Shown here: in pieces, positions 1-62,465 of the stretch
How the letters are laid out: each line of letters starts with the position of its first letter
How positions within the stretch are numbered: the first letter of the stretch is position 1
DNA from: a virus
Taxonomy: Duplodnaviria > Caudoviricetes
Length of the DNA stretch: 62,465 bases
IMG/VR virus record: IMGVR_UViG_3300048057_000022
Location: 1-62,465 of that record
Strand: one strand, 5' to 3'
Program-made: the position numbers and the translations under genes
Notes under the pieces: generated by a model
Told to the model about the DNA's origin: nothing
The model's input: the letters and a program-made list of their open reading frames with translations, nothing else
The model's database searches: none

Positions 1-2
1 GG

Positions 3-293
3 GCAGGCTTCTTCCTTTGTTTAGTCTTGGTCCTTCTTTGGGTTGAAGTGTCCAGCTGGAAAGGCGAGGACCGACGGGCAATGGACCAGTGGGCCGCCTC
101 GGTTCGGGCCTATCAAGTCTGGGACATGCGAACAGGCTGGACGTTGGGACGGTTTGATGCGGGCACGGGATTCGGCCATTCCTTGCGTTGCATCCTGTGG
201 GAAGCGGCACTAGGGGCCCGCCGTCGCATGGGTTTGGAAGGGCCGAAGGGCGAGGTCCTACATTCTTTCAAGGAAAAGGAAGGTTCGGAATGA
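3..293 (+). CDS. hypothetical membrane-associated protein, 5'-partial
   Basis: Frame is open from the window start. Hydrophobic N-terminal stretch (AGFFLCLVLVLLWV); stop overlaps the next ATG (ATGA 290-293). Confidence 0.45.
   Translation, partial: AGFFLCLVLVLLWVEVSSWKGEDRRAMDQWAASVRAYQVWDMRTGWTLGRFDAGTGFGHSLRCILWEAALGARRRMGLEGPKGEVLHSFKEKEGSE
252..276 (+). repeat. 25-bp element GAGGTCCTACATTCTTTCAAGGAAA, exact inverted copy at 61383-61407
   Basis: Direct sequence match; both copies encode EVLHSFKE at the end of otherwise unrelated ORFs. Confidence 0.9.
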
Positions 294-535
294 CTATTGA
301 AGACAGGGCCCGCGCCATTGGGCAGGTTGAGCTTTTCGCAGTGGTCCAGGCTCCGGGGCCTAGTTCGCTTCTAGTTCCTCGGGATTGCGGCCCGGACCTA
401 CGCCAGTTGGAAAGGATCGTCGGCGAGGCGGCACTCTTAAGGCTGGCTAGTGGGCGTCAAAAGGTCGGCGTGTGTGCGTGTGGGGGTCGGTGTCGAACCT
501 GTCCACGGAAAGGTGGTGGGGAAAATCATGTGTGA
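290..535 (+). CDS. hypothetical protein with C-terminal Cys cluster
   Basis: ATG 290 follows an AAGGAAGG SD; CACGGRCRTC motif; coupled to neighbours. Confidence 0.6.
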   Translation: MTIEDRARAIGQVELFAVVQAPGPSSLLVPRDCGPDLRQLERIVGEAALLRLASGRQKVGVCACGGRCRTCPRKGGGENHV

Positions 536-2189
536 TGACCGAAACGAGGCTGCGGCCATTCCTCCGGGGGAACCCACGGAAAAAGAGGGCGCTATAGCCA
601 TCGAGATCGAGCGGTGCCAGGCGATCCTTGACAGGCATAACTCCGTGATTGGAAGCGGTGCGAGGGATCTAGAAAATCATGTGCGGCGTTCGTGGGATCG
701 TTCCGAGGGCCTCCGGGAGTTATTTGGGGGGTGGCGTTGGGTCTGGACGGGGGAGGTAGACGGGGGCCTTAGCGAGGGTGTGGTTCGGTCACTATGGGAA
801 CAGTCGGTCCGGGAGGTGGAAACGTATAACGGTGGTTCCTGGTTCAACCTGGCCAGTGAAACGGAGACACGAAGGTTTTTACATGTTGGGCCTAATACCT
901 CTGCCTTCCGTTTTTCTGATGCCAGGGCGGCGGGCCCGGTTCTTTGGGGGGAATCCTCTGCGGTCGGAAGTCTATCGCTTCAGCCTCCTTCGCTTATGGC
1001 GGAGTTGGAGGACTATCGGGGCCGCGTAGATTCGTGGTTTGAGGCCGCGGAAAGGGAAGTTAAAGTCCTGGACCCTTGTGCCACGGTTAGACTCAAGGGC
1101 ACGGGTGAAAGACCTACGCGGGTCCTAGGTCGGGCATTGGAAAAGGTCGTCAAGGCGGCGGGCTCTCCTGTCGAGGGTGCCAAACTTCAAGATGCGGGAC
1201 GGCGTTTCAGTGAAAAGCTAGGCCAGGCTTGGCTATCGGGTCGGCGCCCTTGGCGGGTCCTTTTCAGTGTGGCGCCATCGACCTTTCTCCGCCTCGGAAA
1301 CGTCGGCGAAAGGGATAGTTGCTATCAATTCGGGGGCGCATATCAAAGGTCGAAAACTGCGCTCCCCTCCATGCCCGGCGGGGTCTGCGCGTTCGTGTAT
1401 CCGGAGGCGGAAGGGGACCAGGGCGTCACAAGAGGGGCCGTTCCTCCGTCGGGGAAGATTGGGGGGCGTGCGGTTGGTTTCATGTCCTATAATCCTGATG
1501 TTCCGGGCGCCACATTTTCGAACCATTATTTGATACAAAGGGAAACCCAACGCGAGGTAATTGGGGCGGCCCTGGTTAAGCTCTTTGGCGGCCCTGGCGT
1601 CCTTCACCCTGACGAAGATCTCTTTGGAGATTGGGCCAATCCTCGGGATGGCACCAGCCTTTATTCCAATGGGGATGGGTGGTCCTGGACGGGCCCCGGT
1701 GTGGTGACGGGCCCCGGTGTGAAGGGTGTTTTGGATTTGAGGTGCGCCCTCAGGGATCAACGGGGAACTTGCGATTGCTATGCTGTGGCGGTTCCGGGCG
1801 ATGATACCCGGCGCGAGTGCTATTCTTGCGGGGATCGGGTCGAGGATGGTTTTTGGTGTATTGATTGCGACCAGTGGACGTGCCGTTCTTGTGGGTTCCG
1901 TGACAGTGAGAGCGGGGTGTCAGCTTGCCTACACTGTCGGACGCCTGCCGAGTGTATTTGTGGGCGCGAGGGATCGGAAGAAAGTCTCACCAGGTGCGTC
2001 GACTGTGATGATTTCCTTTGTTCCAATTGTCGAGAGTGGGACGAAAACGAGGTCGTCTGCTCGTCGTGTAACGATTGCCGAATTGAGGAAAAGGAAACAC
2101 TGGAAGGGCTCGCGGCGGAAGCGGCGGCCGTGGGGGTCTTGGTGGCGGCCATAGAATCAAACATTGAAGCGGAAGGGGTAGCGACATGA
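528..2189 (+). CDS. phage protein with central SC motif and C-terminal multi-CxxC zinc-ribbon array
   Basis: Long ORF; FSVAPSTFLRLG..RDSCYQ motif; many CxxC pairs near the C-terminus; ATGA overlap with the peptidase gene. Confidence 0.75.
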   Translation: MCDDRNEAAAIPPGEPTEKEGAIAIEIERCQAILDRHNSVIGSGARDLENHVRRSWDRSEGLRELFGGWRWVWTGEVDGGLSEGVVRSLWEQSVREVETYNGGSWFNLASETETRRFLHVGPNTSAFRFSDARAAGPVLWGESSAVGSLSLQPPSLMAELEDYRGRVDSWFEAAEREVKVLDPCATVRLKGTGERPTRVLGRALEKVVKAAGSPVEGAKLQDAGRRFSEKLGQAWLSGRRPWRVLFSVAPSTFLRLGNVGERDSCYQFGGAYQRSKTALPSMPGGVCAFVYPEAEGDQGVTRGAVPPSGKIGGRAVGFMSYNPDVPGATFSNHYLIQRETQREVIGAALVKLFGGPGVLHPDEDLFGDWANPRDGTSLYSNGDGWSWTGPGVVTGPGVKGVLDLRCALRDQRGTCDCYAVAVPGDDTRRECYSCGDRVEDGFWCIDCDQWTCRSCGFRDSESGVSACLHCRTPAECICGREGSEESLTRCVDCDDFLCSNCREWDENEVVCSSCNDCRIEEKETLEGLAAEAAAVGVLVAAIESNIEAEGVAT

Positions 2190-3340
2190 AACGGAAAGAT
2201 GCATTAAAATGGTGGCACGAGATCCCATCGGAAAAAGTTCTCGGGGTCTTCGCTGGATTGCCCGGCGCCCGTCGTTCGAAAACCTGGGTTTACGTCGAGG
2301 GTGAACGGGCCCCGGATTCCAGGCTTCTCCTCGTGGCGCATTCGGACACGGTTCAACCCGAGCCGCCGCCCGGCCTCCGCTGGGAAGGAAACGTCCTAAC
2401 GGGGAACCAGGGGACCGGGTCGGACGATAGGGCGGGTTGCGCCATCCTTTGGGAGCTTCAAGGGTCCGGCCATTCTCTTCTCATCTGTGACTTGGAAGAA
2501 TCCGGCGGGATTGGTGCCTCTGATGCCTTGCGGGAATTGGGGAAGGAAGTCTTGGGGAAGCATTGTTTCGCTTTGGAGTTCGATAGGCGGGGGGATGGAG
2601 AGCTCGTGACCTATCCGGGAACGTCTTCGGAAGCGTTTGGCGCATATCTCAAGGAAACTTTTCCCGGCTGGACGGTGGGCACGGGGTCTTATACGGACAT
2701 CTGTGACCTATGCCCCGGTGTCGGGATCTGCGGGGCCAATATCGGGGTGGGGTATCTCTTCCAGCACACTTCCTCGGAGATCTTGATCCTCGACGCATGG
2801 GAAAGAACCCTGGAAACGGTGGGCGCCATTCTCGGGAGATCCACATTTCCGAGGCACGAACCGGAGGCCCGGACAGCCTGGAAGTCGGGCCAATGGAGGG
2901 CGGGTGTCCATGGTTACGGGGAATGGTGGGACCGTCCAGGGTATTCCCACGGTTCCAAGCGCTCCGGGGGTAGGTCCCAATCGGACGAAAGATTCTTATG
3001 GGGTGAAACTTCAGTGTTCCCGGATAGGTCACTGGAAGAGGCGGGGACCGATATTATCCGGGCCCCGTCGGACGATTTGCCCGTTGTGGGTAGCAACGGG
3101 AAAGCGGTTTATTCTATCCGACGGGAAGATGTGCCCGCGTGGGTCGTGGGGGACGACGGGACAATAGAGGAAAGGCTCCTTCTCTTGTACTGGGAACGGG
3201 TCGGAACGGACCCCGAAGATGTGGACGTCTACGGGGACGATTGGGAAGCCGAGGACGATTTAGGGGGCGATCCTGATTTTTGGGGTGATGTAGCCACATG
3301 GAAACGGGAAAGCGGGGCGGACGATTTACCGAAAACCTGA
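2186..3340 (+). CDS. M28/M20-family zinc metallopeptidase (phage type) with acidic C-terminal tail
   Basis: Metal-ligand motifs AHSDTV, GSDDRAG, LEESGGIG, EFDRRG, GSYTD and NIGVGY..QHT..E. Confidence 0.85.
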   Translation: MKRKDALKWWHEIPSEKVLGVFAGLPGARRSKTWVYVEGERAPDSRLLLVAHSDTVQPEPPPGLRWEGNVLTGNQGTGSDDRAGCAILWELQGSGHSLLICDLEESGGIGASDALRELGKEVLGKHCFALEFDRRGDGELVTYPGTSSEAFGAYLKETFPGWTVGTGSYTDICDLCPGVGICGANIGVGYLFQHTSSEILILDAWERTLETVGAILGRSTFPRHEPEARTAWKSGQWRAGVHGYGEWWDRPGYSHGSKRSGGRSQSDERFLWGETSVFPDRSLEEAGTDIIRAPSDDLPVVGSNGKAVYSIRREDVPAWVVGDDGTIEERLLLLYWERVGTDPEDVDVYGDDWEAEDDLGGDPDFWGDVATWKRESGADDLPKT

Positions 3341-3360
3341 GTTTTCCCTCCGTTCGGATA

Positions 3361-3391
3361 CCCTCCGGCCCTTCCTGGGTCGGGGGGTTTT
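3361..3391 (+). terminator. intrinsic terminator closing the leader unit
   Basis: CCCTCCGGCCC-ttcct-GGGTCGGGGGG stem followed by TTTT, just after the peptidase stop. Confidence 0.75.
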
Positions 3392-3668
3392 CCCCCTCTG
3401 GTAGCTAATTTAAGGCCCGCCTAGGTCCGCCATGGGCCTCGGGTCCCGCTTGGGGCCTCGGGGCCTCCTGTGGGCCTCCTGGTGGCCTTCTCCGTGGTGT
3501 TCGGTTCGTCCACCGTGGGGCGTCCAGGTGGGCCCGTGGGCCCCGTGGGTCCGTGATGGGTCCATGTGGGCCCGTCCAGGCCTCCGGGGCCTCTAAGGGG
3601 CATTCTGAGCATGTTTGCGTGCGGTGTGCGTGCGGTGTGCGTTCGGGGTTCGCCTGATCGTTCGTCGT

Positions 3669-3780
3669 GGTCCGAGTTTGGTCCGAGTTTGGTCCGAGTT
3701 TGGTCCGTCCATGGTGCCGAGTTTGGTCCGAGTTTGGTCCGAGTTTGGTCCGTCCATGGTGCCGAGTTTGGTCCGATTGG
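3669..3780 (+). repeat. tandem 11-bp repeat array (GGTCCGAGTTT) with 45-bp higher-order duplication
   Basis: Ten units, including variants GGTCCGTCCAT and GGTGCCGAGTTT; no unique spacers. Confidence 0.95.
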
Positions 3781-3945
3781 GGCCTCGTGTGGGGAACCTG
3801 CGGGCCAGCTATGGGCCCTGGTCCGGGCCCTAGGGGCGGATGGGCAAGGCCCGTGCCAAATAGGTTGTCCGCAAGATTTCGCCGTTTCGGGTCCGTTTTC
3901 TAGGCTCCGAATGTAAAAGAATTGTAAACGGATTTCCGGGCGTCC

Positions 3946-3965
3946 GTGTCCACTAATGGGGACAC
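3946..3965. repeat. 20-bp dyad site GTGTCCACTAATGGGGACAC, related in inverted orientation to 62163-62182
   Basis: GTGTC...GACAC arms; shared ATGGGGACAC half and a nearby TTGTAAAC in both copies. Confidence 0.6.
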
Positions 3966-4001
3966 GCGAGGCGTCCACACTACACTCATAAACGGATGTT
4001 T

Positions 4002-4030
4002 TTGCCTATCGCAAAATGCGAATCCATAAT
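4002..4030 (+). promoter_or_regulatory. candidate sigma70-type promoter
   Basis: TTGCCT-N17-CATAAT, immediately upstream of the GTTGCG dyad array. Confidence 0.4.
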
Positions 4031-4034
4031 TTGT

Positions 4035-4150
4035 GTTGCACTCACGCAACGTCCACTTTTGGGGACGGAGGCCATGTTGCGTCCACGCCACATGTTGCGC
4101 CAGCGCCACACTGTGTTGCGTCCACGCCACACCTGTTGCGTCGGCGCAAC
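4035..4150. repeat. five 16-bp dyad repeats GTTGC(G)-N4-CGC(A/C)AC
   Basis: Copies at 4035, 4076, 4094, 4115 and 4135. Confidence 0.9.
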
Positions 4151-4197
4151 ACCCCGGCTCCAGCCTCCTCCGGCCCCTCTCCGGCTCCCGTTTGGGC

Positions 4198-4325
4198 TAG
4201 TACGAGCGACCCTTCACAATAGTACGGGCGATCCTTCCGGCCCCGAAGCGTCAAGGCTTCTCGGCCCTCCCGAAAACCTGGACTCAACCACTCGCTTCCC
4301 TCTTGGCTAGTACGGCCATTCCTTC
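4198..4325 (+). repeat. three 18-bp direct repeats TAGTACG-N6-CCTTC
   Basis: Copies at 4198-4215, 4220-4237 and 4308-4325. Confidence 0.7.
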
Positions 4326-4363
4326 CCTATCTCTAGTAATAGTAAGGGCTTACGGTTCCAGCG

Positions 4364-4409
4364 TGTTATAGTGTTGACGCCCCACTCTAATTCTGTTATC
4401 CTTCTAACG
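4364..4409 (+). promoter_or_regulatory. early promoter with two overlapping operator-like dyads
   Basis: TTGACG(4374)-N17-TATCCT(4397) with extended -10 TG; dyads TGTTATAGTGTTGACG (4364) and TGTTATCCTTCTAACG (4394). Confidence 0.75.
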
Positions 4410-4442
4410 TGGCGAAAGAATCAAGCGGAGTCAACTTCCAAG

Positions 4443-4772
4443 ATGAGAGTGTCCAACGTGAGACTGTACCACCTCGATGAAACGGCAACAGTAGTGGACC
4501 TGGGAAGGGTAGAGATTCTATTCTTCCACGGGGTTCCCGTGCTGGCCGTAAACCACAAAACGAAAGAGGTGCAGTCAGTAGACCCAAAGAAGGACGGGTC
4601 ACTTGGGGTTCTGATCGAGGGAGTGCTGGCCCCGAACGACGCCATGGCGAGAAAGGTCGCAACACGCGATTCATTGGAAAAATTCATAGTCCTTGGCATG
4701 GCGGAACCCTACCCCCATGACAGGTACGCCAGGGACGCACGGACCCCGGAAGGGGCAAAAGGAGAAGAGTAA
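4443..4772 (+). CDS. hypothetical early protein
   Basis: First ORF after the promoter; operon packing. Confidence 0.6.
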   Translation: MRVSNVRLYHLDETATVVDLGRVEILFFHGVPVLAVNHKTKEVQSVDPKKDGSLGVLIEGVLAPNDAMARKVATRDSLEKFIVLGMAEPYPHDRYARDARTPEGAKGEE

Positions 4773-4773
4773 A

Positions 4774-5031
4774 ATGAGAGTGAAGCAAACGAAGTACGGG
4801 ACAGTGGTTCAGCTATCGGCCAGGGACACCCAAAGGTGGGCTTCGAGGTGGCCGTGTTCTACACTGGGGGGCAAGCGGGTATCCGCTCAGTATGACGAGA
4901 AGGGCGACCTGGTGGACCTAATGGTGGACGGCAGGGCCAACGCCGCCACCTTGGACCACATCGACGGCGCGGAGTTAGACGCCATCATGGATGATTTGGC
5001 GCCCGAAGCCAGGAAGGGGGTGGCGGCCTAA
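4774..5031 (+). CDS. hypothetical protein
   Basis: AGGAG SD; TAATG coupling with the next gene. Confidence 0.65.
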   Translation: MRVKQTKYGTVVQLSARDTQRWASRWPCSTLGGKRVSAQYDEKGDLVDLMVDGRANAATLDHIDGAELDAIMDDLAPEARKGVAA

Positions 5032-5390
5032 TGTTCGAAAATATTTTCTCTATGGTGGGCAATTACGAAGATCGGAAGGTCGGGCGGTTCGACGACGAAG
5101 CCACCGGCCTAGTGGTCAGCACCGCCAGGGTATCGGACTCTGACCGCCCCTATGAAACGGCTATTGGACATCCGGGCTACAATGACGGGAAGTATGTGAT
5201 TGTTGAAATGTACGACACTCACGAAGAGGCCGAAGCGGGACACGCGCGTTGGGTGGGCGCCATGACCGGAGGCGACCTACCGAAGAGTCTACGGGACGTC
5301 AGTGAGGCTGAGATCGCTAAACTGGTTGACGCCGCCTCCCCCGAGGACGGTTGGCGTGAATTCCCCCTAACGGAGGGGGGGGATGCGTAA
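5031..5390 (+). CDS. hypothetical phage protein
   Basis: VSTA..SD...YETAI..EAEAGH motif typical of small phage early proteins. Confidence 0.7.
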   Translation: MFENIFSMVGNYEDRKVGRFDDEATGLVVSTARVSDSDRPYETAIGHPGYNDGKYVIVEMYDTHEEAEAGHARWVGAMTGGDLPKSLRDVSEAEIAKLVDAASPEDGWREFPLTEGGDA

Positions 5391-6245
5391 ATGGCTAACA
5401 AGCTGATGTTACACGCCGGAGCGCACCACGCCACGCTGGAAGAGGTCCTGGACGTCACGACGCCCGAACCTACCGACACGCACTTTCCCATTCCCCACAA
5501 TACCCTCATCGACTCCGTAGTTGGCAACCTGGAGGGTATCGGATTGACAGTGAAGGACGCGGATTATGGGCTCTGGGGTGACGACGGAGAAATGATGTTC
5601 GCCGTCATGAGTCTTCAGAATGGCAATTCCGGGATGGCTCAGGACGACTACGAAACGATTCTCGGACTCCGTAACGCCCACAACAAGCGGTTCTCTGCTG
5701 GCCTGGCCTGCGGTAGTAGGGTGTTCGTTTGCGACAACCTGGCCATGAGTGGGGACGTCGTGGTTTTCAGGAAGCACACGAAGTTCATCATGCGGGACCT
5801 GGACCGGCTCTTGTTCGAGGCGCTGGGCCGACTACATGAGGCCAAGATTGCGCAGGATCTGAGGATCGCGAACTACAAAGCCACCCCATTGACCGATTCG
5901 GCGGCCCACGACGTTTTAATCCGCTCTGTGGACGCTCAGGTGATGGCTAACGCCACTATCGCTAAGGTCCTGAAGGAATGGAGAGAGCCCACGTTCGAGG
6001 ATTTCGATCCCCGGACGGCCTGGAGCTTGTTCAATTCCTTCACTCAGGTACTCAAGGAAGGCAACCCGCTGGACCTGACCCGGAAGACCACCAGGCTTCA
6101 CGGCCTACTGGATCTCGTAGTGGAGGCCACGGAGAACCGGGGCCTAGTAGACGACCTGGTAAATGGGCGTGCGATTCTACCAGCCGTTGAGGTGGACCAC
6201 GGGGTGAGTGGGTTGATCGGCACGGGGGAGGTACAAGATGCCTAA
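5391..6245 (+). CDS. DUF932 family protein
   Basis: HFPIPH, LGLRNAH, RVFVCDNL, RKHT and TAWSLFN.FT motifs. Confidence 0.85.
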   Translation: MANKLMLHAGAHHATLEEVLDVTTPEPTDTHFPIPHNTLIDSVVGNLEGIGLTVKDADYGLWGDDGEMMFAVMSLQNGNSGMAQDDYETILGLRNAHNKRFSAGLACGSRVFVCDNLAMSGDVVVFRKHTKFIMRDLDRLLFEALGRLHEAKIAQDLRIANYKATPLTDSAAHDVLIRSVDAQVMANATIAKVLKEWREPTFEDFDPRTAWSLFNSFTQVLKEGNPLDLTRKTTRLHGLLDLVVEATENRGLVDDLVNGRAILPAVEVDHGVSGLIGTGEVQDA

Positions 6246-6438
6246 GATTACAGCCAAGCTGTACCGCTGTACCGAGTGCGGGCACGTAACGGTGCAAAGT
6301 ACCAACCACCACGGCCCAACATGGTCCTGGGGGCGGGTCAACACTTGCCCGGAGTGCCCACCGTTCAAGAAATACCCGGAGTTCGGGGGCGCGACAACCT
6401 GGGAGTGCGTGGAGCAACCGGAGGTGAACCATGGGTAA
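6238..6438 (+). CDS. small zinc-ribbon protein
   Basis: CTECGH and CPEC motifs. Confidence 0.65.
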   Translation: MPKITAKLYRCTECGHVTVQSTNHHGPTWSWGRVNTCPECPPFKKYPEFGGATTWECVEQPEVNHG

Positions 6439-6643
6439 GCACGTATGCGACAACCGCGAGGCCGTCCATGAGTACGAGGCCATCGTCGCAGATGTCATTG
6501 CCCTTGTCCACGCGGCGCGGGACCTTCTGGCAAACCGGGTGCCGATACCCGATAAGGGGTCGGATTATGTGCCCAGGGTCTTCATTATGAACCTGCGGGA
6601 CGCGGTGGAGAAGGTGACTGGAGAGAAGGTGAACCCATGCTGA
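6431..6643 (+). CDS. hypothetical protein
   Basis: GGAGGT SD; overlaps neighbours. Confidence 0.6.
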   Translation: MGKHVCDNREAVHEYEAIVADVIALVHAARDLLANRVPIPDKGSDYVPRVFIMNLRDAVEKVTGEKVNPC

Positions 6644-7068
6644 GGGGCCTAGTCCAGTACGTCCTCGACCACACGGAACGCGGGGCTTGCCGGTGCGGTC
6701 AGTGCATCGACGCCCCCCAGGACCCGGAGAACCGGCAGCCGCCGTTCCATACGGTGGACATGGTATTCTTTGAGGTCTGCCTAGTAGGGGAGCCCGATCC
6801 CAACGTTTTCCGCAAGCTCGTCGCTGACAACATCCAAGGGGAGTTTTGCAGGGTCGATGTTCTTGATGGTGACGAACACGGCTACATAGAGCTAGGCGGT
6901 TGGATCGGGGACCAGGGCGTCGCCATGCAGTTTATGGCGCTGGGGTGCCTCCTGGGGCTATTCACCTTGTTTGAGCCCAAGGCCCTGGGCATCACCGGCA
7001 ACGCACGAATGACCATGGCCCAAAACGGATTCATGTCCGTGCGACTGAGGAGGCCGGACCCATGTTGA
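6637..7068 (+). CDS. hypothetical phage protein
   Basis: CRCGQC and YIELGGWIGDQG motifs; operon packing. Confidence 0.7.
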   Translation: MLRGLVQYVLDHTERGACRCGQCIDAPQDPENRQPPFHTVDMVFFEVCLVGEPDPNVFRKLVADNIQGEFCRVDVLDGDEHGYIELGGWIGDQGVAMQFMALGCLLGLFTLFEPKALGITGNARMTMAQNGFMSVRLRRPDPC

Positions 7069-7487
7069 TTTGGGGACTGACGCAACAAGAGATTATCCAG
7101 GCGGCGGAGCGTGCGGACGTACGCATCGCCGGGGGCAACGGCGGGGCCGTAGACGACCACGGGACGCCCGCCAAGCAGGGTAGGGCATTCAACTTCACCC
7201 TCAAGACGACTCGCGTCCCCCCGGCGTGGACGCGCCGGTCGCAGAACATCAAGAACAAGGACGGCCAGTACAGGAGAGTCGTCGGGGCCGTATGCTGGCA
7301 CGGACACCGGGAATTCATGCGGGAGGTCTTCAAGATCAATCCCGAGGCCCGCATCAAAACGGGGATCGCAGACTACCGTGGCTCCAAACACTTCGAGGAC
7401 ACCCACGGGACCACCCATTCCCAGGGCGGCAACCAATACGGTCGCCGGGGGTTCGGTGAAGCCTGCGACTGTCCGAGGGAGGCTTAG
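7062..7487 (+). CDS. hypothetical phage protein
   Basis: GAGGAGG SD; AVCWHGH motif. Confidence 0.7.
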   Translation: MLIWGLTQQEIIQAAERADVRIAGGNGGAVDDHGTPAKQGRAFNFTLKTTRVPPAWTRRSQNIKNKDGQYRRVVGAVCWHGHREFMREVFKINPEARIKTGIADYRGSKHFEDTHGTTHSQGGNQYGRRGFGEACDCPREA

Positions 7488-7491
7488 TACA

Positions 7492-8094
7492 ATGAGTTAC
7501 GCCGACGAAATGGAACGTATGCGGGAGAGACTGGAAGAGCCGGAAGACACGAGGCTGGAGCGGGACGCCGACGAAGAGTACGAAACCCGGCATTTCGACA
7601 AGCTCGACGAGGCAAAGATGAGTGAGCGCGAGAAGGTGGCGTGGTGGCTACACGGCTGGCGTTTCTTTAAATGCACGGACGCACAGTGGACAGACTCAGT
7701 CAGGGATTCCATGCTTAAAATGGCCGACGAACTCCTCGCGCTTCTTGGCGATGGGGAGCCGGAGCCGGTGGCGTGGGCTATCACCTACGGAGGGGACATT
7801 GTGGGATTCTCCTCTAACCACATGGCCAGAGATCAAATTGAGTTCATCGGTCCCTGGGGAACCGTTGATCTCTTCGATCGCCCACCCACAGAGAGCCGGG
7901 AGCGGGAGGCGTTGGAGGAATTGGCGAAGTGTGGAGGCATCCTCAAGTTGGCTGCTCGTATCAACGAGGGCGATCCTCCATCGTGGGCCTACGTAGCACG
8001 AGGAAGGATTGGTGTAGGTTCATCACCAACCGAGGCCGTTCTGAGGTGGAAGGACGAACGCCGCGCAATCCTGGGAGGCAAAGATGATGAGTAA
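7492..8094 (+). CDS. mosaic accessory protein sharing short blocks with 57103-57717
   Basis: Shared blocks EREKVA, ADELLALL, PTESREREAL and ILGGKD. Confidence 0.7.
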   Translation: MSYADEMERMRERLEEPEDTRLERDADEEYETRHFDKLDEAKMSEREKVAWWLHGWRFFKCTDAQWTDSVRDSMLKMADELLALLGDGEPEPVAWAITYGGDIVGFSSNHMARDQIEFIGPWGTVDLFDRPPTESREREALEELAKCGGILKLAARINEGDPPSWAYVARGRIGVGSSPTEAVLRWKDERRAILGGKDDE

Positions 8095-8548
8095 ACCAAT
8101 CGGCTGGACCGACCCCGCCAACATTCCGTGCCCCGCTGGCAGCAGGCCGTTCTGGCCCACGCGGGAGGAGCCGACAGACGTGCCACTTTATGCAGAGGCC
8201 CAACCCGAGAGCCAGGAGCGGGAGGCGCTGGACCCCTATGAGGGGATCAAGCAACACAACTTCGGAGACGGCTATCACTGTCTGGATTGCGGAACCACCG
8301 TTGATGATGCGCCCGACCAGTTTTGCAAACCGAAGTACCTTCCTGGGTATCCGAAGGCCACCCCAGCGGTGCGGGAGGCGTTGACGGGTGTCACCGCCTA
8401 CCAGTGTCTCAATGGTGACTTGTACATCGTGACGGACGAAAACCTTATTGGGGCCGTCCATCATTTTTATCGCCGGTTCCCAGAACACACAGAGCAATTC
8501 GGACCACTAAAGCCGTTGACCATCCTGTCCGAAGGGGGTGAGAAGTGA
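8084..8548 (+). CDS. mosaic accessory protein
   Basis: Contains the ESQEREAL block and ends in the ILSEGGEK block. Confidence 0.65.
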   Translation: MMSKPIGWTDPANIPCPAGSRPFWPTREEPTDVPLYAEAQPESQEREALDPYEGIKQHNFGDGYHCLDCGTTVDDAPDQFCKPKYLPGYPKATPAVREALTGVTAYQCLNGDLYIVTDENLIGAVHHFYRRFPEHTEQFGPLKPLTILSEGGEK

Positions 8549-9040
8549 AGACGAGTGACCTGAAGCCGTGCCCGTTTTGCGGGACGACCCCAAACATCCG
8601 CCCGTGGCATGGCGGTGGACCCATGAAGCGCCTGGTGCGGTGTCGGGACGAAAACTGCCTCGTAGTGCCGATGGTTTCCGGAACTACGCGATCCAGAGCC
8701 ATCGCCGCTTGGAACCAACGAGCCACACCCCCCACCCCCAGCCGGGAGGGGAGGGCGCAAATCTTGGACGCCCTCAACCATGTAAAAGAGTACGAAACGA
8801 GGTATGACTTGGCGGCATCCATCCGCGCCATCCTGTCCGAAGGAGGTGAGAACGATGGCCCTTAGCGCAAAATGGCTTGAGCCTACCAACTGGATCGAGG
8901 TCCCATTCAATCTACGACCCGATTTTGTGGCCTATGTGCAAGTCCCCAAAGACCTCACCAGGGCCGAGGCCGAACGGCTGTCTGAGATGGTCCTGGCCTT
9001 GGGGCTTCCCAACGCCATCCTGTCCGAAGGGGGTGAGAAG
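8520..9040 (+). repeat. three gene-junction repeats CCATCCTGTCCGAAGG(G/A)GGTGAGAA
   Basis: Copies at 8520, 8828 and 9015; degenerate copy at 9376; each supplies the next gene's SD. Confidence 0.95.
8545..8865 (+). CDS. Lar-family restriction-alleviation-like zinc-finger protein
   Basis: LKPCPFCG...C...C...AIAAWNQR signature. Confidence 0.8.
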   Translation: MKTSDLKPCPFCGTTPNIRPWHGGGPMKRLVRCRDENCLVVPMVSGTTRSRAIAAWNQRATPPTPSREGRAQILDALNHVKEYETRYDLAASIRAILSEGGENDGP

Positions 9041-9052
9041 AATGGGAACTAA
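8855..9052 (+). CDS. hypothetical protein
   Basis: P.DLT..EAERL motif; flanked by junction repeats. Confidence 0.65.
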   Translation: MALSAKWLEPTNWIEVPFNLRPDFVAYVQVPKDLTRAEAERLSEMVLALGLPNAILSEGGEKNGN

Positions 9053-9371
9053 CTATTACCACCACATTGATGTCTGCGAGTGTTGTGGGCGAGCGGGTGA
9101 GGTGGTGCATGTCGGCAAGTCCTCTGCTGGCTGGACCTTCACGTTCCAGGGGACCGAAGAGATCAGGTCGTACCAAGATTGGCTGGATGCAATGGAGGCT
9201 GACCCCGCCAGTAAGATCCTAGATGAATACGGGAGGGAGATCTCACTGGAAGACTTCAAGGCAATCGTCGAATTAAAGCGGGACGAGAACCGCAACCATG
9301 CGAGGGACTACCCAGACGGCTCGTGGCTTGATCCTGATGGACACTCGTTTTCTGGGCATGATTTTTCATGA
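9042..9371 (+). CDS. hypothetical phage protein
   Basis: MGTNYY..CECCG..HVGKSSAGWTF..DEYG, a common phage small-protein pattern. Confidence 0.75.
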   Translation: MGTNYYHHIDVCECCGRAGEVVHVGKSSAGWTFTFQGTEEIRSYQDWLDAMEADPASKILDEYGREISLEDFKAIVELKRDENRNHARDYPDGSWLDPDGHSFSGHDFS

Positions 9372-9425
9372 AGCACCTATCCGAAGGCGGTGATGCGATG
9401 ACCCCCGGCCTGCTGGAGGCCAGAG

Positions 9426-9542
9426 ATGCCTCATGATGCCATCCTCCTGGTGGGGTTCACAGCTCTGATCTGGGGGGCCACCATCATCATGAGCTGGTGG
9501 TGCTCAGAGCACCTGAGAGACAATGAGGTAGACGATGATTAG
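9426..9542 (+). CDS. 38-aa single-TM peptide
   Basis: GGAGG SD; MPHDAILLVGFTALIWGATIIMSWW..; below the ORF-track cutoff. Confidence 0.45.
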   Translation: MPHDAILLVGFTALIWGATIIMSWWCSEHLRDNEVDDD

Positions 9543-9583
9543 TGACGAGACGGGTGCTTGGGAATGGTTGAGGGAGGTGCGAG

Positions 9584-9778
9584 ATGAATGCGCCATCTAA
9601 CGCTAAACGTAAGGCAACGCACAAAGTCCGTCCGGGCGGGCTGATGAGGTGCTGTAACCCGCAAACCATCCAAGATCGTATCGACGAGGACCGGCCACCC
9701 GAGGAAGGTGAGGTTCTGACGTGCTCGATCTGTGATGGCAAGATTATCTTTCGTGTGCTGGTGCTTGGGAATGGTTAA
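9584..9778 (+). CDS. small Cys-containing hypothetical protein
   Basis: GGLMRCC and CSIC motifs; bounded by junction repeats. Confidence 0.6.
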   Translation: MNAPSNAKRKATHKVRPGGLMRCCNPQTIQDRIDEDRPPEEGEVLTCSICDGKIIFRVLVLGNG

Positions 9779-9790
9779 GTGAGGTGCGAG

Positions 9791-10015
9791 ATGAAAGCTG
9801 AAGAGATGTTGGAGCGGATGGCGAGTAAGGCACTTGGGTATTATCACAGTCCCTACCCTGGAGGTGTCCCGACAGAAAACACCTTCAAGCCCAACCAACA
9901 CGGACTTAAAACCATCCAAGCCGCCCTACGGGAGTTGGTGGACAAGACGGTGGCTGACTATACGCCGGAAGATTTGGCCGCACTGTTGGTAGAGATCACG
10001 GAGCTAGAGCTATGA
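9791..10015 (+). CDS. hypothetical protein
   Basis: Start codon supplied by the junction repeat. Confidence 0.6.
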   Translation: MKAEEMLERMASKALGYYHSPYPGGVPTENTFKPNQHGLKTIQAALRELVDKTVADYTPEDLAALLVEITELEL

Positions 10016-10027
10016 GGGAGGTGCGAG

Positions 10028-10291
10028 ATGGGTAGTGCAATTTGCGGAGCGTACCTGCTCCAGGCTGATCTTCGGACCACGTTCTGTCCGACCTGCAAGA
10101 AGGACACCCTCAAACTCTGTCAATACTTCGAGTGGTACGGCCCAAGCGTGGTTTGCCTGGAGTGCGGCGAGCGGTGGGAAGGCGGCGAGCGGTTACCTCG
10201 ACCGTTCGCCCCAAAGTGGAGAGAGAAAAGTGTCGAGCGAGCCAGGAATAGAATGGCCGCACTCGACCTTAACGAGAAAGGAGAAGGCTAA
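10028..10291 (+). CDS. zinc-ribbon protein
   Basis: CPTC..EWYG..CLECGERW...PRPF. Confidence 0.7.
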   Translation: MGSAICGAYLLQADLRTTFCPTCKKDTLKLCQYFEWYGPSVVCLECGERWEGGERLPRPFAPKWREKSVERARNRMAALDLNEKGEG

Positions 10292-10346
10292 TGGTGAAAG
10301 TGCTTTTGATTCTTAGTATTGTCGCTCTGTTCGGGGCAGCAGAGTA

Positions 10347-10688
10347 ATGCCGGAGAGAGTGTTCGTGCTGGACATGCGTGGGGACTTGCCGGACGCGGGC
10401 GACCCTAGAGTTGCGATGGTGGATGAAATCAAGGACGCCATCCTAAACACCACCGACAGGGTGGTGGTCTACCCCGTGAGCGACGCCCTGGACGAGGAGA
10501 ACGCGGAAGACTTCAGGCTGCTCCTCGTCGCTATCGTGGGTGGCGTCAACCTTATCAAGCTCCTCTGCTTCTATCACGGGGTAGGGAGCCTGAGTGCGGA
10601 GGACTCCAAGAGGACCAAGAACGCCCTGTGCTTCCTGAACCAGAGGAACGTCGAGATCAGAAAGGCGGAGCCGTGGATGTTGGCCTAG
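10347..10688 (+). CDS. hypothetical protein
   Basis: ORF in operon. Confidence 0.6.
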   Translation: MPERVFVLDMRGDLPDAGDPRVAMVDEIKDAILNTTDRVVVYPVSDALDEENAEDFRLLLVAIVGGVNLIKLLCFYHGVGSLSAEDSKRTKNALCFLNQRNVEIRKAEPWMLA

Positions 10689-10951
10689 TAGTCGCGCTCG
10701 TTTCCGGCATCGTGGCGCCCCTATTATTCTGGGGATGGCTACGATACCATCGAAGGGATGATCCGTCCGTGCCGCTGGGGTGGACCGGACACGTTGTGAT
10801 TCTCAAGAACGGCAAGGGAAGCGGGGAGCGTCATGAGATCGTCGATCACCGGGGCGGCACCATCACCGTTGATGGGGTGTTCGTGGAAAGGGCTGAACCA
10901 AGCTCAACCTTCACCGGCGAGATCAGGGAGCCAAGTGGCGATCACGATTAG
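10673..10951 (+). CDS. membrane-anchored protein carrying a tail-protein-like beta module
   Basis: N-terminal TM helix; WTGHVVILKNGKGSGERHEIVDH..TITV resembles repeats in the 2073-aa tail protein. Confidence 0.6.
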   Translation: MDVGLVVALVSGIVAPLLFWGWLRYHRRDDPSVPLGWTGHVVILKNGKGSGERHEIVDHRGGTITVDGVFVERAEPSSTFTGEIREPSGDHD

Positions 10952-11150
10952 TACAAAGCGGTGGGAGGAGGCGCACGGGAAGGCGCCCAGGGGGAGGCAT
11001 TTCTGGGAGTTCTCGGTGTCGCACCCGACCAAGGGGGTCGTCCTGTACTCAACGGACGGAGAATTCGCCAGCGCTAGGGACCGGGCGCTAGTAGCGTTCC
11101 GTAGAACCCTGGGGGCACGCGCCAAGCTGGAAGGGGAGTTGCGGCTATAG
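10935..11150 (+). CDS. hypothetical protein
   Basis: GTG after AGGGAG; HGKAPRGR..WEF motif. Confidence 0.65.
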   Translation: MAITISTKRWEEAHGKAPRGRHFWEFSVSHPTKGVVLYSTDGEFASARDRALVAFRRTLGARAKLEGELRL

Positions 11151-11356
11151 AGAATCACGAATTCGAATGCCCCTGGTCCGAAGGCAAGACCGTAATCCTT
11201 GTGGCCGACGCATCGAAGGGCCGCGACGCCAGCCTCGAAGTCGTCATCCAGAAGGTCAGGGGCGACAAAGTGCTAGTAGAGGTGCTCGTTTGGGGCCTTG
11301 CGGCCCGCAAGAGGTGGGTCCGTTTCACTGAACTAAGAGAGGTAGGTTGGCAATGA
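11147..11356 (+). CDS. probable small beta-rich protein with non-canonical (ATA) start
   Basis: Open frame of 70 codons fills an operon gap; GGGGAG 8 nt upstream of ATA; ATGA overlap at the end. Confidence 0.4.
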   Translation: MENHEFECPWSEGKTVILVADASKGRDASLEVVIQKVRGDKVLVEVLVWGLAARKRWVRFTELREVGWQ

Positions 11357-11469
11357 TTTCAGAACTAGACACACTGTCCCTCGTCGTTGGGTTCCTCGCC
11401 GGGATAGCCACGCCGTTCGTGATCGTGATCGTCGTCATGGGGCTGAATAAGTGGCTACAAAGTGAATAA
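11353..11469 (+). CDS. 38-aa single-TM peptide
   Basis: GAGGT SD; MISELDTLSLVVGFLAGIATPFVIVIVVMGLNKWLQSE. Confidence 0.5.
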   Translation: MISELDTLSLVVGFLAGIATPFVIVIVVMGLNKWLQSE

Positions 11470-11725
11470 GCGCGACGTCATCTACTATCTCTACTATCTG
11501 GCCGTGGGCTGGATCATAACGGTGGTCATTACGGTGGGGGCCACCAAAAGACCCGAGGCATGTCGAAGGCGCGGGGTCGAGGCCCTAGGGGCCACGCTTG
11601 AGGTCGCCGTACAGCAAACGACCATCGACTCCCTACAAGCGTTGCTGCACGTCCAGGAAGTGGACATGGAAGGTCTACGAACTCTGTGCTACATCAAAAC
11701 CCCAGCCAAGGGGGAAGGGGGGTAG
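11462..11725 (+). CDS. membrane protein with coiled-coil tail
   Basis: N-terminal TM segment. Confidence 0.55.
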   Translation: MNKRDVIYYLYYLAVGWIITVVITVGATKRPEACRRRGVEALGATLEVAVQQTTIDSLQALLHVQEVDMEGLRTLCYIKTPAKGEGG

Positions 11726-11729
11726 GACC

Positions 11730-12008
11730 ATGCAGGTGGAATTAGGGGACAAGGTCTTCATGGGGGAACAAAGGACGGCGTTCCGGGTGGCGAAGCACGG
11801 CAAGGTCAGGGGAGAGAGGGCGGTCGGTCTGTGCTCCAGCGGCGACGCTGCCAAACTCAACCAATGGATGCGTGACCGCAGGCTCGATGCCGTAGGTGAC
11901 GTTGACGAGTACGTCCCCATCAAGTGCTGGGTCCAGATAGCTGACCTAGTACGAGACAAGCGTAGACGCGGTTGGCGCGAACGCTGGCAGCAAACAACAC
12001 TTTTTTAG
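11730..12008 (+). CDS. hypothetical protein
   Basis: SD plus ATG; operon packing. Confidence 0.6.
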   Translation: MQVELGDKVFMGEQRTAFRVAKHGKVRGERAVGLCSSGDAAKLNQWMRDRRLDAVGDVDEYVPIKCWVQIADLVRDKRRRGWRERWQQTTLF

Positions 12009-12022
12009 GGGGAAAACCGAAC

Positions 12023-12250
12023 ATGGATGTAAAACTGAACCCCGTGCGGTGCGGTCAGTGCGATGGTACTGGGCGGACCCCCACCCTTGAGCCCTGCGAA
12101 CGCTGCAACGGCATCGGCCACACCTACGAGATGAAGGTGGACGCAGTGAATCTCCTGAAGCTCGTCACCCCTACGGTCAAGGGTACGGCGACCTCCAGGC
12201 CACCGATAAACCACAGAGAGGACAAAGATGAAGCTGACGAAGAAAAATAA
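12023..12250 (+). CDS. DnaJ-type zinc-finger small protein
   Basis: Two CxxCxGxG motifs. Confidence 0.65.
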   Translation: MDVKLNPVRCGQCDGTGRTPTLEPCERCNGIGHTYEMKVDAVNLLKLVTPTVKGTATSRPPINHREDKDEADEEK

Positions 12251-12428
12251 GGAACACATCGACAGCCTAGGCTACGAGTCCCTGTTGCGCCACAGCCGCT
12301 TTGCACCTGTGGGTGACCACTGGTTCCAGGGCGAGACGGGGGACTATTGGCTGAAGAGGATGGGCGAACTGAAGGACCAGGACCCTGCCGGTGCTGTTGC
12401 GGCCTCGAAGAATATAGGCTTCGACTGA
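12228..12428 (+). CDS. hypothetical phage protein
   Basis: RFAP.G..WFQGETGDYW motif. Confidence 0.7.
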   Translation: MKLTKKNKEHIDSLGYESLLRHSRFAPVGDHWFQGETGDYWLKRMGELKDQDPAGAVAASKNIGFD

Positions 12429-13030
12429 TGCTGATTCACCCGGAGAAAAAGCTGGTATTCGGCCTTCATGCGAAAGCGGCGGCGAGATGGCTGGAGCGAG
12501 TCTTCATACGAAGGGGGTTCAAGATCGTGGGCTCCCTCCACGAAGGGCCCATGAACCTGACCACGGTCCTGAAGGTGCCGCCCGAGAAGGTGTGGTGGGA
12601 GGCTGACCCCAGCGAATGGGACTACGCCTATGTGGTACGGAACCACGGTGATGCTCTGTTGTCCTGGTGGACCACGTTCAGGGGGGCGGTGCCGGAGGCG
12701 GACCAGGAAAAGGTGTGCCCCGTGTTCCTACGGGAGTGGCCTCGCCAGTACGCCAGACTCTTCCCGTGTTCCCGCCGCCTGTGGAGGTTCGTCTGGGAGA
12801 TGCCGCAAGCCAGCATCCTCCGCTTCGAGGCGCTGGGCCAGGACGTACACCGCTACCTAGAAGCCTACGACCTGGGGCTCTTGGAACCGTGGGAGATGGA
12901 GAGGGACCACAAGCACGTCACCGTAGGCAAGCCGGTGGGCGACTGGCGGCAGCACTACCACCCGGAGGCCGTAGAATATCTGAAGGAAGTCTATCACGTC
13001 GAGGCGTACCGGCTGGGATACAGGTTTTAG
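12428..13030 (+). CDS. sulfotransferase-fold protein (Sulfotransfer_2-like) with degenerate 5'-PSB
   Basis: MLI..EKKLVF..HAKAA, VVRN..D.LLSWW, ILRFEAL and WRQHY...Y..E..RLGYRF. Confidence 0.7.
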   Translation: MLIHPEKKLVFGLHAKAAARWLERVFIRRGFKIVGSLHEGPMNLTTVLKVPPEKVWWEADPSEWDYAYVVRNHGDALLSWWTTFRGAVPEADQEKVCPVFLREWPRQYARLFPCSRRLWRFVWEMPQASILRFEALGQDVHRYLEAYDLGLLEPWEMERDHKHVTVGKPVGDWRQHYHPEAVEYLKEVYHVEAYRLGYRF

Positions 13031-13043
13031 GTGGAGGGCCCAG

Positions 13044-13283
13044 GTGAGCCAAAAAACGAAAATGCGTCGCCCTTCCACGAGTAAGCGTGTGCTGCGTGCC
13101 CTCGAACTCGGACTCGACGCCGTGAATATAGAGGAACTGGACCAATACCAAAAAGAGGAGCACAAGCGGGCCTCGGCGTGGATCGCGAACATCCGTGAGT
13201 ACAACCGATTCAGGACCAAGCTAAGGGCCAAGTGGCACCTACTGAAAATCCGGGCGGAGAGAAAAGAGAAGCGAGGCAAATGA
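13044..13283 (+). CDS. basic hypothetical protein
   Basis: GTG after GGAGG; lies between the two sulfotransferase-like genes. Confidence 0.6.
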   Translation: MSQKTKMRRPSTSKRVLRALELGLDAVNIEELDQYQKEEHKRASAWIANIREYNRFRTKLRAKWHLLKIRAERKEKRGK

Positions 13284-13885
13284 ACGTTCACTTCGAGAAG
13301 AAGATCGTATTCATGCACCATCAGTGCGTGGGGTCCACGGCCACCGTGCCCCCCCTGAAGGCTCGTGGGTTCGAGAACCTGGGCGGTCACCACGATGGGC
13401 CGTGGTCTTTGCGGCCCCACCGGGACCAGAACTACTACGGTTGGTGGAAGTCGGACCCGAGGAAGTACACCTATTGCTGCACCGTTCGGAACCCCTTCTC
13501 GGTCATCCTCTCCCATTGGTGGCAGTACGGCGAACCGGACGGGGGCAGGGGTCCGGTGACGGTCGAGTTCCTGGAAGATTTCCTGGTTCGTGGAATCAAG
13601 TATTTCCCGAACCGGGGGAAGCTGTTCAGGTTCGCATGGGAGGGGACGCCTGGTCCGCTCCTGGTCCTCCACGCCGAGGACTTACAGTCGCACCTCAACC
13701 TCCTATTCGACGAGTTCGGCCTCCCCCTGCTCCAGGCCAACGAGATGGAGCGCAAAAACGTGACACCAGGCAAGCCCGCCGTGAACCTGGGGGGCCACTT
13801 CACCGAGGAGGCCCTCGCCTGGATTGAGAAGTACCACGCCGAGGAGCTAAAGCGCTTCGTCTACAGCCTGGAGGACCTGCCATAA
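13280..13885 (+). CDS. second sulfotransferase-fold protein, paralogue of 12428-13030
   Basis: EKKIVFMH..CVGST, VRNPFSVILSHWW, LHAEDL and FTEE....IEKY..EELKRFVYS. Confidence 0.72.
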   Translation: MNVHFEKKIVFMHHQCVGSTATVPPLKARGFENLGGHHDGPWSLRPHRDQNYYGWWKSDPRKYTYCCTVRNPFSVILSHWWQYGEPDGGRGPVTVEFLEDFLVRGIKYFPNRGKLFRFAWEGTPGPLLVLHAEDLQSHLNLLFDEFGLPLLQANEMERKNVTPGKPAVNLGGHFTEEALAWIEKYHAEELKRFVYSLEDLP

Positions 13886-14187
13886 TGGGGACCAAGAGCA
13901 GGCGTAGGAAGATGCTGAGGCTCCAGGAGAAGATGCGAAAGGAAGAGGCCAGGCGAAAGGTATCGAACCGCCGCCTAGCCCCTGACCACATTCAACGGCT
14001 GAAGGCCCTCAAGATGGAGGGCGAGGCCACGTTTGTTCACCCGAGCACGATGCCCAAGGACTCGCCGAACTACCGGCGCTGGGCTGAGGAAAACTGCTCA
14101 TGTCCATGCCACAACTGCGCCAGCGCGGGGGAGGAAGACTTCCTTGACCCCGGCTGTCCGGTCCACAACGAGGAGGAACGAGAATGA
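13885..14187 (+). CDS. hypothetical protein, basic N-terminus and Cys-rich C-terminus
   Basis: CSCPC..C and CPVH motifs. Confidence 0.6.
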   Translation: MGTKSRRRKMLRLQEKMRKEEARRKVSNRRLAPDHIQRLKALKMEGEATFVHPSTMPKDSPNYRRWAEENCSCPCHNCASAGEEDFLDPGCPVHNEEERE

Positions 14188-14594
14188 GGTATTATCGCAG
14201 GCTGTTTTTGGGAATCGTCTTAGCCCTACTGGCCGTAGGCTGCAAGGGCGACATGGGGCCGGTCGGCCCCTCGGGAGCGGAGGGTCCACAAGGACCCCGT
14301 GGAACCCAAGGGGTGGCCGGACCCGCTGGTCAGGATTTTCAATACTTCATCGGCTCAGGCCACGTTGCGTCAAACGGAACGTCCATCATCAACCTACCTG
14401 TGGGGGCCGGGAGCCTTGGGCAGCAGCCACTCGTGACTTGCTACCACGGTCACGACGGGGCGTACCTCATCATCGGAACCGACGTTGGCTATGGCGGAGT
14501 GTCCTGCGGAATGGTTTGGAGCGATGGGAGGTGGAAGGTCACACTGATAGGTGGCGTGCCCGGCTGGGTCTTTCGCGTCGTGGCGGTTTGGTGA
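14184..14594 (+). CDS. lipoprotein with collagen-like G-X-Y repeat
   Basis: Signal peptide plus lipobox (LAVG-C) followed by ten GXY triplets. Confidence 0.8.
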   Translation: MRYYRRLFLGIVLALLAVGCKGDMGPVGPSGAEGPQGPRGTQGVAGPAGQDFQYFIGSGHVASNGTSIINLPVGAGSLGQQPLVTCYHGHDGAYLIIGTDVGYGGVSCGMVWSDGRWKVTLIGGVPGWVFRVVAVW

Positions 14595-15031
14595 TGGGGG
14601 CCCCAAGGGACAAGGCGGCGATGGACGCAGTGGGGAAGTTCCTCGCCGCCTACCCGCCCCTTCATAATCCCTCACATGACACCGAACGCTATGCCGCTGA
14701 TAAGTTGGCCACGTTCGGCGCACTCAAGATACGCGAAATGTGCCTAATGATGTTGTACTCCAGAGGGGTCAGGGGGATGACGGGCGCAGAGGCGGTGAAG
14801 ATACTTCGCGGCTCGATCAATCGGTCGCTGAAGGAATCTACGGTGCGCACCCGGTTCACCGAATTGGTGGACATTGGTCTAGCTCGAAACTCAGACGAGC
14901 GCCGAGATAACGACAGCGGCAACCCGGAGATTGTGAGAGTGCTTCGCCCCGAAACCATTGCCGCACTGGATCAGCTCTCCCTTATTTCCACCGTACTCAC
15001 GGGCGTCTCACCGGAGGGTTGGGAAGAGTGA
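14594..15031 (+). CDS. winged-helix DNA-binding protein
   Basis: GMTGAE...STVRTRFTELVDIGLA..S.ERR...G pattern. Confidence 0.65.
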   Translation: MGAPRDKAAMDAVGKFLAAYPPLHNPSHDTERYAADKLATFGALKIREMCLMMLYSRGVRGMTGAEAVKILRGSINRSLKESTVRTRFTELVDIGLARNSDERRDNDSGNPEIVRVLRPETIAALDQLSLISTVLTGVSPEGWEE

Positions 15032-15372
15032 GGGCCTGGATCGGAGTAGACTTGGACGGCACCCTGGCGGAGTACCACGGCTGGCAGGGCGTAGACCATG
15101 TCGGCCCACCCATACCAAAGATGCTAGAACGGGTGAAGGGCTGGATCAAGGCTGGCAAGGAAGTCCGCATCTTCACGGCCAGGGTTGGTCCCCAGCCTGA
15201 CGATGTGAACGTACACTACGTACGCAGCGTTATCCGGAGTTGGTGCGAGAAGCACGTTGGCTGCGCCCTGACGGTCACCGCGACCAAGGACTTCAGCATG
15301 GTCGAACTCTGGGACGATCGGTGCGTTCAGGTGATACCGAATACAGGAGAACGGGTCGATGGGAAAGACTGA
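15028..15372 (+). CDS. HAD-superfamily phosphatase (phage PNKP-phosphatase-like)
   Basis: DLDGTL, IFTAR, K and WDD motifs. Confidence 0.85.
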   Translation: MRAWIGVDLDGTLAEYHGWQGVDHVGPPIPKMLERVKGWIKAGKEVRIFTARVGPQPDDVNVHYVRSVIRSWCEKHVGCALTVTATKDFSMVELWDDRCVQVIPNTGERVDGKD

Positions 15373-16168
15373 AGTAACGGGACGAGAAGGCGCCCTCGCG
15401 GCGATACTGGAGGAGCGGCCCTCGTGGGCCAACAACCTTATCCTGGCCGGGATTCGCGGGTCTGACGCCCATGGCACGAAGCTCCCACCGTATCACCCGA
15501 TGGCCACGGACGACACCGACACCTTTGGTGTCTCAGTCCAGACAACGGACTGGTACCTGGGCCTAGGGGGTTACCACAACTCCGGGCGGCAGCATTGGGA
15601 CACGGCTGGCGACGACTACGACCATCTGATCTACGACGTGCGGAATCTGTTTGGCCTGCTCTCCAAGGGAAACCCTAACGTCCAAGGCTGGCTGTGGTCG
15701 GAGCCAGAGGACCACCTCCTGGTGACGGGTCCGGGGCGGCTGATCCTAGAGAATCGGAAGCTATTCCTCTCCAGGGCGTGCATCAAGGCCCTGACCGGCT
15801 ACGCCTACGCCCAGATGAAGAAGATGGACAAGTCCCAGTACCAAGGATACATGGGCGAGAAGCGGAAGAGGATCGTCGATAAGATGGGTTATGACGTCAA
15901 GCACGCGGCCCACTGCGTCCGGCTCCTCCAGATGGGCATCGAACTAATGGAAACGGGAGAGATGCGAACCCGGAGGCCAGCCGACGAAGCCGAGACTTTG
16001 AAGGACATTAAAGCCGGGGAGTGGGGGTTTAGGGATGCCGAAGCACTGATCCAAGTCCTCTGGGACAGAAGCCGAGAGCGTGAGGGCGATCTTGACCTAC
16101 CCGACTTGCCCGACAGGGACACCGTGAACGACCTGCTGGTTCACGTTATTTCCTGGGCCAACAAATGA
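15359..16168 (+). CDS. DNA polymerase beta-superfamily nucleotidyltransferase (YcgL/RlaP-like)
   Basis: GS.AHGT..DDTD, KGNPN, GYA..Q and GYDVKHAAH.VRLL motifs. Confidence 0.85.
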   Translation: MGKTEVTGREGALAAILEERPSWANNLILAGIRGSDAHGTKLPPYHPMATDDTDTFGVSVQTTDWYLGLGGYHNSGRQHWDTAGDDYDHLIYDVRNLFGLLSKGNPNVQGWLWSEPEDHLLVTGPGRLILENRKLFLSRACIKALTGYAYAQMKKMDKSQYQGYMGEKRKRIVDKMGYDVKHAAHCVRLLQMGIELMETGEMRTRRPADEAETLKDIKAGEWGFRDAEALIQVLWDRSREREGDLDLPDLPDRDTVNDLLVHVISWANK

Positions 16169-16377
16169 TGGGCACGTTGAATCGAGATGTTGACGTACCG
16201 TCGTCTCGTCCCGGCACCATGATGCACGTCCCCAAGGGAACCAGGGTAGGGTTGATCTGGTGGATCACTATCGACACCCGGCCACCCACGAAAGGCGCCG
16301 TAGTTGAAACTGACTTCGGCGCAGAACTTTGTGTTCCAGGTGGGACCGTTGACTGGGACCTCCCATCACTGTTATAA
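16165..16377 (+). CDS. hypothetical protein
   Basis: ATGA overlap with the upstream gene. Confidence 0.45.
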   Translation: MMGTLNRDVDVPSSRPGTMMHVPKGTRVGLIWWITIDTRPPTKGAVVETDFGAELCVPGGTVDWDLPSLL

Positions 16378-16385
16378 TTATAACA
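16349..16385 (+). promoter_or_regulatory. recombinase promoter overlapped by a perfect 16-bp palindrome
   Basis: TTGACT-N18-TATAAT; TGTTATAATTATAACA at 16370-16385. Confidence 0.75.
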
Positions 16386-16397
16386 CGGAACTTCTAA

Positions 16398-17579
16398 ATG
16401 GGGGAAGAAATGTTTGGGCCATCTGAGATCAGGGAGCGAATTCAAGGGGACAAGGACCCGATGCGACGAGCGATAGCTTACCTAAGCTACGCTGGCCTCG
16501 GTGCCGGGGAGATCCACCGACTCGGGTGGAACTCGATGCAGGCACAGTCAGTAAGGTTACCACGACCCTCTGACAGTCACGGTCTGGGGATCAGTTACGA
16601 CCAGGCGAGGGCGCTGCTTTCTTCTGTGGAGGAGGCCGGGAACCTCCGGGATCAGATCATCGTGGAGGCCGGGCTGGCGTGCGGGCTGCGACAGATCGAG
16701 CTTCGGCGCCTCCTGATCGTGGACATTCAACGCAGGAACGGCCGGATGTTCCTGTCCGTTAAGGGGAAGGGGGGAGGCAGGCGGGTTGTGTATGTTCCTA
16801 GGCCCCTCCAGGAACGGATCACCCGCCTTGTGACTAGCGGTGAGCGCTACCTAAAACGAACCAAGACGGTCGGCGGTTCTCACCCTAGTCGCCCCCTCTT
16901 CCAGTCCTACACTGGTGGGCCCCTCTCCGAATGTGGGATGAGGCGCATCATCAACCGCCATCTGAAGAAGGTGGCCCCCGACGCTACGGCCCACGGACTG
17001 AGGCACACCTGCGTCACCTGGCTCCTGAATAGCGGCGCGACCCTGGAGCAGGCCATGGAGATCGCGGGCCACACTGAGGCCGGTAGTCACGAACTCTATG
17101 CGGCTGCCGGCGGCGACTGGTTCGTGGGGGCCTGGAGAAAGGCTCATCCGATCGCACAGTGGGGGGTCGGTGTGGGATACGCCCACGTTGCCGGGAGAGA
17201 GTACACTCGTCGCATGTCCAGGGGCACCGAGAGGGTGGTGCCCGTCCCCACGGAGATAGTAAGCGCCGTCCTTGCGGGCTTTCACGAGGGAGGGCTCCCG
17301 AGGGACACCGTGTCCAAGAAAATGATGGCCTGGATCTTCAGCGACCTGGACTACGACCCGTCGATGCTACGGAAGGCTGGGGCCATTCACATGGCAGAGG
17401 CCGGGGCGCACCCGTTCCTAATTTCCCTGGTCCTGGGGGTCACTCCCGGCTATGTGGTGGACAGCAAGTTCGATAGGATGGGGCCGAAGGCCGAGGAGGA
17501 GAGGGTGGACGCCATCGAGCGGGCCTGTGAGCGCCTCTATGAGGCCGAGAACGTTGACCTAGAGCTTAGGTCGGCCTAA
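16398..17579 (+). CDS. tyrosine recombinase (XerC/D-like catalytic domain nested in a degenerate second copy)
   Basis: Intact CGLRQIE, KGKGG, HGLRH, AGH and LY; flanks AGLGAGEI and PSMLRKAGAIHM..AGA...ISLVLG. Confidence 0.85.
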   Translation: MGEEMFGPSEIRERIQGDKDPMRRAIAYLSYAGLGAGEIHRLGWNSMQAQSVRLPRPSDSHGLGISYDQARALLSSVEEAGNLRDQIIVEAGLACGLRQIELRRLLIVDIQRRNGRMFLSVKGKGGGRRVVYVPRPLQERITRLVTSGERYLKRTKTVGGSHPSRPLFQSYTGGPLSECGMRRIINRHLKKVAPDATAHGLRHTCVTWLLNSGATLEQAMEIAGHTEAGSHELYAAAGGDWFVGAWRKAHPIAQWGVGVGYAHVAGREYTRRMSRGTERVVPVPTEIVSAVLAGFHEGGLPRDTVSKKMMAWIFSDLDYDPSMLRKAGAIHMAEAGAHPFLISLVLGVTPGYVVDSKFDRMGPKAEEERVDAIERACERLYEAENVDLELRSA

Positions 17580-17619
17580 TTTTACTCAGTGGTCGGCGCC
17601 CCTTCCCCTATGCCGACTC

Positions 17620-17655
17620 GGCCCTGACGTTATCCCTCTGACGTCGGGGCCCTTT
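17620..17655. terminator. hairpin between convergent operons
   Basis: GGCCCTGACGT-N10-ACGTCGGGGCC followed by CTTT. Confidence 0.55.
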
Positions 17656-17657
17656 CC

Positions 17658-18164
17658 TTACTGTCCCACCCATCCGTGATGGGCAGCCCACAGCGCGTCA
17701 GCCATGTTGTCGGTAAGCCTCTTCCGCTTATCCCACGGCCTTGGCTGCCTGAAACCACCGTGCCTCTGCCAGCGCCACTCCACCGACGCCATAACGTGGT
17801 ACTTCTTCGCCTTTCCGTGCCCCGCAGCCCACTTCTTCAGCGTCCCAATCGGTAGGCCGTAGTACGGGATGCCCCTGTCCTCAAGCTCGGCCAGTAGGAT
17901 TCCCTTCTGGCCCTCAATGTAGGATTGCCCACGGGTGAACCGGACGGACTCGTACACCAGCAGGTTGGGCTCCTCTCGGTCCAGGAATCCCCTCAGCCAG
18001 TTCCGGTAGGTGTGGTAGATCATCCCAGCACTGGCGTTAGTGAGGGCGTCGTTCCCTGCGCTCTCTTCGCCGAAGCCAATGTCCGGGGTGCCGCCCCTAG
18101 TGAGAGCGAGCAACGCCCAACCCCAGGTCTTCCCTAGATCCTGCCCCGCAACCTTGAGCTTCAT
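17658..18164 (-). CDS. ruvC: RuvC-like Holliday junction resolvase
   Basis: GQDLG, LVYE, TLKKWAAGHGKA.K and DNMADA. Confidence 0.8.
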   Translation of the reverse strand: MKLKVAGQDLGKTWGWALLALTRGGTPDIGFGEESAGNDALTNASAGMIYHTYRNWLRGFLDREEPNLLVYESVRFTRGQSYIEGQKGILLAELEDRGIPYYGLPIGTLKKWAAGHGKAKKYHVMASVEWRWQRHGGFRQPRPWDKRKRLTDNMADALWAAHHGWVGQ

Positions 18165-18166
18165 GG

Positions 18167-19507
18167 CTACTCCTTATGAGTCTCTAGGAACTTCATCGTC
18201 TTGTCCCGGAACATCATGTGGACCGTTCCGGTTGGGCCATTCCGGTTCTTCGCCAGGTGCAACTCGGCCTTGCCTTCCGTGCTGTTCCCCGTGTGTGGGT
18301 CGTTAGCAAAGTAGTAGCCGGGGCGATAGAGGAACATCGCCAGATCCGCGTCCTGCTCGATAGACCCCGACTCACGCAGGTCGGATAACTGTGGCCTCTT
18401 ATTCTCGCGCTGCTCCGGGGATCGGTTTAGCTGACTGACGGCGATCACTGGTATGCCCAACTCCCTGGCCATGGCCTTGAGCCCCCTGGATATGTAGCCC
18501 ACCTCCTCGTTTCGGTTGTCCACCTTGCGGGGTCCGTCCATCAACTGAAGGTAGTCTACGATCAGTAGCTTGAAGTTGCATTTTGCCATTTCTCGCCTGG
18601 CCTTCGCCCTCATCTCCAGAACCCTGGCTCCCGGATGGTCGTCCATCAGTATCATGCTTTTGTCCAAGACCTGGCTCGCCCTGTAAAGCTGCATGGTGTC
18701 GTCACCACGTAAGCGGTTGGGGTTCTTTAGCTTCTGCGCGTCGAGCCCCGTCCTCAGAGACAGTAGGCGCATCATAAGCTCGTCCTTGCTCATCTCTAGG
18801 GAGAAGATCATCACCGGCTCCTCCAGGACCGTGCCGACGTAGTCCATGATGTTCATAACCAGGGCCGTCTTTCCCATGGAGGGTCGGGCCGCAATGACAA
18901 TGAGTTCCCCAGGCTGGAAGCCCCCGGTCATGTGGTCGAGGAACTTGTACCCGGAAGGGAGCCCCCAAAGCTCACGGTCGGACTTTGACCGCTCCTCTAT
19001 CCGCTCCACCACGTTGTAGATGAGTGACGACACCATCTGAGGGCGCCCAGCCGACACGTTGTGGGCGATCTTGTAAATCTCCTGCTCGGTCTTCTCAAGT
19101 ATCTCCGAGACGGGGCCTCCGGCGTCGTCCTCTAGGTCCATTATCGCTGAACGGCAAGCTCTGGCCAGGGCCCGACGTGATGCGGCCTCTTTGACCAGGT
19201 TGGCGTGGTGCGTGACGTTGTCCGAGGTTGGGACGCCGCCAATGAGTTCGGACACGAGGCCAGCAACGTTGATCTCCTCCGAAAGGCCCTTGGTTCTGAG
19301 CGCGTCCAGCAGGGTAATCGGATCAACAGGGACGCCCCTCTCGAATAGGCCCTGCATGGCCTCGAAGGCTGCCTCGTGCCGCTTCCAGGCGAAGTCGGAG
19401 GGCTGGAGAACCTCGATGGCCTCCATCAGGGGCTCGTCGCCCATGAGCATGGCCGCCAGGACAGAGAACTCGGCACGCTCTACGTGCTCGTCAGGCTGGT
19501 GGCTCAC
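18167..19507 (-). CDS. dnaB: replicative DNA helicase
   Basis: AARPSMGKT, FSLEMS, VDYLQL, SQLNR, SDLRESGSIEQDAD and KNRNGPTG. Confidence 0.97.
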   Translation of the reverse strand: MSHQPDEHVERAEFSVLAAMLMGDEPLMEAIEVLQPSDFAWKRHEAAFEAMQGLFERGVPVDPITLLDALRTKGLSEEINVAGLVSELIGGVPTSDNVTHHANLVKEAASRRALARACRSAIMDLEDDAGGPVSEILEKTEQEIYKIAHNVSAGRPQMVSSLIYNVVERIEERSKSDRELWGLPSGYKFLDHMTGGFQPGELIVIAARPSMGKTALVMNIMDYVGTVLEEPVMIFSLEMSKDELMMRLLSLRTGLDAQKLKNPNRLRGDDTMQLYRASQVLDKSMILMDDHPGARVLEMRAKARREMAKCNFKLLIVDYLQLMDGPRKVDNRNEEVGYISRGLKAMARELGIPVIAVSQLNRSPEQRENKRPQLSDLRESGSIEQDADLAMFLYRPGYYFANDPHTGNSTEGKAELHLAKNRNGPTGTVHMMFRDKTMKFLETHKE

Positions 19508-19865
19508 CCGTGAAGCCCTCCCTTTGGTAAGAGTCGTAATTGATGATAAAGATTATCTTCCCGGTCTGGTTGGATGTCTCGTGGTCTATGCAGTCGATCC
19601 TCTCTTCAATCTCTAGTTTTTTAAGGAATAAGCGAACCTTGTTGCGGCTCCATCGCCAGCGTCTCGTGAGATACGAGTCGGAGGCCACAAGTTCGCCACG
19701 CCGGAGGGGTACTTCGAACCCGACGACCAACCGCGTGGTCTTGCGATGTGCTGCCAAGAAGAGGAGGTCTATCCACGCCTCCGCTTTGGAGAAAACCCTA
19801 CTCTCCGTCCACATCTCGCTGGTCACGAACTTCCGGCTCATCTTCATGAAGCCGAAGTTCTTCAC
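19491..19865 (-). CDS. phage replication-initiator N-terminal (wHTH) domain only
   Basis: GFMKMSRK..EAWIDLL.LA..RGELV.S...L..RW.WSR.KV..FL..LE...I.I.NYD.YQ; directly upstream of dnaB. Confidence 0.75.
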   Translation of the reverse strand: MKNFGFMKMSRKFVTSEMWTESRVFSKAEAWIDLLFLAAHRKTTRLVVGFEVPLRRGELVASDSYLTRRWRWSRNKVRLFLKKLEIEERIDCIDHETSNQTGKIIFIINYDSYQREGFTGEPPA

Positions 19866-19876
19866 TTACTCTCCCG

Positions 19877-19934
19877 AAGGTACAGCGTTCGTGTAGGTAG
19901 TGGTTGGGTTTACCGCCCATTGGGGTACAGCGTT
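19877..19934 (+). promoter_or_regulatory. two GGTACAGCGTT direct repeats upstream of the initiator gene
   Basis: Copies at 19879-19889 and 19924-19934. Confidence 0.55.
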
Positions 19935-19946
19935 TCCGTTGTCCAC

Positions 19947-21272
19947 TTAGGAGGCGTTTTCGACGGCCTGCTGGGGCTGGTAAAGCTCCCATAGCACCCT
20001 CTTTAGGTCGTTCTCCGCCTTCCTCGCAGTGATCCCCGCGCTGAGTCTCATCCCCACAAACTCCTGGGTCTGTTCGGACACCTTCGGGGCGTACTTTCTG
20101 AGGTACTTGGTGAGGGTGGCCAGGGCCTCGTCCTCGCCCATGTCTTGGACCGAGTTCATGATCTTGGCGTGCAGCGCCTTCGCCTCCTCCTTCCAGGCGT
20201 TCGCGTCCACCACCACCTCCTCCTCCTCCTCGGCCGGCCCCCCCCCTTCCCCCGAGTCGGCCGCATCGCCCGGCTTGTCGGCGCTATTCTCGGCGTCCCA
20301 ATACTCACGAGATAGTTTTTCACTCTCCTCGACGGCAGCGACAAACTCGGGGCCTTCGCTCTCCCCCTCGGCACCCACGACCTCGTAGTCTGCGTCCAGG
20401 GCAACGCCAAGCTCCTCCTTCAGTGTATCGAGCGTCTCTTGGCTCTGGACCGACGCCTCGACGCCCTCCTCCGGGAAGAACTCGCCCGCGATGTCCTCGA
20501 CCTCCTCTAGGTCGCGCTCTTGCTGGTCCTTCAGCACCTCCCCAGCGAGAAGCCTTAGTTCTCCCCTGGCCAGGTCCAGTTGACGCTTGGAGTCCACCAT
20601 CCTCATTGCCGCGTCTTCGAGGGACATGGCCAACACGAGGCCAACCTTCCAGGACGTGCTGACTAGTGCCTTGCCGCCGTCCTTGTATTGGTCCTCAGAC
20701 GGGTACATCACGAGTTTGACGGGAGCCTGGAAGAGGGTACCGAACCGCTCAAATATCTCCTGGAGGGCGGTCTGAATGTTGTTTACCGACTCCCAGGAGG
20801 TCGTGCGGAAAGTGTGGTAGCCCATGACGTGGCCCGACGCCCACAACTGAAGATGAAGGCGACCGTAGGGCTTACATGGGCATTCACCACCCTCCAGCTT
20901 CTTGCATGGCGTGGCCTTCCCGCTCCCCAGTTCGGTTCGCACCTCGCCGTCACAGGTAGACTCTTTCTTGGTCTTCCCTTTATAGAAGGCCATCTCGGAA
21001 TGGAAGTTCTCCTCCGGCGTCTCGTACATGAGCACGCCAGCAAGCTCCAGGGGGCTATCGCCAACGTCGGGGTGGCTGTGGACGGCGTCGTCCCTGACGA
21101 AGTTGCCGTCAGCGCCGCGTGCCCTGGACGTCACCTGGAAGTGGTCGTACTTAACGGGCAGTTGGTACTTCACGCCCCCCTGTCCCGCCCTTTCCGCCCC
21201 CTTCCCGCCGATCTTGATCTTCCCTAGCTCCTGTGGACGACGCTTCAGCATCTTCCTACTAATGAGAGCCAT
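19947..21272 (-). CDS. Gp3-like (recombination-directionality-factor-like) protein with acidic C-terminal extension
   Basis: ELGKIKIG.K..P.K.DHF.VT, CDG, C.CKP.GRL, G...FRTTSW.S motifs; adjacent to YqaJ. Confidence 0.7.
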   Translation of the reverse strand: MALISRKMLKRRPQELGKIKIGGKGAERAGQGGVKYQLPVKYDHFQVTSRARGADGNFVRDDAVHSHPDVGDSPLELAGVLMYETPEENFHSEMAFYKGKTKKESTCDGEVRTELGSGKATPCKKLEGGECPCKPYGRLHLQLWASGHVMGYHTFRTTSWESVNNIQTALQEIFERFGTLFQAPVKLVMYPSEDQYKDGGKALVSTSWKVGLVLAMSLEDAAMRMVDSKRQLDLARGELRLLAGEVLKDQQERDLEEVEDIAGEFFPEEGVEASVQSQETLDTLKEELGVALDADYEVVGAEGESEGPEFVAAVEESEKLSREYWDAENSADKPGDAADSGEGGGPAEEEEEVVVDANAWKEEAKALHAKIMNSVQDMGEDEALATLTKYLRKYAPKVSEQTQEFVGMRLSAGITARKAENDLKRVLWELYQPQQAVENAS

Positions 21273-22387
21273 TAGAATTCCTCCGGGTTTGGTGCGAACA
21301 CGTCTACCTTAACCTTCTCGCTGGTAGCAGTGCTGTACTTGAAATCGTCTGAGTCTGGGTCCAGGAACTTCAGCGCCCGGAGGTCCATCCTCCTCTGCGC
21401 GAGCTTATAGGCGGCACGGAATTTCTTCCAGTCCGTCCTACGTTGGGACGCGGTACTTTTTCGGGTCACCTTCACACCGTTACCGGCGACGTGCTGGTCC
21501 CCCTCGCCAAGCAGCGCCACCAGCTTCTCTTCCGACTCGGTTCGGATCTCCTCCGCCTCTATGGCCTCGTAGTGCTTCTGAATCAGGACAGAGGACCACA
21601 TCATCCACTCCTCGTCGTCCCGAACTGTAGCCTCCCCAGGGATGGGGTCTGGCCACTTGGCCGGAGGTGGCGCCTCTCTCTCTGGGCGCACTTCTTTGTC
21701 TACGTGCTGCTCCAACCACTCGTTGGCAGATTTCAGCAGCCACGCACAAAAATCCCAGTCCGTCAGGACCGGGAAGGCGACCAGGTCATCGTACTCTGGG
21801 GTGTAGAAAGAGAAGAAGCCCCAGTCTAGGCCCGTGACGAGGCCGTGGGTCTGCGCCTGGATGATGTGAGCGCGGGGCAGCCCCTCTTCCTTGAACCGAT
21901 AGAAGCGTGGGATTCTCGGCACCTTCAGTTCCATCCAGCCGTGGCCGGAGAACTTGGTCACGGGGCTCCACAACTCCGACTCCCTCACGGCCTCTGGCCA
22001 CTTCCCCTCGCCAGGGTTGATGACGAGCCCGTCCGTATCGGTGACGATCCTCGGATTGTCCGGGTGGTGAACCATCGGCAGGGCTATGGCTTCGAGGCCC
22101 GTGCGCTCCACAAACGTCTGCCGTGCAATCTTCTCCTGTTTGATCCCACGGCGTATGTCCCCGCCTTCCGCGTCATCCCAATCGCCGAGAACAATCCGGT
22201 CCCAGATGTTCCACGGCTCCCGGTACTCGTCCTGTCCGAAGATCGCTGGCATGTCCGAAGATCCAAGGCACGGCCTACGCGCCACCTTCCACGCCTCCCG
22301 GTTCACCATCGGGTTCACCTGGTTACCACGGCCGTCCCTTACAATACGCCTCAGCAGTTCTCCTGCTGGATGGGCTGCGTCACTCAC
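21272..22387 (-). CDS. YqaJ/lambda-exonuclease-family 5'-3' exonuclease
   Basis: W..ARR..LGSSD, RG...E, DTDG, ELK and QAQ motifs. Confidence 0.85.
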   Translation of the reverse strand: MSDAAHPAGELLRRIVRDGRGNQVNPMVNREAWKVARRPCLGSSDMPAIFGQDEYREPWNIWDRIVLGDWDDAEGGDIRRGIKQEKIARQTFVERTGLEAIALPMVHHPDNPRIVTDTDGLVINPGEGKWPEAVRESELWSPVTKFSGHGWMELKVPRIPRFYRFKEEGLPRAHIIQAQTHGLVTGLDWGFFSFYTPEYDDLVAFPVLTDWDFCAWLLKSANEWLEQHVDKEVRPEREAPPPAKWPDPIPGEATVRDDEEWMMWSSVLIQKHYEAIEAEEIRTESEEKLVALLGEGDQHVAGNGVKVTRKSTASQRRTDWKKFRAAYKLAQRRMDLRALKFLDPDSDDFKYSTATSEKVKVDVFAPNPEEF

Positions 22388-22456
22388 TGTAGCTCCCCCT
22401 AATGGGACCGCTGACGGCTTGCGGGCTCGTCCCGAAGCGCCCCCGGCCTCCCCCTC

Positions 22457-22750
22457 CTACTTGCCGTCCGCGCCTGCGTGCTCCCTGTGGACGTCAATGA
22501 GGCTGTCTATCTGCTCGATCTTCAGCCCCAGCACCTTGGCCAACCTCTTCCGCACCTTGGGCAGCCTCCGCCCGGAGTATCCGAGTAAGCACATCGACAC
22601 CTCTTCCTGTCGGAAGCCGTACCGCCTCGCAAACTCGGCAAGCGACACGTCCAGGAGCATCCTGACCGTTTCGGTCAAGGTGAACCCGGATTTGATTGAA
22701 TCGGCGATTGTGGCAAGGGTCCTGGCCTGCTTTTCCTCGTGGGTAGTCAT
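22457..22750 (-). CDS. XRE-like HTH transcriptional regulator
   Basis: SLAEFARRYGFRQEEVSMCLLG...KRLAKVLG; first gene after a promoter. Confidence 0.75.
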   Translation of the reverse strand: MTTHEEKQARTLATIADSIKSGFTLTETVRMLLDVSLAEFARRYGFRQEEVSMCLLGYSGRRLPKVRKRLAKVLGLKIEQIDSLIDVHREHAGADGK

Positions 22751-22782
22751 TCTCCCCCCATGTGGCAGTGTTCAACGTATGT

Positions 22783-22811
22783 ATGTTATACGTCTAACGC
22801 CCGCCCGTCAA
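22783..22811 (-). promoter_or_regulatory. promoter of the replication/recombination operon with operator dyad
   Basis: TTGACG-N17-TAACAT on the minus strand; TGTTATACGTCTAACG at 22784-22799. Confidence 0.7.
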
Positions 22812-22856
22812 CTGGACGATGCGCCACTGCCACACCCACGGATGTCGCTTCTAGTC

Positions 22857-23084
22857 CTACTTGGGCTTACTACAGAACTGGTCTGCCAGGGCCGTCAGGC
22901 ACGCGGCGGCCACGTTGAGCCCAGGCTTTACCCACCACCTCCAGAACGGCAGGCCCTCGCCAGCCTTCTTTAGGATTGCGGCGGCCTCCCTCAGCCCCCT
23001 GCACCACCCCTTGTCTGGGGACACCTCGTCTGGAGCAACATTGATGGCAATGGCCAAGCCCAGCTTTTTCTCAGACGTCTTCAT
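22857..23084 (-). CDS. small basic lysis-cassette protein
   Basis: Follows the holin-like gene; amphipathic, PFWRWW motif. Confidence 0.55.
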   Translation of the reverse strand: MKTSEKKLGLAIAINVAPDEVSPDKGWCRGLREAAAILKKAGEGLPFWRWWVKPGLNVAAACLTALADQFCSKPK

Positions 23085-23304
23085 CGTCCTCCCTTTGTAA
23101 GAGCTTCTCGATGGGATCTAAAATTATCCCAGGCAGTGCCTTGTCGAGTTGCCGCCTGATGAACCACAAAGACACCCTGTTCTTTACGGTCCCAGGAATG
23201 TTTTCGTTGTCCTCGATCCACTTGATGATGATGTCGATGAGTTCGTCCGTGCGGTCCTCGGACACCACCTTCCGCAGATACCCCATTACCTCCGTGCGTT
23301 TCAT
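23071..23304 (-). CDS. hypothetical lysis-cassette protein
   Basis: ATGA coupling with the holin gene. Confidence 0.6.
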   Translation of the reverse strand: MKRTEVMGYLRKVVSEDRTDELIDIIIKWIEDNENIPGTVKNRVSLWFIRRQLDKALPGIILDPIEKLLQREDDEDV

Positions 23305-23663
23305 GGCTTCTTCTTAATCGCGGCTGGCTTGCTTACTGGACCAGGTGGCGTCTTTTTGATGTATTTGTGCCCAACTGTCGCGACAACCCAGGTCAGCAGC
23401 GCGGTCAGTAGGGCGCCCAAGTCGGCCTGGGTAATGGCTCCAATATCGGTGTTGATGGCAATCTGCAAAAAACCGGCCAGGGCCGTCAGGATGGTCGAGC
23501 CTATGAAGGTTAGGGCCCTCTGCGTGGCCCTGCTCTGTTGGTCAACCCAAACCAGAAGCTGTTTTAATTTGTTGAAGAGAGGAATCAGTAGCAGGCCCAC
23601 TATGATGGCGGTTACGCCGTACTGCTGCCACATACCAATAAGAAATTCGGGAACAGCGTCCAT
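23301..23663 (-). CDS. putative holin
   Basis: Three hydrophobic segments and a basic C-terminus; next to the endolysin. Confidence 0.65.
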   Translation of the reverse strand: MDAVPEFLIGMWQQYGVTAIIVGLLLIPLFNKLKQLLVWVDQQSRATQRALTFIGSTILTALAGFLQIAINTDIGAITQADLGALLTALLTWVVATVGHKYIKKTPPGPVSKPAAIKKKP

Positions 23664-23755
23664 TACTTCCTCCTGTTTTTGTCGGGCCAGAACCAGCGCT
23701 TCAGGCCACGGAACACTCCAACCCAGCTTGCATAATACCTCTTCACCAATCTCAT
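23663..23755 (-). CDS. 30-aa cationic Trp-rich peptide
   Basis: AAGGAGG SD; MRLVKRYYASWVGVFRGLKRWFWPDKNRRK; TAATG coupling to the holin gene. Confidence 0.65.
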   Translation of the reverse strand: MRLVKRYYASWVGVFRGLKRWFWPDKNRRK

Positions 23756-24229
23756 CTACAACCTCCTTAGCTCCAGGTGGCCGAGGTCAAAAAATGTCTG
23801 GTCCGTGAGGCTCTGGTCGCCGTCCCAGTCACCGCCGTAACGCCAGCGATAGCCCCAGTCAGCCAGAAACTCCCGAGTCTCCCCCATGATGAGCCCAGCC
23901 ATGTGGTAGAACTCGTGCCCGTTGTTCCATCTCAAGTGGGGAGGATTGGGGAACCACGGGGCAAAATCAAAGGCCAGCGAGAGGGGCACCCCCACTTCCG
24001 TAGCGTGGCCCCTGACGATGTCCGCCTCCGTGGAGAGGTGGTTGTGCATACTCGTGGGCCAAGGGGTCTTACTCACCCCCTGTGCCACCAGTGAGTTCTG
24101 CAACTCCTCATCACGGAAGCAACTAATCACCGTGAAGTCGTAATACTTAATCGCCATGCCCGTCGTGTACCGAATCATCGGGTGGGCGGTGGCGAGGTTG
24201 GCCTTAGACCTCGAACCAAAGTTTGGCAT
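23756..24229 (-). CDS. endolysin, M15-family L-Ala-D-Glu peptidase-like
   Basis: FG.RS..NL, R...Q, SMH, AFD, GGDWD and DLGHLE motifs. Confidence 0.88.
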   Translation of the reverse strand: MPNFGSRSKANLATAHPMIRYTTGMAIKYYDFTVISCFRDEELQNSLVAQGVSKTPWPTSMHNHLSTEADIVRGHATEVGVPLSLAFDFAPWFPNPPHLRWNNGHEFYHMAGLIMGETREFLADWGYRWRYGGDWDGDQSLTDQTFFDLGHLELRRL

Positions 24230-24231
24230 GG

Positions 24232-24549
24232 CTAATCGTCGTCTTTCGTCACCTTCAGCTTGATCTCAGAGTAAGTACGTGAGCCGCTGGCAGCGATCAC
24301 CTCGCACTGCGCCACCAGTACGTGCCCTGGGTCCGCGGTAATGTCGTAAGGAAGGTCGAGTTCGTAGACACCATCCCCTATCTCGGTAGCCTCAGTCTCA
24401 GCTTGGATGGTCACCCCGAGTCTGACGATGGTCACGTTGATCGTGGCTCCCGTAAGGTCCTGCCAGACGTCGCTTATGTCGAGGTACTGGGCCGTCAGGA
24501 CCAGGGTTCCGTCTGACTTGTACTTCAGCGTCAATGGATTAGCTGTCAT
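24232..24549 (-). CDS. Ig-like beta-sandwich virion-associated protein
   Basis: DLTGATI.VTI..GDGVYEL pattern. Confidence 0.55.
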   Translation of the reverse strand: MTANPLTLKYKSDGTLVLTAQYLDISDVWQDLTGATINVTIVRLGVTIQAETEATEIGDGVYELDLPYDITADPGHVLVAQCEVIAASGSRTYSEIKLKVTKDDD

Positions 24550-24817
24550 TTTCTTGTTCCCTTACCTCTAGGTCCAGGTCCAGGTCGTGCTGGATCTCGG
24601 CACCCACCCTTAAGTCGTGTTTGATTGCTGCGTCCACCCGTACCGGCTGCCCATAGGACGCATGGACAAGGGTGAGGTAGTCGTCTACTACCAATCCAAC
24701 CAGGTCGGCGGCTGGATCGAGAGCTAGGTAGCCGCCAGTGACCGCGAAGTAATCACCCTGGGGGTCGCCATCGACAGCCAGGAAGTCGCCGGTCACTAGT
24801 GGCCACACAACGCTCAT
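24539..24817 (-). CDS. hypothetical protein
   Basis: A.IKHDL motif shared with the C-terminus of 28339-30990. Confidence 0.55.
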   Translation of the reverse strand: MSVVWPLVTGDFLAVDGDPQGDYFAVTGGYLALDPAADLVGLVVDDYLTLVHASYGQPVRVDAAIKHDLRVGAEIQHDLDLDLEVREQENDS

Positions 24818-24820
24818 CGC

Positions 24821-25288
24821 TTACTCCTCATCGTCCCCCTCGTCGTCCTTGTTCTCATCGTCGCCCCAGTCGTACAGTGGCCCCAGGCCGACGTAGACCC
24901 CTGGCTCGGGCTTGACCTTGCAGGACTTGAAGTCCGTGTCGGTCAGTTGGACGCCGTTGGTGGGGTTCTCCTCGTCCAGCAGTTTCTTGACTTCGTCGTC
25001 GAAAGCCTCCTGGTCCTCGAACGTGACTGTCCCCTCGACGTCCTGCCACTCCCCCGTCTCTTGACTCCTCTCGCGCCGAGGAACCTTCTTCCCGTCCTCC
25101 TTTATGGCGTGGCCCTCGATCAACAGCTTTCGGGCCTCGACAAAGGCTTCCTGGTGCTTCCTCGCCCACCTGAACATCCGGGCGATCTTCTTACTGGCTT
25201 CCGCACTCTTGTAGCCCCTCCCGCTGAGGATCTCCAGGGCAGAGTGGGCTTCCAGGATCTCCCTGGTCGTCATGGTTCCGTGCGACAT
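24821..25288 (-). CDS. hypothetical protein (possible fibre assembly chaperone)
   Basis: Helical, charged protein downstream of the fibre gene; GGAG SD. Confidence 0.6.
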   Translation of the reverse strand: MSHGTMTTREILEAHSALEILSGRGYKSAEASKKIARMFRWARKHQEAFVEARKLLIEGHAIKEDGKKVPRRERSQETGEWQDVEGTVTFEDQEAFDDEVKKLLDEENPTNGVQLTDTDFKSCKVKPEPGVYVGLGPLYDWGDDENKDDEGDDEE

Positions 25289-25323
25289 TACAACTCTCCA
25301 TCAGGAGTAAAGATGTCCCGTGT

Positions 25324-25614
25324 CTACGGGAGGGTGGTTTCTGCGGCCACCAGTACTTTGTCCAGCAAGCCTTGGAGGCCATTAAACTCTGCGGACGTGA
25401 GCCCCACGATCCCGGTCACGGGCGTCAGGTGCGGGATGGCATTTCCGCCACGCACCGGATTGACCCTGACCCCGTTCTGATCCAGGATGTAGAACTCATA
25501 CGTTGCCCGGTAACTGTTGTTCGGGTCCCCCTTATCAACATGGAGCCGAAGCTCGACCGATCCGATGCTGGTGGGGATCTGTGAAGGCTGTTCACCGAAA
25601 CTGTCTGAGGCCAT
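25324..25614 (-). CDS. hypothetical tail-fibre-associated protein
   Basis: AAGGAG SD; directly after the fibre gene. Confidence 0.6.
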   Translation of the reverse strand: MASDSFGEQPSQIPTSIGSVELRLHVDKGDPNNSYRATYEFYILDQNGVRVNPVRGGNAIPHLTPVTGIVGLTSAEFNGLQGLLDKVLVAAETTLP

Positions 25615-25632
25615 GATACATTCTCCTTCGGG

Positions 25633-28305
25633 TCAACTCATAATCCCATTGGCCACCAGGGCCGCCCTCATTGCTACCACCATGGCATGCAGGGCGCTCA
25701 TGTTAGCCCCGCTGTCTAGTCCATTTGCCCCGGCTCCATAGGCCGCTAGGGCACCCCCGGAGGCGTAGGCCGTTTGGGGTGATGCGGCATTACAGCCAAA
25801 CGCACCGACCACCTCCAAAGCGTCATCGGTCTTCAAAACGTCAGCCGCGCCCCGATACAGGTTCGTGTCGCCAGCCGCACCGAAAACCAGCTTGGCGGCA
25901 TTAGCCCGGATGCGGACCTCAGTGATAGTGGAACCGCCGAGGGCGACCTGGTAGCTGGCGTCTGTGTAGGAGTGGGCCCCGATGGCCGTGGAGTCAATCG
26001 CGTCCACCTTCTGGTTCACGGCGTCGAACCCAGCATAGTAGCCCAAGAACGTGTTGTAATTGCCGGAAGTGAGGGTCCTGCCAGCGTTGTGCCCAACGCC
26101 CACCACCCCCGTGGCTGAAATAGCCTCAAAGGACTGTACTCCAACGGCGATGTTGTTTTTGCCCGTAACATTCGAACCCAAAGCCAGGTAGCCGAGGGCG
26201 ACGTTGGAGCCCCCCTCAGTCAAGGAGTCCAAGGCATCCCGCCCGAGGGCGATGTTGTTTCCTCCAGTAGTACACTCTCCCAAGGCGCTCAAGCCGATGC
26301 CGACGTTGTAGTCGCCGTCCGTCAGGTCGTAGAGGGCACTTGGACCGATGCCGACATTCGAGCTTCCCGTGACGACGCCGAGGCCCATGGCGTTGTAGCC
26401 CACGGCCACATTGTTGCTTCCGGTCGTGAGGTTGGCCGAGGCTCCGTATCCCATGGCGAAATTGCGAAAGCCGCTCGTGACATCGTCCATCGCCTGGTAA
26501 CCGATGGCCGTGTTGTTGTCTCCGGTTGCGATGCCGGTTCCCATGGCTTTATAGCCGATGGCGGTAGAGTTATTGGCCTCCGTCAGGTTCGTGGCCGCAT
26601 AGCTCCCAATGGCGGTGTTCCGGGCTCCCGTGGTGAGGTCTTGGAGGGCCTGGTAGCCGAAGGCGTGGTTGTCGTCACTCTCTACCGCTCCCCCACTCAT
26701 GGCCTGGTAGCCCACGGCCATCGTTCGTCCTGCGGCATCGACCACGTTCTGCATGGCCTGGTAGCCAATGGCGATCCGACCATTGGCCGTGGTGATGGCC
26801 TGAAGGGTTTGGTAGCCGATGGCTACGTTGTAGTCACCCGTGGTGAGGGCTCCAAGGGCACCCTGTCCGACCGCAGTGTTGAAGCTGCCAGTGGTCAGGA
26901 CATCAAGGGTGTACGCCCCAACGGCTACGTTCCTGTCCCCCTCGGTACAAGCTGAGAGCGCGTTGACTCCCAACGCCATGTTGTATATGCCGGTCGTGGT
27001 CCCATCCAGGGCACCTGTCCCCACGCCCAGGGAGTTTGCATCTGCGGCCAACCCCTTCCAGATCCAGATGTCTCCGAGGACTTTCAGCGCATCGTCGGTG
27101 GCCAAGACGTCCGCCGCGCCCCGATACAGGTTCGTGTCGCCAGCCGCACCGAAGACGAGCTTCGCCGAGTCTGAACGAAAGCGGACCTCGGTGATGCTGA
27201 GATTCCCGAGTACCACCTGATTCGAGGCGTCAGTGTAGGCCGCGTACCCGATTCCAGTGGAGTTGGCGGCAGTCACTAACTGGCTGGCCTGATTTCCAGC
27301 ATCGTAGCCGATGAAGACGTTCTGACTCCCAGTCGTGAGATCCATCCCGGCCTGGTAACCAAAGGCTGCGTTCCCGTCTCCGGTAGCTACCGTCAGGGTG
27401 GACGTACCGATGGCTACGTTGTTGTTACAGTCCGTGCCCGTACCGAGAGCCGAGGTACCGATAGCAAGGTTGTTTGCTCCGGTGGTAAGTTGCTTCCCTG
27501 AATTGGCTCCCATCCCGGCGTTGTTGTACCCGGACGTCACGTCCTGGAGGGCGCGAAAACCGACCGCCGTATTTGAGTTGCCGGTCACCACCCCCTGCAA
27601 GGTCTGGTAACCGACTGCGGTTAGGGCGTACCCACCGTTGTCGTTATTGAGCGCGCCGCCTCCCAGAACCGTATTTCGGTACTCTTCGTTATTCCCGCTC
27701 CCAACCGTTACCCCATTTACATTGATGTCATCCGTGAAGATGAAGGCCCCGGCAGGGAAGGTTCCGGCTCCGACGTCTGCGGCTGTGATGGCCCCGCCGC
27801 CTCCGCTTTGGTCTACCCAGGCCAAGGCTCCGCCAGAGACGCCCAGGACCTTGTCGTTCGCCCCAATGGCCAACGCAGCAAGACTGTCCGCACCGTCAGC
27901 ATAGAGGAGGTCGCCCTCGGTCACTGTGGTCAGCCCAGTGCCTCCCTGGTCCACGGCGACGGTCGTACCTTCCCAGACCCCCGTCCCGATAGTCCCAAGC
28001 GTTGTGAGGGCCCCTGAGCCCGTCCAGTTGGGCAGAGAGCCGTCCTTGATGAGCAGGCTGTCTACGGTCACGCCCGAACCTGGGGTAGCCTCATCTATCG
28101 CATCAGCCTTCAGGCCGTTCAGAAGCGTGAGTAAGGGGGTAATCTCCCATGCCGCAGCACCGAAGTCGCCTTTCTTCACGCCACCAATACTCAGCCCCAC
28201 GTTATCCGCACCGATCCGATAGAAACCAGTATCCGGGTCGTCCACGTAGGTATACGCTGGCGCGTCTACCGCTCCGTCCAGGGTCTGGACCTTAAAGTCT
28301 GTCAT
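25633..28305 (-). CDS. tail fibre/spike with beta-roll (G..N.A.G..AL) repeats
   Basis: Many 14-aa NxAxGxxAL repeats; DPDTGFYR and VDQGGTG fibre motifs; 41-bp internal duplication (25844 and 27113). Confidence 0.8.
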   Translation of the reverse strand: MTDFKVQTLDGAVDAPAYTYVDDPDTGFYRIGADNVGLSIGGVKKGDFGAAAWEITPLLTLLNGLKADAIDEATPGSGVTVDSLLIKDGSLPNWTGSGALTTLGTIGTGVWEGTTVAVDQGGTGLTTVTEGDLLYADGADSLAALAIGANDKVLGVSGGALAWVDQSGGGGAITAADVGAGTFPAGAFIFTDDINVNGVTVGSGNNEEYRNTVLGGGALNNDNGGYALTAVGYQTLQGVVTGNSNTAVGFRALQDVTSGYNNAGMGANSGKQLTTGANNLAIGTSALGTGTDCNNNVAIGTSTLTVATGDGNAAFGYQAGMDLTTGSQNVFIGYDAGNQASQLVTAANSTGIGYAAYTDASNQVVLGNLSITEVRFRSDSAKLVFGAAGDTNLYRGAADVLATDDALKVLGDIWIWKGLAADANSLGVGTGALDGTTTGIYNMALGVNALSACTEGDRNVAVGAYTLDVLTTGSFNTAVGQGALGALTTGDYNVAIGYQTLQAITTANGRIAIGYQAMQNVVDAAGRTMAVGYQAMSGGAVESDDNHAFGYQALQDLTTGARNTAIGSYAATNLTEANNSTAIGYKAMGTGIATGDNNTAIGYQAMDDVTSGFRNFAMGYGASANLTTGSNNVAVGYNAMGLGVVTGSSNVGIGPSALYDLTDGDYNVGIGLSALGECTTGGNNIALGRDALDSLTEGGSNVALGYLALGSNVTGKNNIAVGVQSFEAISATGVVGVGHNAGRTLTSGNYNTFLGYYAGFDAVNQKVDAIDSTAIGAHSYTDASYQVALGGSTITEVRIRANAAKLVFGAAGDTNLYRGAADVLKTDDALEVVGAFGCNAASPQTAYASGGALAAYGAGANGLDSGANMSALHAMVVAMRAALVANGIMS

Positions 28306-28338
28306 CGTAGGCCCCTCTTCCTTTCCTGGTGCCCTAAA

Positions 28339-30990
28339 CTACACCCCTCTCGTGTACTTAACCAAGGCACTTAGGGTCAGGTCGTGTTTAATCGTAGCGT
28401 TCATGTCCAGTGGCCTCCCTTCAGTGGGGTCGCTCACCTCACCGACCGCCGCCAGGGCTGGCAGGGTCAGGTCCGCTGTCGCCGACACCTCGGGCTTGAC
28501 GAACGTAGCTGTCCCGCTGGCCTGAAGCGATGGCAGGGTTATATCTGCCGTCGCCTGATCCGGGTGCTGCGCCGTGCCTGACGCAGTTAGAGCGGGCAGG
28601 GAAATGGAGGCCGTGGCCTGGACCTCCGGCTTCACGAACGTAGCTGTACCGGACGCCTGGAGCGCGGGCAGAGCGACTCCCGCAGTGGCGCTAAACTCGG
28701 GCTTAACGAAGGTCGCGGTACCCGCAGCCACTAGCGCTGGCAATGTCAGGGCCGCCGTAGCCTGGTCGGGGTGCTGCACCGTACCCGTGGCCGTTAGCGC
28801 GGGCAATGTGAGCGAGGCGGTCGCCGACACCTCTGGCTTAACGAACGTCGCCGTGCCAGACGCCAGGAGGGCAGGAAGGTCCAGGGCCGCCGTCGCGTCG
28901 TGCTGCTGGAGGGCGTGGGTGGCGGTCCCGGAAGCGGTCAAGGCCGGTAGCGATAGGGCTGCGGTCGCCTGGACCTCCGGCTTCACGAACGTAGCTGTGC
29001 CAGAGGCCGTTAGCGCAGGTAGGCTAAGGTCTGCGTTCCCTACGTTGTCCGCGAGTATGTGTGAAGCCAAGCCAGAGGCCGTCAAGGCTGGCAGGGTTAG
29101 TGATGCCGTCGCCTGAACCTCGGGCTTAACAAAAGTTGCGGTGCCCGCCACAGTCAGGGCGGGCAGGGCTACGGAGGCCGTCCCCTGCGAGTGGGGGAAC
29201 TCCGCGGTACCGGACACCTGGAGCGCAGGAAGGCCGAGGCTCGCTGTGGCGCTGAGTTCAGGTTTGACGAAGGTGGCCGTACCGCTGGCGGTAAGTGCGG
29301 GAAGTGCCACCGACGCCGTGGCCTGAACCTCCGGCTTCACAAACGTAGCTGTACCCGCAGCCGTGAGTGCCGGGAGGTCCGGTGTGGCCGTGGCCTGAGA
29401 ATGAGGAAATTCAGCCGTCCCCGCAGCCGTCAAGGCCGGGAGCGTGAGGTTGGCCGAAGCCGAAGACTCGGGCTTCACAAATGTTGCCGTACCGCCTGCT
29501 GTGAGGGCTGGCAGTAGAAGGGCAGCGGAAGCCTGGTCTGGATGCTCGACAGTCCCGCTGGCTGTCAGTGCGGGGAGGCTGAGTGATGCCGTGGCCTGAA
29601 CTTCTGGTTTAACGAAGGTCACTGTACCGCTGGCAGTGAGCGCCGGAAGTGATACGGACGCCGTGCCGTTCGACTCTGGAGCCGCAGACGTCACCGTACC
29701 AGACGCAGTCAGCGCCGGTAGGTCGAGCGACGTGGTCGCCGACACCTCTGGCTTAACGAACGTCGCCGTGCCCGCCGCCGTGAGGGCGGGCAGGTCGAGC
29801 GACGCGGTGGCGTCATGGTCTGGGGGTACGTGGGTCGCCGTACCGGAGGCGGTCAACGAAGGAAGTGCGACAGAGGCCGTAGCGTTGTTTTCGCTACCCT
29901 CCGTGTACTCCAGGACCAGCGTGACTTGGCCGACCCCAAGGGCGGCGTGTTGAACCTCGGGGAAATCACACCCGCCCTGATGGTCGTCGGTCGTTTCGAC
30001 CATCCCAAAAGCCATCCTACCGACCGCCGTCTTGGCCGCTTCGATGATGGCATAGGACCCACCGGGGAGGGTGATAACCGCCTCGCCTTGGGTGCGAAAT
30101 GCAGTGATCCCAGTAACGGCTGGAGTGCCACCCTCTGCGCGAGAGTAGGCATTGGTGGCGCTGTCGTTTTCGGCGTCCCCCTGACCGTCGCTGTCATAAT
30201 AGTGCAGATTCCATAGGGAGTTCGCCGCTTCGGCAACGTTCCAGTGTCCCCACATATAAAAAGCGAGTTTCGCGCTGGTGATCTCCGCGTCGGCGGGTAG
30301 GTCGGTCAGATCGAACTGCCAGATACCTTTGACCTGGCCGTCGAGAGAATCGTTATAGCCTACATAATCGCCATCATCAGCGGGATGCTTGCCTGGGTTC
30401 GCGATTTCAACGTCCGCGCTATACTCCATCAGAACAGCGAGATCGTAGGACGGGGTTCCGACTGTGTAGTCGATGTCCAGCGTAGCCGCTGTTCCGTCAG
30501 AGGCGTCATCGAAATAAATGAAATCGTCACCAGCCGACCCACGGTTGTCCAGAAGCAACAGGTTGAGGGCGTTGTCGGGTACCCAAGCGATCAGGTCAAT
30601 AACGTCCTGCACCTCATCCGTGAAGTCCTCGGTCACGCTCCCGGTTGTGGTGCCATTGGTGTAAGCGTGGCTGGCCGCAACCGGGGTCCGATCATTGGGC
30701 GGTGTTGAACCATTACCAACCGGCCCTGCACCGTGGCTCAATTCAGCCGTACAAACGATCTGGGAGTTTGGGTCACCTGACGCAGCAAATACATTTATAG
30801 TTAGCGTGGCATCCGTGATCGTATCGCCATGCTCAATGTCGGGGATAATGAACCGCAGGGCCGTGTCCAGGGTGGCAGTTTGGGTTCCATAATACCCGGC
30901 AAAGAGGTAGGCATAGGCTCCGTACCATGCACCGCCCCATGCCCAGCGGTCATTGGCGTCTATGACGGTTTGGGTGGCGATGGAGGCCAT
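28339..30990 (-). CDS. virion fibre-like protein with Ala/Thr-rich repeat stalk
   Basis: Long run of repeats of type ATASLxLPALTASGTATFVKPE after two globular N-terminal domains. Confidence 0.75.
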   Translation of the reverse strand: MASIATQTVIDANDRWAWGGAWYGAYAYLFAGYYGTQTATLDTALRFIIPDIEHGDTITDATLTINVFAASGDPNSQIVCTAELSHGAGPVGNGSTPPNDRTPVAASHAYTNGTTTGSVTEDFTDEVQDVIDLIAWVPDNALNLLLLDNRGSAGDDFIYFDDASDGTAATLDIDYTVGTPSYDLAVLMEYSADVEIANPGKHPADDGDYVGYNDSLDGQVKGIWQFDLTDLPADAEITSAKLAFYMWGHWNVAEAANSLWNLHYYDSDGQGDAENDSATNAYSRAEGGTPAVTGITAFRTQGEAVITLPGGSYAIIEAAKTAVGRMAFGMVETTDDHQGGCDFPEVQHAALGVGQVTLVLEYTEGSENNATASVALPSLTASGTATHVPPDHDATASLDLPALTAAGTATFVKPEVSATTSLDLPALTASGTVTSAAPESNGTASVSLPALTASGTVTFVKPEVQATASLSLPALTASGTVEHPDQASAALLLPALTAGGTATFVKPESSASANLTLPALTAAGTAEFPHSQATATPDLPALTAAGTATFVKPEVQATASVALPALTASGTATFVKPELSATASLGLPALQVSGTAEFPHSQGTASVALPALTVAGTATFVKPEVQATASLTLPALTASGLASHILADNVGNADLSLPALTASGTATFVKPEVQATAALSLPALTASGTATHALQQHDATAALDLPALLASGTATFVKPEVSATASLTLPALTATGTVQHPDQATAALTLPALVAAGTATFVKPEFSATAGVALPALQASGTATFVKPEVQATASISLPALTASGTAQHPDQATADITLPSLQASGTATFVKPEVSATADLTLPALAAVGEVSDPTEGRPLDMNATIKHDLTLSALVKYTRGV

Positions 30991-31739
30991 TAGACCCGAA
31001 GCTCCAGCGGATAGATGACGTCGGTGCTAGGCGTAGCCAAATGAGTCGCCAGGTCTAACACCAAGACCTGAACGTCACCGCCATCGGAAAGGATGAAGTC
31101 CGTCGTCGTGGTGATGGTTTTTGTGCCGTCGCCGTTGTCTACCTCGGCAAGCCCATAGGATACGTGGAGCCGCCGTCGTGTATTGAGAGATCGCCGTGTC
31201 GGGTCCGTGACGACCCGGTCCACGTTATCCCGCCCGTAGTCGTCCCCGCCCCGGTCCAGGACCAGCCCAGACCCCACAGGCAGGATCACGGTAGAGGAGA
31301 AGCTAAGGGGGTGCCCCGGCCCCTTCAGGATCTTGAAGACGTCCACCCCATGGGGAGTTAGGGTCATCTTCACATCTAGGTTCGCTGCGACGTCCCTCCA
31401 GATCAGAACCTTCCCGTCAATAAGCGGCTTGTTCGATGGGGAAACGGATAGGCCCGAATCAACATCAACCCTCTCCCCGATGTCGGACGTGAACTGGTAA
31501 ACCCCAGGCCCGGTCGCCTCGATGTGATAAGGGACCTTCTCGGCCTCCCAGCGGTTCCCTACCCTCACCCAAGCGGGATCGAGATCCTGCCAAGCACTGT
31601 CCTTCCAGTGGCTCGTGGGGGCGACGGACGTGCTGACCCGCCGCTTTTTCTGCCCGGAGATGGCGTCGGTCCACTCGTAAATCTTGTGGTTCCTGCCACG
31701 TCCAACCATGACGGCACCGGGAGGGATAGGCTTCGCCAT
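30990..31739 (-). CDS. hypothetical virion-associated protein
   Basis: HWKD..WQDLD and YPLE. motifs; coupled to the next gene. Confidence 0.6.
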   Translation of the reverse strand: MAKPIPPGAVMVGRGRNHKIYEWTDAISGQKKRRVSTSVAPTSHWKDSAWQDLDPAWVRVGNRWEAEKVPYHIEATGPGVYQFTSDIGERVDVDSGLSVSPSNKPLIDGKVLIWRDVAANLDVKMTLTPHGVDVFKILKGPGHPLSFSSTVILPVGSGLVLDRGGDDYGRDNVDRVVTDPTRRSLNTRRRLHVSYGLAEVDNGDGTKTITTTTDFILSDGGDVQVLVLDLATHLATPSTDVIYPLELRV

Positions 31740-32359
31740 TAGGCCCCCAGCGTCAGATGTTCGAGCTTGAAGCGGCACTTGGCCTGATCTATTTCAGCCG
31801 CCGCCTTCTCTGGGTCAATCGGCCAGCCCAGCGACCGATAGACGCCCAAGGGGTCAGCCAGGAGGTCTTCCCGATAGCGAACTGTGGCAACGTGAACCAT
31901 GTCCCTCCTGGCCCGGATGTGGTTTTCCATGCTTCGAATCCGCGCTGCGTACCGCTCCATTTGAGCCTCAGCGGTGTCGAAGGTGAGCCAGGCCGGTGCC
32001 CGGTTCCGATCTCCCATCTGGGCAAACATCGCGTTCCAGCTTTGGCGGATTTCTTCCGGGTGGCGGGTGAGGATAACGACCTCGTAGGCGGCTGGTTCTA
32101 GGATACAGAACCTCTTCTCGTGCAGCTTCAGCGCCACACCACCAGGCCGGTCGTGGGCCAAGGGGAAGTCCGGTTCCGCAACCTGCCCCATGCCTGGCTC
32201 CCAATAGCGTTCATTGGCCCTGAAGGTCGCCGTGTCGAGTGCCCGGTTCCGGCGCTCGTCCACGGCAGGATCGAAGATGACGGGAAGCCCCCCGGCGTGC
32301 AGCCCTTCCACGAACCCCGAGGTGCCGCTTTTCTCAATCCCACCCGTCAGGTAAAACAA
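31739..32359 (-). CDS. sulfotransferase-family protein within the virion module
   Basis: 5'-PSB GIEKSGTS...L.AGG; 3'-PB ILTRHPEEIRQSW; VRY.EDLLADP; AGGAG SD with TTG start. Confidence 0.78.
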   Translation of the reverse strand: MFYLTGGIEKSGTSGFVEGLHAGGLPVIFDPAVDERRNRALDTATFRANERYWEPGMGQVAEPDFPLAHDRPGGVALKLHEKRFCILEPAAYEVVILTRHPEEIRQSWNAMFAQMGDRNRAPAWLTFDTAEAQMERYAARIRSMENHIRARRDMVHVATVRYREDLLADPLGVYRSLGWPIDPEKAAAEIDQAKCRFKLEHLTLGA

Positions 32360-32370
32360 ACGACGCTCCT

Positions 32371-32405
32371 AAAAAAAGGACAGACGAGTCCCCCCGTCTG
32401 CCCTT
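32371..32405 (-). terminator. intrinsic terminator just upstream of the sulfotransferase SD
   Basis: Minus strand GGGCAGACG-N8-CGTCTGTCC followed by T7. Confidence 0.75.
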
Positions 32406-32446
32406 GATGTGGTGTGTTTCTCAACATCCTAGCTGCCCACCTGGTC

Positions 32447-32842
32447 TTAGGATTCAGGCATGGTCACCGTAAACGCGGTCACCGTGACGACTCCACCAGC
32501 CACGATCGAAGAGTCGTCAAAGCTCAAGTCCCCCGAACCCTGTCCGCAGGACCCATCTAGGCGATACGTGTCGCCCGCATCCCTCAATCTGAACCAGGTT
32601 GTGGTACCAGAGGCGTTGGCGCTCGCGTCCTGCCAGGTGCCGTTCTTAGCTACCGCACCTGCCGCTGCGGCACCAAAGGCCGTGGCTGGCAGGGTGATGC
32701 TCGCAAGCAGCGACCCGGATGCGGCCGTGTCGGCGTCAGCGGGCTGCGCCCCGTCTCTGACCTCCAGGACCCCGCTGTCAAAGAACGCGGCGAACGCATC
32801 TGCGAGGGCGTTTACAACGCTGGTGTCAACTCTTACCGTCAT
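32447..32842 (-). CDS. conserved small virion structural protein
   Basis: G.QPADAD.AASG.LLA.ITL...AFG.A..G..A.ASGT.TWFR..DGS.G...GDL..D pattern. Confidence 0.75.
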   Translation of the reverse strand: MTVRVDTSVVNALADAFAAFFDSGVLEVRDGAQPADADTAASGSLLASITLPATAFGAAAAGAVAKNGTWQDASANASGTTTWFRLRDAGDTYRLDGSCGQGSGDLSFDDSSIVAGGVVTVTAFTVTMPES

Positions 32843-32915
32843 GATTCCCCTCCTGGGGTTGGGTCAACTCTTACCGTCATGATTCCCCTCCTGGGGTTGG
32901 GTCAACTCTTCCGTC
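32825..32915. repeat. 38-bp tandem duplication of an SD/start region (2 full copies plus a partial third)
   Basis: GTCAACTCTTACCGTCATGATTCCCCTCCTGGGGTTGG at 32825 and 32863; partial copy at 32901. Confidence 0.95.
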
Positions 32916-32951
32916 TTAATCTACGCCCGACACGTCGTCGGCAAAAGCGAT

Positions 32952-33371
32952 TTACGGACCGCGCCCTCCGGCGATCAACGTGTCCGGTGCGATATGGGCC
33001 TGCCCGACCGTCTGGCGCATGTGCTCTGCGAGGTTCGCGTCGATCCTGTCCACCTTTGCCTCGAAGGACGGGGGTGGAATCTGAAGTGTATCGATGGTGG
33101 CCTGAATCTTGTCGATGGCAGTTGAGTCACGAGCGAAGTTTCTTTCCACATCCTCCCTGAAGCGCTCTACGTTCATTATCAGGCTATCAATGTCCCGCAT
33201 GGCAGACAGGCTGGCGTTGGCGCCGCCGATTATCGCGGCGGTGACCAGCATCGCCACGATTCCCAGGGCCCACTTCGCAAGGTACCTTCCCCAACTGTCC
33301 CCGTTTCGTGACATGCTTTCCCTCACTGTCTTCGTGGGAGCGTCCGCCAGGGGGGTGGCGTTGGTGCCCAT
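32952..33371 (-). CDS. single-TM coiled-coil protein
   Basis: TM segment WALGIVAMLVTAAIIGG followed by a heptad region. Confidence 0.6.
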   Translation of the reverse strand: MGTNATPLADAPTKTVRESMSRNGDSWGRYLAKWALGIVAMLVTAAIIGGANASLSAMRDIDSLIMNVERFREDVERNFARDSTAIDKIQATIDTLQIPPPSFEAKVDRIDANLAEHMRQTVGQAHIAPDTLIAGGRGP

Positions 33372-33383
33372 GCTTGCCTCCAG

Positions 33384-35246
33384 TTAGGCGGGGCAGTTCA
33401 GGCCCTTCATCTTTGTAGCCCAAGAGCCATCACCGCCCGTGTTAAATTTAATTCGATACCAGTTGTCACCAGTAGAGGGAGTGAGGTGATTGTAATACTC
33501 AACCCCGGCCCCGATAGCGGATTCCAACAATGTCATGTCCCCAGGATCGGCAGAGATGTCCGACCACTCCAACCGGAAGGTGCTGCTAGTGTTTCCACCG
33601 TTGTCCCAGGTCAGGTCAGCCCGCTCGCTCGTCGGGCAATTAGAGTCGTCGAGCACACAGTCGAAGTCGAGCGGCGCGTTCGGCCAGGTGGTGCCAGACA
33701 CCGCAGAGGAGGGGGCGGACAGCACGTCGTCCAGCGTGTCCGAGTCCTCATTCGACGGGGAACTGGACTTGCCGCAGTCATTGAGCGCAATCGCACGGTA
33801 GAAGAACGTCGGCCCCTCAAATGTCACAATCAACTTGTAGAAATATTCCGTCTCTGGACTGAGCCCACCCCCACCGTCGTCGTCGTCGTAGGGGAAGTCC
33901 ACGAAGTCCAACCCGTCCTCGACCAGATTTCCAGGACCGGGCGTGAACCCGGAGGACAAGTCTCGGTACAGGGCGTATTCTAAGGCGTCCGGGTGGGCCG
34001 AAATGTCAACCTGGAGCGTGTCACTAGCAATCGGGTCCACGGAGTCGATGGTCGCTGTTCCAGCCGCCGTTCCGAGTCCGTTGTCGTCGTAATGCTCTAC
34101 GGCGGGCTCAATCGTGTTCGACAACAGTGTCCCGGTCCCTGGAGGCGTAAACGTGGAAGGGTGCCGATAAAGGGCGATGTTGTGGAACAGCCCGGCAACC
34201 GGATCGGTCCAATCAATGTCCATGTCGTCGTCTGGGTCGCCAGAGTCCTTGACTACCGTAAGGCCGGTAGGTGCGTCGGGCGAGCTACTGTACTGAACCG
34301 CCTCGCCGTCCCCCATCGTGTCGTAAGCCGATTCCCCTACTGCGTTCTCCGCCCTCACCTGGAACACGTACTCGTATCCGTCCGATGGCGTGAAGTCGTA
34401 AGACTCGTCTTCGGCGGCTGGCTCATCCTCGAAGAACCAGGAACCAAAGGCACCGCCGCACTCCCGCTCTTTGTATTCAAGGCGGAAGTTGTCTTCGTTA
34501 TCCGACATGTCCGTCCAGGTGACCTGCAAGACGGAGCCCACCTGAGAGGCAGCGACGTCCTCTGGAGCGTTCGGGGCCAGCCCTACTACGGTGGTGTTTC
34601 CGGTGACGCACGGCCCCTGCGAGTCGGGGTTGTATCCGCAGACGGCGTAGTAGATGATGTCGCCATCAACGAAGCCACCAGCATGGTCGTACTCCGTCGT
34701 CGGATCGCCTCCACCGGCTGGCCATGGATCGAAGGTCCCGTCAGCGTTTGTGGGAGGATCTCCGGTGAGGGCCGCATTCTTTTTCCAATAGACCTTGTAA
34801 TCCAACGCCTCGGGCACCATCGAATTCATTCGGATGAGAGTCGAGACGGCGTCAGAGATGTCGTCTTTCGGGTAGTCGGTCCACCAGGTCGGGGGAGCCG
34901 TGACCGGCGAGTACTCGGTGGTGCCGGTTGCCTGACCCGAGACTGCCCCTATGTGACCATAATTGAAGGGAGTCACCCGATACCAATACTTCGTGTTGTC
35001 CTGACGCCCACCGTCAACGTAAGGGCTTCCGGCCATCACGGTATCAATGAGAGCCCAAGATCCAGGCGATCCACCGGAGTCCGGTGCCCGTTCAATGTAA
35101 TGATAGGGGGCGAAGCTTGGGTGCGATACTGACCACGTTAGGGTCAGAGAGTTGTCCTCGTCGCCTACTGTGGGGTTGACGGCCAGGCCAGATGGCTGCT
35201 CTGGGACAGGATGGAAGAAGGCCGGTCCCTGCGCTGGAAACACCAT
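33384..35246 (-). CDS. fibronectin type III repeat tail protein
   Basis: Repeated P..L.V..LTW..Y.YRV.A.N..G motifs; TGATG coupling to the upstream gene. Confidence 0.8.
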   Translation of the reverse strand: MVFPAQGPAFFHPVPEQPSGLAVNPTVGDEDNSLTLTWSVSHPSFAPYHYIERAPDSGGSPGSWALIDTVMAGSPYVDGGRQDNTKYWYRVTPFNYGHIGAVSGQATGTTEYSPVTAPPTWWTDYPKDDISDAVSTLIRMNSMVPEALDYKVYWKKNAALTGDPPTNADGTFDPWPAGGGDPTTEYDHAGGFVDGDIIYYAVCGYNPDSQGPCVTGNTTVVGLAPNAPEDVAASQVGSVLQVTWTDMSDNEDNFRLEYKERECGGAFGSWFFEDEPAAEDESYDFTPSDGYEYVFQVRAENAVGESAYDTMGDGEAVQYSSSPDAPTGLTVVKDSGDPDDDMDIDWTDPVAGLFHNIALYRHPSTFTPPGTGTLLSNTIEPAVEHYDDNGLGTAAGTATIDSVDPIASDTLQVDISAHPDALEYALYRDLSSGFTPGPGNLVEDGLDFVDFPYDDDDGGGGLSPETEYFYKLIVTFEGPTFFYRAIALNDCGKSSSPSNEDSDTLDDVLSAPSSAVSGTTWPNAPLDFDCVLDDSNCPTSERADLTWDNGGNTSSTFRLEWSDISADPGDMTLLESAIGAGVEYYNHLTPSTGDNWYRIKFNTGGDGSWATKMKGLNCPA

Positions 35247-38200
35247 CAGCCGAACATGATTCCGGTAATGAGGGTGCCGCCTATATTCATGCAACAGAGG
35301 AGCATTATGTGATCGGCCCCGAGATTGTAAGGGGTGAACGGCCCATTCCCGTAAGCGCAGTTCCATCCACTCGCAAGCGTTAGATCAACGCCCGCCGTAT
35401 ATCCCAGGCACCTCAGCACAAAGGTTGCTCCATCCGGCACGTTCAAGGGGGCGGCGATGGTACGGTCTACGGTAAACGTCGTAGTCTGGACCGGGCCATC
35501 AGCGTAGTCGGGATTGTAGTCCGAGGTCGCGTTGGCGAAACTCGCTGGAACCCCAAGCACCTTCTCGTCGGTGCCAGACCTGGTGACCTCGAACATCCCG
35601 GCCAGGGTCAGGTTCGGCCCGCCGATTAGGGTGCCAGCTTGATTATAGATGTTCACCCCAGCACCGGACTCTTCCGCTGGGAAGACGTCGGCCTTTACCC
35701 ACGAGCCGGAGGTGCCCGTTCCACCAGCGCCGCTCCACCCTCTCACCCTCACCGGAATCGCTTCATCAGCCTGCGCTGAAGTGAAGTATCGAACGGCCAC
35801 GTACTCGTCTCGAAGCTCGTGGTCGGTGTCTGCCGCGATGTCACTCGTGTAGTTGTAGCCACCGGAGTCGGGAACTGGCGGGTCCTCGTCACCACCCTCT
35901 ACCTCGAACTCGATGGACGCAACGTCAGACCCGACAGCGAGGTGCAAGAGGATCGTGAAAGCGGCCCCGGTATAAAGTGACGGCTTCCAGTCGTAACCCA
36001 CCGCGACCGCCAACGGAGCCAGGGCGCCCGTCTCACCACCAGCGTTGTACTGGATCTCGCCCGTGAAGTCGCTCGCAGCGGGCGAAGACGTGCCCGTACC
36101 ACCGGCCCCGGTCCAAGCCCTGGCCCTGACGAAGAGGGTCTGACCGTCAGTCAGGACGCCTCCGCAGTTCGTCACTCCACTCTGGCCGTTCACCGGAGTC
36201 TCTGGGGTGCCGTCTGTGAAGTCGGCTGGCATGTCCGTAGCGTCGATGATGAACTCAACGGAGCCGCTGGACATATCTGGATCACCCGACCAAGACAGGC
36301 GAGGCTGGGTGCCGACCAGAGTCAGGCTGAACTTGGCGTCGGGGATAGCGTCCAGGCCGAAGTTGTGGGAGCCGATGATCCAGGCGTCCCCGTTACCGTC
36401 CTGTAGGTCCACGCGATAGGCGTAGAACAGGATCGCCGAGTGCTTCCCGCCCAACGCTACCCCCGTAGTGCTGGTGTACGTGTAGGGATCGGATTCGTCC
36501 ACCTCTCCGCCGTTACCGGCCCAGTCGTCTCCACCCGCCTCTGGGTCGTCGCCGGGGTCGAAGTCTCCGCTCCCGTTGAAGGGGAGGAACGCGGTGCCCG
36601 TAATGAGTCCACTCGGGTCATTCGGGAGGAGGGTGATTTTCCCGTAATTGGAGGCCCGGAAAGCCTGGACGCCCATGGTGGGCGGAACGGTGTCGTTAGC
36701 CTTGACCGTGTGTCGCCAATCGTCATCGCACTGATTCCCCCCCGCCGCCACTTCGCTCCACGCTCTGACCCTGATATGGAGAGCCTCTGTCGGCAGTAGG
36801 TCCACCACGAGCGTAGTCAGGCCCGAACGGGAGTTGACGATGGTTCCGCCGCCGTCCAACTCGACCTCGCTCGGCATGTCGTCTGGCGGCTCCCTCGCAA
36901 TCAGGTATTCGACACTTTTCGTGTCCTCATCACCATCATGGCGGAGGTAGACCACCGGGCCAACCACCGTCGCGGAGCATTTGATACTGGGGATGAAGTC
37001 CTTGTCGAACTCGAAGCTGTCCACCACCCACGTACTGGTGACACCACCGTCCGTGCTGTACCGGAAGGCGTAAAACAGCGTGGACTTCCTGCCCTCGACC
37101 AGGGCAACGCCCGTAGAACTGGTCAGGTTGTAGCCGGGATCTGCGGTGACGTCCCGTTCGTCCCACGGATCGTCCGGGTCACCTGGATCGAGTTCGTTTC
37201 CGCCCTGGATCGGCTGGAACGCCGTTCCGTTGATGAGATTCTGGGGGTCGTTTAGCTCCAGCACGACGTTGCCGACAGCGCCGACCTGAGTTGGGATCGC
37301 CTTCACGGTCGGGACGATGGTATCGGACCCGAGGTAGATGACGAACTGCATGGCCTCGCTGGCCATGGAGGCTTCCTGGGTTGTGTCGTCCGTGGCCGAG
37401 GTCCGGTAGAACTGGCCCTCCACACACAAACACTCCCCGGAGGCCAGCACATACGACTCAAGGTCCTGGTAGTTGAACGTGTTGCCGCTGTACTCTGAGC
37501 CCAGGCCGTCGTCGAATGCGATGCTGTCCCAGGACTCGCTCCCGACGTCCACCTTCTTGACCCTGAACCTCCAACTCATGCAGTCGGAGTCGATGGCCTG
37601 CGGGATGATGACGGGGGTGCCGTCCTCCTCGGTGGAGTAGTTGAAGAACCCAGCGGGGCGAGCGTTCCCGTCAACGTAGACGCGGCCGGGGTCGTCGGCG
37701 GGCCTGAACATGAAGCCGGTGGCGTCCACGGCGTTGAATAGGATCACCTTCCTCGTGCCGCCCTCTGCTGGCTTCACGACTTCCACACTGATGTCGTAGG
37801 GGTCCGCTACTAGGCCGGAGGTGGTGTAGTCACCGGGCCAGGTGGGTTCAGCGTCGCCCTCGTCGATGACGATGTATCCGAAGTTCACCTGCGCGGAATC
37901 GTCCGTAGCGACAAACCGGACGCCCTCCTTGGTCACATCGTCGGGGATGTATGGGAACCAGACGACCCTCGGGTTGTTGTCCGCCTCGTGATAGGTGTAC
38001 CGGAGGACTGTTATTCCGCTTTCCCCCTGCGTGCAGGCATCGTCCAAGTAGAAGACGATCCCCACGTACCTTATCTCACCGTCCGCAGTAAAGGTGTGGA
38101 TGTTTTCGCCTCCGACAGCCACACCGTCCTCGGTTAGGATGTTGCCCGTGGTTTGGACGTCGTTTTCGGTGGGCTCTGTATCAGAGTCCAGGTACTTACA

Positions 38201-41200
38201 GCCTGTCCCGAGGAGCCACCCAGGGGATAGATAGAGGTCGCCGTCGTCCTCGTCCAAGTGGGGGTTGCCGAACCCGATACCCGCTGTGATCTGCTCCTGC
38301 ACCACGGGGGCCGCAACATAAATGTCGTACTCCGAGGTACCATCTGGAGTGACGTCCCACGCTTCAGTGACGGTGAGTTCCGTGGCCGTGTTCGATGCAA
38401 TCACGCGAATCTGAGGATCGTCGGCATCGTACCCCGTGCCCGCGATGATCTCCACTGAGCACCCGTACCACTCATCAGTCGCCCACGCCTTCGCCGTATC
38501 GTTCAGGGTCGTGCTCGTGTTGCCCCCAGACGAGGTGCCATTGTCGATCGGGGCGTCTCCCCTAACCCCGACAGCGCTGGTCAGAACTGGGCGCACCTCA
38601 ACCATGCCGACCCTAGAAGCACGGAAGGAGTGCTTCCTGGTCTTCGATATGCCCAACTCCGACCAGCTTGTCCAGGCTAAGGTCTGGGGATTCCGGTAAC
38701 GCATCTCGATGATGACGTACCAGTTGGCATACTGCCACTCTGGCTGGTCCCAGTCCACCGTCACCAAGGGCTGCTCACCATCGAAATCTATATCGTGGTC
38801 GATGGCCACCGTGGTAACGTGAGGAGGAATCCCGTGAGGCGGCTTGAGCGTCGAGGAAATGTCAACTGAGTCGAAGTCGTCGGTCGGAAAATTCAGATAG
38901 ACGTGGTCCCTTATGACCTCGCAGGTCAGCGAGTATGCAAGGCCCCCACCGTCCTCTATCCTTACAACACGGGCAACCTCGTTGGCGATGCCGCTAATGT
39001 CGTGATTGATGAGGACGATGTCGCCAATCTCCAGAACCATCCCCTCGATATTCAGGCCGGGGACGTAGAACTCGAAGTTCTGATCCAGGCCCTTTCGAAG
39101 CTCGTACCACCCGTTCCTGACGGCCTGTTGCCACTCGGTGGTGGCCTCCATTTTGACCGACTTCTCATTCAGGCCGAACTTGTCGTAGTGGTAATTGCCC
39201 TGGTCGTCTTCGTAGGTATCGGGAATAGGAACCGTCGCGTCCCTACCCTGGTCTTTCGTGGACTGGTAGCTCGCCACTACCTGGTTAGTTAGTTCGTGCA
39301 GGGCCGTCTTGTGGCGCACCTTGATGGGGCCGACGTTGTCGATGTTTAGTTCCAGGGCGTAGATGGCGAAGGTGCCGCCTACGCTCGGCGTCGGGCTAAA
39401 CGCGCTCGATACGGTAAGGGTGCTGGCCGTGTTCGATGCGATGGTCCTCACCTGACCAGCCCCGGTCCCGGTGAGGATCTTCACCCTCAACCCCGTCAGG
39501 AGGCCGCTCACCCCACCATCTGGCCACGTAGAGTCCGTCAGGCCGTTCCTGGTACTCTCCGTGATAATAGTGGACGTTGCCCCCGTAATAGTGCCCTTAC
39601 CCCCCGTGGGGGCGTCCAGCACGATACCGACCTTACCGTCCTTGGCCACCAAGGAACCACGGCAAGCCTGGAGGAGCATAGCCAGCACGTCGGCACGCTT
39701 CCCGGACTTCACGTACAAGTCAGACCTATACCTCTCGACAGAGATAAGACTCTTGTCGAAATCGTAGACCGAGATGGTGTCCTCAGCGTAGTCGGCCCAG
39801 TCGATAAAAGAACCGAGGTCCACAGAGCTTGTGGCAAGGCCAGCCGACCACCGATCGCTCTCATCTTCACGTTCGGGGGCCGTCAGGACGTCGAGGATCT
39901 GCCAGACGGGGTTCCGTGAGTATTCGTAGGCACCCGTTATGGGCGTGCTGCCGGAATACGCGTACTTTTGGACCTTCTTCCCCTTGTACTTGCACTGGAT
40001 GTCGGGAGCCCTGACCGCCCAATAGCGAGTCCTCGCAAGGTATTTCCCAGGCACGGGTCCGAAGAATGGGTTCCACCCCACCGGGTACTGGTTCTCCCAG
40101 ACTACGTTCGTGACCTGGGGCTCAAGGTCGTAATTCTCGGGAAGCTCCATGATGAAGTACCCGACATTCCTGAGCCCGCCATGCCCTGGGATCTCCTTGT
40201 CCCGGTCCCACTGTGGAAAGAAGTCCGAGGGAGCCTGAGTTTTCGTCCCCACGAGGATGTCGAACTTATCGTCCCAGCCCTGGTTGACGTAATACTGTGT
40301 GCTACGGAGCGTCGCCCCGTCCAAAAGGACGTCTTCCTCGACAGTGTCGATGGCGGTATCCAGCAGCCCCTCGCCAATCACACAGACAGCAAACGGCCCG
40401 TCCCTGGTCGAGTTCCAGGCTGCCCACGCCTTCGTGCCACCGCCAGCGCGTGAGTGAACGCCCACGACCAAGGGAGTCGTCCAGCGCGTACCGTAGGGGA
40501 TCGGGATAATATTGCCAACCACCCCGTCCATTTGGGCCACAACGCCCTGCCGGGGCTCGGCGTACCCGAACTGCTCCCGGAAGTAGTCCATGCCGCCGAA
40601 CTTGTCCTGCTGCCGAGTGGCCTCTGCGAACTTCCAGCGCCTACCGCACTCGCGGATTATGTCACGCGGACACCCCTGGTAGACGATATAGTCACCGGCC
40701 TGAAGGGTGCCGCTCCAGGACAGGGTTGAGTTCAGTTTGATCTGGGAGTTGGCCAAGTCGGCCTCGGTCACGCGGAGGTTCGAGTAAATCTCGGTCCCGC
40801 CCGTCTCAGCGCTGTACCCGCCCCGCCAGATCGACACGTAGTTGGACGGGTAGTCGCTCGGCTCCAGGGTCACCCCGGCCTGTCCTGTCTCCGCCGACCC
40901 CGTCAGTGGAATCCACGAGGTGTGGGTGTACGCGGCCCCGGTCTGGACCTGCGCGGACGAGGTGTATCCACAGTTCGAGTCCGCGCTGCCGAACTCCCAC
41001 CCGCAGTGGTTCGTGATGATCCGACCGATGCTCCCGCCCCTGGCCATCCTGGCATCGGCCATGACGTTGATCGTCATCACCTCGGCGTCCACCTCGGGCC
41101 GGAAAATCGTGCCAGTGAACAGTTGGACGGGGCCCTCGAAGGTCGTGTAGCCGGGGTTCGTGGCGAAATACTGGCTTACCTCAACCAGGGCTCCATCGAA

Positions 41201-41467
41201 ATCGTTCGCGTTATGGTACGAGGAGAAGGACCAGTCCGCGTTGTTCAGCTTCACCACGATATGGTCGAGGCCGTCCGCCGCGCTCACAACGATGCGGGGC
41301 ATCTCCATGATGTCGCCAGTGTACGGCTGTGCGGAGATCGTCACGGCGTGCGTGGCCACAAAAAGCTCGGTGGCCCCGGAATCGACTAGCGTGATCTTGG
41401 CGACCACGACGGGGCGGCTCTGGTCCGCGTCCAGGATCGTCTGGATGGCCGCGCTGACGGATCTCAT
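35246..41467 (-). CDS. large tail tip / baseplate hub-central fibre protein (2073 aa)
   Basis: IPIPYG, YKGKKV, SRNPVWQILDVLT, LEIGDIV and C.WEFG...CGY motifs; follows the distal tail gene. Confidence 0.85.
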   Translation of the reverse strand: MRSVSAAIQTILDADQSRPVVVAKITLVDSGATELFVATHAVTISAQPYTGDIMEMPRIVVSAADGLDHIVVKLNNADWSFSSYHNANDFDGALVEVSQYFATNPGYTTFEGPVQLFTGTIFRPEVDAEVMTINVMADARMARGGSIGRIITNHCGWEFGSADSNCGYTSSAQVQTGAAYTHTSWIPLTGSAETGQAGVTLEPSDYPSNYVSIWRGGYSAETGGTEIYSNLRVTEADLANSQIKLNSTLSWSGTLQAGDYIVYQGCPRDIIRECGRRWKFAEATRQQDKFGGMDYFREQFGYAEPRQGVVAQMDGVVGNIIPIPYGTRWTTPLVVGVHSRAGGGTKAWAAWNSTRDGPFAVCVIGEGLLDTAIDTVEEDVLLDGATLRSTQYYVNQGWDDKFDILVGTKTQAPSDFFPQWDRDKEIPGHGGLRNVGYFIMELPENYDLEPQVTNVVWENQYPVGWNPFFGPVPGKYLARTRYWAVRAPDIQCKYKGKKVQKYAYSGSTPITGAYEYSRNPVWQILDVLTAPEREDESDRWSAGLATSSVDLGSFIDWADYAEDTISVYDFDKSLISVERYRSDLYVKSGKRADVLAMLLQACRGSLVAKDGKVGIVLDAPTGGKGTITGATSTIITESTRNGLTDSTWPDGGVSGLLTGLRVKILTGTGAGQVRTIASNTASTLTVSSAFSPTPSVGGTFAIYALELNIDNVGPIKVRHKTALHELTNQVVASYQSTKDQGRDATVPIPDTYEDDQGNYHYDKFGLNEKSVKMEATTEWQQAVRNGWYELRKGLDQNFEFYVPGLNIEGMVLEIGDIVLINHDISGIANEVARVVRIEDGGGLAYSLTCEVIRDHVYLNFPTDDFDSVDISSTLKPPHGIPPHVTTVAIDHDIDFDGEQPLVTVDWDQPEWQYANWYVIIEMRYRNPQTLAWTSWSELGISKTRKHSFRASRVGMVEVRPVLTSAVGVRGDAPIDNGTSSGGNTSTTLNDTAKAWATDEWYGCSVEIIAGTGYDADDPQIRVIASNTATELTVTEAWDVTPDGTSEYDIYVAAPVVQEQITAGIGFGNPHLDEDDGDLYLSPGWLLGTGCKYLDSDTEPTENDVQTTGNILTEDGVAVGGENIHTFTADGEIRYVGIVFYLDDACTQGESGITVLRYTYHEADNNPRVVWFPYIPDDVTKEGVRFVATDDSAQVNFGYIVIDEGDAEPTWPGDYTTSGLVADPYDISVEVVKPAEGGTRKVILFNAVDATGFMFRPADDPGRVYVDGNARPAGFFNYSTEEDGTPVIIPQAIDSDCMSWRFRVKKVDVGSESWDSIAFDDGLGSEYSGNTFNYQDLESYVLASGECLCVEGQFYRTSATDDTTQEASMASEAMQFVIYLGSDTIVPTVKAIPTQVGAVGNVVLELNDPQNLINGTAFQPIQGGNELDPGDPDDPWDERDVTADPGYNLTSSTGVALVEGRKSTLFYAFRYSTDGGVTSTWVVDSFEFDKDFIPSIKCSATVVGPVVYLRHDGDEDTKSVEYLIAREPPDDMPSEVELDGGGTIVNSRSGLTTLVVDLLPTEALHIRVRAWSEVAAGGNQCDDDWRHTVKANDTVPPTMGVQAFRASNYGKITLLPNDPSGLITGTAFLPFNGSGDFDPGDDPEAGGDDWAGNGGEVDESDPYTYTSTTGVALGGKHSAILFYAYRVDLQDGNGDAWIIGSHNFGLDAIPDAKFSLTLVGTQPRLSWSGDPDMSSGSVEFIIDATDMPADFTDGTPETPVNGQSGVTNCGGVLTDGQTLFVRARAWTGAGGTGTSSPAASDFTGEIQYNAGGETGALAPLAVAVGYDWKPSLYTGAAFTILLHLAVGSDVASIEFEVEGGDEDPPVPDSGGYNYTSDIAADTDHELRDEYVAVRYFTSAQADEAIPVRVRGWSGAGGTGTSGSWVKADVFPAEESGAGVNIYNQAGTLIGGPNLTLAGMFEVTRSGTDEKVLGVPASFANATSDYNPDYADGPVQTTTFTVDRTIAAPLNVPDGATFVLRCLGYTAGVDLTLASGWNCAYGNGPFTPYNLGADHIMLLCCMNIGGTLITGIMFG

Positions 41468-41889
41468 TACAGAACCTCAATCAATTCCAGGCCCACCTTT
41501 TCCGCCTCGTACAGGAACGTTTCCCGATCCATGCTGTCCATGTTGTAACGGCAGTCGTAGGCAACGTCGCTCAGGTATTCGTAATAATCGAAGTTGTAAA
41601 GCCTGCCCTCCTGGGCCAGGAAGTGTCCCCAGAGCGCGTCTGCGGCTGCTGGCGTAAGTTGGTCGAAGAGGATCTTGAAGATGCGCCTCACGGGCGCCTT
41701 CGCCGTCCGCTTCTCCTTGCCACCCCAGGACGTGTTCACGATTGTCTCGTGCGTCGCCTCGACCGAGTAGGAGTAGTCGGCCTCAACGGCGTCCACCCCT
41801 ATCGGCAGGGTCACCGCAACGGCGGTGGACGGGAAGTCGTCCTGCGGATCAAACGGGTTCGACCCCTGTAGATAATCAGGTGCAGCCAT
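41467..41889 (-). CDS. distal tail protein-like
   Basis: GKEKR..., LW.HF.AQ.GR...F and LELIEV; directly after the tape measure gene. Confidence 0.7.
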   Translation of the reverse strand: MAAPDYLQGSNPFDPQDDFPSTAVAVTLPIGVDAVEADYSYSVEATHETIVNTSWGGKEKRTAKAPVRRIFKILFDQLTPAAADALWGHFLAQEGRLYNFDYYEYLSDVAYDCRYNMDSMDRETFLYEAEKVGLELIEVL

Positions 41890-41898
41890 TTAAGCCTC

Positions 41899-44700
41899 CT
41901 AGGCTGGCACGAAGGCCCCGTGGGCCTGCCCGCCTGTTGCCTTGTCCTCTCGGGCCACCAGGGAGATGCCCCGCCCGAACGCCACGGGGTTCCTGAGAAC
42001 CAACTGCTCGAAGCTCGCCGCGTCCACGGCGTTGATCTCCACGTACCACGACCGCTTGTCCCCATAGGCTCCGGGACTAAACTGAGGGTAGTTCATGGGG
42101 CCTGGGGCCCCAGCACCCCCACTGCCGCCACTCTTGGCCGATTCCTTCATCCTCCCACCGATCGCCTTGGCCATGGCCTTTAGGACGATGCCACCAGCGA
42201 TGAGCGCCGCAGCAGACGCCGGATTCGTGATGTCCTTGAAGAGTTCGCTGAGGAGGAGGGCGCCGATACCAATCTGCACCATGGCATCACCCATGATCTG
42301 GAGCATACCAGAGAACAACTGACCCACCGCCTGCGACAGGCTCACTCCCATGTCCGGCGTTATCATCGCAGCCAGGGCCTCGGCCACAACGTCGGAGCCC
42401 TGCTTGATAATCATCCTCAGAGTCTGCTCCAGCGCCTGGCTCAGGTCGTCTGGCTTAAGGCCCTCAATCGCACTGTTGATCCCACTCAGGATGCCCTTGA
42501 ACGCATCCTTCATCGCAGGGGTCAGGGTGTCCTCTAGGATCTCCATCTGCTTCATGATTTTGTCTTTGAGGGCGAGGAGGGCTGTTGTCGCAACCTCGTC
42601 GTCCATACCCAGTTCCATCTGGAGCTTCAGTTCGGTGAACTCCTGGTTGAACCCATCGGTGATCTGGGAGTTTAAGTCCGCTATGAACTCCTCCAGGTTG
42701 GTGACGTGGGGCTTCAGGTTCATCCCTATGGCCTGGTCCAGTGGGTCTGTGGACCCGATAAGCTGCTCGAACGTGTCCTTCCAGTTGTCCAGCAGCGACT
42801 GCGCCCCACTCCTGGCCGCATCGGGGTCAATCAATCCAGCAGACAACCTGGCCCCCAGAAGTTCCAGCGGGGCGTCGATGCCTTCACTAAACACCTTCCC
42901 CCACCTGGCCATCAGGGCCTTGAACCAGTCTGTTATCTTGCCTTCGTCACCGCCACTAGTGTCACCAATACTGGTCGGAGCAAGCTCCATGTTTGCCATA
43001 ATGTCACGGGACTGCTGCTCCATAAACGACCCCTGCGCGGAGTACACCCCGGCTATCTCCATCATGGCGGCCTTGATGTCGTCCGTCGTCTGCTTCAGAA
43101 CTTCCTGATTGCCAGCCCTTTGGGCCTGACGCGCCCTGTTGATTTCTCTGGTGATGACCGCTAGTTCCTCCCTAACCTTCTGTTGGGCCAGCTTATCCGG
43201 GAGGCCCATGGCGAGAGTCCTGGCCCGGTCAACGAGTGGGCCCGCCCTCTCGGACTTGAAGTCCGCACGGGACGCTTCAACGCCGAGAGCGACCCCGAGT
43301 CCCCTCACCGACTGCCCTTGCTGGGCTCGGGTCTGGGCGTCCACTAGCTGGATGTTCTTTTCCAGTTGCTTGTTCGTGGTGCCAAGCTGGTTCGCGAAGT
43401 CTTGGTTACGAAGCGTCGCAACCCGAACCGCGTCGCCCTGGGACCTATGCCTCGCATAAAGAGCACCGAGGAGTCCGAGGACAACGCCAGCGCCCGTGAT
43501 CCACGGATTGAAGCCCCTAACTACCCACGCAGCCATGCCAACCTGAGCCGTCTTGACGGCGGCAGAGATCGCGAGAATCTTCAGCACCAAGGCCCGCCCC
43601 ACGATATAACTGAGTAGGCCAGCAATCGCGACATTGAGTCCGCCGATAGCGTCAGTGAACTTCATGACCACCACGACGGCGTTCCACATGGCCTCCACCA
43701 TCCTGACAAGCTCGTCCCCGACCAGCATCACCTTATCCTGCAATTCACGGAGCCTAGCGGGGCTGCTCCTCAGTTCCATCAGCCAGTCCATGATGGCCTG
43801 AGTAGACTCGCGCAGCGGCACCATGAGGGCCTCCCCGATGTCGGCCATTACCACGAAATAGGCATCCTTGATATTGGAGATCACACCAATAACGGTAGTG
43901 GCTGACTCTTTAGCGAAGCCCTCGAATTTCTCTTCGATCAACTGGAAGATCGCCTCGGACCTGGACCCCAGTTCGGCCGCCAGCGCCTTGAACTCGGCAG
44001 GGGCGATAGCCAGGGTAGGGAGCGACCGAGTGATGGCCGTTGGGGAGCCCGCGATCACCTTACCTATCACCTCCGCAACTTCTTGGAACGTCCTCCCGGC
44101 CACGGCAGCAAGGTCGGTGATGAGGGGTAGGGTACGCTCCGAAATCTCAACGTTGAACGCCTGGAGGGTGGTCAGCCCCTGGAAAAGGTCGGGAAGCTCC
44201 AGCGGCGTCTCAATGGCCACCCGCTTTAGGAGTTCAAGCCGCTCGGCGGCGAGGGTCGCGTTCCCGCTCAAGACCACAAGCTGCTTGTTCCATAGCTCCA
44301 TCTGCATGGGAGCCTGGGCAAGGGTAGTCGTGAACTCCCTCACCGCCCGCGTAACAGCGGTGATAACGAAGAACGCCGCCATGATGCGGACCATACGTCG
44401 GAACAGTGTTCCGAAGTTGTCCAGGGCGTTGCCCGCCCCCTTGATCTTGGTGCCGAACCTGTCGGTCCTAGCGCCCGCGTTCGCTACGCCCCTCTCGTAG
44501 GTTTTCGCGTTCGCGGTGACCTTCTTAATTTGACCACCGAAGTTCTTCATTCCGGCAGTAGCCGCCTGAAGCGGCGCCGACGAAAACGCCTTATGCACCC
44601 TACTGACGGACGTCGCCAGTCGGTCGAGCGCGTTCGCCCTCGCGGTAATCGTCTTTGCTGCGGAGCCCCCAAGATTGATAACAATGTCAGTCTTTGGCAT
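41899..44700 (-). CDS. tape measure protein
   Basis: Long helical Ala-rich ORF with A.ETPLEL, DLAA and G.ISN.KD tape-measure motifs. Confidence 0.9.
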   Translation of the reverse strand: MPKTDIVINLGGSAAKTITARANALDRLATSVSRVHKAFSSAPLQAATAGMKNFGGQIKKVTANAKTYERGVANAGARTDRFGTKIKGAGNALDNFGTLFRRMVRIMAAFFVITAVTRAVREFTTTLAQAPMQMELWNKQLVVLSGNATLAAERLELLKRVAIETPLELPDLFQGLTTLQAFNVEISERTLPLITDLAAVAGRTFQEVAEVIGKVIAGSPTAITRSLPTLAIAPAEFKALAAELGSRSEAIFQLIEEKFEGFAKESATTVIGVISNIKDAYFVVMADIGEALMVPLRESTQAIMDWLMELRSSPARLRELQDKVMLVGDELVRMVEAMWNAVVVVMKFTDAIGGLNVAIAGLLSYIVGRALVLKILAISAAVKTAQVGMAAWVVRGFNPWITGAGVVLGLLGALYARHRSQGDAVRVATLRNQDFANQLGTTNKQLEKNIQLVDAQTRAQQGQSVRGLGVALGVEASRADFKSERAGPLVDRARTLAMGLPDKLAQQKVREELAVITREINRARQAQRAGNQEVLKQTTDDIKAAMMEIAGVYSAQGSFMEQQSRDIMANMELAPTSIGDTSGGDEGKITDWFKALMARWGKVFSEGIDAPLELLGARLSAGLIDPDAARSGAQSLLDNWKDTFEQLIGSTDPLDQAIGMNLKPHVTNLEEFIADLNSQITDGFNQEFTELKLQMELGMDDEVATTALLALKDKIMKQMEILEDTLTPAMKDAFKGILSGINSAIEGLKPDDLSQALEQTLRMIIKQGSDVVAEALAAMITPDMGVSLSQAVGQLFSGMLQIMGDAMVQIGIGALLLSELFKDITNPASAAALIAGGIVLKAMAKAIGGRMKESAKSGGSGGAGAPGPMNYPQFSPGAYGDKRSWYVEINAVDAASFEQLVLRNPVAFGRGISLVAREDKATGGQAHGAFVPA

Positions 44701-44708
44701 GGCTGCTC

Positions 44709-45281
44709 CTAAAGCGGGATGACCCACGTATGCGAGGTATGGGTCGCATCACCCACGAGGAACGCCTTCTCCCAAAACCGGAAGACGGCGTCTGCGGTCT
44801 TCTGGTTGTACCCAATGGGGTTCCTGGGAGGCACCTCCGCGCCCGGAACCTTGGCGCCCAGCGACTTCCTCAGCGTCTCGAACCGCTCCAGGTTTAGCGC
44901 AGCGAGCGTGCCGTAGTTGAGTTCGATGCACCTTCTCGCCTTGTGCGTAGTCCCGCCAACATGAATCGACGTCGCGTCACCCAGCCTGCCGCCGATGTGC
45001 TTGTAGGTGTGCCCAGTGGCGTAATAGGGTCGGGTACTCGAAATGCCGCCGTCCTTGCGGATGCCAAGCGTGGCCTTCGAAGGGGGGAGCATGGGACCAC
45101 CTGGATTTGGGGCCCCTTCCGCAACGAAGCCTTGGGCGTTGCGACCCATGTCGATGTTCCTCCTGATCCCCGCAGCGACGCGCTCGGCAGACTTCTCCAG
45201 GAAGAGTTTCGTTTCGCGGTGGTGGCGTGCGAGCGACCTAACCGCCTGAACGAAAGGGTCTTCCATGGGTTGGAGCGCCAC
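44709..45281 (-). CDS. putative tail-completion / virion morphogenesis protein
   Basis: S.AT...R, P...TG, GT..., G..VPPR.PIG.N motifs. Confidence 0.55.
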   Translation of the reverse strand: MALQPMEDPFVQAVRSLARHHRETKLFLEKSAERVAAGIRRNIDMGRNAQGFVAEGAPNPGGPMLPPSKATLGIRKDGGISSTRPYYATGHTYKHIGGRLGDATSIHVGGTTHKARRCIELNYGTLAALNLERFETLRKSLGAKVPGAEVPPRNPIGYNQKTADAVFRFWEKAFLVGDATHTSHTWVIPL

Positions 45282-45795
45282 TGTGTCCCTCCCGCTTCTT
45301 CCTGCGTTCCTCTAGCCAGTCGTCTACGAGCCTCTTCGCCTCCGAGACGACCATGTAGCACGAGCAATAAATGGCGGGCTGCTCTAACCAGGGCTTCTCG
45401 TTGTAGAAGAACCGTGGCTGCATCCCCGAAATGTCCATCGTGATCTGCTCGATCACGGCCCGCGCCCACGCTGGCGTCGGAAACGACGCTGGGCAGAAGG
45501 TGCCGACCTTCCTCCCGCGCTTCACTCTAAGAAACGCCCTAGGGTGAACCTGTACCCCAGGGCGTTTAAGTACGGCGAACACCTGCTCGGTGAACTCCGT
45601 TAGTGCTGGAAGCATCTCTGCCTTGCTTTCAATCTGGACCTCCACCCCACCGTCCGCAAGGGTCATGGGGAAGGTGTCCGGGTCATCAAGACAGATCCTA
45701 CTTGTTTGCACCCCGTCCAGTGGACAGCCGTCGCACGTCCCCTCCTTGCTCGTGGCAAGGAAGTATGCCGTCGCTGCCCACTTTAGGAGTTTTTT
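45238..45795 (-). CDS. frameshift extension of the tail assembly chaperone (gpGT-like)
   Basis: The -1 frame is open from the slippery site (KLLKWAAT..CDGC..) into ORF 45238-45711. Confidence 0.7.
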   Translation of the reverse strand, partial: KKLLKWAATAYFLATSKEGTCDGCPLDGVQTSRICLDDPDTFPMTLADGGVEVQIESKAEMLPALTEFTEQVFAVLKRPGVQVHPRAFLRVKRGRKVGTFCPASFPTPAWARAVIEQITMDISGMQPRFFYNEKPWLEQPAIYCSCYMVVSEAKRLVDDWLEERRKKREGHSGAPTHGRPFRSGG

Positions 45796-46178
45796 TCCTC
45801 CATCTCCAGATCGGTAGACCCCAGGATATGGGAGTCTACCCGGTCGGTAATCTCCGTGGGCATGACGTTCATGATGGCCACGATCTTCGGAGACTCCTCA
45901 ACCGGGCTGTCGGTCGGGATGGGTGTCCCGTCTGCATAGCTCGCCTGAAAGCCCCTAATCAGATGGATGGACCTGACGGTCTGGGTGTAGAGGCGCTCAA
46001 GGTCTGGTATTTCCTTGGCCCTACGGCCTTTCCCGATCGTCTTGGTCATGGTCATGGACTGCTGGCGTGTCAGCCGCCTCTTGAACTCGAAACGAATCTC
46101 AAATTCGTCCCCGTCCTCATCCTCGCCACGAAACGTGAGAGGAGCGAGCCCTTCCTGCGTCAGGTCTAGCTTAATCAC
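45783..46178 (-). CDS. tail assembly chaperone (gpG-like)
   Basis: Lies after the tail tube gene; ends EEKNS with A AAA AAC. Confidence 0.75.
   Translation of the reverse strand: MIKLDLTQEGLAPLTFRGEDEDGDEFEIRFEFKRRLTRQQSMTMTKTIGKGRRAKEIPDLERLYTQTVRSIHLIRGFQASYADGTPIPTDSPVEESPKIVAIMNVMPTEITDRVDSHILGSTDLEMEEKNS
45789..45795 (-). other. programmed -1 ribosomal frameshift site A AAA AAC
   Basis: X XXY YYZ heptamer in the correct frame, one codon before the stop. Confidence 0.75.
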
Positions 46179-46411
46179 TTACTTCCCCCTTCGGGTTCTT
46201 CCTTCTTCTTCGCCGGGGCCTTCGTGGCCCCTGGCTTAGATTCAGGCTCCGATACTGCGTCCTCCTTCTTGGCTGACGCAGCCTCCATCTTCTTTCTCGC
46301 GGCCGCCACTTGAGCAGCGAACCGTACCCTGATGTGCTTGGGTTCAAGCTCAAACACATCAGGGTACGCCGCCCAAGTCTCGACCAACGCTTCGGGTCGG
46401 ACCTTGGTCAT
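46175..46411 (-). CDS. hypothetical protein with Lys/Glu-rich tail
   Basis: AGGAGG SD; lies between tail tube and chaperone genes. Confidence 0.6.
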   Translation of the reverse strand: MTKVRPEALVETWAAYPDVFELEPKHIRVRFAAQVAAARKKMEAASAKKEDAVSEPESKPGATKAPAKKKEEPEGGSK

Positions 46412-46419
46412 GTCGCCTC

Positions 46420-47616
46420 CTAAGCGGTGTACGTTGAGGCGAGGGCCAACGTGGTGGCCCGGAAGAACGAGTTTGTCCTCGTATCGAAAACAGTGTCCAA
46501 CTGTACCTCGACCAGTGGCGCCACCACGGTCGGATCAATTACGGCACGGAAGGGCACCTCCAAGGTCACGTCGGCGCCAACGTCTCCAGACGTCGGGTTG
46601 AAGGACTCGTGCAGCTTGCAGTAAGGCAGCTTGATGGTCAGATCCTGATTGGTCCCGCCCGAAAACACGACTTCAATCTCAAACTTGAGCCCGCCCACTA
46701 GGGCGTCCAGGAAGTCGCTCCCGACGTGGGCCATCCCAATGGTGCCCGTCACGGACGGACGGCCTGCTGTGGCCAGCGCGTTGTTCTCGTCGTACCCCAG
46801 CGCGTCCCGACCACTAATGCCGTTCACCATCTCAATGGTAAGGGAGTCCAGGAAGGGTCCATAGGTTGAAGATACGTCCCCGGAGTTAAGCTCCAGGGTG
46901 GTCAGGGTCATGTCTTCTGGAGTCAAGACGGGCTGGTCTGAGAAATTGCCGTTGATGCCCGGACCCCATGCCGCCTCGACTATATCCTCCACTTCGTCAC
47001 CGGACCTACCGAAGCCGGAGAATGTGAAGTTGAGGTAGTTCTCCATCCCTCGCTGCACCTCAAACCGCAACATATTGGCAACGAAGTTCTCGATGAACGC
47101 GGCGTTGTCGGCGTCGCCAAGGTCGCCGTGGCCGTACAGGTACTCCAAACCTATGGAGTAAACGTCGGCCATCTCCACCTGCTCGTTGTAGGTGGCGGCA
47201 CCGTCGTCGTAGACCCCCATCACCGCTCCGATGTGGTCTGGCTTCGCATCCAACATCCCGAACTGGTAGGTGCCCACCTCGGTCCACGGGGTCGTGAAGG
47301 TCGGGCTTCCAGCCCCAGGCGTGACGACGGTGTATTTTCGGTTGTGGAAGAAGGACATCAGAGGGAGGATCATGTCCTCAGCCCTGGCGTCGATAGGTAT
47401 GGACGCTGTTGGAAACGTCCCGTGAACGCTCACTGTGCTCGCAGCCTGAGCGGCAGTCCCGGTGATTCGGTTCTCGGCATTGCGGATCGCCCTACCGACA
47501 TTTATCTCCGGCGCCCCGGACAGGGTCGGAAAAACGCCACGCACCTGCTTGGTCGCAGACGCTCTGCCCAGATAGTGCTCTACCATTCTCAGGCCCGATT
47601 CGAATCCTCCGGGCAT
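46420..47616 (-). CDS. major tail tube protein
   Basis: Position; beta-rich with SLTIEM.N, R..VTGTI, LTIKLP and V.LEVPFRA. Confidence 0.75.
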   Translation of the reverse strand: MPGGFESGLRMVEHYLGRASATKQVRGVFPTLSGAPEINVGRAIRNAENRITGTAAQAASTVSVHGTFPTASIPIDARAEDMILPLMSFFHNRKYTVVTPGAGSPTFTTPWTEVGTYQFGMLDAKPDHIGAVMGVYDDGAATYNEQVEMADVYSIGLEYLYGHGDLGDADNAAFIENFVANMLRFEVQRGMENYLNFTFSGFGRSGDEVEDIVEAAWGPGINGNFSDQPVLTPEDMTLTTLELNSGDVSSTYGPFLDSLTIEMVNGISGRDALGYDENNALATAGRPSVTGTIGMAHVGSDFLDALVGGLKFEIEVVFSGGTNQDLTIKLPYCKLHESFNPTSGDVGADVTLEVPFRAVIDPTVVAPLVEVQLDTVFDTRTNSFFRATTLALASTYTA

Positions 47617-47618
47617 TT

Positions 47619-48092
47619 TTACCTCGCTTCTCTGGAGCTACCGCTCGCGGTGAAGATCATGGCTTGAAGACTACTGCCGTCCGTCACATAACTGGTCGGA
47701 CCACAGGAGACTCCGCCCTGGTTTAGGAGAGACAACCGCTGGCCCATGAGGCTGTCGATCACCTCTTTGGTCGTCACGGTAATGTCGCTCCCTTGGTCGT
47801 CTTTGGGTCTGCTACTCATCGCGCCCATTTTACGAAAGAGCACGACGATTAAAGCATGAAAATCCCAAAGGGTGGTCTGACCCAGGCCAGGTGAGGGAAC
47901 CATGGCGGGCGAGGCGGGCATGATGCGAACGCCGTAACGTCCCGTGCCCAACGCTTTTCTCAGCACCTCTGGGGCCGTGTCCGCGTCTGCGTCCACCACG
48001 TCCACCATGCCGCTGAGATATGCCACCTGATCTACGATCCTATCTTGAATCGCTTCTAGGAATTCGTGGAGTCTTACGTCGCCCTGTGGCAT
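47619..48092 (-). CDS. putative tail terminator
   Basis: Lies before the tail tube gene; AAGGAGGAG SD. Confidence 0.6.
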   Translation of the reverse strand: MPQGDVRLHEFLEAIQDRIVDQVAYLSGMVDVVDADADTAPEVLRKALGTGRYGVRIMPASPAMVPSPGLGQTTLWDFHALIVVLFRKMGAMSSRPKDDQGSDITVTTKEVIDSLMGQRLSLLNQGGVSCGPTSYVTDGSSLQAMIFTASGSSREAR

Positions 48093-48106
48093 GGCTCCTC
48101 CTTCTC

Positions 48107-48520
48107 TTAGGGGGAGGACCTGTGGAGATAAACCGCCTTGCCCCCACCGGCCGCTGCCTCTGGTTCGGAACCGAACGAGAACGTGCCGTCCTCGACCCCG
48201 TTCCAGATTTGGTTGAGTCGAATGCGAATCCAGGCCCACTGCTCGTCGAACGCCTCGCCAGCATAAATGCCGGAGACGCGAGTCCACAGGGCCTCGTAGA
48301 CGTTTAGCTCCACGAGAATTTCGGCGTAGTCCCCGTCATCCTCTACCGCGATGGGAATGATCGTGAACCGCTCCATTCCAGAGAACCGCTCATTGACCTT
48401 CTTCGCCGACCTGCGTAGCGAGTCAGTAGCCTTGGTTTCGTCATGCTCCCACAGGTCATCTATCGCTGTGGGCACGTAAGCACGAACATCATCGACAGTT
48501 GCGTATGCCTCGAAAGACAT
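48107..48520 (-). CDS. head-tail adaptor
   Basis: AYATVDDVR N-terminal motif; position after the capsid gene. Confidence 0.7.
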   Translation of the reverse strand: MSFEAYATVDDVRAYVPTAIDDLWEHDETKATDSLRRSAKKVNERFSGMERFTIIPIAVEDDGDYAEILVELNVYEALWTRVSGIYAGEAFDEQWAWIRIRLNQIWNGVEDGTFSFGSEPEAAAGGGKAVYLHRSSP

Positions 48521-48529
48521 CGTCCGCCT

Positions 48530-48826
48530 TTACTCCTTCTTGGCCCTGGGCTTCATCGGGGCAGGCTTCCTCCTGGAGGGAGGCGCCTTCACCGGCTCCG
48601 GCTCGGGCTCCGGCTCGGGCTCCGGCTCCGGCTCGGGGGCTGGCCCCTCTGGTCGCTTGGTCACGTCCTCAAACTTCAGGACCATGTCACCAGACTGCCA
48701 CCGTTCGCAGAGATTCTGGGCGTCGATGCCCGCTAAGTCAAAGATGGCCTCCATCAGGATGCCATCGACGCGATCCTTAAACCTTGTATCGGCGCGGTAC
48801 CGTTCGTCAAACGTCAGTCTCGCCAT
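48530..48826 (-). CDS. small protein with (PE)n linker
   Basis: PEPEPEPEPEPEPEP run from GGCTCC/GGCTCG hexamer repeats. Confidence 0.65.
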   Translation of the reverse strand: MARLTFDERYRADTRFKDRVDGILMEAIFDLAGIDAQNLCERWQSGDMVLKFEDVTKRPEGPAPEPEPEPEPEPEPEPVKAPPSRRKPAPMKPRAKKE

Positions 48827-48868
48827 CAGTCTTAATCCTCGGTGGCGCCCCAGGGGAGGGGCGGGAGT

Positions 48869-48893
48869 GGGGTGGGGGCTCGCCCCCCACCCC
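48869..48893. terminator. strong hairpin after the capsid gene (no U-tract)
   Basis: GGGGTGGGGG-ctcgc-CCCCCACCCC. Confidence 0.45.
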
Positions 48894-48906
48894 GTCCGGT
48901 TAAGGG

Positions 48907-50013
48907 TTAAGTGATGTCGGGCACAGCATAGGCACCGGCATCAACAAATCCGACCGCCGCCGAGATCCGGTTGTAGCAACCGAACCCGTAGAAGTCCACC
49001 CAATAGGAATCCTTGAGCGGGAACTCCCTGTCGTCGAACCGATGGATGCCCCTGAGAGCGGCCTCCTTCGGCACTCGCCGACGCAGCGGTGCAAAAGCGT
49101 TCCTCTGGCCAGGCTTTTCAACGGTGCTGGCGAACCCGATGTAATAATTGTCAGGCAACCACGGCACTTCGCGAATCCAGACCTTGGAGGCGCTGTTCCA
49201 CCCGAGGTACCTGTCGCCATCGACCTTCGCCCAGATTTTGTTGATGTCGGACACCATCTGGTCGTTGGCTTTGATGTGGTTCGTGAAGGCAATGACCGTT
49301 GACTTCAGGTTGGTGGGAATCCATACCTCGATGTGCCCACCGTAGCCACCGATGGACCGCGCTTCACCGAACCCATGCTCCCGGATCTCGGTGGCGAGGA
49401 GGGTTAGGTCGGCCTCATCAAAAGGCGTCCCATTGGCCATGTGGTGGTCGTGGGTACCGTCGAACGAGTTCCCCTGCCAAGGCGGAGGCGTGTAGTCAGC
49501 GTCGTTGCCAACCAGCGGCTTGACGGCGAGGTCCCCGTCCTCCTGGAAGAGGGTGTCGCTCCAGGTGTAGGCAGTGTTGCTAAACAATGCCCGCAGAGCG
49601 CCCTTGTAGAGGCCCATGAGGTGTCCACTCATGATCTCTTCAAAGGTGTTCAGAAGCTCCATGTTCGTGGCCTTCGCCAGGTAGTCGTAGCTCCAGCCGC
49701 TCCGCATCTCGTACTTGTAGATCGGGTACCCGACCCCAGTGAGGCCAGATACCTTCCGACGCCTGGGACGGCCCGTCTCGGTGGCGTCTTCCCACTCACC
49801 GATCTCGTTGTGCTGTCCGATAAGAGCAGCACGATCAGTGGTGGTAATGGCGAGCCCGCCAAGAATTAGGTCCGTAGCAGCGTTGCGTGCCTCCTGTCTC
49901 GCATCAATCATCTCGCGGATTCTCTCACGAGACAACTTCTCAATGTCCATCCCCTGGACAGTACCGCCGAGAAGATCCGGGGACAGGTGGATTCCATAAG
50001 ACGTGTCAGCCAT
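48907..50013 (-). CDS. major capsid protein
   Basis: 368 aa; follows scaffold and decoration genes; PP.WQG..FDGTH.H, REHG and YGFG..NR..A motifs. Confidence 0.75.
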   Translation of the reverse strand: MADTSYGIHLSPDLLGGTVQGMDIEKLSRERIREMIDARQEARNAATDLILGGLAITTTDRAALIGQHNEIGEWEDATETGRPRRRKVSGLTGVGYPIYKYEMRSGWSYDYLAKATNMELLNTFEEIMSGHLMGLYKGALRALFSNTAYTWSDTLFQEDGDLAVKPLVGNDADYTPPPWQGNSFDGTHDHHMANGTPFDEADLTLLATEIREHGFGEARSIGGYGGHIEVWIPTNLKSTVIAFTNHIKANDQMVSDINKIWAKVDGDRYLGWNSASKVWIREVPWLPDNYYIGFASTVEKPGQRNAFAPLRRRVPKEAALRGIHRFDDREFPLKDSYWVDFYGFGCYNRISAAVGFVDAGAYAVPDIT

Positions 50014-50032
50014 GGTAATCTATCCTTTCCCC

Positions 50033-50881
50033 TTACAGGCTAGGCATGGCAAGCTCGATCTGCGTGGCGTTGATGGCCACTCCGATCGCCTTGCCGTTCT
50101 TGGTTCCTGCTACACCGTCGTAGAAATCGGCGGTGAGGCAGTCTGACGCATCGGTCATGTCATCGGTGTTCGCCGTCCAGGCCGAATCAGCTTTGGCGTT
50201 GATCGTGATGTAGCCGAGTGCGGCCTTATCAGCGTCAGCGGCGGGCAGTGCGGCGACCGCGAGTGCCTCCGAAGCATATACCTGGTCGGCGAGTCCACCG
50301 GCAGCCTTGGTGCTGACTGTACCGGAGATGTTCACCTGAACCAGCCATGCGCCCCAGAAATCACCTGTTGCGGGAGCCACATTGATGGTATCGGCCAGCG
50401 TGAACGTAATGTTGTCCGCAGCGGCCTTGGTAGCGGGCACCCCGTTGATAACGAACTCAGCGGTGGTGGTCGTCTTGAACTTCGTCGCGTCGGCCCCGGA
50501 AATAAGCAGGGTGCCGATGCTCACGAGCCCGTCCTCTGGATCTCCGTCAGCGATCGCGCCCGCAGTCAGCGAGTTATAGAGAACCGTTCCGGCCGTGAGG
50601 CCGGTAAAGCCCTCCATGATCCCACGCTTCCTTACGGTGACACGATAGCCCGCGCCCCCAGCGGTCGTCCTGACTGCCTTGAACGACTCTACCATTCCAA
50701 ACGGGTTAGAGAGCCCGCTGGAGAGAGCCGCGTCGCAAAGATCGACTTCGTCGTTTCCAGACACGGCGACGATCTTCCCGGCAGTGGGGGTGAAACCAGA
50801 GGCGGCATCCATCGTTGTAACCTCAGACGCAGCGCCTTCTACGGCACGCACCGAGGCTGCAACAACAGTAATGTCAGCCAT
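50033..50881 (-). CDS. head decoration / capsid cement protein
   Basis: Lies between scaffold and capsid; GLTAG..LY.S.TAG.I and IGVAI motifs with an inserted domain. Confidence 0.65.
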   Translation of the reverse strand: MADITVVAASVRAVEGAASEVTTMDAASGFTPTAGKIVAVSGNDEVDLCDAALSSGLSNPFGMVESFKAVRTTAGGAGYRVTVRKRGIMEGFTGLTAGTVLYNSLTAGAIADGDPEDGLVSIGTLLISGADATKFKTTTTAEFVINGVPATKAAADNITFTLADTINVAPATGDFWGAWLVQVNISGTVSTKAAGGLADQVYASEALAVAALPAADADKAALGYITINAKADSAWTANTDDMTDASDCLTADFYDGVAGTKNGKAIGVAINATQIELAMPSL

Positions 50882-50892
50882 AGGTCAAACTC

Positions 50893-51567
50893 CTACTCGG
50901 ATTGTTTCGTTAGTCCAGCCAGTTCGGCTTCACTCTGCCCCATCGGGCTCCAAGCGAGGTCCTTCGCCACCGACCTGCTGGCGTCTCCAGTTCCCGTCTC
51001 GGCCGGGCTGCCCTCGTCTCCTTCGGACAACTCGGTCGCACTCCTCCCAGAACCAGACACGGACAAAACGGCGTTCACGATCTTCAGCCTTCCCAGGAAG
51101 TCGTCCTTGGGCATGTCCTCCAGAAGGGATTCGATGGGCTCCTTTACGGCGTCACCCATCTCCTTCACTTCCTTCATCCGTTTCAGGTAGGCCGCCTTCA
51201 CATGAGCTTGATACTTCTCAAGCAACGGAACCCTTTCGGCGGCCGCCTCCAACTCCATCAGCCGCTCGGTTTTCAGATCCTCCTCCGACTTGTCCTTGTC
51301 CTCAAGCTCCTTCAACTTCTCCTTGAGGCCGGGGACTTCCTCGACGAGTTTCTTCAGGTCCGTGTTCTCTTCACGCCTTGCCTTGGACTCAGCCCTGAGT
51401 TCCTTCACGTAGGCGATCAGTTCGTCATTTGAAGACTCCTCCAGCTTCTTCTTGCTCTGGCTCTCTTCGCCGTCACCACCGTCGCTGGTATCGGTGCTTG
51501 AGGTGCCATCGTCAGTGGCATCTCCCACCTCACCTTCTTCAGTCTTCTTTACTTCCTCTTCAGCCAT
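50893..51567 (-). CDS. capsid scaffolding protein
   Basis: Acidic N-terminus, YVKELRAESKARR and a coiled coil. Confidence 0.75.
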   Translation of the reverse strand: MAEEEVKKTEEGEVGDATDDGTSSTDTSDGGDGEESQSKKKLEESSNDELIAYVKELRAESKARREENTDLKKLVEEVPGLKEKLKELEDKDKSEEDLKTERLMELEAAAERVPLLEKYQAHVKAAYLKRMKEVKEMGDAVKEPIESLLEDMPKDDFLGRLKIVNAVLSVSGSGRSATELSEGDEGSPAETGTGDASRSVAKDLAWSPMGQSEAELAGLTKQSE

Positions 51568-51584
51568 CGTGGCCTCCAGTTGGA

Positions 51585-53243
51585 CTAGCTTTCGGGCTGG
51601 GAATTAGACCTCGCCGTCGCGTTGGGGTCTGCGGTACGCCCAGCTTCCGGCTCACCTGCCTTTAGGTCCTCCTCGATCTCGTCCTGCATTTCATCAAGCT
51701 CTGCCTCAGACGCCTCGGGATGCCGCTTTCGTAGCTGCTCGCGACGCGCCTCCAGGCCAGCCTGCGTCTCGATCTGGTCCTTCTGGGCCTCGGTGTAGGT
51801 GTCTACTCCAAACCCCTCGGCGGGCCAGGTCACAACCACGCGGGAGTCGATCAACGTTTTCGCAGCAGCCTCTGGGAGACAGTGGAAGGCCGTCATGTCC
51901 CTTACCGACTGAAAGAGGTCGCTCTCTGCCTTGTTGGCCGCAAGAATCTTCCTACGCCGCCTCCGCTCGCTCCTGCCCTGTAGGCGACCCAGCGCCGGGG
52001 ATGACCGTAGCTGCCCGAGGCCGCCACCACCTTGGCCACCTCGCTCAACCTGCGACAACCCTAACGCCTCGTCCAGCATTTGGTGAATCCTGGAATCGTT
52101 GAGGCCGACATCCCCTAGGTCGGCAGGTGCAGCCACCTTCAGGATCTTCGCCAGCGGGTCCTGGGCCACGTAGGCCACGTTCGGGCCCCGCTCTAGGACT
52201 TGCCTGCCGCTCGCATCCTCCCGCATCGGGGGGTCGAACGCAACGTAGAGAGTCTCCGGGAACGCATGGCTCCTGGAGATTTCAGCGTTGGTATAGGTGT
52301 TCTCAAGGAGAAGCATCTGGGCCGCCATCGCGTCTTCGGAGTCTGCGATGTCGGACGGGTTGCGGAACCACGAGAAGAGGGTCCGCACGTCACCGTACCG
52401 ATTCACGCCCCTCCACGAGTGTTCCTCTTTCTTGCTGCCCAGCCACCGAAGCCAGAGGTCGTCCGTGATAAGTTCGGTGATCGTGCCCCTCTCGCCCGGA
52501 TAACAGTCGCCCTCGGTCAGCGAGGACATGGAGTCATTCATCGGCTTCTTGTACCAACGGATGACGGCACCTAGCTCGCGAGGGGTCTGCGGGTGGGGGA
52601 TGGGAATCACCTGGAGGTTGTCTAGGCGCTCCAGCCATACGCAACCACGAGCGCGGTGGGTCGCCCTGTCGGTATCCGTCTTGCCGAAAGACCGAAGGCG
52701 CCGCGCTGCGCCGTCGAGCCAGAGGTTCATGATGAGGGCGCCACGCTCGGAACCGACCACCCTCCACGAGTCCCACATAAAGCTGGAGATGTCGTTCTTC
52801 CTCCAGAAGCGGTGGGTGAAGTATTCCTCCAACCACTTCCTGTCCTCCTTCGAGGCGGTCGCCCACTCTTCCCACTCAACCCTACGATGCACAGAAACGC
52901 CGACCCCTGATGCGTACAGGGCGTCGGCATGGGTCAGGACTCCCTCGCGCAAGCGGTTCCACGCGAGGTCCCCCATCCTCTCCGCTCTTATTTCTTTGTC
53001 GCTGGGGTCTTCGTCGGGCCAGTCGGGAATGTAATAATCCCCGTGGTTCAGCCCCGTACCTTGAATCTGGTCGCCGTTGTAAAAGTCGCGGAGCTTCTGG
53101 ATCTCCTCACGGTAGTCGGCGTAACTTTGATACGCCTCGTCAACCACCTTGAAATAGGACCCATCGGGGTCGGATGTTGAAGTCCTAACGGCACCAAAGA
53201 CATTTCGCGAGATTTCAAGAGCCTTAGAAAGCAGACTGCCCAT
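51585..53243 (-). CDS. portal protein
   Basis: 552 aa after terminase; LRDFYNGDQ near the N-terminus; V.WP and acidic C-terminal helix. Confidence 0.75.
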   Translation of the reverse strand: MGSLLSKALEISRNVFGAVRTSTSDPDGSYFKVVDEAYQSYADYREEIQKLRDFYNGDQIQGTGLNHGDYYIPDWPDEDPSDKEIRAERMGDLAWNRLREGVLTHADALYASGVGVSVHRRVEWEEWATASKEDRKWLEEYFTHRFWRKNDISSFMWDSWRVVGSERGALIMNLWLDGAARRLRSFGKTDTDRATHRARGCVWLERLDNLQVIPIPHPQTPRELGAVIRWYKKPMNDSMSSLTEGDCYPGERGTITELITDDLWLRWLGSKKEEHSWRGVNRYGDVRTLFSWFRNPSDIADSEDAMAAQMLLLENTYTNAEISRSHAFPETLYVAFDPPMREDASGRQVLERGPNVAYVAQDPLAKILKVAAPADLGDVGLNDSRIHQMLDEALGLSQVERGGQGGGGLGQLRSSPALGRLQGRSERRRRRKILAANKAESDLFQSVRDMTAFHCLPEAAAKTLIDSRVVVTWPAEGFGVDTYTEAQKDQIETQAGLEARREQLRKRHPEASEAELDEMQDEIEEDLKAGEPEAGRTADPNATARSNSQPES

Positions 53244-53323
53244 GCACGACTCACAATGTCTTTTCCGGCCAGGTTGCCACTGCCACGCTCACACGTTAAT
53301 GGCTCGCCCGTTGGCCTGCAAGG

Positions 53324-53563
53324 CTATCGGCGGCGGACGGCGTAGGACCGCCTCCCCGGCAGGGGCTCGTCCTTTCTCCAAAAACGCCACCTCCATTTAC
53401 GGAGCCGCAAGTAGACCACCAGGTCCTCCCCGACGTTCACCTCGCCTACCATCTCCCACCCGTGAGAGAGGTGGTGGGCTAGGCTCGCTTCGGCCTGAAC
53501 GTTGCCCTCCGACCCCACACCCTTGCCGGAGTTCAGCCGAATCTTCACGATCTCGTATCTCAT
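53324..53563 (-). CDS. hypothetical protein
   Basis: L..GWEMVG motif; lies between terminase and portal. Confidence 0.5.
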   Translation of the reverse strand: MRYEIVKIRLNSGKGVGSEGNVQAEASLAHHLSHGWEMVGEVNVGEDLVVYLRLRKWRWRFWRKDEPLPGRRSYAVRRR

Positions 53564-55285
53564 TTATCTCGGAATCCTCAGCGCGAACGCTGGCGCGGCC
53601 TGGACCCTGGAGCCGATGTACGCAAGCGCAGCAGCCATGAAGAAGTGGGGGTCGGTGCCGCCCATGGCGTCCTTGGGAAAGTCATATACCTCGTTGGCGA
53701 CCTGCTCGGCATAGGAGCGCACCATCACGGGAGCGCGGAAGTGGTCCTTCAGCGTCTCCTCGTCCCGCATGGTACCAAGCTCACGAACGATGCCAGCGCC
53801 AACATCCCACGCAGGGGCCGGGACGATAAGGCCCCTGCTCTCGATCCACGACTTAACGCCCTCCATCGCTACTGGCCGGTTCACGATAACGTGGTCCTTG
53901 TCCCCGCTGGGCTGCCACAGGGTGGAGGTACTCTTGGAGAACGTGGCCCTCCTCGCCCTGCGTCCGATAGCCCTAACGAGGGTGCGAGTCTCGTTCGTGT
54001 CCGGCATAGAGTCAATAACGAACACCGGCTTCCCGCGTCGGCGCCAATACTCCACAAGCTCCGTCGTGTCCCTCACCCAGCCCACGCCGACCACCAGGCT
54101 TTCGTGCTCGTTGAGCCTCTTGACCTCGAAAATGTGGTACTGTCCCGTCCTAACGTCCACGCCCATCCAATCCGGCTTCTTCCTCGCGATGTTGAACATG
54201 GTCCGGTACACAAAGTCCTGGAACCACCCGTCGTTGTACTGACTCGTGGTGGCCTTGGCCAAGACCGCCTCCGTCAACCGACCCTCCCTGGACAAGAACG
54301 GCATCCCGAGGGTTGAATTCCACCACCGCCTCACATGAATGGGGTCGGTCGCGTCCATAAGGCTCTGGCGAACCCGCCTAAGTACGGCTGGCGTCCCCCC
54401 GGTGTATAGCCTCTGGAAAATCTGTAGATGATACCCATGGACGACCGACCTCCGTGGGTGCTTGGCCACCCACCGCCCCCCACCAAGACTAGGCTTGGCC
54501 ATATCCAGGGGCACCACCGGATCTATGGGCTTACCACACTTCGAGCAGGGAATGAAGTAATCCTCCCACGACTTGAATGCGCTCCCATTCAAGAACTCGA
54601 CAAAGAAGTCGGCAATGTCCTCGATCACGTAGGGGCCGAACTGGGTGCTCAAGTCGTTCTCGTGGCCACAGTGGGCACACTTAATCAGCCACACGCGCTG
54701 GTCTGAGGCGAGATACGCCTTGTGAATCCCGAAGGACGGGAACGACGGAGTGGAGACTTCGAACCAAAAGGTGTCGCCCATGGCCCCTTGGGTTCTGGAC
54801 GTCTTCGCGCCGTACAGGGAGTCCTGGTTGTGATAGTCGTGCTCGTCCACCGTAACCCCGTCAGCGTCAAACGTGGCGATGGCCGTCTCGGTTGTGGTGT
54901 ATCGAAGGAAGATTTCGCGATCAAAGGCCGTGACGTTGCCCTCGTTCTCGGCGGTCGTCCTTCGACGCAGGTAGGGGTTGATGGCCAAGGCCCCCTTGAT
55001 TCTGGTCCTGAAGAAGTTCCTCATCGCCTGCTGGCTCGGGAAGAGGACCCCCCAGTTCACTCCTAGGTTGTCCACAGCCCAGAAGGGCCTCGCCAGCGTG
55101 AAGATTTCCGAGATCGCCATCTGGGCCGACTTCATCACCGCCTGCTGCGGGGCGTCGTCCCGGCAAATGTCAAGCTGGCAAGGGAAGGCGTCGAAGGTGT
55201 AGCGCCTCCCCCTCATCATCCCAGAGGAGATTTTCCAGTCACAGTCAGCAAAGAGCCACTCGTGAAAAGACGGCTTAGACGCCAT
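53564..55285 (-). CDS. terL: terminase large subunit, GpA-like
   Basis: KSAQMAISE (Walker A variant), VDEHD, VSTPS, SDQR.W...C.HC..C.KC, GRWVA, N..LG.P and GVDV. Confidence 0.9.
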   Translation of the reverse strand: MASKPSFHEWLFADCDWKISSGMMRGRRYTFDAFPCQLDICRDDAPQQAVMKSAQMAISEIFTLARPFWAVDNLGVNWGVLFPSQQAMRNFFRTRIKGALAINPYLRRRTTAENEGNVTAFDREIFLRYTTTETAIATFDADGVTVDEHDYHNQDSLYGAKTSRTQGAMGDTFWFEVSTPSFPSFGIHKAYLASDQRVWLIKCAHCGHENDLSTQFGPYVIEDIADFFVEFLNGSAFKSWEDYFIPCSKCGKPIDPVVPLDMAKPSLGGGRWVAKHPRRSVVHGYHLQIFQRLYTGGTPAVLRRVRQSLMDATDPIHVRRWWNSTLGMPFLSREGRLTEAVLAKATTSQYNDGWFQDFVYRTMFNIARKKPDWMGVDVRTGQYHIFEVKRLNEHESLVVGVGWVRDTTELVEYWRRRGKPVFVIDSMPDTNETRTLVRAIGRRARRATFSKSTSTLWQPSGDKDHVIVNRPVAMEGVKSWIESRGLIVPAPAWDVGAGIVRELGTMRDEETLKDHFRAPVMVRSYAEQVANEVYDFPKDAMGGTDPHFFMAAALAYIGSRVQAAPAFALRIPR

Positions 55286-55649
55286 CCATTTCCTCCAGTG
55301 CCTCCAGGATCTCCTTCCTATGGATAATGCCGATGTGTTCGTTGGCCTTGAACATTTCCTTGGAGATCACGATGCCGTAGGACCACACCACGCTACAGTT
55401 GCAGCATTTCGCGTACACATCACAGCGATATGGGGTTGTGGCTGGGCCGCCCATCAGGAAGAACCTCATCCTGCGGAAGATCACGCCAAGGGAGTCGCAG
55501 CACGGGCACCGTGGGTCGAACTTGGGCACGGGGAACCTCTCCCCCAGGTGCCAGGCCGCCTCCACGTTCTCGTGGACTATCTCGATAGCGGGGACGCTCA
55601 ACAGGTCCCGGAGCTTCTCCCGTGCTACCGTATTACTTAAGCTCCCCAT
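55275..55649 (-). CDS. zinc-binding hypothetical protein
   Basis: CPCC and KCCNC motifs. Confidence 0.6.
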   Translation of the reverse strand: MGSLSNTVAREKLRDLLSVPAIEIVHENVEAAWHLGERFPVPKFDPRCPCCDSLGVIFRRMRFFLMGGPATTPYRCDVYAKCCNCSVVWSYGIVISKEMFKANEHIGIIHRKEILEALEEMDGV

Positions 55650-56421
55650 GCCGCATCTTTCTGAGTATGTCAATTCGCTCCCCGTCGGTGATCTCGCCCG
55701 CCTCGTACCGATCCTCGACCGCCTCCTCTGCCTTGGTCCTAGATTGAGAGCGGACCTGGTCGGACGGGGTCCCAAGCAGTCTCGAAACGTCCTCGCTACT
55801 CATGAGTTGGTCGAAATACTTCATGTGGCGGTCTATGCTCTTATCGAGAGCGCTAATACGAGTCTCGCGCTCCCGCATCTTTACTCGCTTCAGCCCGTAA
55901 ACCTTGTGAATCTGCTGGCGGTAAAACTCAAGCATCCGGGCTCGGTAGATCAACCTAGCGGAGCCGGACACCAGCGGAGAGTACACCTCGACTGCGTCCA
56001 AAATGTCGGCGTGAATGGCCTCAACTATCTTCCTATGAGGCACAATGACCTTTGCTTGATATGAGTGGCGTGCGCGGTCGGGTGGCTCCTCCCCCGCATC
56101 GACCCTGCGCCGGGAAAGCTCGTCGGCGATGTCTGGAAAAGACACGCCGATGGCCCGACCCAGGATTACCAACGCCTTCTCTTCGGTGGACAGCATGTTG
56201 CACTGCTTGGCCCCAGGGGGGAGCCCGCGATTCCTGCGAATCTCCTGGCCCACCCTCTGCCCCACGGCAGCCACGTACTCGTAGATCTGCTCAATCGGGG
56301 CCTCGAAAGGCACAATCCCAGTGGCGACGAAGATGTTCTCCTCGCCTGGGTCACGCATTACGGCCGGGAGTACGGGCACGTCCTCCATGGAAACCAGTTT
56401 ACCGCCGACCGCTCGCCTCAT
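55633..56421 (-). CDS. HTH-containing protein, candidate terminase small subunit
   Basis: GVSFPDIADEL HTH-like segment, helical C-terminus, two genes upstream of terL. Confidence 0.45.
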   Translation of the reverse strand: MRRAVGGKLVSMEDVPVLPAVMRDPGEENIFVATGIVPFEAPIEQIYEYVAAVGQRVGQEIRRNRGLPPGAKQCNMLSTEEKALVILGRAIGVSFPDIADELSRRRVDAGEEPPDRARHSYQAKVIVPHRKIVEAIHADILDAVEVYSPLVSGSARLIYRARMLEFYRQQIHKVYGLKRVKMRERETRISALDKSIDRHMKYFDQLMSSEDVSRLLGTPSDQVRSQSRTKAEEAVEDRYEAGEITDGERIDILRKMRHGELK

Positions 56422-56435
56422 GGTTCCTCCTCGTG

Positions 56436-56756
56436 CTAGTGCCTAGGGCGACGAATGTGTGGCTTACCGGGAAGGGCTAGGTCCACCTTCCCGCGTTCGG
56501 CCTTCTCCATCGCCTCCATCGCCTCCGCCCGCTCCTCGGCCACCTCGGCATCGTACATGCGCTTAACGATCACAGCATAGTTTGGCGCACACCAGAGCTT
56601 CAGGAGATCGAAAGATTCCTTCGCGGTAAACCCTTCCTCCACAAACGAGTCCCTCATCCTCATCGACATCTTGGCCACCTGCTCGCCCAAGCTACCGGGG
56701 CTCTTGTCCTCCGTGGGACCGTCCTCCGTAGGAATGTCCCTCTCGTCTTCCTGCAT
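56436..56756 (-). CDS. hypothetical protein
   Basis: FVEEGFT..ESF.L motif. Confidence 0.6.
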   Translation of the reverse strand: MQEDERDIPTEDGPTEDKSPGSLGEQVAKMSMRMRDSFVEEGFTAKESFDLLKLWCAPNYAVIVKRMYDAEVAEERAEAMEAMEKAERGKVDLALPGKPHIRRPRH

Positions 56757-56757
56757 A

Positions 56758-56991
56758 TTACGCTCTCCTTTTAACGAAAAATACCCTCATGCCGCCAGGA
56801 CTCTTCCTGGTCACAGCACGAAGGTCAAGGTGTTGATTCCTCGACATCCAAGTCCGTGCGGCCCTAGCAGCCCTCTCCCCCTCCTCCGGGTCCTCGAACA
56901 AGAACTCCTCGGGCGGACTGATGCCTCTCAGCGCCCACGGATACTTGCGGTACCCCTCGGGCGGAATCACCATCGTATCCTTCTTTTTCAT
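56758..56991 (-). CDS. small basic DNA-binding-like protein, paralogue of 58316-58594
   Basis: KYPW...F....W..RN...TRK..GG.RV. Confidence 0.65.
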   Translation of the reverse strand: MKKKDTMVIPPEGYRKYPWALRGISPPEEFLFEDPEEGERAARAARTWMSRNQHLDLRAVTRKSPGGMRVFFVKRRA

Positions 56992-57011
56992 GATACTTCC
57001 TCCTACCGAAC

Positions 57012-57040
57012 ACCATAACCAGCCACGAAGCGTGACACAA
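57012..57040 (-). promoter_or_regulatory. candidate promoter for the packaging/structural arm
   Basis: TTGTGT-N17-TATGGT on the minus strand, in an intergenic gap. Confidence 0.4.
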
Positions 57041-57102
57041 GGGTATAAAAAAACGCCCGTGGAGAATCGTTCCTGAGAGCGTTCAGTGGTCCTACAATCC
57101 CT

Positions 57103-57717
57103 TCAGCACTCATCTTTGCCTCCCAGGATGACAGTTATGTCTTCCATGTCTTGGTTGAACAATGCTCGCTCGGCGTCCGTGAGTCTGTCGGAAAGACCTC
57201 GCCTCCACATTCTGATACGACCTAGCATTACGGGCACCTCCCACTCGTTCTCACTCATCTTCCGGCTCTCGCTGGGTGCGAGGTATTCCGGGTGCTCTCT
57301 GAGGATTCGCTCGACCTCGGCCCATACCTTTGCTTCAGAGTCTAGGGCCCTGGGAATCCCGGCATGACAAAGCGTGTCCGTGATGGTGTTGCGGATAATG
57401 GTGCGAAGTTCCAGCGCCTCCCGCTCCTGGCTCTCTGTGGGTGCTGCAAGGTAAAGCTCCTGCCCTGGCTTGAAGTCCGGCGAGTGCAGATAGAGCTTAA
57501 CGACCATTTCCCCGACGTCTTGATAGCCAAGAACTTCCCCCACCGGCTCCCCTGGCTGAAGCAGTGCGAGGAGTTCGTCGGCCAGCGACAAGAACTCACC
57601 CTGGCAAACGTCGTCCCAGTCAGCGGCCAATAATTCACCGCCCTCCTTGACTTGATTGTCGTGCCCACGTTTCCATGCTGCATGTAGCCCTCTCGCCACC
57701 CTTTCGCGCTCAATCAC
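57103..57717 (-). CDS. mosaic accessory protein sharing blocks with 7492-8548
   Basis: Nucleotide-level shared blocks of 19, 34 and 20 bp. Confidence 0.7.
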   Translation of the reverse strand: MIERERVARGLHAAWKRGHDNQVKEGGELLAADWDDVCQGEFLSLADELLALLQPGEPVGEVLGYQDVGEMVVKLYLHSPDFKPGQELYLAAPTESQEREALELRTIIRNTITDTLCHAGIPRALDSEAKVWAEVERILREHPEYLAPSESRKMSENEWEVPVMLGRIRMWRRGLSDRLTDAERALFNQDMEDITVILGGKDEC

Positions 57718-57922
57718 CTCTCGCCCTCCTTACCTCGACAAACGTCCCCGGCTTCAGGTCGTCGCCCTTCACGGAAATCTCGGTCCAGGTGTCGCCAAAC
57801 AGCCCCCGGTGGGTACGGAGCACCCTCCCCGCCCAAGCCTCCCGCCGCCTGCCTACGATCCTCCTGGACACCTCAGCAAACCAGCTACGCCGACTCATTC
57901 CCTCCGGCCTACACTGCTTCAC
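57710..57922 (-). CDS. hypothetical basic protein
   Basis: Coupled to neighbouring ORFs. Confidence 0.55.
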   Translation of the reverse strand: MKQCRPEGMSRRSWFAEVSRRIVGRRREAWAGRVLRTHRGLFGDTWTEISVKGDDLKPGTFVEVRRARGD

Positions 57923-58344
57923 TTGACGCCCCCCGTCTTTGAGTCAATCGAGTAGATGTCTGAACCAATCTGAATCTGAATTTCGACCCGGTGCATCCAA
58001 CGCTTAATCTGCTTCTGCACTTTCCTTGCGTGGATCTCATGCACGCCGGGAGCGTGGAGGACCCACACCTTGCCGTCGCCCTTCAGGACCGGGAGAACCT
58101 TGGTCTGGTCTGGGCGAGTGCCGAAGTCCCCCCACAGGCCCAGAAGCCAGCCGCACTTAAAGCTCCCGCAGATGTCGGGACGGTCGCCGTAGGTCCCACA
58201 CCCCCTGCCCGGAATCAAGTGCGGGCAAGGGGTGTGTGCCGGTTTAGCAAGTTCCGGCACGTCCAGGACCACGCAGCACCAAGTACAGGCGCCGCAGGAC
58301 TTCCTTGGGGGGCGCTTACTCCTCACCGACCCACTTCTCGTCAA
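57919..58344 (-). CDS. YkgJ/CxxCxxCC-type cysteine cluster protein
   Basis: CGACTWCC..CPHL..GC..Y.DRP..C..F.C.WL; exact start uncertain. Confidence 0.75.
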   Translation of the reverse strand: MTRSGSVRSKRPPRKSCGACTWCCVVLDVPELAKPAHTPCPHLIPGRGCGTYGDRPDICGSFKCGWLLGLWGDFGTRPDQTKVLPVLKGDGKVWVLHAPGVHEIHARKVQKQIKRWMHRVEIQIQIGSDIYSIDSKTGGVK

Positions 58345-58594
58345 AGAGCCACACGCGGAAACCCCCCTCGACCTTCCTGGTTTCGATCTTCCAGAGCGCC
58401 CGGCCGTTCCGCTTGAGCCAAGCCTTGCCCGACGCCATCACCGACCGGCGACGCTGGTTCAAGTGGGCGTCTTTCGTACCCGGCTTATCCACCGGCACGA
58501 GGAACGAACTTCCCGACTTCATTTGCCTCCAAGGAAACTGGCGGGCAGGCAGAAATTCTTCGCCCTCGACGGGCACGTTGTTTTCGACCTTCAT
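58316..58594 (-). CDS. small basic DNA-binding-like protein
   Basis: FPW..M..G.SF.VP...TRKV.GG.RVW. Confidence 0.7.
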   Translation of the reverse strand: MKVENNVPVEGEEFLPARQFPWRQMKSGSSFLVPVDKPGTKDAHLNQRRRSVMASGKAWLKRNGRALWKIETRKVEGGFRVWLFDEKWVGEE

Positions 58595-58639
58595 GAGACT
58601 CCCCCTTCTTGCTGGATTCCGGCCCTCGAAAAATCGGGC

Positions 58640-59015
58640 CCCTATACTGTACGGTTTAATAAGTTTTTATTTATATACTTATACTTGTGTCCCTTAGCGG
58701 TGTACCTTCTCCGAGGGTACCTGGCAGTCAAGTCGTTCTCCCTCTTTGTCTTACAGCGCCGTGGTGCTGTACCTTTACGGTGTTCCTACCGTTAAGGCGA
58801 TAACACACGGTAAAAACGTCCAGGAATCATGCGCGAAACAGCCCCAAAACCGAGATTTACGTTTCATTAGGAAAAATGGATGCATCTAACCTACGTTTTG
58901 CGGTAAAATAGGCCAAATCGCGTTCACGTTTCATTAGTGAAATAGACCGAAACGCAGGTTTACGTTTCATAGTGAATTTGCATGCATCTAACCTACGTTC
59001 CATAGTGAAATTGAC
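58640..59015. repeat. AT-rich iteron-like zone, candidate replication origin
   Basis: AT tract 58655-58686; AAGGTACA(G/C)C copies; four ACGTT(T/C)CAT(T)AG(T/G) repeats; ATGCATCTAACCTACGTT twice; operator dyad at 58790-58805. Confidence 0.6.
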
Positions 59016-59382
59016 ACGTCGTGACGATGCCAAGCTCCCCCTTAACCACCATTTCGAGGACAAGTTTTTGACGCTTGATGAACTCCGATCGGATACTCCA
59101 AGAACCTCGGCTGACGCCGTCCCAAATCAGAATCAGCGCATCTCCCTCTTTCGCCATCCAACAGTTACGAATCGGGCCTGCACCTTTGCCGAAAGCGTCC
59201 CAAAGCGGGGGATAGGTGCAGACCTGAACCGCGTTCTCTTTTGCCCACCTGTCACCCATCGCGTCCACGCCCTTGGAGCCACCCTGAATCACCAGATTGA
59301 TGTCGTGAGGGAACTCTTCGACAGCCCTCAAGAGAAGGTCGTAATCGGTGATGTGACGAGATCCTGCGATGACGACTTTCAT
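58993..59382 (-). CDS. SLOG-superfamily (YspA/DUF2493-like) protein
   Basis: VIAGSR, GG.KGVD..G..WA, W..FGK.AGPIRN..MA and WDG.SRG. Confidence 0.85.
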   Translation of the reverse strand: MKVVIAGSRHITDYDLLLRAVEEFPHDINLVIQGGSKGVDAMGDRWAKENAVQVCTYPPLWDAFGKGAGPIRNCWMAKEGDALILIWDGVSRGSWSIRSEFIKRQKLVLEMVVKGELGIVTTCQFHYGT

Positions 59383-59422
59383 CGTAAATCCGTCGTCGAG
59401 AAGAGATGCCAGACGTACGCAT

Positions 59423-59857
59423 TCATTTGTCGTACCTTTTGTGTAGGCCCCCGTGGCAACGCGAGCAAAGCCAGCTTACCTCAAGCGGTAGGTCGTAATT
59501 GGGGTGATGGCCCTCGCGACGATAAAAGGAAAAGTCGTGGTTGCACGCCTCACAAGCACTGGGTGGAATAACCCTACCGTCCCTAACTGCGTGGCAAAGA
59601 ATCACGTTCGCGGCCCGCTTCACTGGATCTAGCATTCGGTGGTGCTTGCCCATGGTTTTGGCGTGGTGGTACTTTGCTCGACCCCGAGCCCGCTCACGAC
59701 CAACCCACTCTGCATCACCCATCTTCACCCCATACCAACGCCGAGCGTAGTCCCGCCGACAATCCTTGCAGGAATTAAGGTGTCCGTCTGACATACCGGG
59801 ATGTTTGTAGAAGTTGGTCATTGCTTTTGTCTCGCCACAGTCTTTACAAGCTTTCAC
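59423..59857 (-). CDS. HNH-like zinc-finger endonuclease
   Basis: CKDC..F.K...DG....CKDC, CEAC and GHH.NY..PL.V.WLC..CH. Confidence 0.75.
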   Translation of the reverse strand: MKACKDCGETKAMTNFYKHPGMSDGHLNSCKDCRRDYARRWYGVKMGDAEWVGRERARGRAKYHHAKTMGKHHRMLDPVKRAANVILCHAVRDGRVIPPSACEACNHDFSFYRREGHHPNYDLPLEVSWLCSRCHGGLHKRYDK

Positions 59858-59881
59858 TTCGCCCTCCCGCTTATGAGTGTC

Positions 59882-60361
59882 TTAATCTAAAACGGAAAGG
59901 CTAGAACTAAAAGGGAGGTCGTCGTCCTCCTCATCCAGAGGCTTGAGGTTTTCTTTAATAGGAGTGTGCTCAGAACTCTGAACGGGGTCCTTCGGCTGCC
60001 GATACCCAGCCTGTGCCTCCTCCTGGGACCTCGGATCGAGATTGATCCACTTCTCGACGATGACATCGGTGTAATACTTCTTCGAATCACCCTCCCCGAC
60101 CGTGCGGCTCTTGATGTAGCCCTCGATAGAGACGCGGGAGCCCTTACGAAGCCAGTCGTAAGCCTTCACGGCATCGCCGCCACGAAAAACGAGCCTGTGC
60201 CAGGTTGTCTCCTCACCGAACTCCTCAGAGCCCTTCTTTTTCCAATACCTGGTCGTCGCCAACGAGAGATTGGTGACCATGCCACCATCCTCGAAGGTGT
60301 GGGTGTCGGGATTGCTTCCAGCGTAACCGATGAGGAAGATTTTGTTCTGGTAGATGGCCAT
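59882..60361 (-). CDS. ssb: single-stranded DNA-binding protein
   Basis: NKIFLIG, SLAT, TTWHR, KGSRV.IEG and DDDLPF followed by a short extension. Confidence 0.93.
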   Translation of the reverse strand: MAIYQNKIFLIGYAGSNPDTHTFEDGGMVTNLSLATTRYWKKKGSEEFGEETTWHRLVFRGGDAVKAYDWLRKGSRVSIEGYIKSRTVGEGDSKKYYTDVIVEKWINLDPRSQEEAQAGYRQPKDPVQSSEHTPIKENLKPLDEEDDDLPFSSSLSVLD

Positions 60362-60520
60362 TAGTCTTGGGCCCCCATGTAGTTGGTAGCTGTGAGTGTC
60401 GCTGTAATGTCGGAAATTGAGATGATAGAAACGACGGGGATGGACATTTTGCCACATCCTATCAGACCAGTTGGTGTGCTGGACGGTTCAGCACACTCCA
60501 GCACACAGCACACTGGCCGG

Positions 60521-60835
60521 TCATTTAGGCGATTTACGATCTCTTCCTGCGTTCGCATCAGGCACATCTCCCATTCTCGAATTAACACTGTTTTTGTGGA
60601 TAACTACGTCTTTTCGAAGGTGTACGACGGGTAGAATGGCAAGAATCGTGACCTCCGTGGCGGTCGTACACGTCAGGATCTCCTCGGCGACCAAAATGGC
60701 GGAATCCACGTCCTTCGTTACGGCGTAATCAATCAAATCAGGTCCACTAGGAGCAACGAGGTGGGTCATCTCCCACCAACCTTCCAACCTGAGTCCAGCA
60801 GGCTCGTTACTCATCGGCTTCCTTGTAGCGCTCAT
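60521..60835 (-). CDS. hypothetical protein
   Basis: ORF in operon. Confidence 0.5.
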   Translation of the reverse strand: MSATRKPMSNEPAGLRLEGWWEMTHLVAPSGPDLIDYAVTKDVDSAILVAEEILTCTTATEVTILAILPVVHLRKDVVIHKNSVNSRMGDVPDANAGRDRKSPK

Positions 60836-60836
60836 C

Positions 60837-61127
60837 CTAAAAATCCCATTCTGTTTCCTCGATGGTGGTGTGGCCGAACGACTCTATCCATGGAATGAAT
60901 TTGAATTCGAAGCACTCGGGGCAGAGGTCCACCAGCCATTGGGTACCCGAACCACCCTCTGGGTAGGCTTCACCTAAGCGCAGTTTTGCGTAAGACTCGC
61001 CCACCATGAAGGCCGACCCAGACCAGTTGCGATACGGCTTACTGCTCCGACCACAGACGTCGCAGACGGTGTACTCCAGCACCTCGATCGTGGTAGCTGG
61101 CCTCTCAACAACTTTGTGCTTTCTCAT
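60837..61127 (-). CDS. zinc-ribbon hypothetical protein
   Basis: CDVCG..YPEGG..DLCPECF. Confidence 0.7.
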   Translation of the reverse strand: MRKHKVVERPATTIEVLEYTVCDVCGRSSKPYRNWSGSAFMVGESYAKLRLGEAYPEGGSGTQWLVDLCPECFEFKFIPWIESFGHTTIEETEWDF

Positions 61128-61369
61128 TCAACAGGCTCCTCGATGGCCATGACCCAGGCGTGATCTTCCTCGTTGCCATAGCTCCAGCAGGCCAAAAAAG
61201 GCGGGGCAGGATGCTCCTCGGCGATGTTGCGAGGATTAGCTACTGAGTCCTGAAAACGCTCCAACGTCCACTCCTTCGCAGACACGGACCCGTTGAACAG
61301 ACGGAACTCCGGGTCGTAGTGACGGTCAGCGACACAGGCTAGGTAGAACCAACGCGGGTTAGTCATCAT
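61124..61369 (-). CDS. hypothetical protein
   Basis: ATGA coupling on both sides. Confidence 0.55.
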   Translation of the reverse strand: MMTNPRWFYLACVADRHYDPEFRLFNGSVSAKEWTLERFQDSVANPRNIAEEHPAPPFLACWSYGNEEDHAWVMAIEEPVE

Positions 61370-61761
61370 GGCCTTTCGTCCATTTCCTTGAAAGAATGTA
61401 GGACCTCTCTCCAGTCCCGAGACGTTGCCCCACCCGAGGCCCCACTGGGCGGCTCCTTTTTCATGTCCTCGTCACCCTGCCTCCACGTCTCCACGGGTTG
61501 GATCTCTTGTTCGGAGAAGTTGAGGCTACGCTTGAGGATGATGCGGGCGATTGGGTTGATTTCAAAAATCAAGACGGTGTCCCTACCTGGAGGACACTCG
61601 GGGTGTGCCAGGATCTCCGCCGCAACCTTACGCGCTTCCGCCAGGGTCGTCAGGAAAACGGCGTCCGGGGAATGGTGAGAGGCCCTTATTACGTCGTTCT
61701 GGGAGGGTTCACCTACTACCATGTACCCCATGTAAGTGAGGCTTCCTAAGCTATTTCCCAT
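61366..61761 (-). CDS. hypothetical protein, first gene of the leftward arm
   Basis: AAGGAG SD; ends with the 25-bp shared element. Confidence 0.55.
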   Translation of the reverse strand: MGNSLGSLTYMGYMVVGEPSQNDVIRASHHSPDAVFLTTLAEARKVAAEILAHPECPPGRDTVLIFEINPIARIILKRSLNFSEQEIQPVETWRQGDEDMKKEPPSGASGGATSRDWREVLHSFKEMDERP

Positions 61762-62221
61762 CGGTAACTCCTTTGGCTGTCCGCTGTGTTTGATGGTGTA
61801 ATCATAATAACGAGTAGTTCGATGTAGTGCAATGGGTCCTTGGTAGGAACAAACCGGCTAAAAATGGAAAGTGTTGTGTAGGCAACATTTCTGGAGAACA
61901 GCCTTCGCCCGGCAAGACTGTAAAAAATCAGCGCGGTAAAAACAGGATTTTGGATTGAGATCGGAGAGAAATAGGCGAGAGGGTACCCTGGGGCCGTGGG
62001 GCCATCTGAGAACCCCATGCCCCGGTCCGGTCTTGGGTCTGCGGGTTTGGCTAGGGTTTGCAAAGTGCAAATGAGGGGTGAACGCGACGGGTCCGTTTTT
62101 CGGAATAATGGGTTTCGGTGGCCTTTGGCTTCCTCGGGCGCCAGTATGGGCGGACCTTCGGTGTGTCCCCATCTAGTGACACTTTCCCGTTCCAGTTTAC
62201 AAAACCCTGACAGTCGGTCCC

Positions 62222-62250
62222 TTGCACCCCGGTCCTTCAGTATGTATAAA
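62222..62250 (+). promoter_or_regulatory. promoter of the leader unit
   Basis: TTGCAC-N17-TATAAA, just inside the 62163-62182 dyad. Confidence 0.6.
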
Positions 62251-62326
62251 CAAACCGCCGGACGATACTACCCGGCGTCCAGGGCATCGGCCCCGGACAT
62301 TTTTCCTAGTCGAAAGGATGGGACCC

Positions 62327-62455
62327 ATGACCAAGCTGATTCTAGTTGAGTTCTCTCCCCACTCGTTCCTTGTATCGGTTCCCTTTGCTTTTTGGGTCGT
62401 AGTGGGGGTCTTGGTGGCGCTCGCGGTTGTCACGGTCTGGGAGGTGACAAGATGA
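62327..62455 (+). CDS. small membrane protein
   Basis: MTKLILV..FAFWVVVGVLVALAVVTVWEVTR; ATGA overlap with a final truncated ORF at 62452. Confidence 0.45.
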   Translation: MTKLILVEFSPHSFLVSVPFAFWVVVGVLVALAVVTVWEVTR

Positions 62456-62465
62456 ACGGCCAAGC

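Follow-up and report, generated by a model that had tools for sequence, protein, structure and literature searches.

Arrangement of genes A and B on the phage

The window, meaning the whole stretch of 62,465 nt analysed here, is an entire phage record and is circularly permuted relative to the record of a related phage. The phage is uncultivated, comes from sediment and belongs to a temperate phage group. The best match of its terminase among cultured phages is below 25% identity, and therefore the phage is unrelated to the lambdoid coliphages. Two of its genes, A and B, belong to divergent early operons and lie about 12 kb from each other. Their starts are separated by 12,240 bases across the ends of the record, and the 50 kb given for this distance in an earlier note on the same DNA is an artefact of the cut point of the record. 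The relevant genes are as follows.

Gene A: 7492–8094, plus strand; 200 aa, acidic, pI 4.66
Gene C: 8084–8548, plus strand; 154 aa, with a third linker copy at 8207–8232 and a degenerate copy at 8369–8383
Lar-like restriction-alleviation gene: 8545–8865, plus strand; PF14354 at 33.6 bits (cut-off 28.6), phrog_599
Small gene of 65 aa: 8855–9052, plus strand; missing in a metagenome contig of run X11 and apparently replaced in one of run X3
Pfam Gp3-like protein: 19947–21272, minus strand; general recombination gene
YqaJ/RecE-like exonuclease: 21272–22387, minus strand; general recombination gene
Gene B: 57103–57717, minus strand; 204 aa, acidic, pI 4.74
Single-strand DNA-binding protein: 59882–60457, minus strand; in the leftward early operon of B

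Gene A encodes, in this order, a 42-residue extension, the N-terminal two-helix domain of its family, a small beta module, a linker and a C-terminal module. Gene B encodes the N-terminal domain of A, a beta module of low confidence, the linker and an all-helical C-terminal module unlike that of A.

Ordered DNA blocks common to A and B

Four DNA blocks are common to A and B, and they occur in the same order and in the same reading frame in both genes.

Block 1 in A: 7624–7641, plus strand; start of helix 1; 16 of 18 positions identical to 57694–57711 in B
Block 2 in A: 7721–7770, plus strand; end of helix 2 and turn into the beta module; 19 of 19 positions identical to 57566–57584
Block 3 in A: 7883–7916, plus strand; in-frame linker and start of a predicted helix; 32 of 34 positions identical to 57410–57443
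Block 3 in B: 57410–57443, minus strand; left part equal to the copy in A (15 nt), right part to that in C (26 nt)
Block 4 in A: 8068–8087, plus strand; last codons of A, Shine-Dalgarno-like run, 5-nt spacer and the ATG of C at 8084
Block 4 in B: 57110–57129, within 57003–57129, minus strand; followed by a 36-codon open frame starting at 57113

The ordered short blocks described in the earlier note were confirmed by both exact-match and block comparison. Among the 57 inverted exact matches of at least 14 nt in the window, five of the eight longest are block matches between the A/C region and B. These are of 26 nt (57410–57435 and 8207–8232), 20 nt (57110–57129 and 8068–8087), 19 nt (57566–57584 and 7721–7739), 16 nt (57107–57122 and 7609–7624) and 15 nt (57429–57443 and 7883–7897).

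The block 3 linker is in frame in three genes of the window. Searched as a 26-nt sequence with two degenerate positions, it occurred three times (7891, 8207 and 57410 on the minus strand), and none of 100 shuffles gave any match. The earlier note had also listed three degenerate copies; the one near 8360 was found (8369–8383, one mismatch in 15), and those near 8735 and 57260 were absent among the 18 matches with up to three mismatches. A 13-nt junction core likewise occurred three times (7609, 8075 and 57110 on the minus strand), against 0.06 expected. Two of the blocks extend to related phages: the core of block 3 (7893–7911, 19 nt) is identical to 4122–4140 of phage G002, and an inner 35-nt stretch of block 2 in A is 91% identical to phage G001.

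The DNA between the blocks had been called unrelated, and indeed the three inter-block stretches of A and B could not be aligned at either the DNA or the protein level. Global alignment of the DNA gave no significant likeness (z = 0.78, 1.96 and −0.40), the observed score being reached by 81, 7 and 204 of 300 shuffles, respectively. The corresponding protein stretches were also without significant likeness (z = 1.64, 0.79 and −0.58).

Protein family and predicted structures

A and B belong to a small and hitherto unnamed family of acidic early proteins. With the N-terminal profile, a search of 1.84 billion representatives gave 11 proteins at E ≤ 1e-3. Of these, nine are credible members (A, B, the protein of G001 and six more); two long repeat proteins, which the profile matched in 9–10 short stretches, were set aside. 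The family members had no Pfam or PHROG match, and a Pfam scan of A, B and seven other proteins (from the family or the G001 record) gave none at E ≤ 0.1. Membership in DUF551 (PF04448) was rejected, with no Pfam match and only a weak feature-space neighbour (0.76).

All nine invariant columns of the family alignment are confined to the first two blocks and the three residues that follow block 2. The conserved motifs of a single two-helix domain at the N-terminus are blocks 1 and 2, which lie inside this domain and not at its borders, contrary to the idea that the blocks are joints between domains. AlphaFold modelled the same N-terminal helix hairpin in A and B. Mean pLDDT in the blocks was 84–92 in A and 81–90 in B, except for one loop block of B at 58. 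The predicted C-termini comprise two strands and a helix in A versus four helices in B, and 50 versus 93 residues lie between blocks 3 and 4.

Residues 43–143 of A match residues 1–103 of B in BLASTP (34% identity, E 9e-10). This match, the hairpin common to both models and the invariance of blocks 1 and 2 would fit a pair of plain old paralogues, in which purifying selection has kept the blocks while the remainder has diverged past recognition, without any recombination at the blocks. The marginal DNA likeness of the second inter-block stretch (z 1.96; 7 of 300 shuffles) would fit as well. However, the C-terminal modules differ in both length and predicted secondary structure, and the linker recurs in gene C, which is without the N-terminal domain of A and B.

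Codon identity and reassortment of modules

Codon choice in the blocks also argues against the paralogue explanation. A and B have the same codon at 28 of the 34 identical residues of the blocks, well above the 13.5 predicted from codon usage, and none of 200,000 simulations reached 28. Core orthologues of this phage and its two nearest relatives have the same codon at only 46–63% of positions (expected 40–43%; 13 comparisons). The codons common to A and B in the blocks include rare ones. The excess codon identity therefore indicates recent DNA exchange; judged from these sequences, the near-identity of the blocks appears to be more than protein constraint alone would produce and points to such exchange. 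Selection on mRNA could be responsible for part of the excess. Either gene compared with the G001 homologue shows the same codon at 19 of 34 residues (56%), a background level, and hence the blocks are not conserved at the DNA level across the whole family. Together with the crossovers inside the blocks described below, these observations make simple divergence of old paralogues unlikely.

The earlier note had asked whether flanking modules reassort, and relatives do carry different module combinations. The match of A to protein P0005 is confined to the beta module (71% of 42 residues, E 5e-23) and that to P0006 to the N-terminal domain (55% of 56 residues, E 2e-16), the switch between the P0005-like and P0006-like parts of A being at block 2. 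In G002, one protein combines the beta module with the linker and the end junction but has no N-terminal domain. For six of the family members, the evidence for reassortment is at the protein level. The description of A and B as mosaic genes, with shared blocks and unrelated C-terminal modules, holds.

Blocks at gene junctions

Block 4, the end block of the earlier note, is by its sequence a ribosome-binding site together with the start codon of the next gene. Further repeated blocks of this type were observed inside A and downstream of it.

Internal junction-core copy: 7609–7624, plus strand; followed by the ATG at 7618–7620, where the family N-terminus begins
Junction J2, copy 1: 8520–8545, plus strand; end of C, ribosome-binding site and GTG start of the Lar-like gene
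Junction J2, copy 2: 8826–8852, plus strand; left crossover site of the X11 one-gene deletion; the X3 contig switches after 8850
Junction J2, copy 3: 9013–9040, plus strand; right crossover site of the X11 deletion; also bears the ribosome-binding site of the gene that starts at 9042
Junction J3, three copies: 9553–9588, 9760–9795 and 10011–10030, plus strand; before the starts of three successive small genes

There are thus three junction families of three copies each, one of them including a partial copy, and block 4, J2 and J3 each stand 4–6 nt ahead of a start codon. A Shine-Dalgarno-like 5-mer at such spacing preceded 27 of 39 hand-picked starts. The arrangement is that expected of translationally coupled junctions, with a putative Shine-Dalgarno run 4–9 nt before a start that overlaps or abuts the upstream stop. 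Two readings fit the copy at 7609–7624 inside A, a fusion joint and an alternative start. In all other members of the family the protein begins at the position equivalent to residue 43 of A, in agreement with the fusion-like joint that had been noted there.

As ribosome-binding sites, block 4, J2 and J3 clearly function at the RNA level, and the linker has a Shine-Dalgarno-like run of 7 nt in common with block 4. Blocks 1–3 might have been kept for a nucleic-acid function other than recombination, such as the binding of a regulator, internal ribosome binding or pausing, or the formation of an RNA structure. However, after the G-rich run of the linker B has no start codon at a usable distance, the sole candidate start in A follows at 2 nt, and the ATG near the linker in C is out of frame. 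Blocks 1–3 are also without a common motif, and we regard such a function as very improbable.

Recombinants in metagenome contigs

A search for recombinants switching at the blocks had been suggested, and we observed two contigs with crossovers inside repeated blocks. In run X10, a 722-nt contig (depth 5.2) joins 7688–7898 directly to 8215–8725, and 13 nt at the joint agree with either side. This joint (7898 to 8215) is in frame on both sides, and the product is an A::C fusion encoding a chimeric protein. In run X11, a 191-nt contig (depth 4) joins 8730–8825 to 9013–9107, with 18 nt fitting both sides; this joint (8825 to 9013) is a one-gene deletion, likewise in frame. In addition, an X3 contig departs from the window sequence after 8850 and an X10 contig after 8061, both points being junction blocks.

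The evidence for recombinants consists of assembled contigs, each joint coming from one short contig of depth 4–5 in one run, and an origin from chimeric library molecules is conceivable. The contigs were presumably built with 31-letter words, in which case the assembly would be unable to jump across 13–18 shared bases.

Recombination genes and the likely origin of the mosaic

The YqaJ/Gp3-like system invoked in the earlier note is present, as the phage encodes both the YqaJ-type exonuclease and the Pfam Gp3-like protein. We consider it likely that A and B are a case of boundary-sequence mosaicism produced by recent homology-driven exchange and not by a dedicated diversification system. On this explanation, A and B would each consist of the common N-terminal domain, the short beta module and the linker, followed by unrelated C-terminal modules, and the terminal block 4 would provide the gene that follows, translationally coupled, with its ribosome-binding site and start codon. 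Exchange at the short blocks may proceed by crossing over, by gene conversion over short tracts or by deletion between repeats. As every block keeps one reading frame throughout, the products would be intact chimeric proteins or whole gene cassettes cleanly gained or lost. The exchanges are probably carried out by the exonuclease, the Gp3-like protein and the single-strand binding protein of the phage, or by replication slippage.

A selected or programmed device, shufflon- or cassette-like, in which the blocks are maintained as joints and A/B inversion possibly swaps C-termini and downstream operons, would account for several features. Frame and order of the blocks agree between the two genes, and the two sets are mutually inverted in divergent early operons; the junction families recur; recombinants at blocks occur in nature; and the linker core is identical in G002, whose core genes are near synonymous saturation. 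However, no Resolvase-family match (serine invertase) and no RVT_1 match (reverse transcriptase) were found in the phage, and site-specific recombinases were represented by a single ordinary protein of the integrase family, which has no matching sites. The four blocks have at most 7 nt in common, and hence no common recombinase core site. Both recombinants are simple deletions between direct repeats, possible for any repeat, and no A/B chimera was observed in protein searches or among the contigs of the four runs examined. Such a device is highly improbable, and the undescribed diversification system proposed earlier gives way to the known boundary-sequence model, which the data fit, as they do the known mosaic Ea22 genes. 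A diversity-generating retroelement was also rejected, with no RVT_1 match and with repeats of 13–34 nt that are identical rather than adenine-mutated.

A related proposal is that the linkers and junction blocks are kept identical by selection as joints, forming a cassette system without a dedicated recombinase, in which the exonuclease/Gp3-like pair stitches modules and small genes together in frame. Were this true, a crossover in any of the four blocks could swap the C-termini of A and B and the downstream genes by inversion, since the two genes have opposite orientations in the divergent early operons. No observation indicates that the joints are kept for recombination, and the proposal is very doubtful.

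Relation to known systems

Shufflons and Gin/Cin-type invertible segments swap protein C-termini. The inverted in-frame repeats inside A and B could in principle do the same by inversion; unlike those systems, the repeats here are without a common core, the phage has no invertase, and no inversion product was seen among the contigs of the four runs.

In lambdoid phages, short conserved stretches of DNA known as boundary sequences occur where modules join (Susskind & Botstein 1978; Clark et al. 2001, on HK620; as cited in PMC3029335). The present locus resembles them in that short conserved DNA flanks unrelated modules, often at gene junctions of early operons, and the crossover sites for general recombination that were proposed there are observed here. 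In contrast to them, three of the four A/B blocks are inside coding sequence and in frame, two of them within one domain. For a long time boundary sequences have been put forward to explain mosaicism, yet, according to PMC3029335, they are identifiable at few mosaic junctions. This locus is a compact case in which shared stretches with unrelated flanks, excess synonymous identity, varied module combinations and wild recombinants with crossovers inside the conserved DNA are seen together.

The Ea22 early proteins of lambda and Stx phages are mosaic as well, as part of PMC10834534 describes. Like A and B, they are, in that account, acidic early-operon proteins with a common N-terminal part and unrelated C-terminal domains, variable between related phages. 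Unlike them, A and B are predicted to have no long coiled coil, their N-terminal unit being modelled as a two-helix hairpin. Membership in the Ead/Ea22 signature family was rejected (no Pfam match for A, B and the seven other proteins at E ≤ 0.1).

Homeologous recombination driven by phage recombinases is a source of mosaicism, as set out in part of Martinsohn et al. 2008 (PMC2327257). Here, too, the phage encodes its own exonuclease-based recombination module, and the crossovers are in short stretches of identity. The identity tracts are, however, very short (13 and 18 nt), and the partner of the exonuclease is the Pfam Gp3-like protein and not RecT, ERF or Red-beta, its annealing function being putative. 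De Paepe et al. in 2014 reportedly also described such recombination as a source of mosaicism.

The locus is therefore a clear but ordinary example of phage gene reshuffling that reveals no new mechanism. It also defines the small unnamed family of acidic early proteins beside the Lar-like gene. Its proteins are candidates for host take-over or anti-defence functions.

Genes A and B share ordered blocks of near-identical DNA

Genes A and B were reported in the earlier note to carry the same short DNA blocks in the same order, separated by unrelated sequence. The genes, blocks and related junction repeats are as follows.

7492-8094, + strand: gene A
7624-7641, in A: block 1
7721-7770, in A: block 2
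7883-7916, in A: block 3 (the linker)
8068-8087, in A: block 4
8084-8548, + strand: gene C
8520-8545, 8826-8852 and 9013-9040: J2, a repeated junction family in three copies, of the same make-up as block 4
9553-10030: J3, a further junction family with three copies in this interval, of the same make-up as block 4
57103-57717, - strand: gene B

This observation was confirmed. The blocks are ordered alike in both genes, and their reading frame is also identical. When the inverted exact matches of the window are ranked by length, five of the top eight (26, 20, 19, 16 and 15 nt) link B to the A/C region. The 26-nt linker has three copies (in A, C and B), while none of 100 shuffles contained any match, and the 13-nt junction core was observed three times against an expectation of 0.06. 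At block 1, A and B differ at 2 of 18 positions. As exact queries, the 26-nt and 20-nt blocks gave no match in other viral contigs.

Over the three intervals between the blocks, alignment of A with B gave z values against shuffled sequence of 0.78, 1.96 and -0.40 for DNA and 1.64, 0.79 and -0.58 for protein; the intervals thus align no better than shuffled sequence, save for the second, whose DNA gives a marginal signal. Among the degenerate linker copies proposed earlier, one is present at 8369-8383 (1 mismatch in 15), and those near 8735 and 57260 were absent at up to 3 mismatches.

Codon identity points to recent exchange at the blocks

Within the four A/B blocks, the same codon is used at 28 of 34 identical residues, several minor codons among them. 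Codon usage predicts 13.5, and 28 was reached in none of 200,000 simulations. As reference we used the uncultivated relative phages G001 and G002 (terminase identity 81% and 76%, respectively; n = 2). Core orthologues of this phage and either relative share the same codon at 46–63% of identical residues (13 comparisons) against 40–43% expected, and the three phages are therefore near synonymous saturation. The same codon was found at 19 of 34 positions (56%) between A or B and the G001 family member, which is the background level. Judged from these comparisons, protein constraint alone does not account for the identity of the A/B blocks. As DNA, the blocks are far younger than the divergence of this phage from G001 and G002, yet the sequence between them cannot be aligned. 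Together, these two features call for a recent exchange that was limited to the blocks or had its borders in them.

Blocks 1 and 2 are motifs of one N-terminal domain

A profile built from the N-terminal portions of A, B and one G001 protein was searched against 1.84 billion representatives and matched 11 proteins at E ≤ 1e-3. Two of them, long repeat proteins matched in many short stretches, were set aside as spurious. The remaining family consists of nine small proteins of 95–419 residues, and its alignment has nine invariant columns, all lying in block 1, in block 2 or in the three residues after block 2. For both A and B, AlphaFold, run on a shallow alignment, predicted the same hairpin of two helices, with fair confidence (mean pLDDT per block 84–92 in A, and 81–90 in B except for one loop block at 58); the confidence of the whole models was low (mean pLDDT 67.7 for A and 60.1 for B; pTM 0.36 and 0.32). 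Because the invariant columns sit in blocks 1 and 2 and the same hairpin is predicted, these blocks are conserved motifs of a single domain. The first "unrelated" interval is the variable loop region of this domain and not a module of its own.

At E ≤ 0.1, Pfam gave no hit for any of the nine family members, and no PHROG match was obtained for A or B. Word-based protein searches with A, B and the G002 protein each recovered only the query itself, and protein searches of G001 and G002 with A and B gave no match, the G001 homologue being detected only via a 35-nt blastn match. Pattern matches numbered 54 for alignment A2 and 31 and 4 for family proteins P0005 and P0006, respectively, in viral contigs, and 108 for alignment A3 in genomes, none of which was confirmed. 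DNA was thus available for three of the nine family members (A, B and the G001 protein). Against metagenomes, alignment A3 gave at least 596 pattern matches, of which two were confirmed by tblastn. Both were judged unrelated. In the first (L012), the matching frame overlaps several other long open frames, which lie on both strands, and capsid/protease-like genes come after it; the second (L013) is a different kind of small protein with only the second-helix motif in common. A feature-space atlas search returned weak neighbours only (0.83).

A, B, C, the G001 member and the G002 protein are all acidic (pI 4.7–5.0 for these five). Proteins of the A/B type are early, differ between close relatives and adjoin a Lar-like restriction-alleviation gene. 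We infer that they might be host take-over or anti-defence factors, in which the common N-terminal hairpin, as modelled, could serve assembly and the variable tail could confer target specificity.

Block 4 is a gene junction

Block 4 is not at heart a protein feature. It comprises a Shine-Dalgarno-like run that is separated by a 5-nt spacer from the start codon of the following gene, which is C downstream of A and a 36-codon frame downstream of B. In a hand-picked set, 27 of 39 starts had a Shine-Dalgarno-like 5-mer at the usual distance. A partial junction copy at 7609-7624 lies ahead of an in-frame ATG at 7618, and all other family members start at the equivalent of 7618 or within about eight residues of it. 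For this reason, either A is a fusion of a 42-codon upstream frame to a family gene, as had been suggested and appears reasonable, or A has two starts.

The linker joins modules that reassort among relatives

Block 3 is a linker read in frame; in the AlphaFold models it comes after a short beta module and begins a predicted helix. It is also found in gene C, which is without the N-terminal domain common to A and B. The G002 protein likewise lacks this domain and keeps the beta module, linker and end junction. Over a core of 19 nt, the linker at window positions 7893-7911 is identical to G002 4122-4140. Between B and the G002 protein, the linker is in common and nothing else is significant (E 0.17).

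At the protein level, the match of A to P0005 is limited to the beta module (30/42 residues, E 5e-23), P0005 having a differing loop in its N-terminal domain and an additional coiled-coil-like insert. The match of A to P0006 is limited to the N-terminal domain (31/56, E 2e-16); past this domain P0006 has other modules, spaced by a different repeated linker that the G001 member also uses. In these alignments, the switch point is block 2. According to the earlier note, a fixed module order in relatives would refute its reading. The order of module types is constant (domain, beta module, linker, tail, junction); the content varies and parts are sometimes missing, so the relatives do not carry a fixed set of modules and the reading is not refuted on this point.

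In the G001 locus at 49803-50576 and in P0006, the other short linker occurs as 4–5 repeats between modules, a hint that the favoured joint differs from lineage to lineage.

Metagenomic contigs contain joints at the blocks

The A region was found, whole or in part, in 12 public runs from sediment, aquatic or groundwater metagenomes, all stored as contigs. Four runs (X3, X10, X11 and X12) were compared with 5400-10400 at 80% likeness, contigs giving no measure of rare forms or absences. Four joints were listed, of which two were clean. One is a 722-nt contig of X10 (depth 5.2), which covers 7688-7898 and resumes at 8215-8725; 13 nt at the joint match either side. The deletion runs from the linker copy of A to that of C, and since each side is in frame the joined sequence encodes an A::C chimeric protein. 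The other is a 191-nt contig of X11 (depth 4), in which 8825 is joined in frame to 9013 and 18 nt match either side. What is lost, between two copies of J2, is precisely the small gene 8855-9052. Each recombinant is one low-depth contig, and assembly across the 13–18 shared bases could be proposed as the source of the joints; this is countered by what we take to be the assembly word size. Variant contigs also depart from the window sequence at junction blocks (X3 after 8850, X10 after 8061 and X10 before 9016).

The other two joints were rejected. That of X3, from 7916 to 8068 with loose ends at 7883 and 8087, is B's own contig placed on A's blocks, its ends reading B's flanks. That of X12 (side of 22 nt) came from unrelated low-likeness contigs of other organisms.

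A further variable joint is at 10291-10347, where contigs of three runs depart after 10304 with two differing continuations; in the window, a hydrophobic frame of 18 codons occupies this place.

Mosaicism without a dedicated system

The first reading of the A/B locus holds in part. The results bear out that the proteins are mosaic and that the blocks recombine, but not that a dedicated new diversification system exists: neither a serine invertase nor a reverse transcriptase was found in the window, and the longest stretch common to the four blocks is 7 nt, the Shine-Dalgarno-like run, so that a site-specific enzyme would have no shared core to act on. Searches of the window for RecT and ERF were likewise negative. 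As for the proposed YqaJ/Gp3-like system, a YqaJ-type exonuclease with a Gp3-like neighbour is encoded, and it may act at the blocks.

Short conserved boundary sequences at the module junctions of lambdoid phages are cited in PMC3029335, and divergence-tolerant phage recombinases are regarded as a source of mosaicism (PMC2327257). Ea22 genes are described as mosaic, with a common N-terminal part and unrelated C-terminal domains (PMC10834534). The A/B locus works likewise. In Pfam searches, A and B fall outside the sequence families Ea22 and DUF551, and they represent a new family, so far without a name, of an unrelated group of phages. The population evidence for recombination at the blocks is unusually direct.

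Genome context

The record is a complete virus of 62,465 bases (CheckV 100%; without end repeats) with a GC content of 59.5%. It has no close cultured phage: the terminase match with the best coverage is 24.9% identical, and all 734 matching records are below 60%. Its genes are arranged as follows.

About 0-17.6 kb, + strand: genes including a DUF932 protein, a Lar-like protein, RNA-repair-like genes and an integrase
Remainder of the window, - strand: RuvC-like resolvase, DnaB-type helicase, DnaD-like loader, Gp3-like protein, YqaJ/RecE-like exonuclease, endolysin, structural genes and large terminase
Upstream of the terminase, - strand: small early genes including a single-strand binding protein

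The genes flanking the two ends of the window adjoin each other in G002, and the ends of the G002 record fall within the region that corresponds to window 1.4-4.4 kb, from which it follows that the record is circularly permuted. The starts of A and B, in two divergent early operons, are accordingly 12,240 bases apart across the record ends; biologically, this replaces the distance of 50 kb given before.

Between the divergent early operons, a 25-nt exact inverted repeat (252-276 / 61383-61407) flanks the record ends and may represent paired operator or promoter elements. At 3433-4153, a poorly coding stretch amid early genes is crowded with tandem repeat arrays (for example, an 11-nt unit × 9.7 at 3668-3776 and an 18–20-nt unit × 4 at 4075-4153) and looks like an iteron, origin-like or regulatory region. 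An RNA-repair-like pair at 15019-16168, a polynucleotide-kinase-like gene (phrog_415) adjoining an RlaP-family nucleotidyltransferase (PF10127), possibly counters host tRNA-cleaving defences. Directly upstream of the integrase gene (16398-17579), a perfect AT-rich 16-nt palindrome (16370-16385) may be a promoter, an operator or part of an attachment region. Two big minus-strand genes at 25633-30990 (890 and 883 aa) contain many internal 14–41-nt repeats and have repeated cross-matches with G001 and G002, as for repeat-rich tail-fibre-like proteins. A 38-nt unit × 2.4 (98% identity) lies between structural genes at 32825-32915.
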